Below are positions 1 through 64,000 of a stretch of DNA of 64,000 bases, in pieces. A program made the position numbers and the translations under genes. How positions within the stretch are numbered: position 1 is the first letter of the stretch; each line of letters starts with the position of its first letter. The stretch comes from Squalus acanthias (taxonomy: Eukaryota), in the NCBI GenBank assembly GCA_030390025.1, contig CM059431.1, positions 153,328,001 to 153,392,000 on the forward strand, read 5' to 3'. Under the pieces are notes generated by a model. The model did not search any database. It saw only the letters and a program-made list of their open reading frames with translations, and had not been told where the DNA came from.

Positions 1-1199
1 CTATTACATCTTTTATAATGGACTCTAGCATTTTCCCCACTACCGATGTCAGGCTTACTATAATTACTATAATTCCCCATTTTCTCTCTACCACCTTTTT
101 TAAATAGTCGAGTTACATTAGCTAACCTCCAATCCATGGGAACTGTTCCAGAGTCAATAGAATTTTTGAAGATGATCAGCAATGCATCTACTATTTCGAG
201 GGCCACTTCCTTAAGTTCCCTAGGATGCAGATTATCAGGCCCTAGGGATTTATTGACCTTCAATTCCATCAATTTCCCTAACACCATTTCCCTACAAATA
301 CTGATTTCATTCAGTTCCTGCCTCTCATTAGACCCTATGTCCCCAAACATCTCTCGGAGGTTATTTGTGTCCTCCTTTCTGAAAACAGAACCAAAGTATG
401 TATTAAATTGGTTTGCCATTTGTTTGTTCCCCATTATAAATTCCCCTGATTCTGACTGCAAGGGACCTATGCTTGACTTCAACAATGTTTTTTCTCTTCA
501 CATATCTATAGAAGCTTTTACAATCAGTTTTTATGTTCCTGCAAGCTTACTTTAAAATCTATTTTCCCCTTCTTAATTAATCCCTTTGTCCTCATGTGCT
601 GAATACTAAACTGCTCCCAATCCTCAGTTTTGGTGCTTTTTCTGGCCAATTTATATGTCCTCTCCTTTGGATCTTATGCTATCCCAAATTTCCCTTGTTA
701 GCCACGTTTGAGTCACCTTTTTTGTTTTATTTTTATGCCAACAGGGATAAACACATTCTGCAGTTCATCCCTGCAATCTTTAAATGTTTGCCATTGCCTA
801 TCCACCGTCAACCCTTTAAGTAACGTTTCCCAATCCATCCTAGCCAACTCGCGCCTCATACCATCGTAGTTTCCTTTATTTAATTTCAGGACCCTAGTCT
901 CTGAGTCAACTACTTCACTCTCCATCTTAATGAAGAATTCTATCATATTATGATCGCTCCTCCCCAAGGGGCCTCGCACAACAAGATTGCGAATTAATCC
1001 TTTCTCATTACATAATACCCAGTCTAAGATGGCCTGATTTCTATTTGGTTCATCGACACATTGCTCCAGGAAACCATCCTGTATACAGTCTAGGAATTCC
1101 TCGTCCACAGTATTGTTGCTAATTTGGTTAGCCCAATCTATATGTGGATTAAATGCACCAATGATAACTGCTGTGCCCTTATTGCACGCGTCTCTAATG
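1..1199 (-). mobile_element. CR1-type LINE fragment (ORF2 endonuclease C-terminus/linker), 5'-truncated, runs off the left edge of the window
   Basis: Minus ORF 713-1108 (FLEQCVDEPNRNQAILDWVLCNEKGLIRNLVVRGPLGRSDHNMIEF) is the SDH end of an APE endonuclease. It is nearly colinear with the ORF at 6378-7304. Homology stops at ~1199, where the satellite begins. Confidence 0.9.
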
Positions 1200-4100
1200 A
1201 TGGTATGACTTTCTCTTTAAAATATGTCCCTGATGATGAGACACCCTCTTTAAAATGTGTCCCTGATGGTGAGACACACTCTTTAAAAGGGATCCCTGAT
1301 GGTGAGACTCCCTCTTTTAAAGGGGTTCCTGATGGGGAGACTCCCTCTTTAAAAGTGGTCCCTGATGGAGAGTCTCTCTGTTTAAAAGGTTTCCCTGATG
1401 GAGACACTCCCTCTTTAAAAGTGGTCCCTGATGGTGAAACTCTCTCTTTAAAAAGTGTTTCTAATATGGAGATTCTCTTTAAAAGTGGTCTTTGATAGAA
1501 AGACTCCCTCTTTAAATGTATTCCTTAATTGAAAGACTCTCTCTTTAAAATGGATCCCCGAGATGAGACTCCTTTTTTTAACCTACCCCCTGACCGAAAG
1601 ACTGCTTCTTTAAAAGTGTCTCTGATGGTGAAACCCTCTCTGTAAAAGTTGTCCCTGATTGTGATGCTCTCTCTTTAGAAGGAATCCCTGATAGTGAGGC
1701 TCACTCTTTTAAAGTTATCGCTGATGGTGAGACTCACTCTTTAAAAGTGGTCGCTGATGGCGTGACACTCTGTTTAAAAGGGGTCACTGATGGTGAGACT
1801 CCCTCTTAAAAAATGGTCCCTGATGGTGAGACTCCCTCTATAAAAGTGATCCCTGATGGATACTTTCCCTCTTTAAAAGCGGATCCCGCTGGAGAGACTC
1901 TCTCATTAAATGGGTATCCTGACGGTATTACACCATCTTTCAAGGTGTCCCTGATGGGGAGACACCCTCTTTAAAAGTTTTCCCTGATGCAGGCATTCCC
2001 TCTTTAAAATGAGTCCCTGATGCTGAGACTCTCTCTTTAAAAGTGTCTCTGATAGTGACACTCTCTTTATAAAAGGGGTCCCTGATGGTGAGACTTGATA
2101 TTTAAAATGCATCCCTGATTGTAAGTCTCACTCTTTAAAAGGGAACCCTGATGGTCAGACTCACTCTTTAAATGGTGTCGCTGTTGCTAATATTCTCTTT
2201 AAAAGGGCCCCCTGATAGAAAGACTCCCTCTTCAAAATGGCTCCCGAAGGGCGTGACTCCCTCTTTAAAAGGGGTCCCTGATAGATAGACTCTCTATTTA
2301 AATGGGGTCCCTGATAGTGAGATTCCCTCATTAAATGGTGTCCCTGATAGTGAGACTACCTCTTTAAATGTGATCCCTGATGGTGAGACTCCCTCTTTAA
2401 AAGGTGTCGCTGATGGTGAGACTCTCTCTTTTAAAGATGTGCCTAATAGGAAGGTTCTCTTTAAATGGGGTCCCTCATAAAAATACTCCCTCTTTAACAG
2501 AGTCTCTGATGGTGAGTCTCTCTCTTTAAAAAGGGTTCCTGATGGTGAGACACCCTCTTTACAATGGGTCCCTAAGTGTGAGAGTCTCTCTTTAAAAGGG
2601 GTCTCCGATGGTGAGACTCACTCTTTAAAAGGGGTCGCTGATGTAAAGATTCTGTTTGAAAGGTCTCCCTGATAGAAAGACTCCCTCTTTAAAAGGATCT
2701 GCGAAGGTGAGATTCCCTCTTTAAAAGACTCCCTGATAGAAAGACTCCCTCTTCAAAATGGTTCCGGAGTTTGAAATTCACTCTTTAAAAGGGGACCCTG
2801 ATAGTCAGACTCCCTCTTTAAATGGGATCCCTGATGGTGAGACACCCTCTTTAAAAGGGGTCCCTGATGGGTAGACTCCCTCTTTAAATGGGATCCCTGA
2901 TGATGAGATCCCCTCTTTAAAAGAGGTCCCTGATGGTAAGACTCCCTCTTTAATAGAACTCCCTGATGCTAAAACACAATCTTTAAAAGGTTCCCTGATG
3001 GTGACACTCGCTGTTTAAAAGGGATCACTGATGCTGAGACTCTCTATTTAAAATGAGTATTTGATGGGGAGACTCTCTCGTTAAAAGGGGTCCCTGATGG
3101 TAAGATACCCTCTTTAAAAGGGATCCCTTATGGTGAGACTCCCATTTTAAAAGGGGTCCTTGATAGAAAGATATTCTCTTTAAAAGTAGTCCCTGATGTT
3201 GACACTCTCTATCGGGGAGACTCTCTGTTTAAAAGGTGTCACTGATAGGAAGACTCCCTCTTCAAAATTGGTTCCAGATAGAAAGATTCTCTCTTTAAAA
3301 TGGGTCCCTGATGGTGAGACATCCTCTTTAGAAGGGAACTCTGATGGCGAGACTCCCTCTTTAAAAGGTGTCCCTGATGGTGAGATTACTCGTTAATAGG
3401 ACTCCCTGATGCTAAAATACCCTCTTTAAAAGTGTTCCCTGATGGTGATACTCGCTCTTAAAAGGGATCCCTGATGGTGAGACTCTCTCTTTTAAAATGG
3501 TATTTGATGGGGACACTATCTCGTTAAAAGGGGTCCTTGATAGAAAGACTTTCTCTTCAAAAGCGTTTCCTGATGTTGAGACTCTCGATCGGGGAGATTC
3601 TCTGTTTAAAAGGGGTCACTGATAGAATTACTACCTCTTCAAAAGTGGTTCCTGATGGAAAGACTCTCTTTAAAAGGGGTCCCTGATGCTGAGGCTCTCT
3701 AATGGGGAGATCTCTGTTTAAATTAGACTCTGATAGAAAGACTCCCTCTTCAAAGGTGGTTCCTGATAGAAAGACTCTCTCTTTAAAAGAAGTACCTGAT
3801 GGTGAGACTCCTTCTTTAAAAGGGGTCCCTAATGGTTCGATCTCCACTTTAAAAGGGATCCCTGAAAGAAAGACTCTCTCTTTAAAAGGTGTCCCTGATG
3901 GTGAGACTCCCTATTGAAAAGGGGTCCCTGATGGTGAGACTCTTTCTTTAAAAGGTGTCCCTGATGCTGAAACTCCCTCTTTAAAATGGGTCCCTGATGA
4001 AGAATCTCCATTTTTAAAAGGGGTCCCTGGTGGAGAGACTCGCTGATTAACACGTGTCCCTGACGGGGTACTCCCTCTTTAAAATGTGTCGCTGATTGTG

Positions 4101-6307
4101 AGACTCTCTCTTTAAAAGATGTGCCTAATAGGAAGATTTTCTTTTACTGGGGTTTCTGATAAAAAGACTCCCTCTTTAAAAGGGATCCCTGATGGAGAGA
4201 CTCCCTCTTTAAAAGGGGTCCCTGGTGGGGAGATACCCTCTTTACCAGTATCTCTGATGGTGAGGGTTCCCCTTTAAAATAATCCCTGATACAAAGACTC
4301 CCTCTTCAAAATGGGTCCGGAGTTTGAGAATCCGTCTTTAAAAGGGGTTCCTTATAGAAAGAATCTCTCTTGAAAAGGGGTCCCAGTTAGTCAGACTCCC
4401 TCTTTAAATGGGATTCCTGATGGTGAGACTCCCTCTTTAAAAGGGGTCCCTGATGGTGAGACTCCCTCTTTAAAATGATATCTGATGGGGAGACTCTCTC
4501 GTTAAAAGCGGTCCCTGAGGGCAAGATAAACTCTTTAAAAGGGATCCCTTATGGTGAGACTTAATTTATAAAAGGGGTCCCTGATGGAGAGACTTCCTCT
4601 TTAAAAGGAGAACCTGACCGTGCGACTCCCTTTTTAAAAGGGGTCCCTGATAGAAATAATCTCTCTTTAAAAGATATCCCGAATAGGAAGATTCTCTTTA
4701 AATTGGGTCACTGATTGAAAGACTCTGCCTTTATAAGGGGTCCTTTGATAGAAAGATGTTCTCTTTAAAAGTGTTCCCTGATGGGGAGACTCTCTAATGG
4801 GGAGACTCTCTGTTTAAATGGGGTCACTGAAGGAAAGACTCTCTCTTCAAAAGTGGTTCCAGATAGAAAGACACTCTCTTTAAAAGGGGTCACTGATAGT
4901 GAGACTCCCTATTTAAAAGCGGTCCCTGATGGTGAGACAGCTTCTTTAGAAAGGGTCTATGATGGTGAGACTGCCTGTTTTAAAAGGGATCCCTGATGGT
5001 GAGACTTACTCTTTAAAAGGAGAACCTGACGTCGAGACTCTCTTTAAAAGGGGTCCCTGATAGAAATACTCTCTTTAAAAGGTGTCCCTAATAGGAAGAT
5101 TCTCTTTAAATTGGGTCACTGATAGAAAGACTCCCTCTTTAAAAGGGGACCTTGATAGAAAGACTTTCTCTTTAAAAGTGATCCCTGAAGATGAGACTCT
5201 CTAATGGGGAGAATCTCTGTTTAAAAGGATCACTGATAGAAAGACACGTCATCAAAGTGGTTCCTGATAGAAAGACTCTCTCTTTAAAAAAGGTACCTAA
5301 TGGAGAGAGTCCATCTTTAAAATGGGTCCCTGATGGTGAGATTTCCTCTTGAAAAGGGGTCCCTGATGGAGAGATTCCCTCTTTAAAAGGGTCCCTGATG
5401 GAGAGATTCCCTCTTTAAAAGGGATCCCTGATGCTGAAACACCATCTTTTAAAGGTGTCTCTGATGGCGAGACTCTCACTTTAAAAGAAGTGCCTAATAG
5501 GAAGATTTTCTTTAAAAGGGATCCATGATAAAATGTTTCTCGTTTAAAGGGCTCCCTGATAGGAAGAGTCTCTGTTTAAAAGGATCTCTGATGTTGAGAC
5601 TCACTCTTCAAAAGGAGTCCCTGAGTGTGACTATCTCTTTAAAAGGGATCTGTGATGTTGAGTCTCCCTCTTGAAAAGGGGTCTCTATTGGTGAGACTCC
5701 CTCTTTAAAGGGGTCACTGGTGGAGAGACTCTCCAATTTAAATATGTGCATAATAGGAAGATTCTCTTTAAAAGGGGTCCCTGATAAAATCTCTCTTGAA
5801 AAAAGGGCTCCCTGATAGAAAGACTCTCTCTTTAAATGGGTTTCTGATGGTGAGACTCCCTCTTTAAAAGAGCTCCCTGATAGAAAGACTCTCTCTTTAA
5901 AGGGGTCCCTGATGCTGAAACAGCCTCTTAAAAACAGGTCCCTGATGGTGAGACTCCCTCTTTAAAAGGGACACCTGATAGAAAGACTCTCTCTTTAAAT
6001 GGGTTTCTAATGGTGAGAGTCCCTCTTTAAAAGAGCTCCCTGAAAGAAAGACTCTCTCTTTAAAGGGGTCCCTGATGCTGAAACAGCCTCTTAAAAACAG
6101 GTCCCTGATGGTGAGACTCCCTCTTTAAAAGGGACACCTGATAGAAAGACTCTCTCTTTAAATGGGTTTCTAATGGTGAGAGTCCCTCTTTAAAAGGGCT
6201 CCCTGATAGAAAGACTCTCTCTTTAAAAGGGCTCCCTGATAGAAAGACTCTCTCTTTAAAAGGGGTCCCTGATGTTGAAACACCCTCTTTAAAACAGCTC
6301 CCCGATG
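1200..6307 (+). repeat. 33-bp tandem satellite, forward orientation, block 1
   Basis: Monomers like GGGGTCCCTGATGGTGAGACTCCCTCTTTAAAA recur every ~33 bp. This appears as an 11-aa period (KGVPDGETPSL) in the ORF track. Confidence 0.97.
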
Positions 6308-6377
6308 GAAGGGGGCTAGAAACCTATGTAGTGAAATAGAGGAAAGTGAAAGGCAGACAGAAATAAATGGTAAAAGG

Positions 6378-9300
6378 GTGAGGAACAAAAAACAAAGGGC
6401 CAAACTAATTCATAAAAAATGTGAGCATAAAAAAAGCCTGAGGGTTTTATACCTTAATGCGAGAAGCATCAAGACCAAGGTAGATGAATTAGCTGTGGAA
6501 ATAGAGGTTAATAACTATGATCTAATTGGGATTACGGAAACATGGTTGCAGGGTGAGCAGGGCTGGGAGCTTAACATACAGGGGTATTCAGTATTTAGGA
6601 AGGATCGACAAAAAAGAAAGGGAGGAGGGGTAGCATTGCTGGTAAAAGAGGGGATAAATGCAATTGAAAGGATGGATATTAACTCAGTTAATACAGAATC
6701 TATATGGGTGGAGCTAAGAAATAGCGAGGGGCGAAAAACATTAATAGGAGTGGTATATAGGCCTCCAAATAGTAAAATAGAGGTTGGGGAGGGCATCACG
6801 AGGGAAATTAGAGAAGCGTGCAATAAGAGCACAGCTGTCATCATAGGTGACTTTAACTTACATATAGATTGGACTAGCCTAATCAGTAAAAATAATGAGG
6901 AGGAGGAATTCTTTGAGTGTTTAAGGGATGGTTATCTGGATCAATATGTCGAGGAACCAACTCGGGAACAGGCTATATTGGACTGGGTACTGTGCAATGA
7001 GAAGGGACTAATTGGTAATCTTGTTGTACGGGGACCCTTGGGTCAGAGCGATCATAACATGATCGATTTCTCACTCGAAATGGAGAGCGAAGAAATTGAC
7101 TCAGAGACTAAGGTCCTGAATTTAAACAAGGGGAATTATGATGCCATTAGACGGGAACTGAGTAGGTCTGATTGGACAACGTTCCTGGGAGGACTGGAGG
7201 TAGATAAACAATGGCAAGCATTTAAAGATAGAATGACAAAATTGCAAAAATTGTTTATACCAATCTGGCATAAAAGGAAATCTAAAAAGGTGACTCAACC
7301 GTGATTAACAGGGGAAATTAGAGACAGCATAAAATCCAAAGATAGGGCGTATAAAATAGCCAAAAAAAGCGCCAGAGTGGAAGATTGGGAACAGTTTAAG
7401 ATAGAGCAAAGGAGGACAAAGGGCTTAATCAAGAGGGGCAAAATAGCTTACGAAAGCAAGCTGGCGGAAAATATAAAAACTAACTCCAAAAGCTTTTATA
7501 AGTATATCAAGAGGAAAAGACTGGTGAAAACCAAAGTTGGTCCATTGCAGTCAGATACGGGGGAATATATAACGGGAAATAAGGAAATGGCAGACCAACT
7601 AAATGCATACTTTGGGTCAGTCTTTACGAAGGAAGACACAAAAAACCTCCCTGGGATATCGGGAAAAATAGGGACATGGGCAAAGGAGGAACTGACGCAA
7701 ACACGGTGGGCAACACGGTGGCATAGTGGTTAGCACTGGTGCCTCACAGCGCCAGGGACCCGGGTTCGAATCCGACCTCGGGTGACTGTCTGTGTGGAGT
7801 TTGCACATTCTCCCCGTGTCTGCGTGGGTTTCCTCCGGGTGCTCCGGTTTCCTCCCACAGTCCAAAAATGTGCGGGTTAGGTTGATTTGGCTATGATTAA
7901 TTGACCCTTAGTGTTAGGGGGAGATTAAATATGGGGATAGGATGGGATATGTTAGGGGGAATTAAATACGTGAGGTTACGGGGGTAGGGTGAGATATGTG
8001 TACTGTGGGGATTAAAGCAGGGACAGGGTACTGGGTTTGGATGATCAGCCATGATCGTATTGAATGGTGGAGCAGGCTCGACGGGCCGAATGGCCTACTC
8101 CTGCTCCTAGATTCTATGTTTCTATGTTTCTAAATCAATATCTCTAAGGATATGGTGTTAAGGAAGCTAAAGGGATTGAAGGCGGACAAATCCCCAGGGC
8201 CTGATAAAATGCATCCTAGGGTACTGAAGGAGGTGGCCCTAGAGATAGCGGATGCACTAAGTATGATTTTTCAGAATTCATTAGACTCGGGAACAGTGCC
8301 CATGGATTGGAGGGTAGCTAACGTTACCCCACTATTCAAAAAGGGGGGTAGGGAAAAAGCAGGTAATTACAGACCTGTAAGCCTTACATCAGTTGTGGGC
8401 AAAATGCTGGAGTCCATCATTAAGGATGAAATAGCGGAGCACTTAGCAAATGGGGACAGAATAGGACAGAGTCAACATGGATTTACAAAGGGTAAATCGT
8501 GCTTGACTAATCTATTGGAATTTTTTGAGGGAGTAACTGGTAAAATAGATGGGGGAGAGCCAGTAGATGTGGTGTACCTGGACTTCCAAAAGGCCTTCGA
8601 CAAGGTCCCACATAAAAGATTAGCATGGAAAATTGAAGCTCATGGGATAAAGGGGAAAGTATTGACGTGGATAGAGAACTGGCTGTCAGATAGAAAACAG
8701 AGAGTTGGAATAAACGGCTCATTTTCTGAATGGCAGGCAGTAACAAGTGGGGTACCACAGGGATCTGTCCTGGGTCCCCAGCTGTTCACAATTTGCATTA
8801 ATGACCTGGATCAGGGAGTCGGATGCAGCATTTCCAAATTTGCAGACGACACTAAACTAGGAGGGGGGGTGGGCTCAGAGGAGGAGACCAGGAAGCTCCA
8901 GAGCGATTTGGACAGACTGGGTGATTGGGCGGATAAATGGCAGATGCACTATAATGTGGACAAGTGCGAAGTTATCCACCTTGGGTGCAGGAACGGGAGG
9001 GCAAATTATTATTTAAATGGCAATTAATTGGGAGAGGGGGAAGTACAGAGAGACCTGGGTGTTCTTGTACACCAGTCACTGAAGGCGAGCATGCAGGTGC
9101 AACAGGCGGTCAAGAAGGCAAACGGTATGCTGGCCTTCATAGCAAAAGTGTTGGAATACAGGAACAGGGATACCTTGCTGCAGCTGTACAGGGCACTGGT
9201 GAGACCACACCTCGAGTACTGTGTACAGTTTTGGCCGCCTCATCTGAGGAAAGATGTTCTTGCCATGGAGGGGGTGCAGCGGCGATTCACCAGGCTGATA

Positions 9301-9678
9301 CCAGGAATGGCGGGATTGACCTATTAGGAGAGACTATGTAGTTTAGGGATGTACACACTGGAGTTTAGAAGATTGAGAGGGGACCTCATAGAAGTGTATA
9401 AAATTCTGACAGGTCTAGACAGACTAGATGCAGAAGGAATGTTTCCCTTGGCGGGTGAGAACAGAACTAGAGGACATAATTTAAGGATAAGGGCTAAACC
9501 ATTTAGGACAGAAATGAGGGGGAATTTCTTCACTCAGAGGGTGGTGAACCTGTGGAACTCATTGCCACAGAGGGCAGTGTACGCCAGCTCATTAAATATA
9601 TTTAAGAGGGAATTAGATATATTTCTACAGGCAAAAGGGGTTAAGGGTTACGGAGAGAAGGCGGGGACGGGATACTGA
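6378..9678 (+). pseudogene. CR1 ORF2 (APE endonuclease + reverse transcriptase), disrupted
   Basis: EN motifs YLNARS, ITETW, GDFN, SDH. RT motifs NYRPVSLTS, LDFQKAFD, GVPQGSVLGP, FADD. In-frame stops at 7302-7304, 9025-9027 and 9325-9327, plus the SINE insertion at 7702-8131. Confidence 0.93.
7702..8131 (+). mobile_element. tRNA-derived V-SINE (HE1-like) with CR1-type 3' tail
   Basis: Pol III box A TGGCATAGTGG and box B GGTTCGAATCC. V-domain-like TGTGTGGAGTTTGCACATTCTCCCCGTGTCTGCGTGGGTTTCCTCCGGGTGCTCCGGTTTCCTCCCACA. The 3' ~90 bp matches the LINE 3' UTR, with a (TTTCTATG)n tail. Removing it restores LINE ORF2 (KEELTQ|INISKDMVLRK). AAA flanks both sides. Confidence 0.92.
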
Positions 9679-9778
9679 ATTGGAGGATCAGCCATGATCT
9701 CATTAAATGGCGGAGCAGGCTCGAAGGGCCGGATGGCCTACTCCTACTCCTATCTTCTATGTATCTATGTATCTATGT

Positions 9779-12700
9779 TCGACTCACTCTTTAAAAGGGC
9801 CCCCTGATAGAAAGACACCATCTTTCAAATGGTCTCTGACGGTGAGACTCTATCTTTAAAAGGTGTGCCTGATATTGAGACAGCCTCTTTAAAAGGGGTC
9901 CCTGATGGTGAGACTCCCTCTTTAATAGGAGTCCCTGATGCTGATACACCCAATTTAAAAGGGATCCCTGATGGTGAGATTGCCTCTTTAAAAGGTGTCA
10001 CAGTGGGGAAAATCTCTCTTTAAAAGTTGTCCCTAATAGAAGACACCCTCTTTAAAAGTTATCCCTGATAGAAAGACTTTCCCTTTAAAATGGGTCCCCG
10101 AGGGTGAGACTACGGGGTAAAAATTCAGTTGGTTGCGCCTCCCATTAGCGCCTTAAGAGGGCGCTAATGGGGCGCAAAGCCACTAACGCCCGGGTGCAGC
10201 GATGTTTGCGCCGGGTCGGGAACTTAACTAGACATTGTGCGGCGGCGCTAAACTTTACCGCTGCGACCACCTGCGCGTGCAGATTGTGACGTCATTCCAT
10301 GGTGCAACGCCCTTGTGCCGCCCCGGAGCGGAAATTGAGTGGCGCCCCCTGCCTTACCGCCTGACGCTAGCTACGACCAGAAGACTGGAACGCTATCAAT
10401 CGCTGTGAGGCTTGGGGGGGCGCTATTTAAAGGGGGCCTCTTCCTGTCTTTTATTGTTGGTGGCATTTTTGAACTACGCATTCTGAGAGAGAGAGGGAGA
10501 GACTTCTGGAGAGATTCAACGTTGTGTGAAGGAGTTTTGGGTACTGAGCAGCACTTTGCAGGTACATTTTGATTTGCCATTCCTTGTATCGATTTAGAAG
10601 AGACTGTGGGGGCTGCACTCTGAGCTCTTTGCCTGGTACAATCCATTGTTCTTTCCTGCACATTTGATGTGCAAGTCTCTCCAGGCCGAGATTCAAGGCT
10701 GCAATGAACAGGATGTGGATGGAAAGCAAGATTAACCATCCCCTTTAAGAACTGGCCCGTGCCATTGTGTGTGTGTTCCATTGCTGACTGACATTACATG
10801 AGCTTCGCCAGCGCTTTGAGGTAGCGCCTCACTCCTTGGCCTTTGCGCCTTAAGACAGGTGTGCAGCGCCTGATTTAGCGCTCCACTCACCTCCCGGGGC
10901 GGTAAAAGTGAAGTTTCCAGTCAGTGGCGATAATTATCGACAGGCGCTAATATTTCCATCTAGACGATATTTGCGCCCCAAATGGGGCGCAACCTAATTT
11001 TTACCCCTACATCTTTAAAAGGGGTCCCTGATAGAATTAATCTCTATTTAAAAGGTGTCCCTGATGATGATACTCCCTCTTTAAAAGGGGTCCCTGATAG
11101 TGTGACTGCCTCTTTTAAAGTGTTCCCTGACGGTGAGACTCCCTCTTTTAAAGGGTTCCCTGATGATGAGACTCCCTCTTTAAAAGGGGTCCCGAAGTGT
11201 GAGAATCTCTCTTTAAAAGGCATCTCTGATGGTGCAGACTCACTCTTTAAAATGGGTCCCTGATGTTAAGACTCTCTTTAAAACGACTCCCTGATAGAAA
11301 GATTACCTCTTTAAACGGGTCTCTGATGGTGAGAATCTCTCTTTTTAAAGGTCTCCCTGATAGATAGACTCCCTCTTTAAAAGTTATCCCTGATGATGAG
11401 ACTCACTGTTTAAAAGGGATCCCTGACGTTGAGTCTTCCTCTTTAAAGGGCCCCTGTTGGAGAGAATCTCTCTTTAAAAGATATCCCTAAAAGGAAGATT
11501 CACTTTAAAAGGTGTCCCTGATGCTGAAACACCCTCTTTAAAATGGCTCCATGATAGAAAGACTCCCTCTTTAAAAGGGATACCTCATGGTGAGTCTAAG
11601 ACTTTTATAGGTCTCCATGGTGGTGAGACTCACTCTTTAAAAGGGCTCCCTGATAGAAAGACTCCCTATTTAAAAGATAATCTGACGGTTAGACTCTCAC
11701 TTTAAAAGTGATCCCTGATGGTGAGAGTCTCTTTAAAAGGGGTCCCTCTTGGAGAGGCTCTTCCATTAAAAGGGGTCCCTGACCGGAATACTCCCTCTTT
11801 TAAAGGGGCCCCAGATGATGAGACTCTCTCTTTAAAAGGGGTCCCAAATGCAGAAGAAACCTCTTTAAAAGGGGTCCCTGATTGGGGCACTACCAATTTA
11901 AAAGATTTCCCTGATGGCGAGACTATCTCTTTAAAATGGGACACCCTCTTTAAAAGGGGTCCCTGATGGTTAGCCTGCCTCTTTAATAGGAGTCCCAAAT
12001 GGGGAGACTCTCTCTTTAAAAGGTGCCACTGATAGAAAGAAGCCTTCTTTAAAAGGTGTCACTGAAAGAACGACTCTCTCTTTGAAATGTGTCCCCGTGG
12101 GTGAGACTCCCACTTTAAAATGTGTTCCTGATAGAAAGACTCCCTTTTAAAAGATGTCGCGGAAGGTGAGACTCCCTTTTTAAAAGGGGTTCCTGATGGT
12201 GTGACTCTCTGTATGAAATGGTTCCTTGATGGTCAGACTCTCGCTTTAAAAGAATTCCCTGATGTTGAGACTGCCTCTCTAAAAGGCGTCCCTGATGGCG
12301 AGACTCTCTCTTTAAAAGGCGTTCCTGATGTTGAGACTCCCTCTTTCAATGGGGTCCCTGATGGTTAGACTCTCTCTTTAAAATGTGTCCGTAATAGGAT
12401 GATTCTCGTTCAAAGGGTTGACTGATGGTGGGACTATCTCTTGAAAATAGGTCACTGATTGTGAGACTCTCTCTTTAATAGGAGTCCCTGATGGTGAGAC
12501 TCCCTCTTTAATAGAAATCCCTGATGCTGAAACAGTATCTTTAAAAGGGGTCCCTGATGGTGAGACACCCTCTTTAAACGGTGACCCTAATGGGGAGATA
12601 CTCTCTTTATAAGGGATCCCTGATTGAAAGTCTTCTTCTTTAAAAAGTGTCCCTGATGCTGAAACACCCTTGTTAAATGGGGTCCCTGATGGTGAGCCGC

Positions 12701-15700
12701 TTTGAAAGCGGTCCCTAATGGGGAGATACTCTCTTTAAAAGGGGTCCCTAATGGTGAGACTCCCATTTAAAAGGGGTCCCTGCTGGTGAAACTCCCTCAT
12801 TAAAAGGGGCCGCTAATGGTGAGACACCATCTTTAATGATGATGCGACACTCTTGAAAAGATGTCCCTGATGGGGAGACTCCATCTTTAAAAGGGGTCTG
12901 TGATAGTGAGACTCACTCTTTAAAATTGGTCCTGGTGGAGAGACTCCCTCTTTAAAAGAGTCCCTGATGGAGACACTCCAAATTTAAAAGGTGTCCCTGA
13001 TGGGGAGACACCCCTTTGAAATGTGTACCTGATGGAGTAATTCCCTCTTTAAAAGGGTTCCCTGATGGTGAGACTCACTCTTTAAAAGGGTCCCTGATGG
13101 TTAGTCTCTCTCTTTTAAAGGGGTTCCTGCAAGTGAGACACCCTCTTTAAAGGGGTTCCCGAAGTGTGAGACTCTCTTTTTAACAGGGATCTCTGATGGT
13201 GAGACTCACTCTTTAAAAGACACTCTGATAGAAAGACTCCCTCTTCAATATTAGTCCGGAGGATGAGATGCCCTATTTAACAGGGGTCCCTGATAGAAAG
13301 AGTCTCTCTTTTAAAGGGGTCCCTGATAGTCAGACTCTCTTTTTAAATGGGATCCCTGATGGTGAGACGCTGTCAATAAAAGATATCCCTGATGATGAGA
13401 CACCCTCTTTAAAAGGGGTTCCTGATGGTGAGACTCCTTCTTTAATATCACTCCCAGATGTAAAACACCCTCTTTAAAAGGGTTCCCTGATGGTGAGACT
13501 CACTCTTTAAAATGGCTCCCTGATGGTGAGACACTGTCATTAAAAGAGGTATCTGATGGGCAGACTCTCTCGTTAAAAGGGGTCCCTGATGGTAAGACTC
13601 ACTCTTTAAAATGGTTCCCTGATGGTGAGACACCGTCTTTAGAAGGGGACTCTGATGGTGAGACACCCTCTGTAAAAGGAGAACCTGAAGTTGAGACTCT
13701 CTTTAAATGGGGTCCCTGATAGAAATACTCTCTCTTTAAAAGGTGTCCCTAATAGGAAGATTCTCTTTAAAATTGGTCCCTGGTGGTGAGACTCCCACTT
13801 TAAAAGGGTCCCTGGTGCAGATATTTGCTATTTAAATGGTGTCCCTGATGGTGAGAACCCTCTTTAAAAGGGACCCTGAAAGAAAGACTCTCTCTGTAAA
13901 TGGGGTCCCTGATGGCGAGACTCCCTCTTTAAAAGGGGTGCCTGATGGCGAGACTCCCTCTTTAAAAGGGGTCCCTGATGGTGAGACTCCCTCTTTAAAA
14001 GGGGTCTCTGCTGGCGAGACACTCACTTTAAAAGATGTGCCTCACAGGAAGATTTTTTTTAAAGGGTTCCCTGATGGTGAGACTCTCCCTTCAAAAGTTG
14101 TCCCTGGGTGTGAGACTCTCTCTTTAAAAGGCATCTCTGATGGTGAGTCTCCCTCTTTAAAAGGGGTCCCTGATGCTGAAACACCTTTTTTAAAACGGGT
14201 CCCTGATGGTGAGACTACCTCTTTAAAAGGTGTCCCGGATGGCGTGACTCTCTCTTTAATAGGGGTCCCTGATGGGGAGACTCCGTTTTTAAAAGGGGTC
14301 CCTGATGATGAGACTTCCTCTTTAAAAGGGTCCCTGATGGTGAGACTCCCTCTTTAAAAAGGGTTTAAGATGGTGAGACTCCCTCTTTTAAAGGGCTCCC
14401 TGAGAGAAAGACTATTTAAAAGGGTCTCTGACGGTTAGACTTTCTCTTTAAAAGGTGTGCCTGATGTTGAGACAACTTCTTTAAAAAGGGTCCCTGATGG
14501 TGAGACTACCTCTTTAGTAGGAGTCCCTGATGCTGAAACACACTTTTTAAAAGGGATCCCTGATGGTGTGTCTAGCACTTTTACAGGGATCACTGGTGGT
14601 GAAAGTCACTCTTTAAAAGGGCTACCTGATATAAAGACTCCCTCTTTAGAATGGTCTCTGACGGTGAGCCTCTCTCTTTAAAAGTGATCGATAATTGTAT
14701 GACTCTCTCTTTATAATGTGTCCCTGGTGGAGAAGCTCTCTCATTAAAATGGGTCCCCGACGGGGATACTCCCTCTTTTAAAAGTGCCCCTGATGGTGAG
14801 ACTCTCACTTTAAATGGTGTCTCTCATTGGAAGATTCTCTTTAAAAGGGCTCCGTTATGGAAAGACTCCCTCTTTAAAAGTGTCTCTGATGGTGAAACTC
14901 CCTCCATAGGAGGGCTCCCTGATCGTAAGACTCACTCATTAAATGGAGCCCTGATGGTAAGACTCACTCTTTGAAAGGGCTCCCTGATAGACAGACTTAC
15001 TCTTTAAATTGGTCTCTGACGGTGAGAAGTCCTTTAAACGTTTACCCTGAGGGGGAGACTCCATCTTTAAATGGGGACCCTGATGTTGATACTCCCTCTT
15101 TAATAGGAGTTCCTGATGCTGAAACACCCTCTTTAAAAGGGGTCCCTGCGGGTGAGACACCCTCTTTAAAAGGGGTCCCTGATGGTGAGACTCCCTCTTT
15201 AAAAGGTGTCTCTGCTGGCGAGACACTCACTTTAAAAGATGTGCCTAATAGGAAGATTTTTTTTAAAAGGGTTCCCTGAGGGTGAGACTCTCCCTTCAAA
15301 AGTTGTCCCTGGGTGCGAGACTCTCTCTTTAAAAGGCATCTCTGATGGTGAGTCTCCCTCTTTAAAAGGTGTCCCGGATGCTGCAACACCTTTTTTAAAA
15401 CGGGTCCCTGATGGTGAGACTCCCTCTTTAAAAGGTGTCCCGGATGGCGTGACTTTCTCTTTAATAGGGGTCCCTGATGGGGAGACTCCGTTTTTAAAAG
15501 GGGTCCCTGATGATGAGACTTCCTCTTTAAAAGGGTCCCTGATGGTGAGACTCCCTCTTTAAAAAGGGTTTAAGATGGTGAGACTCCCTCTTTTAAAGGG
15601 CTCCCTGAGAGAAAGACTATTTAAAAGGGTCTCTGACGGTTAGACTTTCTCTTTAAAAGGTGTGCCTGATGTTGAGACAACTTCTTTAAAAAGGGTTCCT

Positions 15701-18481
15701 GATGGTGAGACTACCTCTTTAGTAGGAGGCCCTGATGCTGAATCACACTTTTTAAAAGGGATCCCTGATGGTGAGATTGCCTCTTTAAAAGGTGTCCATA
15801 ATTGTGAGACTCTCTCTTTAAAATAAATCCCGGATAGATAGACTCTCTCTAAAATGTGTGCCCGAGAGTGAGACTGCCTCTTTGAAAGGGGTTCCTGATG
15901 GTGAGACACCCTCTTTAAAAGGGGTCCCTAAGTGTGAGACTCTCTCTTTAAATGTGATCTCTGATGGTAAGTTCAAGCTTTAAAACGGGTCCCTGATGGT
16001 AAGAATCTCTTTAAAAGGGCTCCCTGAAAGAAAGACTCCCTCTTTAAACGGGTCTCTGATGGGGGGACTGTTTCTATTTAAAGGGCTCCCTGATAGAAAG
16101 AGTCCATTTTAAAAGGTATCCCTGATAGTGAGACTCTCTCTTTAAAATGTATCTCTAATGGTGAGACAAACTCTTTTAAAGGGATCCCTGGTGGAGAAAC
16201 CCTTTCATTAAAAGAGGTACCTGATCCTGAAACACCCTCTTTAAAAGGGGTCTCTGATGGGGAGACTCTCTCTTTAAAATGGCTCACTGACAGAAAGATT
16301 CCCTTTTTAAAAGGGATCCCTGATGGTGTGTCTCGCACTTTTACAGGGATCACTGGTGGTGAAAGTCACTCTTTAAAAGGGCTACCTGATATAAAGACTC
16401 CCTCTTTAGAATGGTCTCTGACGGTGAGCCTCTCTCTTTAAAAGTGATCGATAATTGTATGACTCTCTCCTTATAATGTGTCCCTGGTGGAGAAGCTCTC
16501 TCATTAAAATGGGTCCCCGACGGGGATACTCCCTCTTTTAAAAGTGCCCCTGATGGTGAGACTCTCTCTTTAAATGGTGTCTCTCATTGGAAGATTCTCT
16601 TTAAAAGGGCTCCGTTATGGAAAGACTCCCTCTTTAAAAGTGTCTCTGATGGTGAAACTCCCTCCATAGGATTGCTCCCTGATCGTAAGACTCACTCATT
16701 AAATGGAGCCCTGATGGTAAGACTCACTCTTTGAAAGGGCTCCCTGATAGACAGACTTACTCTTTAAATTGGTCTCTGACGGTGAGAAGTCCTTTAAACG
16801 TTTACCCTGAGGGGGAGACTCCATCTTTAAATGGGGACCCTGATGTTGATACTCCCTCTTTAATAAATGTTCCTGATGCTGAAACACCCTCTTTAAAAGG
16901 GGTCCCTGCGGGTGAGACACCCTCTTTAAAAGGTGTCCCTGATGGTGTGACGCCCTCTTTAAATAGGGTCCCATATGGAGACACTCCCTCTTTAAAAGGG
17001 GTCGCTGATGCTGAGAATCCGTATTTAAAATGGATAACTGATGGGGAGACACCCCCTTTAAAATGTGTACCTGATAGAGACACTCCCTCTTTAAAAGGGC
17101 CCCTGATGGTGATGCTCACTCTTTAAAAGATGTCTCTCATTGGAAGATTAACTTTAAAAGGTCTCCCTGATAGAAAGACACACTCTTTAAAAGTGTCTCT
17201 GATGTTAAAACTCCCTCTTTAGGAGGGCTCCCTGATCGAAAAACTCCCTCTTTAAAAGGGAACCCTGATGGTGAAACTCCGATTTTGAAACGGCTCCCAA
17301 TAATGACCGACTCGCTCTTTAAACGGGTCTCTCCCGGTGAGACTCTCTTTAAAATATTTCCCTGATGGTGAGTCTCCCCCTGTAAAAGGGGTCCCTGAAG
17401 GTGAAAAACCCTATTTAAAATGGTCCCTGATGTTGAGACTCTCTCTTTACAAGGTGTCCCTAATAGGAAGATTATTTTTAAATGGGTCCCTGATAGAAAG
17501 TCTCCCTCTTTAAAGCATTCCTTTAAAGAAAGACTTTCTCTTTAAAATGGGTTCCCTTTTGGTGAGACTATCTCTTTAAAATTGTTCCCTAATAGGAAGA
17601 TTCTCTTTAAAAGGGGACCATGATAGAAAGACTCCCTCTTCCAAAGGGGTCCATGATGGTGGGACACCCTCATTAAAAGTGCTCCCTGATGGGGAAAAAC
17701 CCTCTTTAAAAGGTTTCCTTGTTGGAGAGACTCTCTCATTAAAAGGGGTCCCTGACAGGGATGCTCCCTCTTTAAAAGGGGCCACTAATGGGGAGATTCT
17801 CTCTTTTAAATGGGATCATGTTGGATTGACTCTCTCCTTAAAAGTGGTTCGTGACAGGTAAGCTCCCTCTTTAAAAGTGGCCCCTGATGTTGAGGCTCTC
17901 TCTTTAAAAGTGGTCCCTGATGCTGATACAGCCTCTGTAGAATGGGTACTTAATGCTGAGACTCCCTCTTTAAAAGGGGTCCTTGATGGTGAAACTATCT
18001 ATTTAAAGATGTCCCTAATAGGAAGATTCTCTTTAAAAGGGGGCCCTGCTAGAAAGACACCATCTAAAAAAGGGGTCCCTGATGGTGAGACTCCCTCTTT
18101 GAAACGGATCCCTAATGGGGAGATTCTCTCTTTAAAAGGTGTCCCTGATAGAAATACTCTCTCTTAAAAGGGGATCCTGATGTTGAGACTCCCTTTTTTA
18201 AAGGGGTCCCTGATAGAAAGACTCTCTTTAAAAGGGGATTCTGATGTTGAGACTCCCTTTTTTAAAGGGGTCCCTGATGGCGAGACTCTCTCTTTAAAAG
18301 GGGTCCCTCATGGGGAGACTCACTCTTTAAAATGGGTCCCTGATGTTAAGACTCTCTTTAAAAGGACTCCCTGATAGAAAGAATCCATCTTTAAGAGGAT
18401 CTCTGATGGTGAGACTCCCTCTTTAAAAGGGCTCCCTGATGGTGAGACACTCTCTTTAAAAGTGATCCCTGATGGTGAGAC
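9779..18481 (+). repeat. 33-bp satellite, forward, block 2 (contains the Harbinger derivative at 10114-11007)
   Basis: Same monomer as block 1, with internal ~0.6-kb higher-order duplications. Confidence 0.97.
10114..11007 (-). mobile_element. Non-autonomous PIF/Harbinger deletion derivative (894 bp)
   Basis: TIRs GGGGTAAAAATT...AATTTTTACCCC and a 3-bp TSD TAC (10111-10113/11008-11010). Both arms are reverse-complement homologues of the two ends of the element at 35161-42963. No coding region. Confidence 0.92.
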
Positions 18482-19615
18482 TGAAGTGTTAATTACTAGT
18501 CCTAGCCCCTTTAGGGCTTATCCGGAACAGGCGTATTTCTCAGACATTCACTTTCAACTAAAGTTTGAGTTAGCCGAATCCTAAAGGCGCTTAATTGTGT
18601 CTGAAGATCGGGACTATATCTCCCGAAAGGAAAGGAACAACCTGGAAATGTTACCGAACTCGAAATAGCACTTTTAATAAGTTTAGCTAGACTGTAACGT
18701 TCCGGATATTATGAGGATAAGGAAAAATCCCCCAGAATTCTTCAACTTCTCACGAAAGTGTGTACAGAGATTGAATTTGCGAGTTTGATACAGAAGTCAT
18801 ATGTGAGTCAATATAAAAAAAATATATAGATAGATTAAATAACCGACATGTAATTTACAGTTGGTGTGTCAATCGCAACATTAACAGTTCCAAAAAATGA
18901 AAGATTTACAATCTTATTATCAGAGATCCTTATTCTCAAATCTTAACTTCGCTGCAGTTTTACTGTTCTTAAAGATTATTTAGGATATCCACCAAAATCA
19001 AATATAGTAACTTTGATCCCCGAGGTACAAATTCTTGTAGAATTACGGAGCCACCTCTGAAGCTGAGAATCGCTTTGCCCGTTAAAGCGTGTCTACTATC
19101 CCATTTGAGAGTTCAATATTTGCACACTTTTCCAGTGTTATTTCCTTTAAGCTTTTCTGCAGATGTAAGCTAATTATCTATATTCATTTTTCTGCAGACC
19201 CCTGCATTCCAAGTCTCCTCAGCTGGTAGTAATACAGAGTCGTGTCTTCTCTAGGTGTTCCAAGCTTACCATAAAAAACGGTGTAACAGCAGGTGCCTTT
19301 CATTTGATGTCATTTTTACTAAGACCTTCTGTTTGTGCCTCTTTACGAAGTGTAAATAAGAACAACTTGTACAGTGTTAAACTTTGTTTTGTTACGAAAG
19401 GTTCAGATTGTCGGGAGTCTTTAACCTTCGGCTTCAATCAGATTATTGATTCAGTGTCAACAATTATCTTACCTCTATACCAGAATTCTATCATAGCTTT
19501 AGATTGTTGAGGCTTCCAGATTTCCAAACCCAGTTTGCCATGTTTTAATAAGGCCAGAATTCTTTCATACTGTGGTGTGCTTTACTGAATAGGTTATATG
19601 GCTTATTCCTTCACA
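18482..19615 (-). mobile_element. Solo LTR of the foamy-like ERV family (1134 bp)
   Basis: TG...CA ends, colinear with the provirus LTRs at 23803 and 45390. Perfect 4-bp TSD AGAC (18478-18481/19616-19619). Confidence 0.9.
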
Positions 19616-19744
19616 AGACTCCTCTTTCAAAGTGTCTCTGAATGTGAGACTCCCTCTTAAAAAGGAATCCCTAATGGGTAGATTCTCTCTTTAAAAGGGG
19701 TTCCTGATGGTGAGATTTTCAGCATCCGCAGTATTTTGCTATCG

Positions 19745-20560
19745 TATTGAATTTCTAATACTACTTCAAATGTTTATTTTATCAGACGTTGTGACTCCGT
19801 GGTATTCCATGATCAATAAAAGAACAATGTAATTGCTTGTTGCTTCCTTTGAAGTAATATTTTCAAAGTCGTCTTGTTTGCGTACTTTTTACAACTTGTA
19901 AATTAAAAACACTTCTCTAGTATCATCATGCATTTCTAATTTGCTTCAATTGATTTTTAACTTGGGACTCCACCTTTCAAGCTTAACGTTAGAACTATTT
20001 GTTCAGAAGGCATTTATTTTACTTGATGTCATTTCTTTAAAGCCTTCTGTAGGTATTATATTTACAATATGTTAATTGAAAATACTTTAACTCAAGTGTT
20101 TAATTGTTTTCTCGCTATTTGAATTAGTTGCATATTTAATGATGTTTCCTCTTTCTAAGTTTAACATAAATCTATTTTACGATAGGTATTTCTTACTTGA
20201 TGTCATTTTTTCAAAAGCACTTTGTTTTTTTTAATGTTCTGTGCACCTGTTCGACGTGTTAGATTATAACACTTTACTTGGGTCATTCCATTGTTTTTCT
20301 CCCAAACTCTGGACATAGAGGAACCTCCCAATGGTTTGCTTCAATAGGGCATTGTCTTTCACAATATCCCATTCCCATATCAAAGCTTGTGTTTACAGCT
20401 TTGTGTTAACAAACCATCATATCTCATAAGCCTGTATTGTGCCCTCAGCCTGTGTCGCCGAGGCTTTCAGACTTTTAAACCCAGTATGTCATTTATTAAT
20501 AATTTCAGAATTCTGTTTTTAGTATCGTGCATTTTTCTGAATCCTGGCTATTCCTTCACA
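19745..20560 (-). mobile_element. Partial LTR (U3 portion only) of the foamy-like family
   Basis: Ends in GGCTATTCCTTCACA like the other LTRs, then AGAC and satellite. Colinear with 63175-63977. The R/U5 half is missing. Confidence 0.85.
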
Positions 20561-23500
20561 AGACTCTCTCATTAAAAGCGTTCCATGATGGAGAGACTAT
20601 CTCTTTAAAAGCGGTCCCTGATGCTGAGATTCCCTCTCTAAATGGGTCCCTAATAGGAAGATTCTGTTTAAAAAGGGTCCCTGATAGAGAGACACACTCT
20701 TTAAAAGGGATTCCTAATGGGGAGACTCTCTCTTTAAAAGGGATTCCTAATGGGGAGATTCTCTCTTTTGAAGGGTCCCCTGATGGTGAGACGCCCTCTT
20801 TAAAATGAGACCCTGACGTTGAGACTCGCTTTAAATGGGGTCTCTGATGGTGAAACTCCCACTTTACAATAGTCCCTGATGATGAGACTCTCTCTTTAAA
20901 AGGTGTCCCTTATCGGAAGATGTGTTTAAAATGGGTCCCTGATAGAGAGACAACCTCTTTAAAAGGGATCCCTGTTGGTGAGACTCCCTCTTTAAAAGGG
21001 ATCCCTAAAGGGGAGATTCTCTCTTTAAAAGGGGTCCCTGATGTTGAGACTCCTGCTTTAAAAAGGGGATGGTGAGTCGCCCTCTTTAAAAGGGGTCACT
21101 GACGCAGACACGCCACCTTCAAAAGTTATCCCTGATGGAGCGACTCCCTCTTTAAAAGGGGTCCCTGATGGTAAGACTCTCTCTTTAAAGATGTCCCTGA
21201 TGATGAGACATCCTCTTCAAAATGGGTCTCTGGTGTTGATATTCTCTCTCTAAAAAGGTGTCCATGGTGGAGAGACACTCTCATTAAAAGGGGTCCCTGA
21301 CAGGAATACTCTCTATTAAAAGGGGTCCCTGATGGTGAGACTGCCTCTTTAAAAGGGATCCCTAAAGGGGAGATTCTCTCTTTAAAAGGGGCCCCTGATT
21401 TTGAGACGCCCTCTTTAAAAGGTGACCCTGTCGGTTAGACGCTCTTTAAAAGGGGTCTCTGATGTTGAAACTCCTCTTTAAAATGGGTGCCTGATGTTGA
21501 GGCTCTCTCTTTAAAGGGGTTCCCAGATGGTGAGTCTCCCTCTTTAAAAGGGGCCACTGATGGAGACACTCCACCTTTAAAAGTTTTCCCTGATGGAGAG
21601 ACACCCTCTTTAAAAGGAGTCCCTGATGGTAAGACTCTCTCTTTAAAAGTTGTCCCGAATAGGAAGATTCTCTTTAAAAGGTGTCCTTGACAGAAAGAAT
21701 CACTCTTTAAAAGTGGTCCTTCATGGAACGACACTTTCTTTAAAATTGGTTCCCGAGTGTTAGACTCCCTCTTTAAAAGATGCCCTGATGATGAGACATC
21801 CTCTTTAAAAGGGGTCCTGATGGTGAGATTCTCTCTTTAAAAGGGGTCACTGGTGGAGAGACTCTCTCATTAAAAGGGGTCCCTGACAGGGATACTCCCT
21901 CTTTAAAAGGGGTCCCTGATGGTGAGACTCTCTCTTTAATAGGGTTCCCTGCTGCTAAACACCCTCTTGAAACGGGGTTCTGGATGGTGAGACTCCATTT
22001 TTAAAGAGTGGTCCGTGATGCGTAGACACCCTCTTTAAAAGGGTTTCCTAATGGCGAAAATCTCTCTTTCAAAGTTGTCCCTGATTTAAAGACGCCCTCT
22101 TTAATAGTATTCCCTGGTGCTGAAACACCTTTTTAAAACGGGTCCCTGGTGGTGAGCCTCTTTAAAATGGGTCTCTAATCGGGAGGCTCTCTCTTTAAAA
22201 GTGTTAACTGATAGAAATACTCTCTTTTTAAAAGGGGTCCCTGATGGTGAGACTCCCTTTTTAAAATGGGTCCATGATGATCAGACTCCCTCTTTAATAG
22301 GATTCCCTAAGGCTGAAACACTCTCTTTAAAGGGGTCCCTTATGGTGAAATTTCCTCTTTAAAAGGGGTCCCTGATCGCGAGATTCTCTCTTTAAAAGGG
22401 GTCCCTGATGGGTTCACACCCTCTTTAAAATGGGTCCCTGATTGTGAGACTCTCACTTTAAAAGATATCCCTAATAGGAAGATTCTCTTTAAAATGGGTC
22501 CCTGATGGTGAGACTCTCTTTAATAGGGTTCACTGAAGGGGAGACTCCATCTTTAAAAGGGATCCATGATGGTGAGACACTCATTTTAAAAGGGGTCCCT
22601 GATGGTGAGACTCCCTCTTTAAAAGGGGTCCCTGGTGGAGAGACTCTCTCATTAAAAGGGGCCCCTGCCAGGTATACTCCCTCATTAATAGAGGCCACTG
22701 ATGGTGTGACTCTCTCTGTAAAACGGGTCCCTGATTTCGAAACACCCTCTTTAAAATGTGTTCTGGATGTAGAGACACCCTCTTTAAAAGGGGTCCCTGA
22801 TGGTGAGACTTGCACTTTAAAAGGGGCCCCTGATGGTGAGACTTCCACTTTAAAACAGGTCCCTGATGCTGAAACACCCTCTTTAAAAGTAGTCCCTGAT
22901 GGCGAGACTCGCTCTTTAACAGGAGTCACTGATGGGGAGAGTCCATCTTTAAAAGGGGTCCCTGATGGTGAGACTACCTCTTTAAAAGGGATCCCTAATG
23001 GAGAGATTTTCTCTTTAAAAGGGTCCCTGATGGTGAGACTCCCTTTTTAAATGGGGTCCTTGATGGTGAGACTCCCTATTTAAAAGGGAATCCTGATTGA
23101 GGGACTATCTCTTTAAAAGTGGTCCGTGAGGGTGAATCCCCCTTGAAAAGTTGACCCTAATAGGAAGATTATCTTTAAAAAGGGTCCCTAATAGAATTAC
23201 ACCCCATTTAAAGGTGGTCCCTAATGGGGAGATTCTTTATTTAAAAGGGGTCCCTGATAGTGAGACTCCCTCTTTAAAGGGGGTCCCTGAGTGTGCGACA
23301 CTCTCTTTAAAAAGGATCTCAGATGTTAATACTCACACTTTAAAAGGGAATCCTGATGGTGAGATACACTCTTTAAAAGGTCTCCCTGATAGAAAGACTC
23401 CCTCTTTAAAAGGGTCTCTGACGGTGAGAATCTCTCTTTAAAGAGGGCCCCTGCTGGTGAAACACCCTACAAAAATGCGTCTCTGATGGGGTGAATCTCT

Positions 23501-23802
23501 ATTTAAAAGAGTTCCCTGAATAATGTGTCCCTGATGGTGAGACTCCCTCTTTAAAAGTGGTCCCTGATGGAGACACACCCACTTTAAAAGGGGTCCCTGA
23601 TGGTGAGACTTTCTTTAAAAGTGTCCCTAATAGGAATAATCTTTTTACGATCGGTCCTTGATAGAAATACTTTCTCTTTAAAAGTGGTCCCTGAAGCTGA
23701 AACACCCTCTTTAAAAATGGTCCCTGATGGTGAGACTCCCTCTTTAAAAAGGACCCCTGCAAGTGAAAATTCCTCTTTCAAAGGGGTCCCTGATGGTGAG
23801 AC
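20561..23802 (+). repeat. 33-bp satellite, forward, block 3
   Basis: Same monomer; ends at GGTGAGAC|TG, the LTR junction. Confidence 0.97.
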
Positions 23803-25213
23803 TGAAATAATTATTACCAGTCCTAGCCCTTTTCTGGCTACCCCGGATCAGGCGTATTCCCCAGAAGTTCACCTTTAACTGAAGTTAGAGTTAGCTGAAT
23901 CCTAATGACGCTTAATTTCTCTCCCTAAAGGAAAGGAACGACCTGAAGATGTTACCGTGCTCCAGATAGCACTTTTAATAAGTATAGCTAGACTGTAACC
24001 TTCCGGTTATTATGAGGGTCCGGAAAACTCCTCCAGAATTCAGCAACTCATCACCAAAGAGTGTACAGAGATTGATTTTGCGAGTTTGATACAGAGGTAC
24101 TATTTGAGACAATTCTAAAAAAACATAGATTTATTAAAGATTCGACATGTAGTTGCAGTTGTTGATTCATTCGTAACTTTAACAGTTCAAAATACAAAAA
24201 AACTTTCAATTCTTATCAGAGATCCTTATTCTCAAATCTTAACTTCGTTACATTTTTACATTTCTTACTTAGTCTTATTCCAGAATATCCACCAAAATCA
24301 AATACAAGTACCTTTGATCCCCGAGACTTAACGAGTTGAAAACTTTTACAGAGCTTGCCTCTGAAGTCTGAGAATCGCTTTGCCCCTTCCAGCGAATTCT
24401 GTCTTCCTATTTGTAATTACAATCTTTTATGCTCTTTCTCATTGGTATATCCTTTGAAGTTTTCTGCTGATGTAAGCTAATTATTTCTAGTCATTTTCCT
24501 GTTGACCCCTGCTTTTCTTACAATTAGTTCAGCTTGTAGTTTGCAGAATTATGTCTGCTGTGTAAGTGTTCGAATCTTATCATAAAAAACGGTTGCAACA
24601 GATGTATCTATTTGATGCCATTCTGACGAAAGTCTTCAATTCAATTATTATGTCACCTCAGCTGGTTGTATTATAGATCTCGTGTGTCCTCGGTGTTCCA
24701 AATTCAACACAAAAACAATGTGATGGCTGTTGCATCTATTGATGTCATATTTATGAAAGTCTTATGTTTATATATTTTTAGAACATGTAAATTAAAACCA
24801 CCTCAACTGGGTATCTCATTGTCTTCTTAGCAGCCTCAGTTGGTTGCAATAAATAATCGTGTCTCGTGATTCATTTGATGTCTCCTGTGTTTCATTTGAT
24901 GTCATATCTATGAAGGCATATGTTTCTTTAATGTTCTGTGTTTCATTTCACAAAGTGTTGGTTTATGACACCTAAACAGGGTATGGCTATTGTGTTTTTT
25001 CTCAAGCTACAAACTTTTGGGAACCTCTAACCTTCTGCTTCAATGAGTCTATTGTTTCAGTGTCAACAACTTAACTTATCTCAAAAGCCTACATTCTTTT
25101 TACAGCTTTTCCTTGTTGAGCCTTTCAGATTTCCAAGCCCAGTTTGTCATGTTCTAATCAGAATTATTTCATAGGATGGTGTATTTTTCAGAAATATGAC
25201 ATGTTCCTTCACA
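23803..25213 (-). repeat. 3' LTR of the foamy-like provirus (1411 bp)
   Basis: Direct repeat of 45390-46813, with TG...CA ends and a minus-strand AATAAA at 24130-24135. Preceded on the minus strand only by a degraded purine run (CAAGAGTAGTT). Confidence 0.9.
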
Positions 25214-25737
25214 AACTACTCTTGACCAAAAAATGCACTGGACCATCTAGACAGAGTGTGATCAATGTTACTAATAAGATTACAATAGCACATTAATTCC
25301 ACGTGATTCACAAACATGTGCTTCATTAAAATTCCTTTTAAGTTATTCTAGGACAATGTTTTGCCTTATTTTAAATTGAACACAATCAGCGAAATAACAT
25401 GTACTTAGAATGTGCAATCGGCAGATGTTCATTCCGTAGAGGTGAGTTATTCAAGGAGACATCATTTCGAACTAAATGTAGCTTAAGAACATAAGGACAT
25501 AAGAAATAGGAGCAGGAGTAGGCCAATCGGCCACTTGAGCCTGCTTCACCATTCAATAAGGTCATGGCTGATCTGATCCTAAACGTCAATCTACTATCAC
25601 AGAACCATCTCCTGAACCTAACAGAATTGGACACACGAAATAGGAGGAGGATCAGGCTACACGGCCCCTGGGACCGCTAGGCTACCCACAGGGCCATGAC
25701 CGATCCAAATATGGACTCATGTCCAAATTCCTGCCCG

Positions 25738-28701
25738 CTACCCGTAACCCTTAATTCCCTTTACTTCTAGGAAACTGTCTATTTCTGTTTTAAATTTATG
25801 TAATGATGTAGCTTCTACAGCTTTTTGGGGCAGCATATTCCATGGACCTACCATCCTCTGAGTGAAGTAGTTCCTTCTCATCTCAGTTTTGAAAGAGCAG
25901 CCCTTTATTCTAAGACTATGCCCCCTAGTTCTAGTTTCACCCATCATCGGGAACATCGTCCCCGCATCCACCCGATCCATCCCCTTCACAATCTTATATG
26001 TTTCAAAAAGATCGCCTCTCATTCTTCTGAACTCCAATGTGTAGAGTACAATCTACCCAACCTCTCCTCATATGTCCATCCCCTCATCCCCGGGATTTAC
26101 CTAGTGAACCTTCTTTGTACTGACTCGAGAGCAAGTATGTATTTTCTTAAGTATGGACACCAAAACTGTATGCAGCATTCCAGGTGCGGTCTCACCAATA
26201 CCTTGTACAACTGAAGCAATACCTCCCTATTTTTATATTATATCCCCCTAGCAATGAAAGCCAACATTCCATTGGCCTTCTTAATCACTTGCTGCACCTG
26301 CATACTAAACTTTTGAGTTTCGTGCACCAGGACCCCCAGATCCCTTTGCAGTTCAGTACTTTCCAGTTTCTTGCCATTAAGATAATAACTTGCTCTACTA
26401 TTTTTCCAGCCAAAGTGCATAACCTCACACTTTCCAGTATTGTATTACATCTGCCAAATCTCTGCCCACTTACTTAGACTGTCTATGTCCCCTTGCAGAT
26501 ATTTTATGTCCTCCTCACTCACTACTTTCCCTCCCATCTTAGTATCAACTGCAAACTTTGATAAGTTGCACTCGGTCCCCTCCTCCAAATCGTTAATATA
26601 GATTGTAAAGAGTTGGGGAACCAACACTGACCCCTGCGGAACACCACTAGTTACTGATTGCCAGTCTGAGAATGAACCATTTAGCCCAACTCTCTGCCTT
26701 CTGTTAAATAGCCAATCCTCTATCCATGCCAGAATATTACCCCCAATCCCGTGATTTTTTATCTTAAGCAATAATCTTTTGTGTGGCAACTTGTCAAATG
26801 CCTTTTGGATGTCTAAATACACCACATCCACTGCTTCCCCCTTATCCACCCTGTATGTTACTTCCTCAAAGAACTCCAGCAAATTTGTCAAACATGACTT
26901 CCCGTTCATAAAACCATGCTGACTTTGTCTTATTAAATTATGATTATCCAAATGTCCCGTTACTGTCTCCTTAATAATGGACTCCAAAATTTTACCTACC
27001 ACAGATGTTAGGCTAACCGGTCTATAGTTTCCAGCCTTCTGTCTACTGCCCTTTTTAAATAAGGGTCTTACATTAGCAGTTTTCCAGTCTGCCGGGATCT
27101 TTGTTGAGTCCAGAGAGTTTTGGAAAATGATTACCAATGCATCCACAATCCCTACCGCCACTTCCCTCAAGACCCTAGGATGTAAGCCATCAGGTCCAGG
27201 TGATTTATCCGCCTTGAGTCCCATTATTTTACCGAGTACCACTTCCTTTGTGATTTTGATCGTGTTTAGCTCCTCCCCCCATATAGCCCCCTGTTTGTCC
27301 AGTGTTGGGATAGTCTAGTGTCCTCTACTGTAAAGACTGATACAAAATATTCATTCAGTGTATTTGCCATCTCCATATTTCCCACCATTAATTTCCCGGT
27401 CTCATCCGCTAAGGGACCAACATTTACTTTAGCCACCCTTTTTCTTTTTATATAACTATAAAAACTCTTACTATCTGTTTTTATATTTTTTGCTAATTTA
27501 CTTTAATAATCTATCTTTCTATTGTTAATCAATCTTTTTGTTATTCTTTGCTATCTTTTAAAGTTTTCCCAATCCTCTATCCTCCCACTAGATTTGGCAA
27601 TCTTATAAGCCCTTGTTTTTAGTCGAATACTATCTTTAATTTCTTTACTAAGCCACGGATGACTGTCTTTTCTTTTACACCCTTTTCTTCTCAGTGGAAT
27701 ATATTTTTTTGGAAGTTGTGAAATAACTCCTTCAATGTACACCACTGATCATGTATCGTCTTACCCTTTAATCTATTTTCCCAATCCACTCTACTCAATT
27801 CCGCTCGCATACCTTCATAGTCTCCTTTATTCAAGCTTAGCACGCTTGTTTGAGATCCAACCTTCTCACCCTCTAATTGAATATGGAATTCATCCATGTT
27901 AAGATCACTCATTCCAAGGGGATCCTTTACTACCATTTTTAATTAATCCTGTCTCGTTACACAGGACCAGTTCTAAGGTTGCTTGCCCCCTGGTCGGTTC
28001 AACAACATACTGCTCAAGAAACCCATCCCTAATACACTCAATCAACTCATCCTCAAGGCAGCCCTGCCCAATTTGATTTGTCCAATTAAATGATAGTTAA
28101 AATCCCCCATAATTATAGATGTTCCCTTATTACAAGCCTCAACTATTTCCTGATTGATACTCCGTCCAACAGAGTTGCAACTGTTCGGAGGCCGATAGAC
28201 TACCCCCAGTAGTGTTTTTTTCCCCTTATTATTCCTTATCTCCACCCAAACTGTTTCATTATCATGATCTTTTAACCCAATATCATTTCTCTGTATTACA
28301 GTGATTACTTCCTTTATTAACATAGACAACCCACCTCCCATTCTTTCCTGCCTGTCCTTCCTGATCGTTAAATAACCTGGTATGTTTAATTCCGAGGCAT
28401 TGTCACCCTGCAGCCATGTTTCTGTAATTGCCAAAAGATCATACCCATAAGTAGTTATTTGTGCCATTAACTCGTCAATTTTGTTATGAATGCTACGTGC
28501 ATTCAGATAGAGAACTTTCAAATATGTTTTGTGAAATTTAGTTCCTGCTTTTGCCCTTTTTATTACTTTAGCTTTTACTCCATACCTTCTGCCCCTTCCT
28601 GACACTCTCTGGTTTTTAATTTCCCCACTACTACCTAATTCTATGACCTTCTCTATTTTCATTTTCATTATTTGCTCTCTAGGAACCTCCCCCCACCCCA
28701 C
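25738..28701 (-). pseudogene. CR1 ORF2 (EN+RT), frameshifted with stops
   Basis: Fragments 28042-28701 (YLNARS, ITETW, GDFN), 27691-27936, 27551-27745, 26445-27242 (NYRPVSLTS, GVPQGS, FAVD in place of FADD), 26238-26420 and 25738-26037. Confidence 0.92.
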
Positions 28702-28902
28702 CCACCACTAGATAGTTTAAATCCCTCTCGACAGCCCTAGTTATATGATCCGCCAGGACTCTAGTCCCAGCACTGGCCAAGTGAAGCCCGTCCCAACGGA
28801 ACAGCTCCCTCCAGCCCCAATACTGGTGCCAGTGTCCCAGGAAGCAAAACCCATTTCTACCACACCAGTCTTTGAGCCACTCATTTAACTCTCTAATTTT
28901 AT

Positions 28903-31292
28903 TTACCTAGCCAAATTCGATCGTAGCTCAGGTAATAATTCAGAGATTTTTACCCTTGAGGTTCTGTTTTTTTTTAATTTGACCCCTAGCTGCTCATACT
29001 CCTTTAACACAACCGGCTTCCTTGTCCTATCGATGTCGTTTGTACCAACATGGACCACGACAACTGGATCTACCCCCTCCCACTGCAAGTTTCTTTCCAG
29101 CCCAGATGAGTTGTCCTTAACCCTGGCACCGGGCAGGCAACACAGCCTATGGGACTCTCGCACTCGGCTGCAGATAACTCTATCTATTCCCCTAATAATA
29201 CTATCCCCTACCACTACAACATTTCTACTTACTCACCCCTCTTTAGAGGCCCCCCGTTCCACGGTGCTGTGGCCAGGTTGCTCATCCTCCCTGCTGTCCC
29301 TGCTCCTGTCCCCACTGTAGAATTCGCAAAATTATCGCGATTTTATAATAATAAGGAGACATAAAGTTTCGAATAAACAGCTTTATTTCAGCAGAATGCT
29401 GTCAGGTTTCAAAACGGACACAAACAGCCTATAAAATGGCCGCCACGCCTCGTGGCAGAAAGTTCTAGACTTTCAGTAGGCAGACAAGATGGCGTTTCAA
29501 TAAACATTTCAGCAAGATCGGACAGGACTCAGCACATTTGAGATAATGACATGACGTGATGGGTTTGCATTTTAAACATAAATACTGGAATCGGTCTTCC
29601 AGGTGCAAACAAGGGCTATTGTACTGAGCGATCAAGGACCCATCCAAAGACATTAATATGCAAAATCCCACGGCTCTACGATGAGAGAGCCGTTCGCGGG
29701 TACTCACAGCAATCATTTGGAAGCCCCAAAACCCCTCCAGGGAGACTACTAGCCGGTTCCACAATGGGAGAAATATTAACGGGTACTCAGACAGTTACAA
29801 GTGTCCCCGAAACCCATTAAAGACTGAGATCACCCCATACAAGATGTTTTGAGCGCCAAAACCTGACAAAAGATAGACATTAAGATTGGGCGGGAAAATA
29901 GGAATTACAGCACTATAACTGTAAAGTACAACCGTCCATCTTTCTCTTGCTGCTTTGACTCGCTGGAAGGCTGCTGAACTCTTACTCTCTTGCCTGACGA
30001 CTCTGGACTCTGATCCGCTAGGATCAACCTCGTGGCTTGCCGCGAAGATCTGTAGAGAACTGGGCTGTGAGGCCTGGAGGCGGGCGCACCATCCCGAGGA
30101 GTCGGTAAACGGTGTTGGAACCGAAGGACCGAGAGGAGATGAGATGAGATGAGATGAGAAGAAGACTACACGTGTCGCCGCGGTCAGTAAGCCCCGACCG
30201 CGCCTAAAAATATAAGGACCATTTTTCGAATTCTATCGGCTACTCCACAACTGGCCCGAGAAGACTATTCTTCGAGTTCTACCGACAACTGGTGTAGGAC
30301 ACAGGAAGACTCTTTTTTGAGTAGTATCAGAACTCCGAGGTCAACACAGATCTTCATGACAGCAGACGGTCCAGCCTGCTAGCCGGAGCAGAAGCGAGTA
30401 AACAAGTGGGGTACAGAGACCCCTGATCAACACGTGGATAGTCAGGTGCTGCGGTAAACACATCCGAGCAGAGTTTCGTAATTCTCCGAGTTATCACAAG
30501 TGGTGAGCATGAGTCTCGATCCTACAAATCTAGATTAGGACAGGTATTGATAGGGGAGGGTTTATGTTTTAAGGATAATTATAATGTGTGTCCCCTTTTA
30601 CGATGTGTCGTGCGCTCCTCGTTTCCCTAAACCTAGTTGCATAACTGTATGTAAGTTTGTACTGTCATTAATCTGTGCTTATGACATGTATTTCGTAATC
30701 TTGAATAATATGCAATAAAGATTATCCATTTCGCACTATTCAATCGGGTCTACCTGAGTTTTCTCTGCATTATTGCTCTCGCACCTAAGTCCAGTGTCAG
30801 AACCGCAAGGGCGAGTGGGTCGAACCACTCACAGGTGTCTAGTGTTACCAGGCTGGCTGGAGACCAGAACAGGCAACAAGGCCTAACCCCGCACTAGCAC
30901 CCAGGCTAAGCACAGAGCCACACGTCACCCCTTACACCACAGGGAGTAAGAACCTCGAACCTGTTGGACTAGAGCAAGGGCTGAGGCTCCTCCAACACAA
31001 CCTCCTGGATCCCCGTACCTGCCTCACTCGTAGTCACACCGTCCTGTCCCGGACCATGGGCTACATCTGAATTAATTAACTTCATAGGTGTGACCACCTC
31101 CTGAAACACAGTGTCCACGTACTTCTCCCTCTCCCTGATGTGTCGCAGTGTCTGAAGCTCAGACTCCAGCTCATCAACTCGGAGTTGGAGTTCCTGTAGC
31201 AGCAGACACTTGTCACAAATGTAATCACCGTGAGCCTCAATGGGATCCACCGGCTCCCACATCTCGCAACAGTAGCACATCACCTGCTCCAT
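28903..31292 (-). pseudogene. CR1 ORF1 (Cys-rich zinc finger/leucine zipper + SGNH esterase-like), split by a solo LTR
   Basis: 30969-31292 has CxCC...CxxC followed by Leu heptads (LQELQLRVDELESELQTL). 28903-29214 has VGDS, CLPGA and HVGTND, the SGNH blocks typical of CR1 ORF1. Confidence 0.88.
29316..30936 (+). mobile_element. Solo LTR (1621 bp) of an unrelated LTR element, inserted in CR1 ORF1
   Basis: TGTA...TACA termini and a 4-bp TSD CCAC (29312-29315/30937-30940). AATAAA at 30714-30719 suggests + orientation (tentative). No visible similarity to the foamy-like LTRs. Confidence 0.85.
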
Positions 31293-31879
31293 CCTATGTA
31301 ATTAATTAATTTGTTTTATTGTTAGATTTGGACACTCTCTGCCCGATTATAGATGGTAGTACCCCTCTAAATAATTCTATTTAAATTAAATCAATCCCAC
31401 TAAATTACGCCAGTTAAATGGTTTACCAACAGTCACTCTGCACCAGAAAGGCCTTATTAACTACAACCCACAGAGTTAAAGTTTGAAAAGAGCACCCTAC
31501 ACCCCACTCACCCGAACTCACACTTACCCAAACTCAGCACTCTCTGCTGAGTCGCACTCAGTGCTTGCTTGCACTAGCACTGGTCTTTTTATACTGTTTG
31601 TTTGTTTACAGCCAAATCAGTCACCCCTGCTGATTGATTAGAAAACTGTTTTACACTGCCTGCTGAGCCAATGTACTCCTACTGCACTGTAAACTTGTTT
31701 TACTCTTCTTAAACCAACATAATCCCAAATATTTAACTTTTACCCTTCACTTAAACTGCTCAAGTACTCTTATCAAGAATGATTTAAAGAGAACTAACAA
31801 TTAAAGAACTCTCACACTTAGCCAAACTCAGCACTCTCTGCTGACTCGCACTCAGTGTTTGCTCGCACTAACACTGGTC

Positions 31880-32192
31880 ACACGCTGTTCCTTCGATCCG
31901 ATGTGTGTACTGATTCTTGTTTTCATAAAGGTCTTGCCAGGCACTCAGTTGATTCCTTCTTCATCCACGATGTCTTCCTCCTTCATTGAAGCAACTCGTT
32001 AATCTTTCCTTGTTTCAGATGTTGCTTTTCGCGAATCCAATTCCTGAGGCTTTGCCAAGCATCGTGTGGAGGAGTCGGCGACACCGTCTGACTGACTTTT
32101 ATCAGTAGTTCGATCGCATCCATTTCCTGTGTCATACTCCAAGCTGGGTCTAGAAAGACAGTGTACGACTGCACCTTGTATTATTCCTCCAT
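31880..32192 (-). pseudogene. env: Possible env 5' remnant (leader region), cut off by the CR1 insertion
   Basis: A second frame starts at ATG 32192 (MEE*YKVQ...PPHDAWQSLRNWIREKQ) and overlaps the pol 3' end, where foamy env begins. Sequence similarity is weak. Confidence 0.4.
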
Positions 32193-35160
32193 TTCGGTAT
32201 CCCGCAGGACATCTTTTGAGATTGTCTATGGAGACAGTTTTAAGAATATGCTTGCCATTCGGTTAATTAATATGTATTTGAACTGTTCTTTCGTTAATAA
32301 CAGAATGTATTTGAACAGGTTTTTTCCACTTCGGTCTTAAACTAGGTTTTTGCTCGAACTTCTTTTCCTGTACCCATTCTCCTACTAGGGGTTTCCATGC
32401 TTTGTTTGTCAATCGTTTCTGCCTTTTTGCTTCCCTTATCCTCTGATCAATTTGATGAATCTCCTCTTTTACTTCTTTTTTTAAATCTAACTGTCACTGT
32501 CGGGTCAAGGACTCAGAAAGTGCAGAGGCAATAAAATAACTATGGGTAAGTGGTGTATTCATCTCAATTCCACACATCAGATAAAATGGGGTTTTAGGGG
32601 ACACTGTCCCTGATGCAGATGCGGGCACATTATTAAGTGATAGCTGCACCTCCGGAATAACGGTGGTCCACTTATTCCCCCTGAATCTCAACAGTTTGAC
32701 CAATACGTGTTTTACTTTCTGGTTTTTCCGTTCCACCAGCCCCACTGATATCGGATGACGTGGCGTGCTGTGCTCTAACCCAATCCCCCTTTGTTTGCAG
32801 TAGTCTTCGAAGACCTTGGAGACAAAGGCTCTGCCTTGATCGGAGTGTAAGATTTTGGGTGCACCAGCTTAAGTAATTATGTTAGAAATAGCCTTAGCTA
32901 GTGCGTTTTCTGAAACAATTTTTGTGGAGACCAGCCAGCAGAAGAAAGTGCATCCACCTACACAAACGAGAACATGTCTGTATCCCAAAGACGGGGGAAG
33001 TGGTCCAATAAAGTCAATAAAGATTTTTCCCCATTGACTCATCAGCTTTCACAGGAGCCAATGGTGGTGGCTTAATTAGTGATGACTTATTGGTTAACTA
33101 GCATGGCTCACAATTTGCCACGTATGTTTTACAGGCATTAAGCATGCCTGGCCACCAATATAAGGAGGTCAATTTGCAGAATGTTGTTCTGGCACCAGAA
33201 TGTGCTTGACTTATGTCATCTTGAGCTCCTTTTACAAGCTGTTGTCGTTTGTGTCTCGGGGGTACTCCTCGGTTTCCCTTGGGCAAATTAGTTAGCACAA
33301 TACCCGTACGGGTTCCGAGTAAAAGTACTTTGGTGGATATCCTGGTGGATTCTCTTTTGTTGGGTCTAATAGCTGAATCAGTTCCTCATCCTGATTAGCT
33401 GCCCGTTCTGCCCTAGTGATAACATTAATATTGGCATGACCCTCTCGAGGGGGGGTCAAGCAGACTAAACGTTTCGCTTGTTCGTCTGCAAGACTGTTTC
33501 CTTTTGAGCGTACTGTCCCAGTGGTATGCCCGTTCACAAGAATCACCTGACAATTCTGTTTCTCCATTCTCGATAGGAGAATGTCTTCCCACAATGACTT
33601 ATGTTTTATGGGTTTACACTTATGATTGGTAAAATTTGTTTGTTCCCAGAAAACTAGATCTTGGTTATCTCCTCTGTTATGGTAGTCACTATCCATAAAG
33701 ATTCGTGTGGGTTTAATAAGGTCTGACTTTTCTAAAGTATACCGTAGTGCTGCAGCTTCATCATACTGCGCTGTCTTATGGCCAAGGGGTATGGACAGTA
33801 ATTCTTCTGTATAAAAAGAATAGGAATCTCGAAAGGTCCCTACTACTATCCCCATCCCAGCTGAGGATTGTTGGGATGTCCCTTGTTTAATCGTCATTAA
33901 CGATCCATCACAGTAAATGACTTGATGGTATTATGTAAGCAGTCTCATAGGTATTTGTCTCATTCGCTGCTCCGTATCCTCATTCTCCATGATGGGGATA
34001 AGCTCTGTCCATTTCCGGGGAGAGGAATTTAATGATGAGTGTTGTATCATTCAAGTAAGATTGCCCATTTATCATATCAGATCTGGGTGGCTCTTTTTTC
34101 ATCAGAGGCCATCCTCAATACTGATCTTATATCGGTAATTTCAGTATAGATGGTAATGGGGTATTTCCCAGAAGGGTTCGTGCCTTGATGAGGCATTGGA
34201 CTACCATAGTCATGAACATTTATTTTTTAATGTACCTCCTTTCGACATTGAAAAAGTTACACAAATGGAACTGAATGGGCACTATGTTCTTTTCATTATA
34301 GAAAACTGCAACTGCCATTTTAGGTAATGACCTGAGACGAATATTGAGTGGAACTTGTAGGACCATCTGCTCCACGTCTATGGCTTTTCGTACCTTTCGG
34401 CATAATTGTTGCAATTTTGAGTAATCCTCTGATGAAAATATGAATGATCCTTTTGCTGCTTCGCCCACTCTAGCATACAGGGGTGCTGAGAGCTTGGCAA
34501 AGGTTGGCGTAAAGTATCGAGCAAAATTCTGGAGTCCTAAACTTGCTTGCAGATTTTTCAGAATTTTAGGATATTTAATGGAGGCTAATTTTTCTTTATA
34601 AAATTGAGTTAATCCTCTACCGAATCCAGTTATTCGCAGGCACAGAAAATCTACCTCTTCCCTAACTAGTTGACTCTTTTTTATGTTGATTAATTACCCA
34701 GCAGTTGTAAGTCTGGATAAAACACTATCAATGGCTTTCAAGTGCTCTTGGAGATTGTCATGTGACAGAGATATATCGTCCACATAAGAATTGACGTTAG
34801 GTAGGTATTTTAAATGGTCTATTTTGTGGACTGAAATGAGAACGGGGCTGTTTTGAAATTCCAAGGACAATCTGGTCCAGCAGTACTGATAATCATTGGG
34901 TCCAGTCATCGCTGTTTTTGGCCAATCAGTTTTTTCGATTGGATGTGACCAGAAGCCGTTTGCTGGACCAATACAAGATTTATATTTTTCCCTCGTGATT
35001 CCAGAGAGAAGGGCTGTGGAATTTTGCTGTTGTGCAGTATGTGGGGCTGTTATCTTATTTAAGGCTGTATAATCGACTAATAATCTGCAACTCCCATCTG
35101 GTTTAGCAACACCAAAGAATGGTGAATTAGTTCTAGATCCCATTTTGATTAAGACACCTT
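31999..35160 (-). pseudogene. pol: Foamy-like pol, 3' part: RT, RNase H, integrase
   Basis: RT: QGVLIK..NSP..KPDGSCRLLVDY, ANGFWSHPI, LPNVNSYVDDISLSHD. RNaseH: AGMGIV, SIPLGHKTAQ, KPIKHKSLW, GNSLAD. IN: AHSG..YWWPGM..CEPC, IDFIGPLPPS, PKILHSDQG, VERKN, WKPLVGEWVQE..SLRPKWKKP, TVSIDNLK. Many stops and frameshifts. Confidence 0.93.
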
Positions 35161-36369
35161 GGGGGAAAAATTCAGTCGAGCCCCGTTTGGGGCGCAAATA
35201 TCGTCCGGGCGCAAAAATTAGCGCCTGGCGCTAATTATCGCCACTGACTGGAAACTTCACTTTTAACGCCCCGGGAGGTGATTGGAGCGCTAAATCAGGC
35301 GCTGCACACCTGTCTTAAGGCGCAAAGGCCGAGGAGTGAGGCGCTAACTCAGAGCGCGAGCGCAGCGCAGGTGCTGCCAGTTAGCGAGGGAACACAGACA
35401 CACTGGCGCCGGCCAGTTCTTAAAGGGGGGGGGCGATCTTGCTTCCCAGCCACACCCTGCTCATTGCAGCCTTGAATCTCGGCCTGGAGAGACCTGTGAA
35501 TCCATTTTCCAGCCAAGGATGGAGAGGGTGAGAGAACGAGCTGAGCGCTTCACCGAGCGGGCCTTGGATGCTCTGGTTGGCGCGGTGGAGCGCCGAAGAC
35601 CAATACTGTACCCAAAGAGTGGCAGGAGGCCTTTGCCGCGCGACTACAGAAGAGTGTGGAGGGAGGTGGCTCAGCGCGTCTCCTCCAGGAGCATGGTGCC
35701 CAGGACCCATGTCCAATGCCGGAAAAAGTTCAACGACCTCACTCGGGTCGTCAGGGTGAGTGGCTTTTTTGCAATACCTCTCCATCCCTCCATCTCAACC
35801 TCACTCTATGGCCAGAGGGTCTTAAAACCACAATTAACAACACTCATCCAACACCTATGGCCCTTTCATGAAGCACACACACACATTCCATACTTTGCAT
35901 ACAGTAAGGGCTATTCACCTATGGGAGGCACATCAGGCAAGACCATGGCTGTATACAGTAAGGGCTATTCACCTATGGGAGGCACCTCAGGCAAGACCAT
36001 GGCTGTATATTTACTCAGACACCGTCCTTTTTCTTGCAGGCCAAGGTGGCGCATAATAGGAGACAGCAGCAACGGACGGGTGGAGGGCAGCCTCAGCTGC
36101 AACCCCTCAGCGATCTTGAGGAGCGCGTCCACAGGATTGTGGCAAGCCGGGTGATCAGTCCCGGTCCCGTCGCCACTGGAGACGGCGACCCCGTTCTGGA
36201 CAGCAATGGTAAGGTCATCACCTTTTTGTCCTCTGTCCTTCCACTTGTCCCTCACAACACCAGCCTTTGACACTTTCAATCCAACTTACTAACTCGCTGC
36301 ACTTATTCCTCCCTTACTGCCACCCTGTCCTCACGCCATAGCCACTCTTGCACCTCCCTGCTTTCAGAT

Positions 36370-39300
36370 GAACATAAGAACATAAGAACATAAGAAATAG
36401 GAGCAGCAGTAGGCCAATCGGCCCCTCGAGCCTGCTCCGCCATTCAATAATATCATGGCTGATCTGATCCTAACCTCCAATCTACTATCTATCACAGAAC
36501 CATCTCCTGCATCTAACAGAATTGCACACACGAAATAGGAGCAGAATCAGGCTACACGGTCCCTGGGCCCGCTCCACTACCCACAGGGCCATGACCGATC
36601 CGAACCTAGACTCATGTCCAAATTCCTGCCCGCTCCCCGTAACCCTTAATGCCCTTTACTTCTAGGAAACTGTCTATTTCTGTTTTAAATTTATTTAATG
36701 ATGTAGCTTCTACAGCTTTTTGTGGCAGCATATTCCATGGACCTACCACCCTCTGAGTGAAGTAGTTCCTCCTCATCTCAGTTTTGAAAGAGCAGCCCCT
36801 TATTCTAAGACTATGTCCCCTAGTTCTAGTCTCACCCGTCATCGGGAACATCCTACCCGCATCCACCCGATCCAACCCCTTCACAATCTTATATGTTTCA
36901 ATAAGATCGCCTCTCATTCTTCTGAACTCCAATGAGTAGAGTCCCAATCTACCCAACCTCTCCTCATATGACCACCCCCTCATCCCCGGGATTAACCGAG
37001 TGAACCTTTTTTGCACTGCCTCGAGAGCAAGGATGTCTTTCCTTAAGTAAGGACACCAAAACTGTATGCAGTATTCCAGGTGCGGTCTCACCAATACCTT
37101 GTACAACTGAAGCAATACCTCCCTATTTTTATATTCTATCCCCCTAGCAATGAAAGCCAACATTCCATTTGCCTTCTTAATCACTTGCTGCACCTGCATA
37201 CTAACCTTTTGAGTTTCGTGCACCAGGACCCCCAGATCCCTTTGCACTTCAGTACTCTCCAGTTTCTTGCCATTAAGATAATAAATTGCTCTAGGATTTT
37301 TCCTGCCAAAGTGCATCACCTCACACTTTCCAGTGTTGTATTCCATCTGCCAAATCTCTGCCCACTTACTTAGCCTGTCTATGTCCCCTTGCAGGTTTTT
37401 TATGTCCTCCTCACTCACTACTTTCCCTCCCATCTTTGTATCATCTGCAAATTTTGATATGATACACTTGGTCCCTTCCTCCAAATCGTTAATATAGATT
37501 GTAATGAGTTGGGGACCCAGCACTGACCCCTGTGGAACACCACTCGTTACTGATTGCCAGTCTGAGAATGAACCATTTATCCCAACTCTTTGCTTTCTGT
37601 TAGATAGCCAATCCTCTATCCATGCCAGAATATTACCCCCAATCCCGTGATTTTTTTACCTTAAGCAATAATCTCTTGTGTGGCACCTTATCAAATGCCT
37701 TTTGGAAGTCAAAATACACTACGTCCACTGGTTCCCCTTTATCCACTCTATATGTTACTTCCTCAAAGAACTCCAGCAAATTTGTCAAACTATCAGGGAA
37801 AGGCACAAACGAAAAGTGGAGCTTTTTCATGGAGCAATTACTGCGTGTCCTTGATAGCTATGTCCCTGTCAGGCAGGGAGGAAATGGCCGAGTGAGAGAA
37901 CCATGGTTCACAAAAGAGGTTGAATGTCTAGTCAAGAGGAAAAAGGAAGCGTACGTAAGGATGAGAAAACAAGGTTCAGTTGGGTCGATTGAGGGGTACA
38001 AGGTAGCAAGGAATGAGCTAAAAAAAGAGCTTAGGAGAGCTAGGAGGGGGCATGAGAAGTCCTTGGCGGGTCGGATCAAGAAAAACCCCAAGGCTTTTTA
38101 CTCTTATGTGAGAAGTAAAAGAATGACCAGGGTGAGGGTAGGGCCGGTCAAGGACAGTAGTGGGAACTTGTGCATGGAGTCAGAAGAGATAGGAGAGGTG
38201 ATGAATGAATACTTTTCGTCAGTGTTCACCGAGGAGAGGGGCCATGTTCTGGAGGATGAGAGTGTAATAAAGGTGGATAGGCTGGAGGTGGTAGATGTTC
38301 TGAGGGAAGATGTTTTAGCAATTTTGAAGAACCTGAGTGTCGATAAGTCCCCTGGGCCAGATGGAATATATCCTAGGATTCTTTGGGAGGCAAGGGATGA
38401 GATTGCAGAGCCTCTGGCTTTGATCTTTGGGTCCTCACTGTCCACGGGGATGGTGCCAGAGGACTGGAGAGTGGCGAATGTTGTTCCTCTCTTCAAGAAA
38501 GGAAATAGGAATGACCCTGGTAATTATAGGCCGGTTAGTCTTACTTCGCTGGTTGGTAAGATAATGGAAAATGTCCAGAGGGAGAGGATTTATGACCATT
38601 TGGAAAGGGGCAACTTAATCAGGGATAGTCAACACGGATTCGTGAAGGGTAAGTCTTGCATAACAAATTTGATTGAATTCTTTGAGGAGGTAACTAAGTG
38701 TGTAGATGAAGGTAGAGCAGTTGATATCGTATACATGGATTTTAGTAAGGCGTTTGATAAGGTTCCCCATGGTCGTCTCATGAAGAAAGTAAGGAGTTTT
38801 GGGATAGAGGGAAATTTGGCCGATTGGATAAGTAACTGGCTATCTCATAGAAGGCAGAGGGTGGTGGTGGATGGAACATTTTCGGACTGGACACCAGTTA
38901 CCAGCGGTGTGCCACAGGGGTCGGTGCTGGGTCCTCTGCTGTTTGTGATTTTTATCAATGACTTGGAGGAGGGGACTGAAGGGTGGATCAGTAAATTTGC
39001 TGATGACACCAAGATTGGTGGAGTAGTGGATGAGGTGGAGGGCAGCTGTAGGCTGCAAAGAGACATTGATAGGATGCAGAGCTGGGCCGAAAAATGGCAG
39101 ATGGAATTTAACCCTGATAAGTGCGAGGTGATTCATTTTGGTAGGGCAAATTTGAATAAGGATTACAGGGTCAACGGCAGGGTTCTGAGGAACGTGGAGG
39201 AGCAGAGGGATCTGGGGGTTCATATCCACAGATCTCTGAAGGTTGCCACTCAAGTGGATAGAGCAGTAAAGAAGGCCTATGGTGTGCTGGCCTTTATTAA

Positions 39301-40046
39301 CAGAGGGTTTGAGTTTAAGAACCGTGAGGTTATGCTGCAACTGTACAGGACCTTGGTGAGACCACATTTGGAATATTGTGTGCAGTTCTGGTCACCTCAC
39401 TATAGCAAGGACGTGGAAGCATTGGAAAGAGTGCAAAGGAAATTTACCAGGATGCTGCCTGGTTTGCGGGGAGGTCTTATGAGGAAAGATTGAGAGAGTT
39501 GGGGCTTTTCTCTTTAGAGCGGAGGAGGATGAGAGGCGACTTAATAGAGGTTTATAAGATGATGAGGGGGATAGATAGAGTGGATGTTCAGAGACTATTT
39601 CCTCGGGTAGAGGCAGCTGTTACAAGGGGGCATAACTATAAGGTGCATGGGGGGAGATATAGAAGGGATGTCCGAGGTAGATTCTTTACTCAGAGAGTGG
39701 TTGGGGTGTGGAATGGACTGCCTGCTGTGATAGTGGAGTCGGACACTTTAGGAACTTTCAAGCGGTTATTGGATAAGCACATGGAGCACATCAGAGTGAT
39801 AGGGAGTGTGATAGCTTGATCTTGGTCTCGAACAATGCTCGGCACAACATCGAGGGCCGAAGGGCCTGTACTGTGCTGTACTGTTCTATGTTCTATGTTC
39901 TATGTTGTATGACTTCCCCTTCGTAAAACCATGCTGACTTTGTCCTATTAAATTATGATTATCCAAATGTCCTGTTACTGTTTCCTTAATAATGGACTCC
40001 AAAATTTTACCTACCACAGATGTTAGGCTAACCGGTCTATAGTTAC
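36370..40046 (-). mobile_element. 5'-truncated CR1 LINE inside the Harbinger, split by a second CR1
   Basis: (GAACATAA)n tail at 36370, RT C-terminal ORF 36612-37523, continuing to 37790 and resuming at 39909-40046 (GNYRPVSLTS..QHGFTKGKS). Same family as 25484-31879. Confidence 0.92.
37791..39908 (+). mobile_element. 5'-truncated CR1 LINE of a different subfamily, with an almost open RT
   Basis: The RT frame is open from the junction to ~39470 (NYRPVSLTS, MDFSKAFD, GVPQGSVLGP, FADD), then one frameshift and a stop at 39817-39819. Distinct short 3' UTR and (TTCTATG)n tail. Confidence 0.93.
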
Positions 40047-41292
40047 CAGCTGAGGAGACGGGCCCTGAAGCTGCCAGTGGGATTGAAGCTGCAGCCGAGG
40101 AGGAAGAGGAAGCCGGAGCATCAGTGCCACTCTCTCCCGAGGAAGCCCATGCCGACACTGGGAACACGCCTTCCCTGGAGGGGAGCAGGGGGGAAGGGTC
40201 TGATGAGGGTGAAGCTCCAGGACCCAGCGCGCTGCAGCAACGCGATGGGGGTAGGGAAGCTCGGGGGCCTTCTCCCCGGAGGGAGAGTATGCCAGCGAGT
40301 CCTGCTGCACTGGACGCAGAGGAGGAGCGGCTGATCGCGGAAATGAACAGCAGGCGGTGGGCATGCACACTGAGCTCATGGCTGCAGTGGGTAGGGTGCC
40401 CGAATGCATTGAAGCACTGGCAAGGCGTGTGGAGCACTTCGCTGCAGCGCAGGCGGATGCGACACTGAACCTCAGTGCTGCAATTCAATCTCAGACTGCT
40501 CTCATGCAGACTCAGATTGAGGTCACGCGAGCACTGTCTGCTGCCATCCTCGCTGGTTCGTTCACATTTCCCCGGGGCTCCCACCGCTCCGCAGCAGGCC
40601 AGCAATCTGTGCTCCAGCAGATTGCTCCGGATGCTGAGGTGCTGCCCCGTGGGAGTGCCAGTGTGCCGGTCGAGCAGGGAGTTGCTGTCCTCGCTCAAGA
40701 TGACAGCATTCCTGCTGCCACCACTGTCACTTCTCCACTGCAGATGCCGACCGCCTGTAGGACAGACTGCTGCCGCCCATGCAGAGTTGGTGCAGTCTGC
40801 AGCCGGGACCTCCACGCCCAGAACTGGTCGAGGCCGTCCCTCAAGGGCATCTGCATTGTCAGGGCCTGACAGTCAGCAGCCTTCCACCAGCCTTGCTGCA
40901 GCCACTGAGGTCCCATTGAGGAGGAGCAGTAGGGTAAGTAGGGGGGAAGGGCGCACGGTAAGGAGTTCACCCTCGATGTAGGAGGTGTGACAAAATGCTG
41001 GTCATTTTTTTATTAAAGGCCGAGGTTCGTGGTCAAACTTTTGTTGAGTGTTTTGCACATGATCTCCAGGTTGTGAGAACCAGTTATGGTAATGACTGTT
41101 TTTTTGTGTTTATTTGTATGAGTTTGTCATGAAGAAATGACACACACAGAGTTTGTAAAATAAATAAGTTTTGGTACTCAAAATATACATGTTTGGTGTT
41201 TGGAATCATTGGTGCCTTGGAAGGCTTAGGGGTTGCGTGTTGGGTTCATTCATGCTGTTCTCAATGGCAGAAGCCATTTCCACAGCAGGGGC

Positions 41293-41391
41293 CTAGAAGC
41301 GGCTTGCTATCAGCCGCTGACGGACGGCCCTTGCAGTTTCACCATTGTGGGCCGCCCTCACGCCTTGGTGCTGCTGCTGATTATCCTCATC

Positions 41392-41422
<31 letters not shown>

Positions 41423-42453
41423 GGTGGTGCTCCAAGGCCTGGTGGCATTGGCTGGGTCCTGAGGATTGCCATGTTATGCAGCATGCAGCACACAACTACG
41501 ATGTTGGAAACTCGCTCAGGCGAGTACTGCAGGGCTCCTCCAGAATGGTCGAGACAGCGGAACCGTTGCTTGATCACGCCGATTGTGTGCTCCACGATGT
41601 TCCTGGTAGCTTGATGGCTCTCGTTGTACCGCAGCTCAGCAGGGGTGTTGGGCGTACGGAGCGGTGTCATCAGCCAGGTGCTCAGTGGATACCCCTTGTC
41701 CCCGATAAGCCAACCAACTGGCTGATGCGGTGCCTCGAAAAGTTCTGCCACAGTAGTCTGGCGCAGGATGAAAGCATCGTGGCAGCTGCCAGGATAGTGG
41801 GCATTGACAGCGAGTATCAGCTGTCTGTGGTCACAGACCAACTGAACATTCAAGGAATGGAACCCCTTTCTGTTCCGGAAATCCTCGGCATTCTCATGCG
41901 GAGCACGCAAAGCCACATGCGTGCAGTCAATGGCGCCCTGCACCATGGGGAAGCCCGCTATCCTCGCAAAGCCCAGAGCGCGTTCTTGCTGCTTGTCTGG
42001 GGTCATGGGGAAAGAGATGAACTCTCGTCTCCTTTTAAAGAGGGCATTTGTGACCTTCCTGATGCAGCAATGCACCGCGAACTGGGAGATATTGGCGATG
42101 TCCCCAACAGCAGATTGAAATGAGACAGTAGCATAAAAGTTCAGAGCCACTGTGACCTTCACTGCCACCGACAGAGACGTCCTGGACCTCAGTTGAGGCT
42201 GCAGATCTGGCTGCAGCAGGTGGCAGAGCTCAGTGACCACCTCCTTGCTGAAGCGCAGCCTTCGCAGACACTGCTCATGAGACATATGAATGTAGGAGAG
42301 CTGTTCACGATATACCCTGGGAGGGTAAGCTCTCCTGTACAGACGCCTGTTGGCCCTCCTCCGTCTGGCCATCATTGCCACTCTCTCTCTGCGTCTCTGT
42401 CTCCTCCGATTCAGCTGGCGCAGGACGACGCCCCCCATCAGTGCAGCCCCCAT
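41293..42453 (-). CDS. PIF/Harbinger (HARBI1-like, DDE_Tnp_4) transposase, open reading frame
   Basis: Uninterrupted ORF with GAIDCTH, FRNRKGFHSLNVQ, PGSCHDAFIL, GDKGY, YNESHQATRNIVEHTIG, RFRCL and CCMLHN. First ATG at 42453. Confidence 0.93.
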
Positions 42454-42646
42454 ATCTCTTAGCAAGCAAAGTTATGAAGGCCAGAAACCAAAGTACCAGC
42501 GAAGTTAGGATGAGTAGCCAAAACTACCTCACACAGCGTTGTCTCAATGCAGAAGTCTCTCTTTCTCTCTCTCCGAATCTCTCTCTCTCTCTCAGAACGA
42601 GTGGTGCAAAAATGTCAACCACAGAGAAAGACAGGAAGAGGCCCCC

Positions 42647-42791
42647 TTTAAATAGCGCCCCCCCCCAGCCCCACAGCGATTGTTAGCGTTCCACTCTTCC
42701 GGTCGTTGGATGCGCCAGGCGGTAAGGATGGGGGCGCCACTGAAATTCTGCTCGGGGCGCCACAAGGGCGTTGCACTCTAGTATGACGTCA
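42647..42791 (-). promoter_or_regulatory. Putative transposase promoter (CRE + TATA-like)
   Basis: TGACGTCA at 42784-42791 and TATTTAAA (minus) at 42647-42654, upstream of the ATG. Both are retained in the non-autonomous copy (~10288 and ~10424). Confidence 0.45.
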
Positions 42792-42963
42792 CAATCTGCG
42801 CGCGCAGTAGATCGCGGCGATAAAGTTTAGCGCCGCCGCAAAATGTCTAGTTAAGTTCGCGAGCGGCGCAAACATCGCTGCGCCCGGGCGCTAGCTGCTT
42901 TGCGCCCCATTAGCGCACTCTTAAGGCGCTAACGGGAGGCGCAACCAACTGAATTTTTCCCCC

Positions 42964-43560
42964 CTTGTTCTGTTAGTTCTTTGAGCGTTGTTAGAAGATC
43001 TATTTTTCCTTTGTGGTCCTGAATAGGCACTGTTTTTTAGGTTTGTTCCAGCCAGCATCAAGTGGGTGGGGTTTGATGTTTATCTTTCCACATTGATTTG
43101 GATGGCGTTGTAGATAAGGGTAGAATATATTAATGAGTTGCTCGAGGAGGTCTTTGCATCCACCCTCTAGGCAAGTTCGATCAAGCTGTGTCCGAACATG
43201 TTTTTCCCTGTCATCCTGGTCTGCGGATGCTTCTACAGATCTGGTTGAAATTTTAAGGTAATGTTTCATGTCTGGTTGTCCTATAATGAGGGAACAGGCC
43301 AATTGTGGTACCAGTCCGACATCTAGGGTCACCGTGATTCCATATATGGTAATAGGTATTTTGTAATAATTAATTATTTAGGTTTTGTCTTGTGTGAATC
43401 CCCCTAATGGAATTTTACAAATTGGGCTTCCCAAATCTGTCCTGTTAGTTTTTATAATTGTAGGATCTATTACAGTGTAATCAGCTCCCGTATCAAACAG
43501 GGCCTTCACTTGTGTGTTTGTGGTTAAGTTTGCCAGGGCATAGGGGAATTCAAGAGGCCT
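42964..43560 (-). pseudogene. pol: Foamy-like pol, 5' part: aspartic protease and RT N-terminus
   Basis: VKALFDTGADYTVI protease active site, then HPNQCGKINIKPH..PKKQ, continuing across the Harbinger insertion into RT. Confidence 0.88.
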
Positions 43561-45127
43561 TGAATCCTGGGACTGTCCATACTCAGGATCCTGAGTTTCA
43601 TTTGGTGCTTTGTCTTTAATTATTCTAACTGATTTTTGTTCCTCCCTCTTGGGGGTATCATGTTTTCCAGATCCCTTCGGGAGCTTGTCGGACCGTTTAT
43701 TATCTTGACGATCCTCCTGTTGGGGTGGACGTTGCTTCTGTTGGGAATTGTTTTGATAAACATTTCGGATTTCCTGGTAGCCCATCATGGCTCTCTGATA
43801 GTTTTGGCCAGTGTAAAAGCTATCCCCATAGGGAGTCCACTGTACTTCACTTTCGTTTTGAGGTCTAGCCCCTCTTCTATACTATCTTTCCGGGGAGAAA
43901 TCTTCCTCGTATTGTGGGCGAGTTGGGGGTGTAAACCTTCTGGAATACCCTCTTGGGGGTTCCCGAGCCACGAGCTTGTGTCTGGGCGGGGTGGACTTGA
44001 GACTTGGGTCTAAACAGTCCTTGTTTCTGAGTACCAAAGGTACCTTCTCCGGTTTTTATATCCCAAGTTTCTGATCTCATTATAGGTTTAGTTTGGGGTA
44101 GACCTAAGAGGTAATGATTTAATTGGATAATGCGATTGAAATTTTCCCATCTTTGTTGGTTATTTCGATAATCGTTTAAAACCCCCTCACAGGCAAGTTT
44201 GAGGGCTGTATTTTGGTATTGATTGGCCAGGCAACCATGGACAATGCCTCAGTTATCCTGTGTAAGTACATTGCCTAATCTGTAGGCAGCTACCAGCCCT
44301 TTAGTTGTGGCGGTATTAGTGAGTATTTCCATGATGGAACCCATTACAAGCCCTCCCTGTGTTGCCGTGAGAACATAGGCGTATATTTAAACCCATTTGT
44401 TAATGGGGGAATTATGTCTGAACTTAGTATCATTTGCAGTAGTTGCCTCAGGTGTGGGGCATTTTAATCTTGGCAAGAGGTTTCCAATTTATCAAGGTTT
44501 GTTAGAATCCAGCAGGTTCTTTCCCGGCTGGTGTTTCCCGGCTTACCACATATTGTGCAGATAGAGCGTAGGTTTACTTGTCCTTGGGGAGCAATGTGTG
44601 GTTGCTGGGTTTGGCTTACTGGACCAGTAAGCATTGCGCCACCAGCATTTAGATATGATTGAGCTCGTGCCTGTCGACATTGATTATAATGGATTCTAAG
44701 CAGTCTATATTTTTCTCGAAGATTCTGCTCATTTATTTCATCGTGAGCTTCCACTTCAACCGGAATCCATGTCCCGCGGGAGCCTAGGCAGCTCCTGGTC
44801 CTACTATTCTGCCATGGTTGCCACCACCTTGTTGGGCACCGTTCATTAGGCCTCCCAATTGTGCAGGTGTGCACGTTATCATTAAGGAATTCAGTGGATT
44901 TGGAATATCTGTTTCAGTATCCTACTGGATATTCTGTATCAACTGATTCTTGGGATCACATCAATCGTGCCATGAGTTCTAACTGCTCCATCGGCATCAC
45001 AGCCTCCTATTTCAAAAACTATCACTTGGTTTTGTGAAGGTAAAGAGATATAATTATTTCCCCTAATAAAGCAATCGTTTGAATTTCCTAATAAAAAGAC
45101 TTGGCCAATTACGACAGGGTTTGCCAT
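43560..45127 (-). pseudogene. gag: Foamy-like gag
   Basis: ATG at 45127 downstream of the PBS. Hand translation gives LRSICTICGKPGNTSRERTCWILTN and KGLVAAYRLGNVLTQDN*GIVHG...ENFNRIIQLNHYLLGL, resembling spumavirus Gag central domain motifs (IRSVTGEPPRNPREIPIWL; GVATAYTLGMML..YEILGL, recalled from memory). No CCHC knuckle seen. Confidence 0.82.
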
Positions 45128-45373
45128 TTCTTAAGGACCTAATCTCGGTTAGGTTTTAATATGAACTTTATAAGAAATTTCTAGACCTCAATGGTATATT
45201 GAGGGCGTTCTGATTTAAGTTGTACAAGGCCTGATCAGGGACTTGCTGTCTCTAGAGACTTAAGTCTGGGTCTTATTACCACTGTCAGTAAAACATTCAT
45301 CTATACATAACAATCTACAAGATGGATATAGATATAAATATAAGTTTAGGTTCTGTATCAACTCGTTAACACA

Positions 45374-45387
45374 CACGTTGGGCGCCA
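45374..45387 (-). promoter_or_regulatory. Primer binding site, tRNA-Lys1,2 type
   Basis: Minus strand reads ...TTTCA GT TGGCGCCCAACGTG, matching the first 14 nt of the Lys1,2 PBS used by foamy viruses, 2 nt after the LTR end. Confidence 0.9.
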
Positions 45388-45389
45388 AC

Positions 45390-46813
45390 TGAAAGGATTA
45401 TTATTAGTTCTAGCCGTTTTTGGGCTACCCTGGATCAGCCGTATTCCCCAGGCGTTCACCTTCAACTAAAGTTAGAGACGCTTAATTGGGTCTAGAGGTC
45501 CAGACTATCTCTCCCTATAGGAAAGGATCGAGCTGAAGATGTTACCGTCCTCCAGATAGCACTTTTAATAAGTTTAGCTAGACTGTGACCTTCCTGATAT
45601 TATGAAGATTTGGAAAACTCTCCCAGAATTCTGAAACTCCTCACCAAAGAGTGTACAGAGATTGAGTTCGCGAATTTGATACAGAAGTACTGTGTCAGAC
45701 AATTCTAAAAAAATATACAGATTTATTAAAGAATCAACATGTAGTTACAGTTGGTGATTCAGTAGCAATATTAACAGTTCAAAATACAAAAAGCTTACAA
45801 TTCTTATCATCAGTGCTCCTTATTCTCAAATCTTAACTTCTCTACATTTTTACATTTCTTACTTAGTCTTATTCCAGGACATCGACCAATATCAAATACC
45901 TTGATACCCGAGTCTTAAAGAGTTGAAAACTTAAAGAGCTTGCCTCTTAAGTCTGAGAACAGGTTTGCCCCTTCCAGCGAATTATGTCTTCCCATTTGTA
46001 AGTTCTATATTTATACTCTTTCTCAGTGGTATATCCTTTGACGCTTTCTGCTGATGTAAGTTAATTATCGCTAGTCATATTTCTGTTGACCCCTTCTATT
46101 CTTACAGTTAGTTCAGCTTGTAGCTAGCAGAATTATGTCCCCTCCTTTAGGTGTTCCAAGTTCATCATAAAAAACGGTTGTAACAGACGTGTCTATTTGA
46201 TGCCATTCTTACGAAATACTTCTATTAATTTCCTAAGTCACCTCAGATGGTTGTATTATAGACTTCGGGTGTCCTAGGTGTTCCAAGTTCCACACAAAAA
46301 CAATGTGATCGCTGTTGCATCTAGTGATGTCATATTTATGAAAGTATTCTTTTTGTATCTTTTTCCAATATGTAAATTAAAAACACCTCAACCGGGTATC
46401 TCATTGCCGTCTTTGTTACCTCAGTTGGTTGTACCACAAACTCCTGCCTCCGTGTTCAAAGCTTAACATAAAAATGATTTGATGGCAGGTGTTCCTTTTA
46501 CTTGATGTCATTTTTACAAAGGCACATGTTTATTTAATGTTCTCTGTTTTCTTTCAAATTATTGGTTCAAGACACCTTCAACTGGGTATGTTATTGTGTT
46601 CATTTCCAAGGCTTCAGACATACGGGAACCTTTAAACTTCTGCTTCAATGAGGCTATTGTTTGAGTGTCAACAACTTTTTTTAATCTCAAAAGCCTGTAT
46701 TCTGTTTACAGCTTCTGAGGTTTTCAGATTTGCAAGCCCAGTTTGTCATGTTTAATTAAGTCAGAGTATTTCATAGAAAGGTGTATTTTTCTGAATATGG
46801 CTATTCCTTCACA
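45390..46813 (-). repeat. 5' LTR of the foamy-like provirus (1424 bp)
   Basis: Minus strand starts TGTGAAGGAATAGCC and ends TTCA next to the PBS. TATAAA at 46010-46015 and AATAAA at 45722-45727 (both minus) imply a long R region. Confidence 0.92.
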
Positions 46814-49800
46814 TCCCCATCAGAGACCGCTTTTAAAGAGAGAGTCTCGCCAGCAGGGACCTGTTTTAAAGAGAGAGTCTCAACTACTGGAACCCCTTTT
46901 CAAGAGCGTGTTTCAGCATCAGGGAGCACTTTTAAAGAGATAATCTCCACATCATGGGCCCCTTTTAAACAGGGAGTCTCAACATCAGGGAGCCCATTTA
47001 AGGAGGGTGTCTCATCATCCGGGACGCATTTTAAAGAGAGAATCTTGCCATCAGCGAACAGTTTTAAAGAGGGACTCTCACCAGCAGGGAATGCTTTTAA
47101 AGAGTGATGCTGACCGTCAGGGAACTCTTTTAAAGACAGAGTCTTTCTTTCAGAAACCCCTCTTAAAGAGTGAGTCTCAACCTATTGGTCCCATTTTGAA
47201 GACAGAGACTTTCTATCTGGGACACATTTTAAAGAGGGCATCTTTCTATCAGGGACAATTTTAATGAGAGAGTCTCAACATCAGGGACCACTTTTAAAGT
47301 GAATAACTTTCTATCAAGGACCCCTTTCAAAGAGGTTTTCTTTCTAAGAGGGACCCATTTTTAATGAGAGAGTCTCACCATGAGGGACCACATTTAAAGA
47401 GGGTGTCTCACCATCAGGTAGCCCTTTTAAAGAGGGATACTCACCTTAAAGGATCCCTTTTAAAGAGGGAGTCTCGCCATCAGGGATCCCTTTTAAAGAG
47501 GGATTCCTTCTATCAGGGAGAACTTTTAAAGATGGAGTCTCCATATCAGAGTCCATTTTAAAGAGGGGGTTATTTCTATCAGGGAGCACTTTTAAAGATA
47601 GTTTTACCTGCAGGGTCCCCGTTTAAAGAGTGAGTCTCACCATCAGGGATTCCTTTTAAACAGATAGTCTCACCATCAGGGACCCCTTTTAAAGCGGGAG
47701 TCTCACCCTCGGGGACCCTTTTTAACGAGGGAGTCTCACCATCAGGTACCATTTTAAAGAGGCTGTTTCAGCATCAGGGATATATTTAAAAGATAGAGTC
47801 TCACCATCAGGGGCCCATTTTAAAGAGGGAGCATCCCTTTCAGTAACGCCTTTTAATGAGAGATTCAGTCCACCAGGGACCCTTTTTAAAGAAGGACTTT
47901 CACCATCAGGGACACCTTTTAAAGAGGATTTATTTCTATCAGGCAATCCTTTTAAAGTAAATCTTCCTATTAGGGACAATTTTTTGAGATGAGAGTCTCA
48001 CAATCAGGGACCCCTTTTAAAGTTTCGAGTGTCTCCATCAGGTACGCCTTTTAAAGAGGGTGTCTCCCCATCTTGGACCCCATTTAAAGAGATAGTATCA
48101 CCATCTGGGAACGCTTTTAAAGATACAGTCTCTACATCAGGGAACACTTATAAAGAGAGAGTATCACCATCAGGGAAAACTTTTAAAGAGAGTGTCTTTC
48201 TATCAGGGACCCCTTTTAAAGAGAATCTTCCTATTGGCATACCTTTTAAAGAGGGTGTTTTAGCATCAGGGATTCCTTTAATTGGGGAGTCTCACCAAAA
48301 GGGATCCCTTTTAAAGAGAGAGTCTTTCCATCAGGGAACCCTTTTAAAGAGGGAGTCTCACCCTCGTGTACCCATTATAAAGAGAGAGTCTATCTATCAG
48401 GTACAACTTTTAAAGAGAGAGTTTCGCCATTAGGGACCCCAGTTAAAGAGGGAGTACCCCTGTCAGGAATGTCTTTCAAAGAGTAAGTTTCACCATCACG
48501 GACCCCTTTTAAAGAGAGAGTCTCATCATCAGGGATCGCTTTTAAAGAGATAGTCTCTCCATCAAGGACACCTTTTAAATAGAGAGTAACACTATCAGGG
48601 ACCGCTTTTAAAGAGGAAGTCTCACCATCATGGAATCCTTTTAAAGAGGTTGTTTCAGCATAAGGGATTCCTATTGAAGAGTGAGTCTCACCATCAGGGA
48701 CCTATTTTAAAGAGAGAGTCTTACCATCAGGGACCCCTATTTACGAGAATGTCTTTCTATCAAGCACCGCTTTTAAAGAGGGTGTATTTCTATCAGTGAA
48801 TCCTTTTAAAGAGGTAGTGTCTCCATCAGGGCCAACATTTAAAGAGGGTGTCTCACTATCAGGGAACCATTTATAGAATTAGTCTCCCCATCAGGGAACA
48901 CTTTTACCGAGAGTATCTTTCTATTAGGGGCCCATTTAAAAGATGGAGTATCACAATCAAGGAAACCGTTTAAAAAGAGAGAGTCTCACCTTCAGGGACC
49001 GCATTTAAAGAGATGGTCTCACCAGCAGGGATGCCTTTTAATGAGAGAGTATCACCATCAGGGACACCTTTTAAAGAGGGAGTCTCACTATCAGGGACCC
49101 CTTTAAAGACGGTGTCTCATATCAGGGACCACTTAATAAGTGGGAGTCTCACCAATAGGGACACCTTTTAAAGAGTGATTCTCACCATCAGGAACCCCTT
49201 TATAAAGATAGTCTCCCCATTGGGGACCCCTTTTAATGTAGCTCACCATCAGGGTCCCCTTATAAAAAGCGTGTATCAGCAAAAGGGACTCATATTAAAG
49301 AGGGTGTCTCACCATCAGGGACCCCTTTTAAGGAGATTCACCAGCAGGAACGCATTTAAAGAGAAAGTCATTCTATTAGAGACACCTTAAAATGGAATGT
49401 TCCTAGCAGGGACACATTTTAAATAGAGAGTGCCTCCATCAGGGACCCCTTTTAAACAGGGAATCTCACAATCAGGGACCCCTTTTAAAGAGAGAATCCC
49501 AACATCAGATACCCTTTTAAAGAGGGAGTCTTTCTATCAGGGAGCCTTTTTAAGAAGTGATTTCTCACCATCAGGAATCCCCTTTAAAGTGTGAATCTTA
49601 CGCTCTGGGACCCCTTTTAAAAAGTGAGTCTCACCATCAGGGACCGCTTTTAAAGAGATAATCTACCCATTAGGGCTCCCTTTGAAGAGGGAGTCTCACC
49701 ATCAGTGGCCCATTTTAAAGAGAGAGTCTTTCTATCAAGGATCCCTTTTAAAAAAGCGTTTTTCTATCAGGGAAACCAGAAAGAGAGAGTCTCCCCATTA

Positions 49801-52800
49801 GGGACACTTTTAAAGAATCTGTCTCACCTTTGGAGACCCCTTTTTAAGAGGATGTTTCAGCATGAGTGTCTCCGATTAAAGAGGGAGTCTCACTATCAGG
49901 GACCCCTTTTAAAGAGGAAATCTCACCATCAGGGACCCCTTTTAAAGAGGGAGTCTCACCATCATGGACCCCTTTTAAAGTGAAAGTCTTTCTATCAGTG
50001 ATTACTTTTAAAGAGGGAGACTCACCCTCAGGAAACACTTTTAAAGAGAGCCTTACCATCAGGGTCCCCTTTTACAGAGTTACTCTCACCAACAGGTTCC
50101 CCTTTTAAAGAGAGTATCTCACCATCAGAGGCCCTTTTAAAGAGGGATTCTTTCTTTCAAGGACCCCATTTAAAGTGAGAGTCTCACCATTAGGGAACCC
50201 TTTTTAAGAGGCTCACCGTCAGGGACCAATTTATTGGAGAATCTCACCGTCAGAGATGCTTTTAAAGATGGTGTCTTTCTAGCAGGGAGCCCTTTTAAAG
50301 GGTGAGTCTCACACTCAGGACCCCCTTTTAAAGAGGGAGTCTCACCATCAGGGACTCATTTTAAAGATGAATCTCAACGTCAGCGATCCTTTTAAAGAGG
50401 GAGTCTTTCTTTCAAGGACCCCTTTTAAAGTGAAAGTCTCCCCATTAGGGACCCCTTTTAAAGAAGCTCACCTTCAGGGACCAATTTTAAAAAGGGTGGA
50501 TATGCATCAGAGACTCCTTTTAAAGAAAGAGTCTCAACATCATGTCCAATTTTAAAGAGAGAATATCATCGTCAGTGATCCCTTTTAAAGAGGGTGTCTG
50601 TCCATCAGTGGCCCCTTTTAAAGAAAGAGTCACCATCAGGAAGCACTTTTAAAGAGAGCTTTACCATCAGGATCCCCTTTTAAAGAGAGAATCTCACCAT
50701 CAGAGGCACTTTTAAAGAGGGATTATTTCTTTCAAGGACCCCATTTAAAGTGCGAGTCTCTCCATTAGGGACCCCTTTTAAAGAGAGAATCTCACCATCA
50801 GAGGCACTTTTAAAGAGGGATTATTTCTTTCAAGGACCCCATTTAAAGTGAGAGTCTCACCATTAGGGACCCCTTTTATAAAGTGAGTCTCACCATCATT
50901 GATCAATTTTAAAGAGAGATTCTTTCTATCATGGACCGCTTTAAAAGAGAGAATCTCACCATCAGGGACACTTTTAAAGAGGGAGTCTTTCTTTCAAGGA
51001 CACCTTTCAAAGAGAGAGTCTCCCCATTAGGGATCCCTTTTAAAGAAGATGTCTCACCATCAGGGATCTCTTTTAAATGTGGAGTATTTCTATCAGGGAG
51101 TACCTTTAAAGAGGGAGACTCACCATCAGAGACCCTTTTAAAGAGGGAGTCTTTCTATCAGGTAGCCCTTTAAAGTGAGTCTTACAATCAGCGACCGCTT
51201 TTAAAGAGTGAGTCTCAGCATCAGGGACCCATTTTAAAGAAAGAGTCTTTCTATCAGGTACCCCTTTTAAATTGGGCGTCTTTCTATCAGGGACGCCATA
51301 GAGGGAGAGTCTCCCCATTAGGGACACATTTTAAAGAAGCAGTCTCACCATCAGGGACTCTTTTAAAGAGGGTGTTTCAGCATCAGGGACTCCTATTAAA
51401 GAGGGAGTCTCACCATATGGGAACCAATTTAAAGAGGGAGTCTCACCATCAGGGACCCCTTTTAAAGAGGAAGTCTCACCATCAGGGACCCCTTTTAACT
51501 AGAGAGTCTCCCCCTAAGGAAACTCTTTTAAAGAAGAAGTTTCACCGTCAGAGATCGCTATTAAAGAGGGAGTCTCACCATAAAGGCACACCTTTTAAAG
51601 AGGGATTCTGTATATCAGAGTATAAACGAGAGAGTCTCATCATTAGGGATCACTTTTAAAGAGGGAGGCTTACCATCAGGGACCCCTTTTACAGATTGAG
51701 TCTCACCATCAGTGATCCCTTTTAAAGATAGTCTCAAACTCAGGGACCCCTTTTAAAGAGAGAATCTCACCAACAGTGACACTTTTAAAGAGATAATCTC
51801 ACCATCAGAGACCCTTTTAAAGTGGGAGTCTTTCTTTCAAGTACAACTTTTAGTGAGATTCTCACCATCAGGAAACCCTTTTAAAGAGAGAATCATACCG
51901 TCAGAGGCGCTTTTAAAGAGAGTCCTTCTATCGGGGACCCGTTTGTAAGACTGAGTCTAACCTTCGAGAATCCATTTTAAAGAGAGAGTCTTTCTATCAG
52001 GTACCCCTATTAAAGTGGGCGTCTTTCCATCAGGGACCTCATAGAGAGAGAGTATCCCCATTAGGGAAACATTTTAAAGAGGGTGTCTCACCATCAGGGA
52101 CCCCTTTGAAAGAAGAAGTCTCACCATCAAGTATCCCTTTTAACTAGAGAGTCTCCCCATAAGGGAACCCTTTTAATGAAGAAGTCTCCACGTCAGTGAT
52201 CGCTTTTAAATAGGGTCTCACCATAAGGGACACCATTTAAAGAGGGAGTCTGCTAATCAGGGGCCCCTTATAAACGAGAGAGTCTCACCCTTAGGGATCA
52301 CATTTAATGAGGAAGTCTCACCATCAGAGTCCCCTTTTAACGAGAGGTTCTTAACCAACAGCGACCCCTTTTAAAGAGGGAGTATCTCCTTCAGTGAACC
52401 CTTTTAATGAGAGAGTCTCTCCACTCGGGAACTCTTTTAAAGATGGAGTTTCAACATCAGGGACCCCTTTTAAATAGGGTGTCTCACCATTAGGGACATC
52501 TTTTAAAGAGGGTGTCTCACCATCAGGGACGCCTTTTACAGAGGGAGTCTCACCATCAGCGGCCCATTTTAAAGAGAGAGTCTTTCTATGAAGGACCCCT
52601 TCAAAAAGGGCGTCTTTCTTTCAGGGACCCCATAAAGAGAGAGTCTCCCCATTAGGGACACTTTTAAAGAGGATGTTTCAGCATCAGGGATTCCGATTAA
52701 AGAGTGAATCTCACCATCAGGGTCCCTTTTAAAGAGCGAGTCGCACCATCAAGGTCGCCTTTTAAAGAGAGAGATTCGCCATCAGGGTAACCTTTTAAAG

Positions 52801-54072
52801 AGGGAGTCTTCGTATCAGGGAGGCATTTTCAAGAGGGTGCCTCACTATCAGCGACTACTTTTAAAGAGGGAGTCTAACCATCAGTGGTACCTTTTAAAGA
52901 GAGAGTCTCTCCTTTAGAGGCCCGTCTTAAAGAGGTGTTGCACCAGCAGGGTCCCCATTAAAACGGGAGTCTCACCATCAGGGATCCGATTTAAAGAGGA
53001 ACTCTCCCCACCAGGGACCCCTTTTAAATAGAGTGTCTCACCATTAGGGACCGCTTTTAAAGAGAGAATCTCACAATCAGAGATACTTTTAAAGAGGGAG
53101 ACTTTCGTTCAAGTACACCTTTTAAAGTGGGAGTCCCACCATCAAGGACCACTTTTAAAGAGAGAATCAAACCGTCAGAGACGCTTTTAAAGAGTGAGTC
53201 TTTGTAGCAGGGAGCCCTTTTAAAGGGAGAGTCTCACACTCAGGGCTCACTTTTAAAGAGAGAATCTCACCATCAGAGACCATTTTAAAGAGGAGTCTTT
53301 CCAACAGGTAGCCCTTTTAAAGAGTGAGTCTCACCCTCGGGGACTCATTTTAAAGAGAGAGTCTTTCTATCAGGGACCCCTTTTAAAGAGGACGTCTTTC
53401 TATCAGGCGACCCCATAGAGAGAGAGTTTCCACATTAGGGACACTTTTTAAAGAGTCAGTCTCAACATCAGGGACCCCTTTAAAGAGGGTGTTTCAGAAT
53501 CAGGGACTCCTATTAAAGAGGGAATCTCACCATATCGGACCACTTTTAAAGAGGGAGTCTGACCATCAGGGACCACTTTTAAAGAGGGAGCCTCACCATC
53601 AGGGAGCCCTTTTAAAGTGAGATTCACCCAATTATGGATACCTTTTAATGAGGAAATCTCACCATCAGAGTCCGCTTTTAAAGAGAGAGTTTCACCATCA
53701 GGGTCCTCTTTTAAAGAGGAAGTCTTTCTATCAGGCAGCCCATTTAATTTGAGTCTTTCCATCAGGGACCACTTTTGAAGAGAGAGTCTGACCATCAGGG
53801 TCCCCTTTTAAAGTGGGTGTATCCCCTTCAGTTACCACTATTAATGAGAGAGTCTCTACAACAGGGACCACTTTTAAAGAGGGAATCTCACTATCAGGGC
53901 CCCCTTTTAAAGAGAGTGTCTTTCTATCAGTGACCCCTTTTAAAATGGAAGTCTTTCTATCAGCGACTCCTTTTAAAGAGAGAGTCTCCCATTAGGGACA
54001 CTTTTTAAAGACGGAGTCTCACCATCAGTATTCCCTTTTAAAGAGGGTATTTCAGCATCAGGGACTCCTATT

Positions 54073-54646
54073 CATAGAATCATAGAAGATAGGAGCAGGA
54101 GTAGGCCAATCGGCCCCTTTAGCCTGCTCCGCCCTCCAATGCGATCATGGCTGATTATCCAAATTCAGTACGCTGTCCCTGCTTTCTCCCCATATCCCTT
54201 GATCCCTTTAGCCTTAAGAAATATAACCAACTCCTTCTTGAATCTATTTAATGAATTGGCGTCTACTGCCTTCGGTGGCACAGAATTCCACAGGTTCACC
54301 ACTCTCTGGGTGATGAAATTCCTCCTCATTTCTGTCCTAAATGGCTTACCCCTTATCCTTAGACTGTGACCCCTGGTTCTGGACTCCCCGACCATCGGGA
54401 ACATCCTCCCTGCATCTAGTTTCTCCTGTCCTGTCAGAATTATATATGTTTCAATGAGATCCCCTCTCATTCTTCTAAATTCCAGCGAGTATAAGCCCAA
54501 TCGACCCAATCTCGCTTCATACGTCATTCCTGCCATCCCAGGTATCAGCCTGGTAAATCTTCGCTGAACTCCTTCCATGGCAAGAACATCCTTCCTTAGA
54601 TAAGGCGATCAAAACTGCATAAAGTACGCAATGTGTGGTCTCACCA
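54073..54646 (-). mobile_element. CR1 3' fragment
   Basis: ORF 54165-54578 is the ORF2 C-terminus (VQRRFTRLIPG..RRMRGDLIE..TRGH..WNS). 3' UTR and (TTCTATGA)n tail at 54073. Confidence 0.92.
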
Positions 54647-57600
54647 TCAGGGACCCCTTTTAAAGAGGGAGTCTCAACAGCAGGGGCCCCTTTTAAAGAG
54701 GGTGTTTTTCTATCAGCGAGTCATTTTAATGTGAGTCTTACCATCAAAGACCCCTATTAATGAGTGAGTCTCACCATCAGAGATTCCTTAAAAGAGGGAG
54801 TGCCTCCATCAGGGACCCCATTTAAAGAAAGAGTGTCTCCATCAGGGACCACTTTTAAAGAGTAGGTTTCTCCAACACGAATCCCTTTTAAATAGAGTGT
54901 CGCCCCATCAGGATCCCTTTTAAAGAGGGAGTCTCGGCAACAGGGACCCCTTTTGAAGAGGATGTATCAGCATCAGGGACTCCGATTAAAGAGGGTGTGT
55001 CTCTATCATGGACCGTTTTAAAAGAGGGTGTCACCCCATCAGGACCCCTTTTAAAAGGGAAGTCTGCCAAACAGGACCCCTTTTAAAGAGAGAACCTCAG
55101 CATCAGGGACAGCTTTTAAAGAGGGAGTCTCAGCATCAGGGGTTCCTTTTAAAACGGGAGTCTCACCATCAGGGATCCCTTTTAAAGAGTGAGTCTCATC
55201 GTCAGAGACCCTTTTAAAGAGGGAGTCTTTCTATCAGTGCGCCCTTTTAAAGAGAGTGTCTCACCATCAGGTATCCCTTTGAAAGAGAGGGACTCCACAT
55301 CAGAGACCCCTTTTAAAGAGAGAATTTCCCCATTAGGGATCCCTTTTAAAGAAGTCGCAACATCAGGGATCCCTTTTAAAGAGGGAGTCTTTCTATTAGG
55401 GAGTCCTTTTAAAGAGGGAGTATCGTCATCAGAGACCCAATTTAAAGAGAGACTCGCACCATCAGGGACCCCTTTTAAAGAGAAGGTCTCAACAAAAGGG
55501 GTCCCTTTTAAAGAGGGTGTCTCAACATCAGGGACACCTTTTAAAGGGAAAGCCTCACATTTAGGGCCCCACATAAAGAGGGAGTCTCACCATCAGGGAC
55601 TACTTTTAAATGAGAGGGTTTCCCCATTAGGATCCCTTTTAAAGAGAAGTCTCCCCATCAGAGACCCCTTTTAAAGAGAGAGTCTCTCCACCAGGGACTC
55701 CTTTTAAAGAGGGAGTCTTACAATCGGACAACTTTTCACAAGGGAGTCTCGCCATCAGGGACCCCTTTTAAAGAGGGAGTCTCCCCAACAAGGACAACTC
55801 TTAAAGAGGGGGTCTCACATCAGGGACGGCATTTAAAGTGAGAGTCTTTCTATCAGGGATCACTTTTAAAGAGGGAATCTCACCATCAGGGATCCCTTTT
55901 AAATAGAGAGTCACCATATCAGGGACCCCTTTAAAAGAGGGAGTCTCACCATCAGTGACCCTTGTTAAAGAGGAAGTCTCACCATCAGGGTCTCCTATTA
56001 AAGAGGGAATCTCAGCAACAGGGACACTTTCAAGTGGAATCTTTCTATCAGGGATCCATTTTAAAGAGGCTGTGTCATCATTAGAACCCCTTTTAAAGAG
56101 GGAGACTCACCATCTGGGAACCCTTTTAAAGAGAGAGTCCTGCTATCAGGAACCCCTTTTAAAGGGGTTTCTCACCAACAGGGACCCCTTTTAAAGAGGG
56201 ACTTTCACCATCAGGGACCCCTTTTAAAGGGGGTGTCTCACCAACAGGGATAGCTTTTAAAGAGGGTGTCTCACCATCCGGGACCTTTTTAAAGAGGCAG
56301 TCTCCCCATGAGGGACCCCTTTTAAAGAGAGAGTTTCGCCATCAGGTTCCCCTTTTAAAATGATAGTCTTTCTATCAGGGACCCCTTTTAAAGAGGGAGT
56401 CTCAGCATCAGGGAACCCATTTAAAGAGAGAATATCCCCATTAAAAGAAGAAGTCTCACCATCTGAGATCACTTTTAAAGAGGAGTCTTTCCAGCAGGGA
56501 GACGATTTAAAGCGGGAGTCTCACCACCACAGACCCAATTTAAAGAGAGAATCGCACCATCAGGACCCCTTTTAAAGATGGTGCATCACCTTCAGGGGCC
56601 CATTTTAATTAGATAGTCTCTCCACCAGGGACCCGTTTTAAAGAGGGAGTCGCACCATCACGGAACCCTTTTATAGAGGGAGTCTCCACAAAAGGGACTC
56701 CTTTTAAAGAGGAAGTCACACCATCAGGGTCTCCTTTTAAAGAGTGAGACTCACCATCAGGGACCACTTGTAAAGAGGAATCCTTGTATCAGGGATCCCT
56801 TTTAAAAAGGCTGTCTCGCCATTAGGACCCCTTTTAAAGAGGGAGTCTCAACATCTGGGAACACTTTTAAAAAAAGGTTCTTGCTATCAGGAACCCATTT
56901 TAAAGGGGGTGTCTCACGATCAGGGACCCCTTTTAAAAGGGAATCTCACCATCAGGGACACCTTTTGAAGGGGGTGTCTCACCAACAGGGATAGCTTTTA
57001 AAGAGGGTGTCTCACCATCCGGGACCTTTTTAAAGAGGCAGTCCCCATTAGTTACCCCTTTTAAAGAGAGAGTTTCGCCATCAGGTTCCCCTTTTAAAGA
57101 GGGAGTCTTTCTATCAGGGAACCCTTTTAAAGAGGGTGTCTCAGCATCAGGGACCCCATTAAAGAGAAAATATCCCCATTAGGGATCCCTTTAATAGAAT
57201 AAGTTTCACCATCAGGGATCACTTTTAAAGAGAGAGTATTTCCAGCAGGGAGTCAATTTAAACCGGGAGTCTCACCACCACAGATCCAATTTAAAGAGAG
57301 ATTCGCACCATCAAAGCTCCTTTTAAAGAGGGTGTATCACATTCAGTGGCCCATTTTAATTAGAGAGTCTCACCACCACAGACCCAATTTAAAGATAGAT
57401 TCGCACCATCAGGGCTCCCTTTAAAGAGGGTGTATCACCTTCAGGGGCCCATTTTAATTAGAGACTCTCTACACCAGGGACGCGTTTTAAAGAGGGAGTC
57501 GCACCATCACGGACCCCTTTTATAGAGGGAGTCTCCACAACAGGGACTCCTTTTAAAGAGAGAGTTTTGCCATCAGGGTCCACTTTTAAAGAGGGAGTCT

Positions 57601-59254
57601 TTCATTCAGGGAGCCCTTTTCATGTGACTCTTACCATCAGTGACCCCTTTTAAAGAGGGAGTGTTTCAATCAGGGTAACCTTTTAAAGAGGATGTCTCCC
57701 CATCAGGGACCCCTTTTGAGGAGGGTGTCTAACCATCAGGAGCCCCTTTTATAGAGGGAGACTAACCGTCAGGGACCCCTTTTAAAGTGGAAGTCTCACC
57801 ATCAGGGACCCCTTTTAGAGAGAGAGTCTCACCATCAGGGTTCCCTTTAAAAGAGGGTTATTTCTATCAGGGAGCCCTTTTAAAGCCAATGTAAACAACA
57901 GGGATCCCTTGTAAAGAGCTTGTTTTTCTATCAGGGAGCCCTTTTAAAGTTGGAGTCTCACGATCAGAGATTATTTTAAAGAGGAACCCTTTTAAAGAGA
58001 GTCTTAACATCTGGGACCCCTTTTAATGATTGAGTCTCACCATCAGTGGTCCCTGATAAAGAGAGAGTCTCACACTCTGGGACCCCTTTGAAAGAGCGTG
58101 TCTCACCATCAGGGACCGCTTTTAAAGAGGGAGTGTCTCCATCAGGTACCCCTTTTTAAAGAAAGAGAGTCTCCATCAGTGACACCTTTTAAAAAGGTTG
58201 TATCTTCATCAGGGACACCTTTTAAAGAGGGTGTCTACCCATCAGCATCCCTTTTAAATAGGGAGTCTCCCCAAAAGGGACACCTTTTAAAGAGGGAGCC
58301 TCACCATCAGGGACCCCTTTTAAAGAGGGAGTCTCACTATCAGGGACCCCTTTTAAAGAGGGAGTCTCACCATCAGGGACCCCTTTTAAATAGAGAGCCT
58401 CAACAACAGGGACCCCTTTTAAAGAAGAAGTCTTTCTCTCAGGTTCCCCTTTTAAAGAGAGTCTTACCATCCGGGACCAGTTTTAAAGTGTGAGTCTCAT
58501 CATCAGGGATCTCTTTTAAAGCGAGAGTCTCAACATCAGGGACCCCTTTTAAAGAGGCAGACTCCCCATCAGGGACCCCTTTTAAAGGGAGACTTTCGCC
58601 ATCAGGGTCCCCTTTTAAAGAGCGAGTCTTTATTTCAGGGACTCCTTTTAACGAGGGAGTCTCAGCATCAGCGACCACTTTTAAAGCGAAAATATCCCCA
58701 TTAGGGATCCCTTTCAAAGAAGAAGTCTCACCATCAGAGATCCTTTCAAAGAGTGAGACTCGCCATCAGGGACTCCTTGTAAAGAGGGAGTCTTTCTATC
58801 AGGGAGTGCATTTAAAGAGTGAGTCTCACCATCAGAGACACTATTAAAGAGGGAGTCTCACCATCAGGGACCCCTTATATAGTGGGAGCCTCAGCATCAG
58901 GTCCGCTATTAAAGAGGGTGTCTCACCATCAGGGACCTCTTTTAAAGAGAGACTTTCGCCATCAGGGTCCGCTTTTAAAGAAGGAAGCTTTCCATCAGGG
59001 ACTCCTTTAAACGAGTGTGTCTCAGCATCAGGGAGCCCTTTTAAAGCGAGAATTAGGGATCCTTTTCAAAGAAGAAGTCTCACCATCAGGGATTACTTTT
59101 AAAGAGGGAGTCTCACCTCCATAGGCCCGATTTAAAGAGAGAGTTGCACCATCAGGGACCCCTTTAAAGAAAGAGTATCCCCTTCACGGACCCATTTTAA
59201 TGAAAATGAGAAGTCGCACAACACCAGGTTATAGTCCAACAGATTTATTTAATT

Positions 59255-59293
59255 TTACAAGCTTTCGGAGCAGTTCGCTCCTTCGTCAGGTAA
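59255..59293 (-). ncRNA. Minimal type I hammerhead ribozyme-like motif
   Basis: Minus strand reads TTAC CTGACGA A GGAGC gaact GCTCC GAAA GCTT GTAA. It has the CUGANGA and GAAA cores, a 5-bp stem II, stem I TTAC/GTAA and a palindromic AAGCTT in place of stem III. Confidence 0.6.
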
Positions 59294-59514
59294 GTTTAGC
59301 AGTGAGAGAATCTCCCAGAATTCACAATTTAAACACAGACAAAATATATTCAAATCTTTCCCTACATCAAAGAGCATAGCCAAGACAATGAGATGTGTCC
59401 CAGGGGGTCCAACGTGTCAAACCACCTGCTGGCTGCATATCCTGTCAATCTGTGTAGGTTCTTGTGTTAGCCTTTTTTAAAAAAACACCTGGGAAGACCG
59501 GCCATGATGTCAAG

Positions 59515-61275
59515 TCACGTTCTGTATCGTGACATGAACCCGATATCGCGATTGAGGCCATCCTCATGAGTGCGGAACTTGGCTATCAGTTTCTGCTCTA
59601 TGATTTTGCACTGTCGTGTATCTCGAAGGCCGCCTTGGAGAACGCTTAACCGCATATCCGAGGCTGAATGCCCCTGGCTGCTGAAGTGTTCCCCGACTGG
59701 GAGGCAACCCCCCTGCCTGGCGATTGTTGCACGGTGTCCGTTCATACGTTGTCTCAGTGTCTGCATGGTCTCGCCGATGTACCATGCTCTGGAGCATCCT
59801 TTACTGCAACGTATCAGGTAGACAACGTTGGCCGAGTCAGATGAGTATGTACCGTGTACCTGGTGGGTACATTCCTCACGTGTGATGATGGTATCTGTGT
59901 CCATGATTTGGCATGTCTTGCAGAGGTTGCCGTGGTAGGGTTGTGTGGTGTCTTGGTTGCTGTTCGCCTGAAAGATGGGTAATCTGCTGCGAACGATGGT
60001 ACTTTTGAGGTTAGGCGGCTGCTTGAAGGCGAGTAGTGGAGGCGTGGGGATGGCCTTAGCAAGGTGTTCGTCGTCATCGATGACATGTTGAAGGATGCGA
60101 AGAACATGGCGTAGTTTTTCCGCTCCGGGGAAGTACTGGACGACGTAGGGTACTCTGTTGGTTGTGTCCCGTGTTCGTCTTCTGAGGAGGTCTATGCGGT
60201 TTTTCGCTGTGGCCCGTCGGAACTGTCGATCGAAGAGTCGAGCGTCATATCCCGTTCTTACGAGGGCGTCTTTCAGTGTCCGTAGGTGTCCATCGCGTTC
60301 CTCCTCGTCTGAGCAGATCCTGTGTATTCGCAGGGCTTGTCCATAGGGGATGGCTTCTTTAACGTGGTTAGGGTGGAAGCTGGAGAAGTGGAGCATCGTG
60401 AGGTTGTCTGTGGGCTTGCGGTAGAGTGAAGTGCTGAGGCGTCCGTCTTTGATGGAGATTCGTGTGTCCAAGAATGAAACCGATTCTGAGGAGTAGTCCA
60501 TGGTGAGTTTGATGGTGGGATGGAACCTGTTGATGCTATCGTGTAGTCCTTTCAGTGATCCTTCGCCGTGGGTCCAAAGGAAGAAGATGTCGTCGATGTA
60601 TTTGGTGTACAGCGTTGTTTGGAGGTCCTGTGCAGCGAAGAAGTCTTGCTCGAACTTGTGCATGAAGATGTTGGCATATTGGGGTGCGAATTTGGTCCCC
60701 ATGGCTGTTCCGTGTGTTTGGGTAAAAAAATGGTTGTCGAAGGTGAAGACATTGTGGTCAAGGATGAAGCGGATGAGTTGTAGGATGGCGTCCGGAGATT
60801 GGCTGTTGTTGGTGTTGAGTACTGAGGCTGTCGCAGCGATGCCGTCATTGTGGGGGATATTGGTGTAGAGTGCCGATACGTCCATTGTGACGAGGAGTGT
60901 TCCTGGTTCAACTGGTCCATGGGTGCTGAGTTTCTGCAAGAAGTCTGTAGTGTCGGGACAGAAGCTGGGGGTTTCCTGTACGATAGGTTTCAGGATGCCC
61001 TCGACGTACCCAGAGAGGTTCTCACACAGGGTTCCGTTGCCTGATACGATAGGACGTCCGGGTGTGTTGGCTTTGTGTATCTTTGGGAGGCAGTAAAAGT
61101 CTCCTAAGCGGGTAGTACGTGGGATGAGAGCGCGTAGGATGTTTTGAAGGTCTGGATCGAAGGTCTTGATCAGTCTATTGAGTTGGCAGGTGTGTTCTTT
61201 GGTCGGATCTGCGGGTAGCTGTCTGTAGTGTTCCTGGTTGTCCAGTTGTCGGTATGCTTCTTTGCAATAGTCCAT
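59515..61275 (-). CDS. Penelope RT + GIY-YIG endonuclease (586 aa open, N-terminus truncated)
   Basis: FYCLPKIHK..GRPIVS, MDVSALYTNIP, GTAMG, YIDD, FLD and YRKPT, then CKTC, NVVYLIRC..WYIGET..RMNGH, EHF, EQKLI and GLN. Confidence 0.92.
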   Translation of the reverse strand: MDYCKEAYRQLDNQEHYRQLPADPTKEHTCQLNRLIKTFDPDLQNILRALIPRTTRLGDFYCLPKIHKANTPGRPIVSGNGTLCENLSGYVEGILKPIVQETPSFCPDTTDFLQKLSTHGPVEPGTLLVTMDVSALYTNIPHNDGIAATASVLNTNNSQSPDAILQLIRFILDHNVFTFDNHFFTQTHGTAMGTKFAPQYANIFMHKFEQDFFAAQDLQTTLYTKYIDDIFFLWTHGEGSLKGLHDSINRFHPTIKLTMDYSSESVSFLDTRISIKDGRLSTSLYRKPTDNLTMLHFSSFHPNHVKEAIPYGQALRIHRICSDEEERDGHLRTLKDALVRTGYDARLFDRQFRRATAKNRIDLLRRRTRDTTNRVPYVVQYFPGAEKLRHVLRILQHVIDDDEHLAKAIPTPPLLAFKQPPNLKSTIVRSRLPIFQANSNQDTTQPYHGNLCKTCQIMDTDTIITREECTHQVHGTYSSDSANVVYLIRCSKGCSRAWYIGETMQTLRQRMNGHRATIARQGGCLPVGEHFSSQGHSASDMRLSVLQGGLRDTRQCKIIEQKLIAKFRTHEDGLNRDIGFMSRYRT

Positions 61276-62734
61276 TCTGTTCTGTATGACGATGGCTCCT
61301 CCACCTCCACATCATGACCATTTTAATGAGAGAGTCTCTCCACCGGGGAACATTAACATGGAAGTCTCACCATCAGGAACCTCTTTTAAAGAGGGAGTCT
61401 CACCTAAAGGGATCCCTTTTAAAGAGTGAGTCTCACCATCAGGGATCCCCTTTAAAGAGTAAGTCTTATCATCTTTTATCCCTTTTAAAGAGGGAGTCTC
61501 ACCATCAGGGATTCTTTTAAAGAGGGAGGCTTTCTATCAGGGAGCTATTTTAAAGAGAGCCTTACAATCAGGGTTATCTTTTAATGAAGGAGTCTTTCTG
61601 TCAGGGAGCACTTTTAAAGAGGGAGTCTCACAATCAGAGACCCAATTTAAAGACACAGTCGCACCATCAGGGACCCCTTTAAAGTGGGTCTATCCCTTTC
61701 ATGGACACATTTTAATGAGAAAGTATCTCAACCAGGGACACCTTTTAAGGAGGGTGTCAACCATCAGGGACCATATTTAAAGAGCGAGTCTCACAATCAC
61801 GGATCACTTTTACAGATGGAGTCTCATCATCAGGGATCCATTTAAAGAGGGAGCCTTTCTCTCAGGGAGCCCTTTTAAAGAGGGAGTTTCAGCATCAGGG
61901 ATCCCTTTTTAAGAGTGAGTCATAGCAGCTGGAGCCCTTTTAAAGATTGAGTCTCACCATCAGGGATCGCTTTTAAAGAGTTGAGTCTTTCTATCCGGGA
62001 GCCCTTTTAAAGAGGGAGTCTCACCATCAGAGACCCCTTTTAAAGAGAGAGAATCTCCCCATTAGGGATCACTTTCAAAGATGGAGTCTCACCGACAGAG
62101 ACCCTTTTAAAGAGGGTGTGTCATCATCAGGGTCTCCATTTAAAGAGTGAGACTCACCATCAGGGACCCCTTGTAAAGAGGGAGTCTTTATATCAGGGAC
62201 ACCTTTTAATGAGGGAGTCTCAGCATCAGGGACCCTTTTAAGGGGGAATCTTTCTCTCAGGGAGCCCTTGAAAGATGGATTATTTCTATCAGGGAGCTAC
62301 TTTAATTTGAGCCTTACCATCAGGGATCCCTTTTAAAGAGGGAGTCTCACAATCAGAGACCGTTTTAAAGAGGGAGTCTTTCTCTCAGGGAGGCATTTTA
62401 AAGAGGGAGTCTCACCATCAGGGCCCACTTTTAAAGAGAGAGAATCTCCCCATTAGGGATCCCTTTCAAAGAGGGAGTCTCACCGGCAGAGACCCTTTTC
62501 AAGAGAGTGAGTCATCATCGGGGTCTCCTTTTAAATAGTGAGACTCACCATCAGGGACCCCTTGTAAAGCGGGAGTCTTTCTATCAGGGACCCCTTTTAA
62601 AGAGGGAGTCTCAGAATCAGGGACCCCTTTTAAAGAGAGAATATCCCCATTAGGGATCCCTTTTAAAGACAATGTCGCAGCATCTTTGACACAATTTAAA
62701 GTGGGTGGATCACCCTCAGGTACTCATTATAACT

Positions 62735-63977
62735 TTATTATTCTCAAAACTTAACTTCGTTACATTTCCACACTTCTACTTATTTCTTAATCCATAATAT
62801 CCACCAAAATCAAATACCTTGATTACCCGAGACTCAAAAGTTGTAAACTTACAGAGAATGTCTGTGAAGTTGAGAAACGCTTGTCTTCCCAGTGACTTTT
62901 GACTTTTCTGTTTGAAAAGATCTATTTTTATATCTTTTTTGGGTGGTTTATCCTTTGCAGTTGTCCTGATGATGTAAGCTTAATTGTATTAAGTTATGTC
63001 TTTGGTGACTTTGTTCTATTCTTTATTGATATCTCTGTTGAATGCTTTCTGTCTTTACTCTCAATTTAGATATTGCATGCATAATTATGTCTGTACCTTA
63101 AAGGTTTCAAAAACCGTCATATAAACAAGAACAGCAATGGTTTCTCTTTGACGCAATTCTTATCAAAGTCTTTCTACTGATTTTCTAATACTACTTTAAC
63201 TGGTTATTATCAGGCGTTGTGCCTCCGTGGTATTCCATTTTCAATACAAGATCAATGTGATTGCTTGGTGTATCCATTGAAGTACTATTTTCAAAGTCGT
63301 CATGTTTGTGTACCGTTTACAACTTGTAAATTAAAACCACTTTATCTAGGGTGTTCCATACATTTCTTATTTACATCAATTGTTTTTTATCAGACAATGT
63401 GACTCCATCCTCAAGCTTAGCATTAAAACTATTTGTTCAGCAGGCGTTTCTTTTACTTGATGTCATTTCTTCAAATCCTTCTGTATGTATTATATTTACA
63501 ATATTTAAATTGAAAACACTTTAACTCAGTGTTTACTTGTTTTCTCGCGATGTGAATTGGTTGCATATTTAATCGTGTTTCCTGTTTCTAAGTTTAACAT
63601 AAAACTATTTTACGACAGGTATTTCTTACTTGATGTCATTTTTTCAAATGCACTTGTTTTTTTTAATGTCTGTGCACCTGTTCGAAGTCTTAGATTATAA
63701 CACTTTACTTGTTTTTCTCCCAAACTCAAGACATAGAGGAACCTCCCAATGGTTTGCTTCAATAGGGCATTGCCTTTGTCTCTATCCCATTCCCATATCA
63801 AAGTTTGTGTTTACAGCTTTGTGTTAACAAACCATCTTATCTCATAAGCCTGTATTCTGTTTGCAGCCTGTGTCTGCTAAGGCTTATGAATTTAAACCCA
63901 GTATGTCATTTATTAATAATTTCAGAAATCTGTTTTTATTATCGTATATTATTCTGAATCCTGGCTATTACGTCACA
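62735..63977 (-). mobile_element. Foamy-family LTR lacking U5 and part of R
   Basis: Starts at TTATTCTCAAAACTTAACTTCG (compare ~24226, ~45820) and ends GGCTATTACGTCACA. TATAAAA (minus) at ~62926-62932. U3 most resembles 19745-20560. Confidence 0.87.
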
Positions 63978-64000
63978 AGAATCTTACCATCAGGGACCTC
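63978..64000 (-). repeat. Inverted 33-bp satellite resumes
   Basis: AGAATCTTACCATCAGGGACCTC is a partial reverse-orientation monomer. Confidence 0.75.

Follow-up and report, generated by a model that had tools for sequence, protein, structure and literature searches.

Why should several foamy-like LTRs within one stretch of the Squalus acanthias genome join a 33-bp satellite at the very same nucleotide? An earlier note on this DNA had proposed a satellite-targeting endogenous foamy virus as the answer, and we followed up this proposal for the entire 64,000-nucleotide stretch (the window) and for the genome at large. The features on which the argument relies are as follows:

11012..18481, plus strand: 33-bp satellite array (TRF period 33), part of an array at 1198-23802 that is interrupted by other insertions
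18478..18481, no strand: left AGAC of the 4-bp target-site duplication (TSD) of the solo LTR, monomer positions 9-12
18482..19615, minus strand: solo LTR (TG...CA, 1134 nt); its U3 starts at 19615, as the provirus reads along the minus strand
19616..19619, no strand: right AGAC of the solo-LTR TSD
19718..20560, minus strand: U3-side LTR fragment of 843 nt from another subfamily than the solo LTR; its U3 end at 20560 adjoins AGAC (20561-20564)
20561..23802, plus strand: satellite array (TRF), with GGTGAGAC as its last bases (23795-23802)
23803..25213, minus strand: 3' proviral LTR (1411 nt), which meets the satellite at the AGAC phase with its U5 end (23803)
25214..45389, minus strand: decayed proviral interior with nested LINEs and one Harbinger
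32263-33385, minus strand: integrase pieces of the provirus
33292-33930, minus strand: RNase H of the provirus
34220-35230, minus strand: RT of the provirus
43000-43881, minus strand: protease of the provirus
about 45366-45389, minus strand: primer-binding site of the provirus, a putative match to tRNA-Lys1,2; it adjoins the 5' LTR
45390..46813, minus strand: 5' LTR of the provirus, 1424 nt; its U3 end at 46813 meets the inverted satellite at TCCC (46814-46817)
46814..59200, minus strand: the same satellite, inverted (TRF); it resumes at 61363-62669 and 63978-64000
62670..63977, minus strand: truncated LTR-bearing element of the subfamily of the 20560 fragment; its U3 end adjoins AGAA (63978-63981) in the inverted array

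All five junctions named in the earlier note are present in the sequence as claimed. A scripted phase assignment lets the TSD start at monomer position 9 in the '+' orientation for the solo LTR, the fragment ending at 20560 and the provirus end at 23803, and three LTRs do therefore sit on the same AGAC in the same relative orientation. The script likewise places the two remaining junctions 3 bp to either side of this site, with TCCC at 46814 corresponding to monomer positions 6-9 in the opposite relative orientation (start 6 '-') and AGAA at 63978 to positions 12-15 of the inverted array (start 12 '-'). The three LTRs differ in sequence, as had been noted, and fall into different subfamilies in the LTR tree; the 20560 fragment has its closest relatives in the 63977 copy and its paralogue L043 (86-87% identity), and is no more than 77-81% identical to the rest of the set. 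The solo LTR has a 98% copy on its own contig, 86 kb further downstream and with flanks that are homologous as well, and the primer-binding site of the window provirus is kept in other proviral copies.

The element itself was rightly called foamy-like, as the best solved relatives of its pol are foamy PR-RT and the integrase of prototype foamy virus (PFV). RT and RNase H of the window provirus match foamy PR-RT structures (7KSF, 7O0G, 7O24) at 8e-38 and 2e-22, respectively, with Ty3 next at 2e-13 and FIV RT matching weakly (6e-4). The integrase core matches PFV integrase at 5e-26, versus 3e-6 for HTLV, and the zinc domain (1.5e-7) and the C-terminal domain (8e-7) match PFV integrase as well; at the position of PFV integrase Ala188, the decayed window copy carries an Arg. 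A 125-aa ORF of this decayed copy scores 21.2 bits against Spuma_A9PTase (cut-off 21; E = 3.5e-4), and 12 of the ORFs of at least 70 aa in its gag and env regions (5 minus- and 4 plus-strand ORFs in 29.4-32.3 kb, 3 minus-strand ORFs in 43.8-44.9 kb) gave no Pfam match at E <= 0.1, hence no foamy-type Gag or Env, a negative of little weight given the heavy decay. LTRs of the family end in TG...CA, and wherever a solo LTR could be read with both its flanks, the flanking 4-mers match as expected for 4-bp TSDs (24 of 24; 18 exactly, 6 at three of the four bases). Endogenous retroviruses of the foamy-like type have been described from fishes, cartilaginous ones among them, and are comparable to the present family in both element and host; the opening lines of the abstracts show no statement on integration-site preference or satellites (PMC4422223, PMC10699275, PMC5210030).

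Genome-wide pattern searches, in which 31 of the 33 monomer phases were visible, yielded about 21 separate LTR-satellite junction groups. Nine of the 21 use the AGAC phase, a count for which uniform choice among the 33 gives a bound of p = 1.5e-7, and at least eight other phases are in use as well, with both orientations represented. At the same time, the notion of a virus homing to this satellite is not supported. The LTR-end 16-mer occurs 3,202 times in the genome (2 for the control), and from the share of satellite junctions in two motif-linked searches (8 of 17 and 15 of 22 matches) less than 1% of LTR copies are located in the satellite. Among the seven best other copies, six lie outside it and the seventh is a segmental duplicate. 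The family does not look like a site-specific, satellite-homing retroelement in that most copies reside outside the target repeat. Of the two outcomes that the earlier note had named as counting against its proposal, a predominance of LTRs outside the satellite is thus observed, whereas a single clade of same-phase copies is not.

Where, then, does the preference for AGAC come from? We derived a target logo from non-satellite copies only, comprising 117 U3-end and 104 U5-end half-sites, and these 221 dispersed half-sites give the consensus GTN/ANNT/NAC. Position 1 holds T in 32 and A in 84 of the 221 half-sites, position 6 holds A in 109 and position 7 holds C in 90, and the logos of the U3 and U5 ends are alike at the informative positions 6 and 7. 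Applied to the monomer, the logo assigns 16-28% of the predicted weight to AGAC, which lies within the top 1.1% of random sites and ranks first among the 33 phases at half-site lengths 7-8 and second at lengths 9-10; in 2,000 bootstraps at half-site length 9, AGAC came out on top in 669 and position 32 in 1,281. Independent of any model, the exact 8-nt U5-side half-site of the satellite is found at 2 dispersed U5 ends and 1 U3 end, versus 0.03 expected per end. Sequence, one of the causes of the phase preference offered in the earlier note, is thus a real one: the logo learned from copies outside the satellite ranks AGAC among the top two sites, although it leaves part of the phase pattern unaccounted for.

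These data lend themselves to an explanation that we consider probable. A large, dispersed foamy-like family would have integrated into the 33-bp satellite many separate times, with an integrase that, like that of PFV, would generate a 4-bp duplication and carry a weak, roughly palindromic local preference for the sites captured by the logo. As the tandem repeat would offer the same 33 candidate sites thousands of times, the best-fitting one, GGTG/AGAC/TCC, would be struck repeatedly at the same nucleotide, and later amplification and inversion of large array blocks would have multiplied each insertion 2-11 times. The independence of the insertions, the dispersal of the family, its target logo, the rank of AGAC and the amplification are observed. 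The logo presumably reflects contacts between integrase and DNA, and something else in the local setting, be it the shape of the DNA, chromatin or a bound protein, may favour the TGATGGTGAGAC half of the monomer. The re-use of the same site is real, and we read it mostly as the usual site preference of an integrase that a repeat brings to light, not as homing.

The whole pattern exceeds what the logo predicts, and this leaves room for a second explanation that we regard as possible but doubtful: something beyond integrase-base contacts may steer the preintegration complex towards the satellite and there towards a single face of the monomer, with a satellite-binding host protein, positioned nucleosomes or intrinsic curvature of the DNA as the guide, perhaps read by Gag or integrase of an orientation-aware, satellite-preferring foamy-like virus. 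Such steering would fit the crowding of junctions, as 20 of the 21 groups start at monomer positions 1-12. Positions 1-6 receive 10 groups with only 9% of the logo weight, whereas positions 25-33 receive a single one versus 52% of the weight (p = 5e-6); position 32 (CCTG) alone has 13-29% of the weight, yet was hit by none. For AGAC itself, a predicted share of 0.16-0.28 gives the nine groups a binomial tail of 0.003-0.10. Steering would also fit the orientations, which are 8:1 at AGAC and 0:3 at position 6, with the GTN half-site adjoining the U5 end in 11 of the 12 groups at these two sites. The skew at AGAC is unpredicted because the intasome is symmetric, but it was noticed post hoc, is weak (p = 0.039) and is broken by the one group in the opposite orientation. 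When U3- and U5-end logos are modeled separately, an approximately tenfold preference results for the orientation opposite to the one prevailing at AGAC (0.22 versus 0.022), which we take as noise from small differences at positions 3 and 5. The satellite makes up at most 0.076% of the assembly, and 21 groups among a few thousand insertions would be perhaps 5-9 times its proportional share, versus only about 1.4 times predicted by the logo. This enrichment could nevertheless reflect better survival of insertions in heterochromatin, under-assembly of the satellite or later growth of the array. Foamy viruses reportedly favour satellite DNA and lamina-associated domains (PMC9962126), and a PFV Gag R540Q mutant is reported to go massively to centromeres (PMC12125541). 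Against steering stand the small fraction of LTR ends within the satellite, the use of at least nine phases in both orientations, and the prediction of the main hot spot from dispersed copies alone. That a chromatin or repeat-bound factor directs this lineage to one monomer face, and mostly in one orientation, beyond base preference strikes us as unlikely. If true, no retrovirus before this one would have shown a natural satellite preference with biases of phase and orientation.

Repeated integration into one site must also be set against a single old AGAC insertion that was copied with the array, its copies then diverging or being gene-converted from other subfamilies so that they merely seem independent. 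Array amplification is indeed extensive: each junction group comes in 2-11 copies that share homologous flanks and are located on contig 7 and among the unplaced contigs, as the downstream copy of the solo LTR illustrates. Flank homology is seen only within junction groups and not between them, but old homology might be invisible because the monomers are only about 70% alike. A maximum-likelihood tree built from 65 LTRs scatters the seven AGAC groups that it contains over seven places amid dispersed copies, and an AU test rejects a single clade of all AGAC '+' LTRs (p = 1.6e-41), from which we conclude that the same-site LTRs are independent integrations, as the earlier note had inferred. AU tests also reject as clades solo+B (4e-4), H1+P1 (0.008), the trio of groups at position 6 (6e-32) and the satellite copies as a whole (2e-65), although some of the tested groupings were named only after the tree had been seen. 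Every group has dispersed copies as its neighbours in the tree; group B, for instance, pairs with L016 at 93% and H1 is the sister of L023. The terminal 150 nt, within which any conversion tract would have to end, tell the same story: in the 5 AGAC groups compared at the left end and the 6 compared at the right, a dispersed copy is always closer than any other AGAC group. No terminal variants common to the AGAC groups were seen, and two groups have their own perfect AGAC/AGAC duplications. Collectively, these findings largely refute a single copied insertion already, and we judge it very improbable. False junctions from a collapsed or chimeric assembly of this repeat-rich region are less credible still: although unplaced contigs hold many of the copies, a run of N is present at one locus and satellites are error-prone, the junctions coincide with exact LTR termini and 4-bp duplications, involve at least seven LTR subfamilies, and recur in copies that are diverged (92-99%) and not identical.

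The repeated, independent use of a weakly preferred site provides a natural record of retroviral target choice, written by thousands of old germline insertions. A fish-type foamy-like lineage and a primate foamy virus have a common local target consensus, and part of the recognition of DNA by integrase therefore looks very old. Within a tandem repeat, a weak preference takes on the look of homing to a site, which calls for caution wherever same-site insertions in satellites are encountered. What the logo leaves over, namely good sites that went unused, the crowding in one half of the monomer and the orientation skew, offers a handle on how integration in heterochromatin might be guided by means other than base contacts.

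Among LTR retrotransposons that target centromeres or satellites are the chromoviruses and, in Arabidopsis lyrata, Tal1; most copies of such families reside in the target, and a targeting domain takes part. Like these, the shark family has LTR elements accumulating in tandem repeats; unlike these, most of its copies lie outside the target. Closer is the likeness to PFV, for which Serrao et al. (2015; PMC4422553) reported the consensus (-3)KWK\VYRBMWM(+6) with a 4-bp duplication, where T and A are avoided at 0 and +3 but preferred at -2 and +5. The logo of the dispersed shark copies fits this consensus as published: the duplication is shunned by T at its first base and by A at its last, T/A are preferred at -2/+5, as are G/T and A/C at -3/+6, and both viral ends show the preference symmetrically. 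The pol of the shark element, too, has its closest counterparts in PFV and simian foamy enzymes. In contrast to PFV (PMC4422553), flexible YR steps are not enriched at the centre of the sites (54 of 221 versus a background of 23%), and the shark preferences come from old germline copies and not from infections. Foamy viruses enter satellite-rich heterochromatin more than lentiviruses do, which fits the modest enrichment in the shark; however, the regional biases described for them are set by Gag-chromatin binding and do not concern a fixed nucleotide or orientation within a monomer (PMC9962126, PMC12125541). The HIV-1 integrase mutant K258R is reported to use two preferred positions in the 171-bp monomer of alphoid satellite (Winans et al., 2022; PMC8933506), and there, too, independent integrations hit the same monomer nucleotide in different repeat copies, next to other positions. 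That system concerns a lentiviral integrase that carries a mutation and was studied in cultured cells, where about 10% or more of its sites are centromeric (PMC8933506), whereas the shark family is a natural foamy-like germline lineage with only a minute fraction of its copies in the satellite. The K258R hot spots were left unexplained in the published account, while the main hot spot of the shark family is predicted by its own logo.

The five junctions between foamy-like long terminal repeats (LTRs) and the 33-bp satellite that the earlier note had named are all as it described them, with the phases now assigned by script, and its observation is confirmed and extended by the analysis reported here. 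When the T of TGATGG is taken as position 1 of the monomer, the shared target site, AGAC, occupies positions 9-12. The solo LTR (18482-19615) carries AGAC at both flanks, and the fragment ending at 20560 (19718-20560) and the LTR starting at 23803 both adjoin these four bases, with matching relative orientation. On the inverted array, the junctions 46814 and 63978 are found 3 bp to either side of the AGAC site. The cut left edge of the 20560 fragment (19717/19718) also adjoins the satellite, at GGTGAGAT, which is the same phase. The window is part of contig 7 (153,328,001-153,392,000) in a 3.7-Gb eukaryotic assembly, and about 30 kb of it consists of the satellite.

Main features of the window
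1198-23802, satellite array in one orientation
46814-64000, satellite array, inverted
45390-46813, minus strand, 5' LTR of the provirus
43000-43881, minus strand, protease
34220-35230, minus strand, reverse transcriptase (RT)
33292-33930, minus strand, RNase H
32263-33385, minus strand, integrase
23803-25213, minus strand, 3' LTR of the provirus

Read along the plus strand, the LTRs run TG...CA; the sense of the virus is the minus strand. Since pol lies on the minus strand and a primer-binding site is found just inside the LTR at 45390, the LTR at 45390-46813 is the 5' LTR and that at 23803-25213 the 3' LTR; the primer-binding site presumably fits tRNA-Lys1,2. Given this minus-strand sense, 19718-20560 had rightly been labelled a U3 fragment. 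Judged by its pol, the element is foamy-like: the RT matches foamy PR-RT structures at 8e-38 (next match Ty3, 2e-13), as does the RNase H at 2e-22, and the integrase matches that of prototype foamy virus (PFV) in its core (5e-26), zinc domain (1.5e-7) and C-terminal domain (8e-7). The A9 protease profile is marginal (21.2 bits at a cut-off of 21), and the gag and env regions of this decayed copy gave no Pfam match. The interior is interrupted by LINEs and by a Harbinger element (DDE_Tnp_4 at 1e-41, plus a Myb open reading frame). Weak GDSL-lipase-like matches at 28679-29232 (minus strand), upstream of a LINE endonuclease and RT, resemble esterase-bearing CR1/L2-type LINEs. A 357-nt stretch of the provirus (35161-35517) is related, with 85% complementarity, to an element of about 900 bp with terminal inverted repeats that is inserted in the satellite at 10112-11011 and is probably a small DNA transposon.

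The flanks of the provirus (23803-46813) are discordant, with AGAC at the U5 end on the '+' array and TCCC at the U3 end on the inverted array, and the satellite switches orientation exactly at the provirus. The distance between its two LTRs is about 0.17 substitutions per site, compared with 0.04-0.08 for paralogues of the 5' LTR. These features fit an inversion via recombination of two oppositely oriented proviruses of one subfamily.

The LTR family is dispersed, and the "satellite-targeting" virus proposed in the earlier note is therefore not shown. With the solo LTR as query there were 4,987 candidates, of which the 40 scored contain 46 matches, and a 16-nt LTR end occurs 3,202 times genome-wide (control, 2). 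Six of the best seven other copies sit in unrelated DNA, each with its own 4-bp duplication; the remaining one, 98% alike, 86 kb away and with homologous satellite flanks, represents a segmental duplicate. In all 24 solo LTRs with both flanks the flanking 4-mers agree (18 exactly, six in three of four bases). Among the 100 matches listed, of 126, for a looser LTR-end pattern, most belong to an unrelated repeat, as do the two fetched rows with another spelling; of the 14 listed matches with the LTR's own spelling, six are true LTR ends, and none of these six is in the satellite.

Junctions were collected genome-wide, in either orientation, as LTR ends or starts with a satellite word at a distance of 0-30 nt, a design that covers all but two of the 33 phases; an extra search took LTR ends that run directly into the AGAC 4-mer or its complement. 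Pooling of copies that share homologous flanks and have nearly identical LTRs leaves 21 groups (20-23 if three same-phase sets are split or merged).

Satellite junction groups by target site and relative orientation
AGAC, positions 9-12: 8 groups '+', 1 group '-'
GTGA, positions 6-9: none '+', 3 groups '-', including the window's 46814
ATGG, positions 3-6: 1 group '+', 2 groups '-'
Positions 1-4: 1 group '+', none '-'
Positions 2-5: 1 group '+', none '-'
Positions 4-7: none '+', 1 group '-'
Positions 5-8: 1 group '+', none '-'
Positions 12-15: none '+', 1 group '-', the window's 63978 type
Positions 25-28: none '+', 1 group '-'

Nine of 21 groups at one phase give a bound of p = 1.5e-7 under uniform choice. 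Three of the eight AGAC '+' groups are those of the window (solo LTR, 20560 fragment and 23803 LTR); the others are the groups labelled H1 (a solo LTR flanked by AGAC at each end), B, L081 and A1, and another on contig 7. This additional group and the AGAC '-' group are known from matched strings alone, are counted as separate by flanks and LTR-end spelling only, and are absent from all tree tests. The discordant right end of group B, at positions 25-28, is excluded from the count.

Independent insertion and duplication have both taken place, each at its own level. Copies that belong to one group have homologous flanks and are 92-99% alike; they lie at 152.83-153.50 Mb of contig 7 and on many unplaced contigs; they are amplified as large, partly inverted blocks. 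Direct and inverted paralogues of the window region occur within 0.5 Mb, and on contig 3350 (244-267 kb) the junction type at positions 2-5 is present four times at 7-9 kb spacing, in amplified LTR-bearing satellite blocks. Between groups, the LTRs come from different subfamilies. A duplication origin of the same-site LTRs, with all of them in one clade, is rejected by a maximum-likelihood tree of 65 LTRs, in which AGAC groups fall at seven separate places among dispersed copies, and by AU tests. In these tests a common clade fails for the AGAC '+' LTRs taken together (p = 1.6e-41) and for all satellite copies (p = 2e-65), as well as for smaller groupings, some of them chosen after the tree was seen: the three position-6 groups (p = 6e-32), the solo LTR with B (p = 4e-4), and H1 with the group labelled P1 (p = 0.008). 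In all cases examined (five left ends, six right ends), the 150 nt next to the junction have a dispersed copy, not another AGAC group, as their nearest relative and do not group by site, which argues against an ancestral junction preserved by gene conversion. The independent integrations postulated in the earlier note are thus borne out.

The main cause of the reuse of AGAC is an ordinary, PFV-like local target preference, to which a real, unexplained remainder has to be added. Our half-site logo was built from 117 U3-end and 104 U5-end flanks of non-satellite copies (n = 221). Of the 221 flanks, 84 have A and 32 have T as the first duplicated base, 109 have A at position 6 and 90 have C at position 7; the full site therefore approximates GTN|ANNT|NAC. 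This site fits the published PFV consensus, KWK\VYRBMWM, as well as what is stated there for positions 0, +3, -2 and +5 (PMC4422553). When the consensus monomer is scored, 16-28% of the predicted weight goes to AGAC, which ranks first at half-site lengths of 7-8 and second at 9-10 and belongs to the top 1.1% of random sites; it was also the top site of a previous matrix built on fewer sites. The sole other place with a strong NAC half is the position-6 site, with about 4-5% of model weight vs three of 21 groups observed. Independently of the model, the exact 8-nt half-site of the satellite occurs at two dispersed U5 ends and one dispersed U3 end (expected, 0.03 each). In another dispersed repeat, four U5-end flanks and one U3-end flank start at the same position, with GTCTTT and then GGATGAGA or CAGATGAGA (for instance contig 3, 98.76 Mb; contig 4, 10.0 Mb; contig 8, 8.04 and 9.90 Mb; contig 19, 31.4 Mb); this non-satellite repeat seems to be subject, in both orientations, to the same kind of hot spot.

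The remainder concerns other phases, orientation and abundance. Position 32 takes 13-29% of the predicted weight; positions 25-33 together take 52% vs one of 21 groups (p = 5e-6), and positions 1-6 take 9% vs 10 of 21 groups (p = 7e-7, computed for at least 11 groups). Flexibility at a central YR step is dismissed as an explanation for the sites at positions 3 and 6, as the sites of this LTR family show no central YR preference. In the integrase core (32494-32868, minus strand) of this one decayed copy, the residue aligned to PFV Ala188, described as a target-base contact in PMC4005685, is Arg (HSDQGRAF vs HSDQGAAF), which could bear on the missing YR preference.

The orientation ratio at AGAC is 8:1 (p = 0.039), and strict exclusivity is refuted by the one opposite-orientation group. 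An intrinsic asymmetry gains no clear support: the U3- and U5-end logos are alike at the informative positions 6 and 7, and the outward 4-mer counts, hand-sorted from listed rows with satellite rows, five doubtful rows and duplicate flanks left out, are mutually inconsistent. U5 ends gave GTCT 43 times (63 rows) vs AGAC 26 times (34 rows), and U3 ends gave GTCT 18 times (18 rows) vs AGAC seven times (11 rows). The 43 GTCT at U5 ends thus stand against seven AGAC at U3 ends as their expected mirror, and the reverse pair is 26 vs 18 (Fisher p = 0.005). The U3 end may no longer be intact in many of the GTCT-side copies. An orientation-specific weight matrix predicts the opposite of the observed orientation and rests on two marginal columns, which we take as noise.

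A satellite 16-mer matches 6,711 times genome-wide and 71 times in the 30 kb of the window; scaled on these counts, the satellite amounts to 0.2-2.8 Mb, or 0.006-0.076% of the assembly. Far more homogeneous arrays lie on contig 5 (167.3-171.0 Mb), with the exact 16-mer nearly every 31-33 bp. Twenty-one groups among a few thousand insertions represent an enrichment of about 5-9x over proportional; the logo predicts 1.4x. This excess could owe something to the survival of insertions in heterochromatin, to under-assembly and to growth of the array at a later time, and foamy viruses are reported to favour satellite DNA (PMC9962126).

In the literature searched, no account of a hot spot at one monomer phase came to light for foamy viruses or endogenous retroviruses: the papers matched on endogenous foamy viruses and satellite integration do not deal with same-site satellite reuse, and among the matches listed on retroviral integration, satellites and hot spots the HIV-1 K258R study alone looked relevant. 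PFV Gag mutants integrate at centromeres (PMC12125541). For HIV-1 with the integrase substitution K258R, PMC8933506 describes same-nucleotide hot spots within the monomer of alphoid satellite DNA, as at AGAC here.

Follow-up and report, generated by a model that had tools for sequence, protein, structure and literature searches.

How did a satellite array come to change strand exactly across an endogenous provirus? The question is raised by a 64,000-nucleotide stretch of DNA (the window; G000:C7:153328001-153392000), a large share of which is a 33-bp satellite according to TRF and which contains no N. A 23-nt satellite motif, allowed up to five mismatches, is in forward orientation at 375 of 375 sites left of 23803 and in reverse orientation at all 298 sites right of 46813. 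Satellite directly adjoins both LTR termini of the provirus, and the motif map shows the flanks switching from forward to reverse across it, consistent with the first-pass annotation, which had placed a polarity flip exactly there. That annotation had read the provirus as a recombinant of two proviruses lying in opposite orientation relative to the array. Our results argue for the same reading. The provirus very probably unites the LTRs of two virus templates on the strand switch, by way of one ectopic crossover between oppositely facing insertions, A and B. Direct support for this origin comes from the LTRs, which are not sisters, from the lack of a target-site duplication (TSD), from the collinearity of the viral backbone, and from the occurrence of this junction at four sites. 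The coordinates are collected in Table 1.

Table 1. Satellite blocks, proviral parts and later insertions in the window
Feature	Position	Strand	Remarks
33-bp satellite, forward block	1213..23802	+	TRF, motif counts; broken up by LINEs, MITE, LTRs
Solo LTR, other subfamily of the provirus's ERV family	18482..19615	-	Perfect AGAC TSD
Left flank AGAC	23799..23802	+	Several independent LTR insertions share this satellite phase
3' LTR, lineage A	23803..25213	-	
Decayed polypurine tract and short 3' untranslated stretch	25214..25484	-	No env between IN and LTR
Later LINE insertion (presumably CR1-like)	25485..31879	-	Carries a further insert at ~29316-30936; missing in paralog C3463a
Broken pol: RT, RNase H, integrase remains	31880..35160	-	Pfam RVT_1, RNase_H, rve; many stops and frameshifts
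Later Harbinger DNA transposon	35161..42963	.	TIRs, 3-bp TSD, Myb/SANT and DDE_Tnp_4 genes
Broken gag-pro and leader	42964..45389	-	Spuma_A9PTase; PBS at ~45372-45389
5' LTR, lineage B	45390..46813	-	
Right flank TCCC	46814..46817	+	Mismatches left flank
33-bp satellite, reverse block	46814..62700	-	TRF, motif counts; runs on to G000:C7:153396608

The provirus lies on the minus strand, with the right LTR as its 5' LTR, and is read in the order 5' LTR, PBS, gag-pro, RT, RNase H, integrase, short untranslated stretch and 3' LTR. Every gene is broken. The best PDB matches of the broken pol are Peptidase A9/RT and Pr125Pol chains (E 8e-38); for RT compared with solved chains, the same two give E ~1e-36 and Ty3 gives 1e-12. 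The Pfam match to Spuma_A9PTase has an E of 3.5e-4, and the PBS is one that we take to be of the tRNA-Lys type. Neither env nor accessory genes are present: integrase is followed by ~270-310 nt and then by the 3' LTR, and such genes are absent from each fetched relative that shows the stretch from integrase to 3' LTR. Judged by its sequence, the provirus is an env-less foamy-related element rather than a complete FLERV.

About 14 of the 23 kb of the provirus are later insertions. The Harbinger element, with nested LINEs at ~36370-40045, is missing in every paralog examined. Because a paralog runs uninterrupted across both sites, the LINE block and the Harbinger element must be later insertions, and the strand flip is thus a property of the viral backbone and not of any element nested in it.

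The two flanks agree at only one of four letters, which confirms that the provirus has no TSD, although its family normally makes one. Specifically, among 25 dispersed family LTRs, 22 of which could be assessed, the 4-bp TSD is exact in 17 and carries one mismatch in 5. The solo LTR in the forward block also has the perfect duplication reported for it in the first-pass annotation; it is 24-25% distant from both proviral LTRs.

The same chimera is found elsewhere. An 8.8-kb copy on a separate contig (C3463:63296-72090) has the same two flanks and the same flip, is ~92% identical, and lacks the nested insertions. Two remnants on C7, at 153.44 Mb with the 3' LTR kept and at 152.88 Mb with the 5' LTR kept, also show the flip at 95-97% identity. 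The satellite flanking the chimera copies is paralogous as well (0.82-0.96, vs 0.73-0.77 for unrelated stretches). The copies are 3-8% apart, and the chimera is an old, duplicated event.

The first-pass annotation had called the two LTRs divergent, by many substitutions and by reciprocal indels near U5. Both observations hold, and neither works as an argument. The window pair is 14-15% apart, and LTR pairs of dispersed proviruses are 1.3-4.5% apart (10 comparisons, several of them partial; 4 in a second set). A satellite-embedded true provirus with a TSD has LTRs 11.8% apart, and raw divergence is therefore no evidence against sisterhood. Near U5, 20 nt are missing in the left LTR and 18 nt in the right LTR. 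The 20-nt deletion occurs in 1 and the 18-nt deletion in 5 of 73 aligned LTRs, and the older paralog C3463a has neither. These are late private deletions and carry no weight for LTR ancestry.

The sites that vary across the whole family are more telling. Between the A clade, with 3 copies, and the B clade, with 6, there are 96 fixed differences. At 40 of these, both states reach at least 15% among 60 independent LTRs, from a panel gathered with the two window LTRs as queries; the sites form linked blocks over the whole length of the LTR, and ~10 of the 40 adjoin a single indel, so that they do not count independently. The same count gives 4-7 for four sister pairs, 2-7 for three paralog pairs, and 35-79 for 60 random pairs. 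A and B have no rare state in common, vs 14-54 in controls. In an 81-LTR panel, gathered with the same queries, 56 of the 206 differences of the window pair are family-wide polymorphisms. The corresponding number is 12 of 165 for the satellite-embedded true provirus, which also has 63 shared rare states, and 3-8 for 11 other true pairs; all 12 true pairs, including this equally old satellite-embedded control, thus fall at 3-12.

A careful tree points the same way. The six B LTRs fall into a seven-row clade with support of 98/93 that excludes the three A LTRs, and the single sister of B in it is not an A sequence; such a clade cannot contain A. An AU test based on a quick, suboptimal tree does not reject A and B as one clade (p 0.395). 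By the counts and the careful tree, the 5' and 3' LTRs of the provirus are not sisters. Because any provirus starts out with two identical LTRs when it integrates (PMC3228705), this one is a chimera. The claim that LTR-LTR dating is invalid here is supported by the polymorphic-site counts and the careful tree.

These observations are accounted for if A and B were once separate insertions with opposite orientations to the satellite unit, and if a single ectopic crossover between their internal parts joined the 5' half of B and its flank to the 3' half of A and its flank. The crossover would be older than the burst of segmental duplication and older than the LINE and Harbinger insertions, and chimera copies would later have undergone further recombination with other proviruses. 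That a single array should receive two insertions is no surprise, since the phase of A is used by several other LTR lineages.

Two forms resemble the parents that such a crossover would need. The first, T2, is represented by two copies on C1021 and one on C2450, all with the 5' junction of B. Their satellite keeps one orientation, and they have an in-phase near-TSD, GGGA/GAGA, a coincidence without explanation under the crossover model. The second, T3 (C3463:131439-143553), shares the 3' junction of A. Rare states of the chimera, T2 and T3 were mapped against 33 dispersed proviruses. T2 shares rare states with the chimera from the 5' end, through gag-pro and leader, down to ~43529-43224, and T3 shares them from ~44050 onward; in the region of overlap, all copies are at paralog distance.

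Neither form is likely to be an intact parent. T3 as parent A is rejected: 5' of ~44.1 kb it is 1.5-3% from provirus Y (C3245, C394, C3481), which survives with sister LTRs, and its 3' part is nested with C3463a, so that T3 is a young recombinant with Y. T2 as intact parent B is disfavoured, because its own two LTRs are not sisters, 86 of their 241 differences being polymorphic, and because the 18-nt deletion, which C3463a lacks, is found in all three T2 copies as well as in the window and C7c. Most likely, as far as the shared states tell, the chimera is the ancestor of T2 and T3, not their product. Neither intact parent was found among the copies compared, and the crossover point cannot be located by subfamily markers, the A-type proviruses being too few.

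T2 also lends support to a different history, in which a single provirus with TSDs had one LTR and part of its body replaced by gene conversion, the flip and the loss of the TSD being a separate event at the LTR edge. In a variant of this history, T2 represents parent B after conversion of one half. The single satellite orientation and near-TSD of T2 fit it, and an AU test does not reject a clade of B5 and the T2 3' LTR (p 0.39). Gene conversion requires, however, two events that end exactly at LTR termini. Moreover, the non-sister LTRs of T2 speak against it, as does the nesting of T2 inside the chimera copies indicated by the 18-nt deletion. Consistent with this nesting, rare gag states group the window with T2 at 11 sites, vs 4 and 4 for the other groupings; the 5' LTR sites, at 2, 1 and 1, do not discriminate. 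We consider gene conversion unlikely.

Another possibility is that a single viral DNA integrated aberrantly, with its ends in two monomers, or bluntly at an already existing fold-back switch, and that the LTRs are old sisters. The two flanks, put together, are in exact register on a 7-bp quasi-palindrome of the satellite unit (chance ~1 in 33), as this account would have it. It is also helped by the frequency of strand switches that carry no element (see below), by the LTR divergence of the true satellite provirus and by the unrejected A+B clade. Sister LTRs cannot, however, differ at 40 family-wide polymorphic sites without any shared rare state. The polymorphic-site tests thus largely refute aberrant integration, which is highly improbable.

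That the provirus is an assembly mis-join between two repeats is extremely unlikely: public-run contigs are short (share at most 0.27), none of those listed bridges a junction by 31 letters on each side, no read spans the provirus and an N gap lies 5 kb left of the window, but the chimera and its flip recur on the separate contig and in the two C7 remnants, and the window itself is free of N.

With A antisense to the satellite unit and B in the sense orientation, a crossover between the two would flip the satellite in any physical layout. What else it did would depend on that layout. If A and B both lay in an array of one polarity, the product would be an inversion, and a reciprocal junction would run from reverse to forward. 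With a pre-existing switch, a duplicate or another array between them, the product would be a deletion, an unequal exchange or a translocation, and no partner junction would survive.

Junction-pattern searches for the partner are only partly sensitive. The B3-type pattern gave 30 matches vs 35 for a control, and none of the 16 of these 30 that were fetched is an LTR-satellite junction. Two A5-type patterns gave 6 and 52 matches, 49 of the 52 being examined, and none of those examined is lineage A in satellite; 11 A5-type matches in satellite are 72-79% from A and show no PBS, several of their LTR ends not being located. LTR DNA searches were scored for the best 40 of 6968 and the best 40 of 5906 candidates. 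One candidate for the reciprocal junction, C7:152876374 (+ strand, 95%), was rejected as a duplicate of the window's own 5' junction. No reciprocal provirus is present at the neighbouring switches of the four chimera copies. Thus, the reciprocal junction that the first-pass annotation expected outside the window was found neither by the three pattern searches nor near the four copies. Later rearrangement could have erased it.

Strand switches without any element are common. In three mapped arrays, 11 of 19 switches are element-free; 4 are chimera copies, and a Harbinger pair, a MITE, a LINE and another proviral fragment account for one each. Of the six large boundaries observed that run from forward to reverse, five coincide with proviral remains, four of these being copies of one event. 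Because no reciprocal junction was found and element-free switches are common, inversion is not favoured over a non-reciprocal outcome. The proposal of an ERV-mediated inversion therefore holds insofar as orientation changes across the element, and goes beyond the evidence in naming an inversion. We give about an even chance to a deletion or an unequal exchange, either across a switch that was already there or between arrays. An inversion proper, with its partner junction since lost, is somewhat less likely.

At this locus the strand of the satellite serves as an internal marker of recombination between proviruses, a clean worked case in which one genome preserves three successive chimeras in readable form. 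It also shows that LTR-LTR dating fails here, and that in this region raw LTR distance cannot detect the failure, a true pair reaching 11.8%, whereas polymorphic-site counts can. A broader proposal, that foamy-like proviruses repeatedly serve as hubs of exchange and so shape the strand architecture and the edges of the satellite domain, is doubtful. According to it, one crossover would have created a convergent boundary; this would have been copied four times or more and have gone through two further recombinations, one restoring a single polarity (T2) and the other joining the array to non-satellite DNA (T3).

If the domain were centromeric, such hubs would be a retroviral counterpart of the centromeric 'centroids' of cichlids, alternating-orientation satellite blocks with TE-derived elements between them, as described in PMC13652916. 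The window resembles centroids in its alternating blocks and TE-derived separators. It differs from them in showing no sign that it functions as a centromere or contains a regular inverted pair, in its decayed and irregular copies, and in that most of its switches are element-free. In deer mice, retrotransposon-mediated small inversions have been called between assemblies, according to 10.1101/2024.05.29.596518. Ectopic recombination of retroelement copies in repeat-rich, duplicated regions is common to both cases; unlike those inversions, the present one is a candidate with one junction type only.

The provirus itself is similar to fish and shark FLERVs, as described in PMC5210030 and PMC5512871, in its long LTRs, the 4-nt TSD of its family, A9 protease and foamy-type RT; PMC5210030 adds a Lys-type PBS and a GGGTG PPT:LTR motif, the latter seen here in paralogs. 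Unlike FLERVs, it has no env or accessory genes between integrase and 3' LTR, nor do the fetched relatives that show this stretch.

In the literature outside subscription papers, no report was found of a chimeric provirus located where a satellite switches strand, shark satellite included. Inter-proviral ectopic recombination is an already known class of event, and this case shows no new mechanism. Hughes and Coffin (2001/2005) reportedly described recombinant HERV-K HML-2 proviruses with discordant LTRs and mismatched TSDs. Recombinant proviruses of this kind, in HERV-K and in the gibbon SERV-K/MER11 provirus 10_73510506-gib, are described in PMC11379458 and PMC3228705. Like them, the present provirus has discordant LTR ancestry, a mismatched TSD and flanks of two original sites. 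A reciprocal locus was found for the gibbon provirus, according to PMC11379458, and none was found here. Unlike these recombinants, the present one derives from a foamy-like ERV and is flanked by a tandem satellite whose strand records the event, and the chimera was then duplicated and probably recombined again.

The reverse satellite block of the window closes at a reverse-to-forward strand switch, and two Harbinger copies that abut each other in opposite orientation sit exactly on this switch. The pair is a candidate for a transposon-made inversion junction. A second provirus-associated satellite switch lies at a 3' fragment of a different provirus: forward satellite adjoins this fragment directly, and reverse satellite follows the fragment. 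The junctions of small satellite inversions (300–750 bp each) are element-free, and several of them fall at TTTAAA or GAGACTC palindromes of the satellite unit.

The AGAC phase of the 33-bp unit is a common insertion point for several unrelated LTR lineages, and the LTRs at this phase are all antisense relative to the forward strand. A genuine provirus with a target-site duplication (TSD) is embedded in the satellite. Its LTRs have diverged by 11.8%, compared with 1.3–4.5% in dispersed proviruses, reflecting either greater age or mutation within the array that is about twofold or more faster.

T3, which shares the 3' LTR junction of the window provirus, is a young recombinant and forms an array edge linking satellite to non-satellite DNA. 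Y, the provirus that donated the 5' part of T3, is still present in several duplicated copies, and its two LTRs are sisters that differ by 4%. The LTRs of T2, the chimera copies with the window 5' LTR junction, are non-sister, yet are flanked by an in-phase near-TSD, GGGA/GAGA, a misleading sign of an intact provirus. Other LTR arrangements include an inverted pair of LTRs of this family, with ~190 bp between them, and proviruses in tandem that have an LTR in common.

Locations of the features (L, sequence pieces from genome G000; C, its contigs)
Feature	Piece or window position	Contig position
Abutting Harbinger pair	L071:4613-10000 + L093:1-403	G000:C7:153396613-153402403
Provirus-associated switch	L093:3201-5117	
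Small satellite inversions	L134:5417-5734; L135:155-463; L188:2681-3023; L188:6557-6907; L070:1592-2332	
LTRs at AGAC phase	window 18482, 20560, 23803; L072; L086; L133; L185	
Satellite-embedded provirus	L192:4682 to L193:2320	G000:C7:152.985-152.992 Mb
T3	L065-L066	G000:C3463:131439-143553
Further pieces entered with T3/Y	L111; L113; L114; L126	
T2	L082-L084	C1021 (twice), C2450
Inverted LTR pair	L182	G000:C16:77066778-77069541
Shared LTR in tandem	L121, L145	
Young LINE	window 6347-9748	
Harbinger	window 35161-42963	
RT ORF	window 59242-61330	

The window also contains a young LINE, with copies nearby at 98–99%, and a Harbinger whose transposase frame (392 aa) is still open. Inserted in the satellite is a 598-aa RT ORF without stops, with a RVT_1 match and, as judged by eye, a GIY-YIG-like tail, and is probably a Penelope-like element.

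Follow-up and report, generated by a model that had tools for sequence, protein, structure and literature searches.

Production of Pol independently of Gag is the textbook trait that sets foamy viruses apart, and it is tied to RNA-mediated packaging of Pol. A sequence-only reading of a 64,000-nucleotide stretch of DNA (the whole of which is called the window here) had described a foamy-virus-like provirus within it. This locus raises the question of how an element whose gag continues in frame into the protease made its Pol, and how its family spread through the genome when most copies lack env. The locus itself is ordinary debris. The interest is at the family level, where env loss goes with amplification and gag, UGA and pol lie in one frame.

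Identity and layout of the window provirus

The provirus occupies 23803-46813 on the minus strand, flanked on both sides by blocks of a 33-bp satellite (Table 1). Self-comparison of the window pairs 23801-25213 with 45388-46813 at 81% identity, and two LTRs of about 1.4 kb (46813-45390 and 25213-23803) are indeed found there, with ends in TG (46813, 25213) and CA (45390, 23803). Their length is as first described, whereas the long R ascribed to them is just a prediction, of about 280 nt from TATAAA at 46015 to AATAAA at 45727. The primer binding site (PBS), TGGCGCCCAACGTG at 45387-45374, equals that of exogenous foamy genomes in its first 14 nt and diverges thereafter, in keeping with the tRNA-Lys1,2 assignment. 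The 4-bp target site duplication (TSD) reported for a solo LTR of the family (AGAC, at 18482-19615) is also present, and among six dispersed proviruses with both ends read it is exact in five, with one mismatch in the sixth. The two top-level nested insertions lie where they had been placed (25484-31879, and 35161-42963 with a CTT duplication). Between integrase and the 3' LTR only about 590 bp of element DNA is left, and the GGG-TG border between polypurine tract and LTR, present in siblings, has decayed.

Table 1. Features of the provirus and its surroundings, in window positions
Feature	Position	Strand	Remarks
5' LTR	45390..46813	-	TG...CA; predicted TATA 46015, polyA signal 45727; 5' flank GGGA
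Primer binding site, tRNA-Lys1,2-type	45374..45387	-	14-nt match, 2 nt past 5' LTR
gag	43564..45127	-	ATG 45127; interrupted by frameshifts and stop codons; has spuma central domain and G/Q/R-rich C-terminus, without zinc knuckle
gag/pol junction codon	43561..43563	-	TCA in window copy; 18-nt deletion directly after
Protease and RT start	42964..43560	-	DTG at 43494; in frame with gag end; no AUG ahead of active site
Remaining pol	32155..35160	-	RT (YVDD 34786-34775), connection, RNase H, integrase (H2C2, DDE core, SH3); broken
env 5'-end remnant	31880..32190	-	About 100 codons of leader; 65% identity to env N-terminus of env-bearing copy
Remnant 5' of 3' LTR	25214..25483	-	Polypurine tract decayed
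3' LTR	23803..25213	-	3' flank GTCT
Solo LTR, same family	18482..19615	-	4-bp TSD (AGAC on +)
33-bp satellite, one polarity	20561..23802	+	
33-bp satellite, opposite polarity	46817..49989	-	
PIF/Harbinger transposon	35161..42963		Transposase 41293-42471, Myb ORF 35348-36154, CTT duplication; LINE pieces within
CR1/L2-type LINE	25484..31879	-	At env-deletion region; common to two segmental duplicates
Solo LTR, another family	29316..30936	-	1.6 kb, TG...CA, TSD CCAC (4 bp), inside LINE

That this is a foamy-type endogenous retrovirus (ERV) is strongly supported by its coding remains, since Gag, protease (PR), RT and integrase all match foamy viruses. Gag pieces from the window itself match the spuma-type central domain (Gag_FV_central, PF20672, E=1e-10; two other copies, E=3e-13), and Gag matches PDB 5m1h (E=4e-4). 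The zinc-knuckle pattern CX2CX4HX4C is absent from every gag frame, and both properties had been read correctly from the sequence. The search for Gag homologues returned nothing at E<=0.01, and a poorly aimed profile search of short proteins gave no match. The protease match on the window pieces is weak (Spuma_A9PTase, PF03539, E=2.5e-5, 24.9 bits against a cut-off of 21). The pol pieces match RVT_1, RNase_H, Integrase_H2C2, rve and SH3_11 and carry all three of the motifs first noticed, YVDD in RT and SLRPKWKKP and TVSIDNLK at the end of integrase. The best PDB match of RT is a foamy RT (E=8e-68, against 1e-22 for Ty3) and that of integrase is PFV integrase (E=3e-58, against 1e-8), so that foamy PR-RT and PFV integrase lead by more than 40 orders of magnitude. 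A purine run kept in the integrase core of the family is a candidate central polypurine tract, with a counterpart locatable in only three of seven controls. Foamy-type Env (PF03408) was found at at least six family loci of the same genome; the window keeps just the leader remnant.

The RT tree (IQ-TREE; 32 rows, 425 columns, 22 rows omitted that were mostly redundant mammalian foamy and Gypsy sequences) places the window RT inside the foamy clade with SH-aLRT/UFBoot support of 99.9/100. It stands apart from the Gypsy, epsilon/gamma and snakehead-like rows, so Pol does not group with Gypsy or with non-spuma ERVs. Two controls (L113 and L114) are presumably snakehead-like and epsilon ERVs, judging from their layout, and the tree does not join the window RT to either type. 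A tether and an RNase H lie downstream of the RT, which speaks against membership of Ty3/Gypsy, and the tree agrees. Within the foamy clade the window RT groups with mammalian and salamander foamy viruses (94.6/96), with Callorhinchus and teleost-type elements outside. Its neighbors (90/92, long branches) are a Scyliorhinus torazame element, the 1687-aa sequence P0027 and a second lineage of the same genome. Support for this subclade placement is moderate and the branches are long, in a tree whose rows include no named lokiretrovirus and no named published fish, coelacanth or reptile foamy ERV; a larger tree with an unfinished search gave the same topology. The nearest named sequences, the catshark element included, are about 40% identical to the window RT, and a close named relative of the family was not found in the sequences compared. 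The host is likely a cartilaginous fish, as had been supposed, given the catshark RT and a PRDM11-like exon with 81% identity to a catshark protein, but the exon comparison had no control and this is not proof.

The second foamy lineage (L130:3500-10000 and L131:1-2800, at G000:C10:78.18 Mb) is single-copy, has a full Lys PBS and carries further ORFs past pol with no Pfam matches. Relatives of the solo LTR at 29316-30936, about 71-73% identical to it, lie inside two other foamy-family copies (L031 and L137). Harbinger elements inserted independently at one pol trinucleotide in 4 of 46 loci (the window, L049, L090 and L094), on four chromosomes. The site in the window is at 35158-35163 and 42961-42966, and L062 has a 3-nt loss there, possibly an excision scar. 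The target consensus that PMC3016246 quotes for Harbinger3_DR is similar to this pol site. Elsewhere in the window, an RT element at 59515-61311 has an open frame of 598 aa whose C-terminus includes a GIY-YIG-like segment; by eye the element looks Penelope-like. The satellite (1100-23800 and 46817-62700) contains long open frames of an 11-aa repeat, a unit-length effect with no sign of a gene.

Loss of env, copy number and the divergence of the window copy

A genome usually contains few endogenous foamy viruses. For this family at least 127 RT loci were scored, spread over most of the large contigs, in a sample that favors the best RT matches and includes some mutual segmental duplicates. The window copy has lost env and accessory genes, and its env-deletion junction recurs in dispersed copies, being spanned by 40 of 40 scored matches (out of 466 candidates). 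In env-bearing copies only about 550 bp separate env from the LTR, with no clear accessory ORF in the three decayed copies concerned. A pol tree of 35 loci gathers the env-less copies into a single star-like clade (100/100) that lies within the env-bearing and partly deleted copies. In each of 12 other proviruses the two LTRs are 1.5-5.2% apart, which equals 15-52 Myr at the rate of 0.5e-9 assumed in PMC10699275; the env-bearing copies, at 3-4%, overlap the env-less ones. One locus (L139:138-9574) holds tandem proviruses with a common middle LTR.

Substitution ratios indicate that pol is under purifying selection between copies. In pol, pN/pS is 0.45 in env-less full-gag copies, 0.27 in gag-deleted copies and 0.99 in a satellite trio that includes the window copy; with shared variants only, it is 0.39 for full-gag and 0.06 for gag-deleted copies. 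The NG86 neutral baseline is below 1, and private-variant ratios of 0.44-0.68 are weak signals only. The gag-deleted copies are a sub-lineage marked by a common in-frame deletion of 993 nt, seen in eight copies and also present in contigs of three of four runs, and one full-gag copy nests in their clade. A spliced pol copy was rejected as the source of this deletion, the ends of which show microhomology and not GT-AG.

A single env-less clade with far more copies than the env-bearing ones, together with selection on pol, fits amplification without Env, and the env-less copies likely spread by intracellular retrotransposition. Foamy capsids carry reverse-transcribed DNA and cannot bud without Env, so env-less capsids would be expected to re-enter the nucleus. 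Intracellular spread is supported by the dependence of foamy budding on Env (PMC7828637) and by reports that PFV retrotransposes (PMC3814592). Alternatively, env-less copies could have reinfected cells with the help of Env and transactivator from env-bearing proviruses or from an exogenous virus. The overlapping LTR divergences of the two kinds of copy would permit such supply in trans, and the full-gag copy within the gag-deleted clade suggests co-packaging and recombination. In addition, mammalian foamy LTRs need an internal promoter and an accessory gene, both of which the deletion would have taken. However, env-less copies far outnumber env-bearing ones in one star-like clade, an excess that Magiorkinis reportedly described in 2012 as the usual pattern of env-less ERV amplification. 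We therefore regard helper-dependent reinfection as unlikely, though it deserves serious attention, and favor intracellular spread.

The suggestion that the window copy would serve deep spumavirus phylogeny did not hold up. It is a poor representative, among the most diverged of the at least 127 loci, and it lies without a TSD on a rearrangement breakpoint. Its two LTRs differ by 15%. It is one of three segmental duplicates, the paralogues lying 80 kb and 480 kb off, which share the LINE, four gag frameshifts and a polarity flip of the satellite; the two paralogues are without the Harbinger. The flanks of the provirus are GGGA and GTCT, and the core motif of the satellite reverses polarity across it. 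As both ends are precise, the TSD is absent and the satellite flips, we infer an inversion by recombination with a family LTR in the opposite orientation.

Alternatively, the 15% could reflect a far older insertion or a recombinant of two LTR subtypes, and the missing TSD, the polarity flip and the four frameshifts common to the three duplicates are all compatible with it. Yet the env-less clade includes the trio, which has a stem of 0.044 (other tips are mostly 0.01-0.024), and against its siblings it shows pN of 7.3% and pS of 7.4%, without the synonymous excess that an older virus would show; env-bearing copies have pS of 8-11%. The excess divergence of about 5% is even across all segments, LTR identity has no step along its length, and the substitution spectrum of the trio is shifted from GC to AT (32:8 against 102:76, p=0.007). 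A chimeric LTR with an internal crossover was rejected, as no step in identity was seen. Great age or recombination thus appears improbable, and a local mutation rate raised 3-4x likely explains the 15% distance better than age, at this one locus. If so, LTR dating fails for the window copy.

Four family LTR ends (18482, 19615, 20560 and 23803) abut one AGAC/GTCT position of the satellite unit, other satellite LTRs being in other phases. Truncated LTRs of a more distant family subtype also lie in the satellite (19720-20560 and 62738-63977). Strict targeting of the satellite was rejected, because the dispersed copies examined lie outside it and the satellite LTRs use several phases.

The gag-pol junction

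In exogenous foamy genomes pol is +1 relative to gag in 17 of 17, and a Met stands 19-23 residues ahead of the PR motif in 14 of these; the pattern did not resolve in the other three. The foamy trait of a separate-frame pol with its own AUG is not found in the family, where gag and pol share one frame, the junction is a UGA and there is no in-frame AUG from this stop to the active site. The frame of one copy stays open from the gag Met across PR into RT. Snakehead- and walleye-type controls also carry an in-frame stop between gag and pol.

The junction codon, 26 codons ahead of the ALF-DTG motif, could be read at 42 loci: it is TGA at 29 (one of which adjoins a 1-nt deletion), TGG at 9, TCA at 3 (the window trio, one duplicated locus) and TGC at 1, with 3 further loci unreadable. 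No frameshifting indel near the junction is common to copies beyond the window's own duplicates. The TGA is found in an env-bearing copy (C17) and in successive outgroups of the env-less clade, whereas TGG has at least three independent origins on the pol tree. Only two env-bearing copies have a readable junction, one with TGA and one with TGG (C22); it is deleted in three others. Three large runs, each from a different organism, yield contigs in which TGA makes up roughly 75-82% of summed depth and TGG the remainder.

The second lineage of the genome, which is sister to the family, also has gag and pol in frame, with one stop. This stop is probably later damage, since P0027 is continuous there: it is a single Gag-Pol ORF of 1687 aa, and its Gag is 36% identical to that of the sister lineage. 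Gag of the window's family gave no alignment with P0027 Gag. With the family and the sister lineage both in frame, UGA read-through would be the likely route to Pol, and we consider it likely from these sequences that Pol was made as a Gag-Pol fusion through read-through of a single UGA. A stem predicted 14 nt past the UGA has z=-2.7 in a 131-nt window and z of -1.2 to -1.3 in shorter windows. The structure does not reach significance in the short windows, one of the four windows folded having been off position, and the downstream hairpin is weak evidence.

It could be argued that Pol did not depend on Gag but came from a spliced mRNA borrowing an upstream AUG exon, and that the UGA is a plain gag stop. 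Mammalian foamy viruses as a rule make Pol independently (PMC7828637), and PMC5210030 states this for the foamy-like ERVs of teleosts too. An AG in the family immediately precedes the codon that lies 23 residues ahead of the PR aspartate, which is the Pol-Met spacing of simian foamy controls. However, the pyrimidine tract ahead of this AG is poor, stop-less TGG variants replicated and, in the sister lineage, Gag-Pol is a single uninterrupted frame (P0027). We regard a spliced Pol as unlikely here, yet as a serious rival. Even less probable, in our judgment, is a stop-less ancestral Gag-Pol, with a master copy that was later inactivated by the TGA and gave rise to descendants mobilized in trans. 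P0027 is fused without a stop, and TGG occurs in the env-bearing C22 copy and at 8 other loci, as this would predict. Against it, both the env-bearing C17 copy and the successive outgroups carry TGA, and TGG is scattered over at least three branches. Moreover, CpG decay did not give rise to the TGA, since none of the 42 loci has a CGA or CAA allele, and the shared pol variants of full-gag copies are depleted for replacements (0.39). Read-through of the UGA remains our preferred explanation.

With newt and cichlid foamy-like ERVs, in which pol is out of frame, as outgroups, parsimony under thin sampling suggests that the gag-pol fusion was gained in the shark clade.

Proposed history and comparison with known systems

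Taken together, the window provirus is a dead copy of an env-deleted foamy-type ERV that rather probably multiplied intracellularly and expressed Pol fused to Gag through read-through of the UGA. An infectious ancestor, arranged as LTR-gag-UGA-pol-env-short accessory region-LTR, would have entered the germ line, and one provirus would then have lost about 3 kb of env and accessory region. Its env-less capsids, unable to bud, would have re-entered the nucleus and produced the star-like burst. The in-frame 993-nt gag deletion may have founded a sub-lineage in which the stop was mostly lost (TGG) and pol was kept under selection, and which would need Gag in trans. The window copy would have landed in the 33-bp satellite, likely recombined with an oppositely oriented family LTR, with inversion and loss of the TSD, and then gained the LINE, two duplications and the Harbinger, while decaying perhaps 3-4x faster than its dispersed siblings.

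A broader proposal can be made only tentatively: that the shark foamy clade makes Pol as a Gag-Pol fusion (by UGA read-through, or in the sister lineage from a continuous frame), so that spliced, Gag-independent Pol would not be universal, and that one member became an env-less retrotransposon of hundreds of copies with a stop-less, Gag-dependent, Pol-producing sub-lineage. A foamy-clade lineage with in-frame gag-UGA-pol makes the origin or loss of Gag-independent Pol testable. The large env-less burst bears on foamy capsids acting as germ-line retrotransposons, and the window copy warns that LTR dating within satellite DNA can overestimate age several-fold.

The family resembles the exogenous mammalian foamy viruses (prototype, simian, feline and others) in its Lys1,2 PBS, 4-bp TSD, long LTR, Gag central domain without a Cys-His box, A9-type protease, YVDD RT and foamy integrase SH3, in the foamy Env of a few members and in a Pol identity of 38-39%. 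It differs from them in its gag and pol, which share a frame, meet at a UGA and leave Pol without an AUG (all 17 controls are +1), and in the stretch of about 550 bp from env to LTR without a clear accessory ORF; most copies are also without env.

Wang, Chen and Cui reportedly described in 2023 a cartilaginous fish endogenous foamy virus (CFEFV) that is basal to or near the tetrapod foamy viruses. By this description, host group and position are similar to those of the family. We found no account of in-frame gag-pol or of an env-less burst in a foamy ERV in the literature covered, where this most relevant paper stood outside the comparison; the accessible part of the bioRxiv version of Chen 2021 has no mention of shark, splicing or read-through. 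The catshark (S. torazame) RT is the nearest named one, yet at about 40% identity it belongs to a different lineage.

Foamy-like ERVs are known in cartilaginous fish (PMC5512871, PMC10699275). The elements of Callorhinchus, teleosts and newt (PMC5512871, PMC5210030) and ERV-Spuma.0-Sca (PMC10699275) share with the family membership of the foamy clade, a mostly Lys PBS, a 4-nt TSD and a G/Q/R-rich Gag end without a zinc finger. In contrast, the group that contains the family excludes the RTs of Callorhinchus and teleost-type elements, and ERV-Spuma.0-Sca is reported to group with ray-finned-fish elements (PMC10699275, in part). NviFLERV-2 and AciFLERV also differ, as simple arithmetic on the published coordinates available puts their pol out of frame with gag.

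In expression and spread the closest parallels are found elsewhere. According to PMC8278194, the class III element XtERV-S has gag and pol in frame with TGA between them, and class III ERV-L amplified without env. By analogy, the family likely works as XtERV-S and ERV-L do. Unlike these non-foamy elements, it has a foamy Gag, protease and Env and sits inside the foamy clade.
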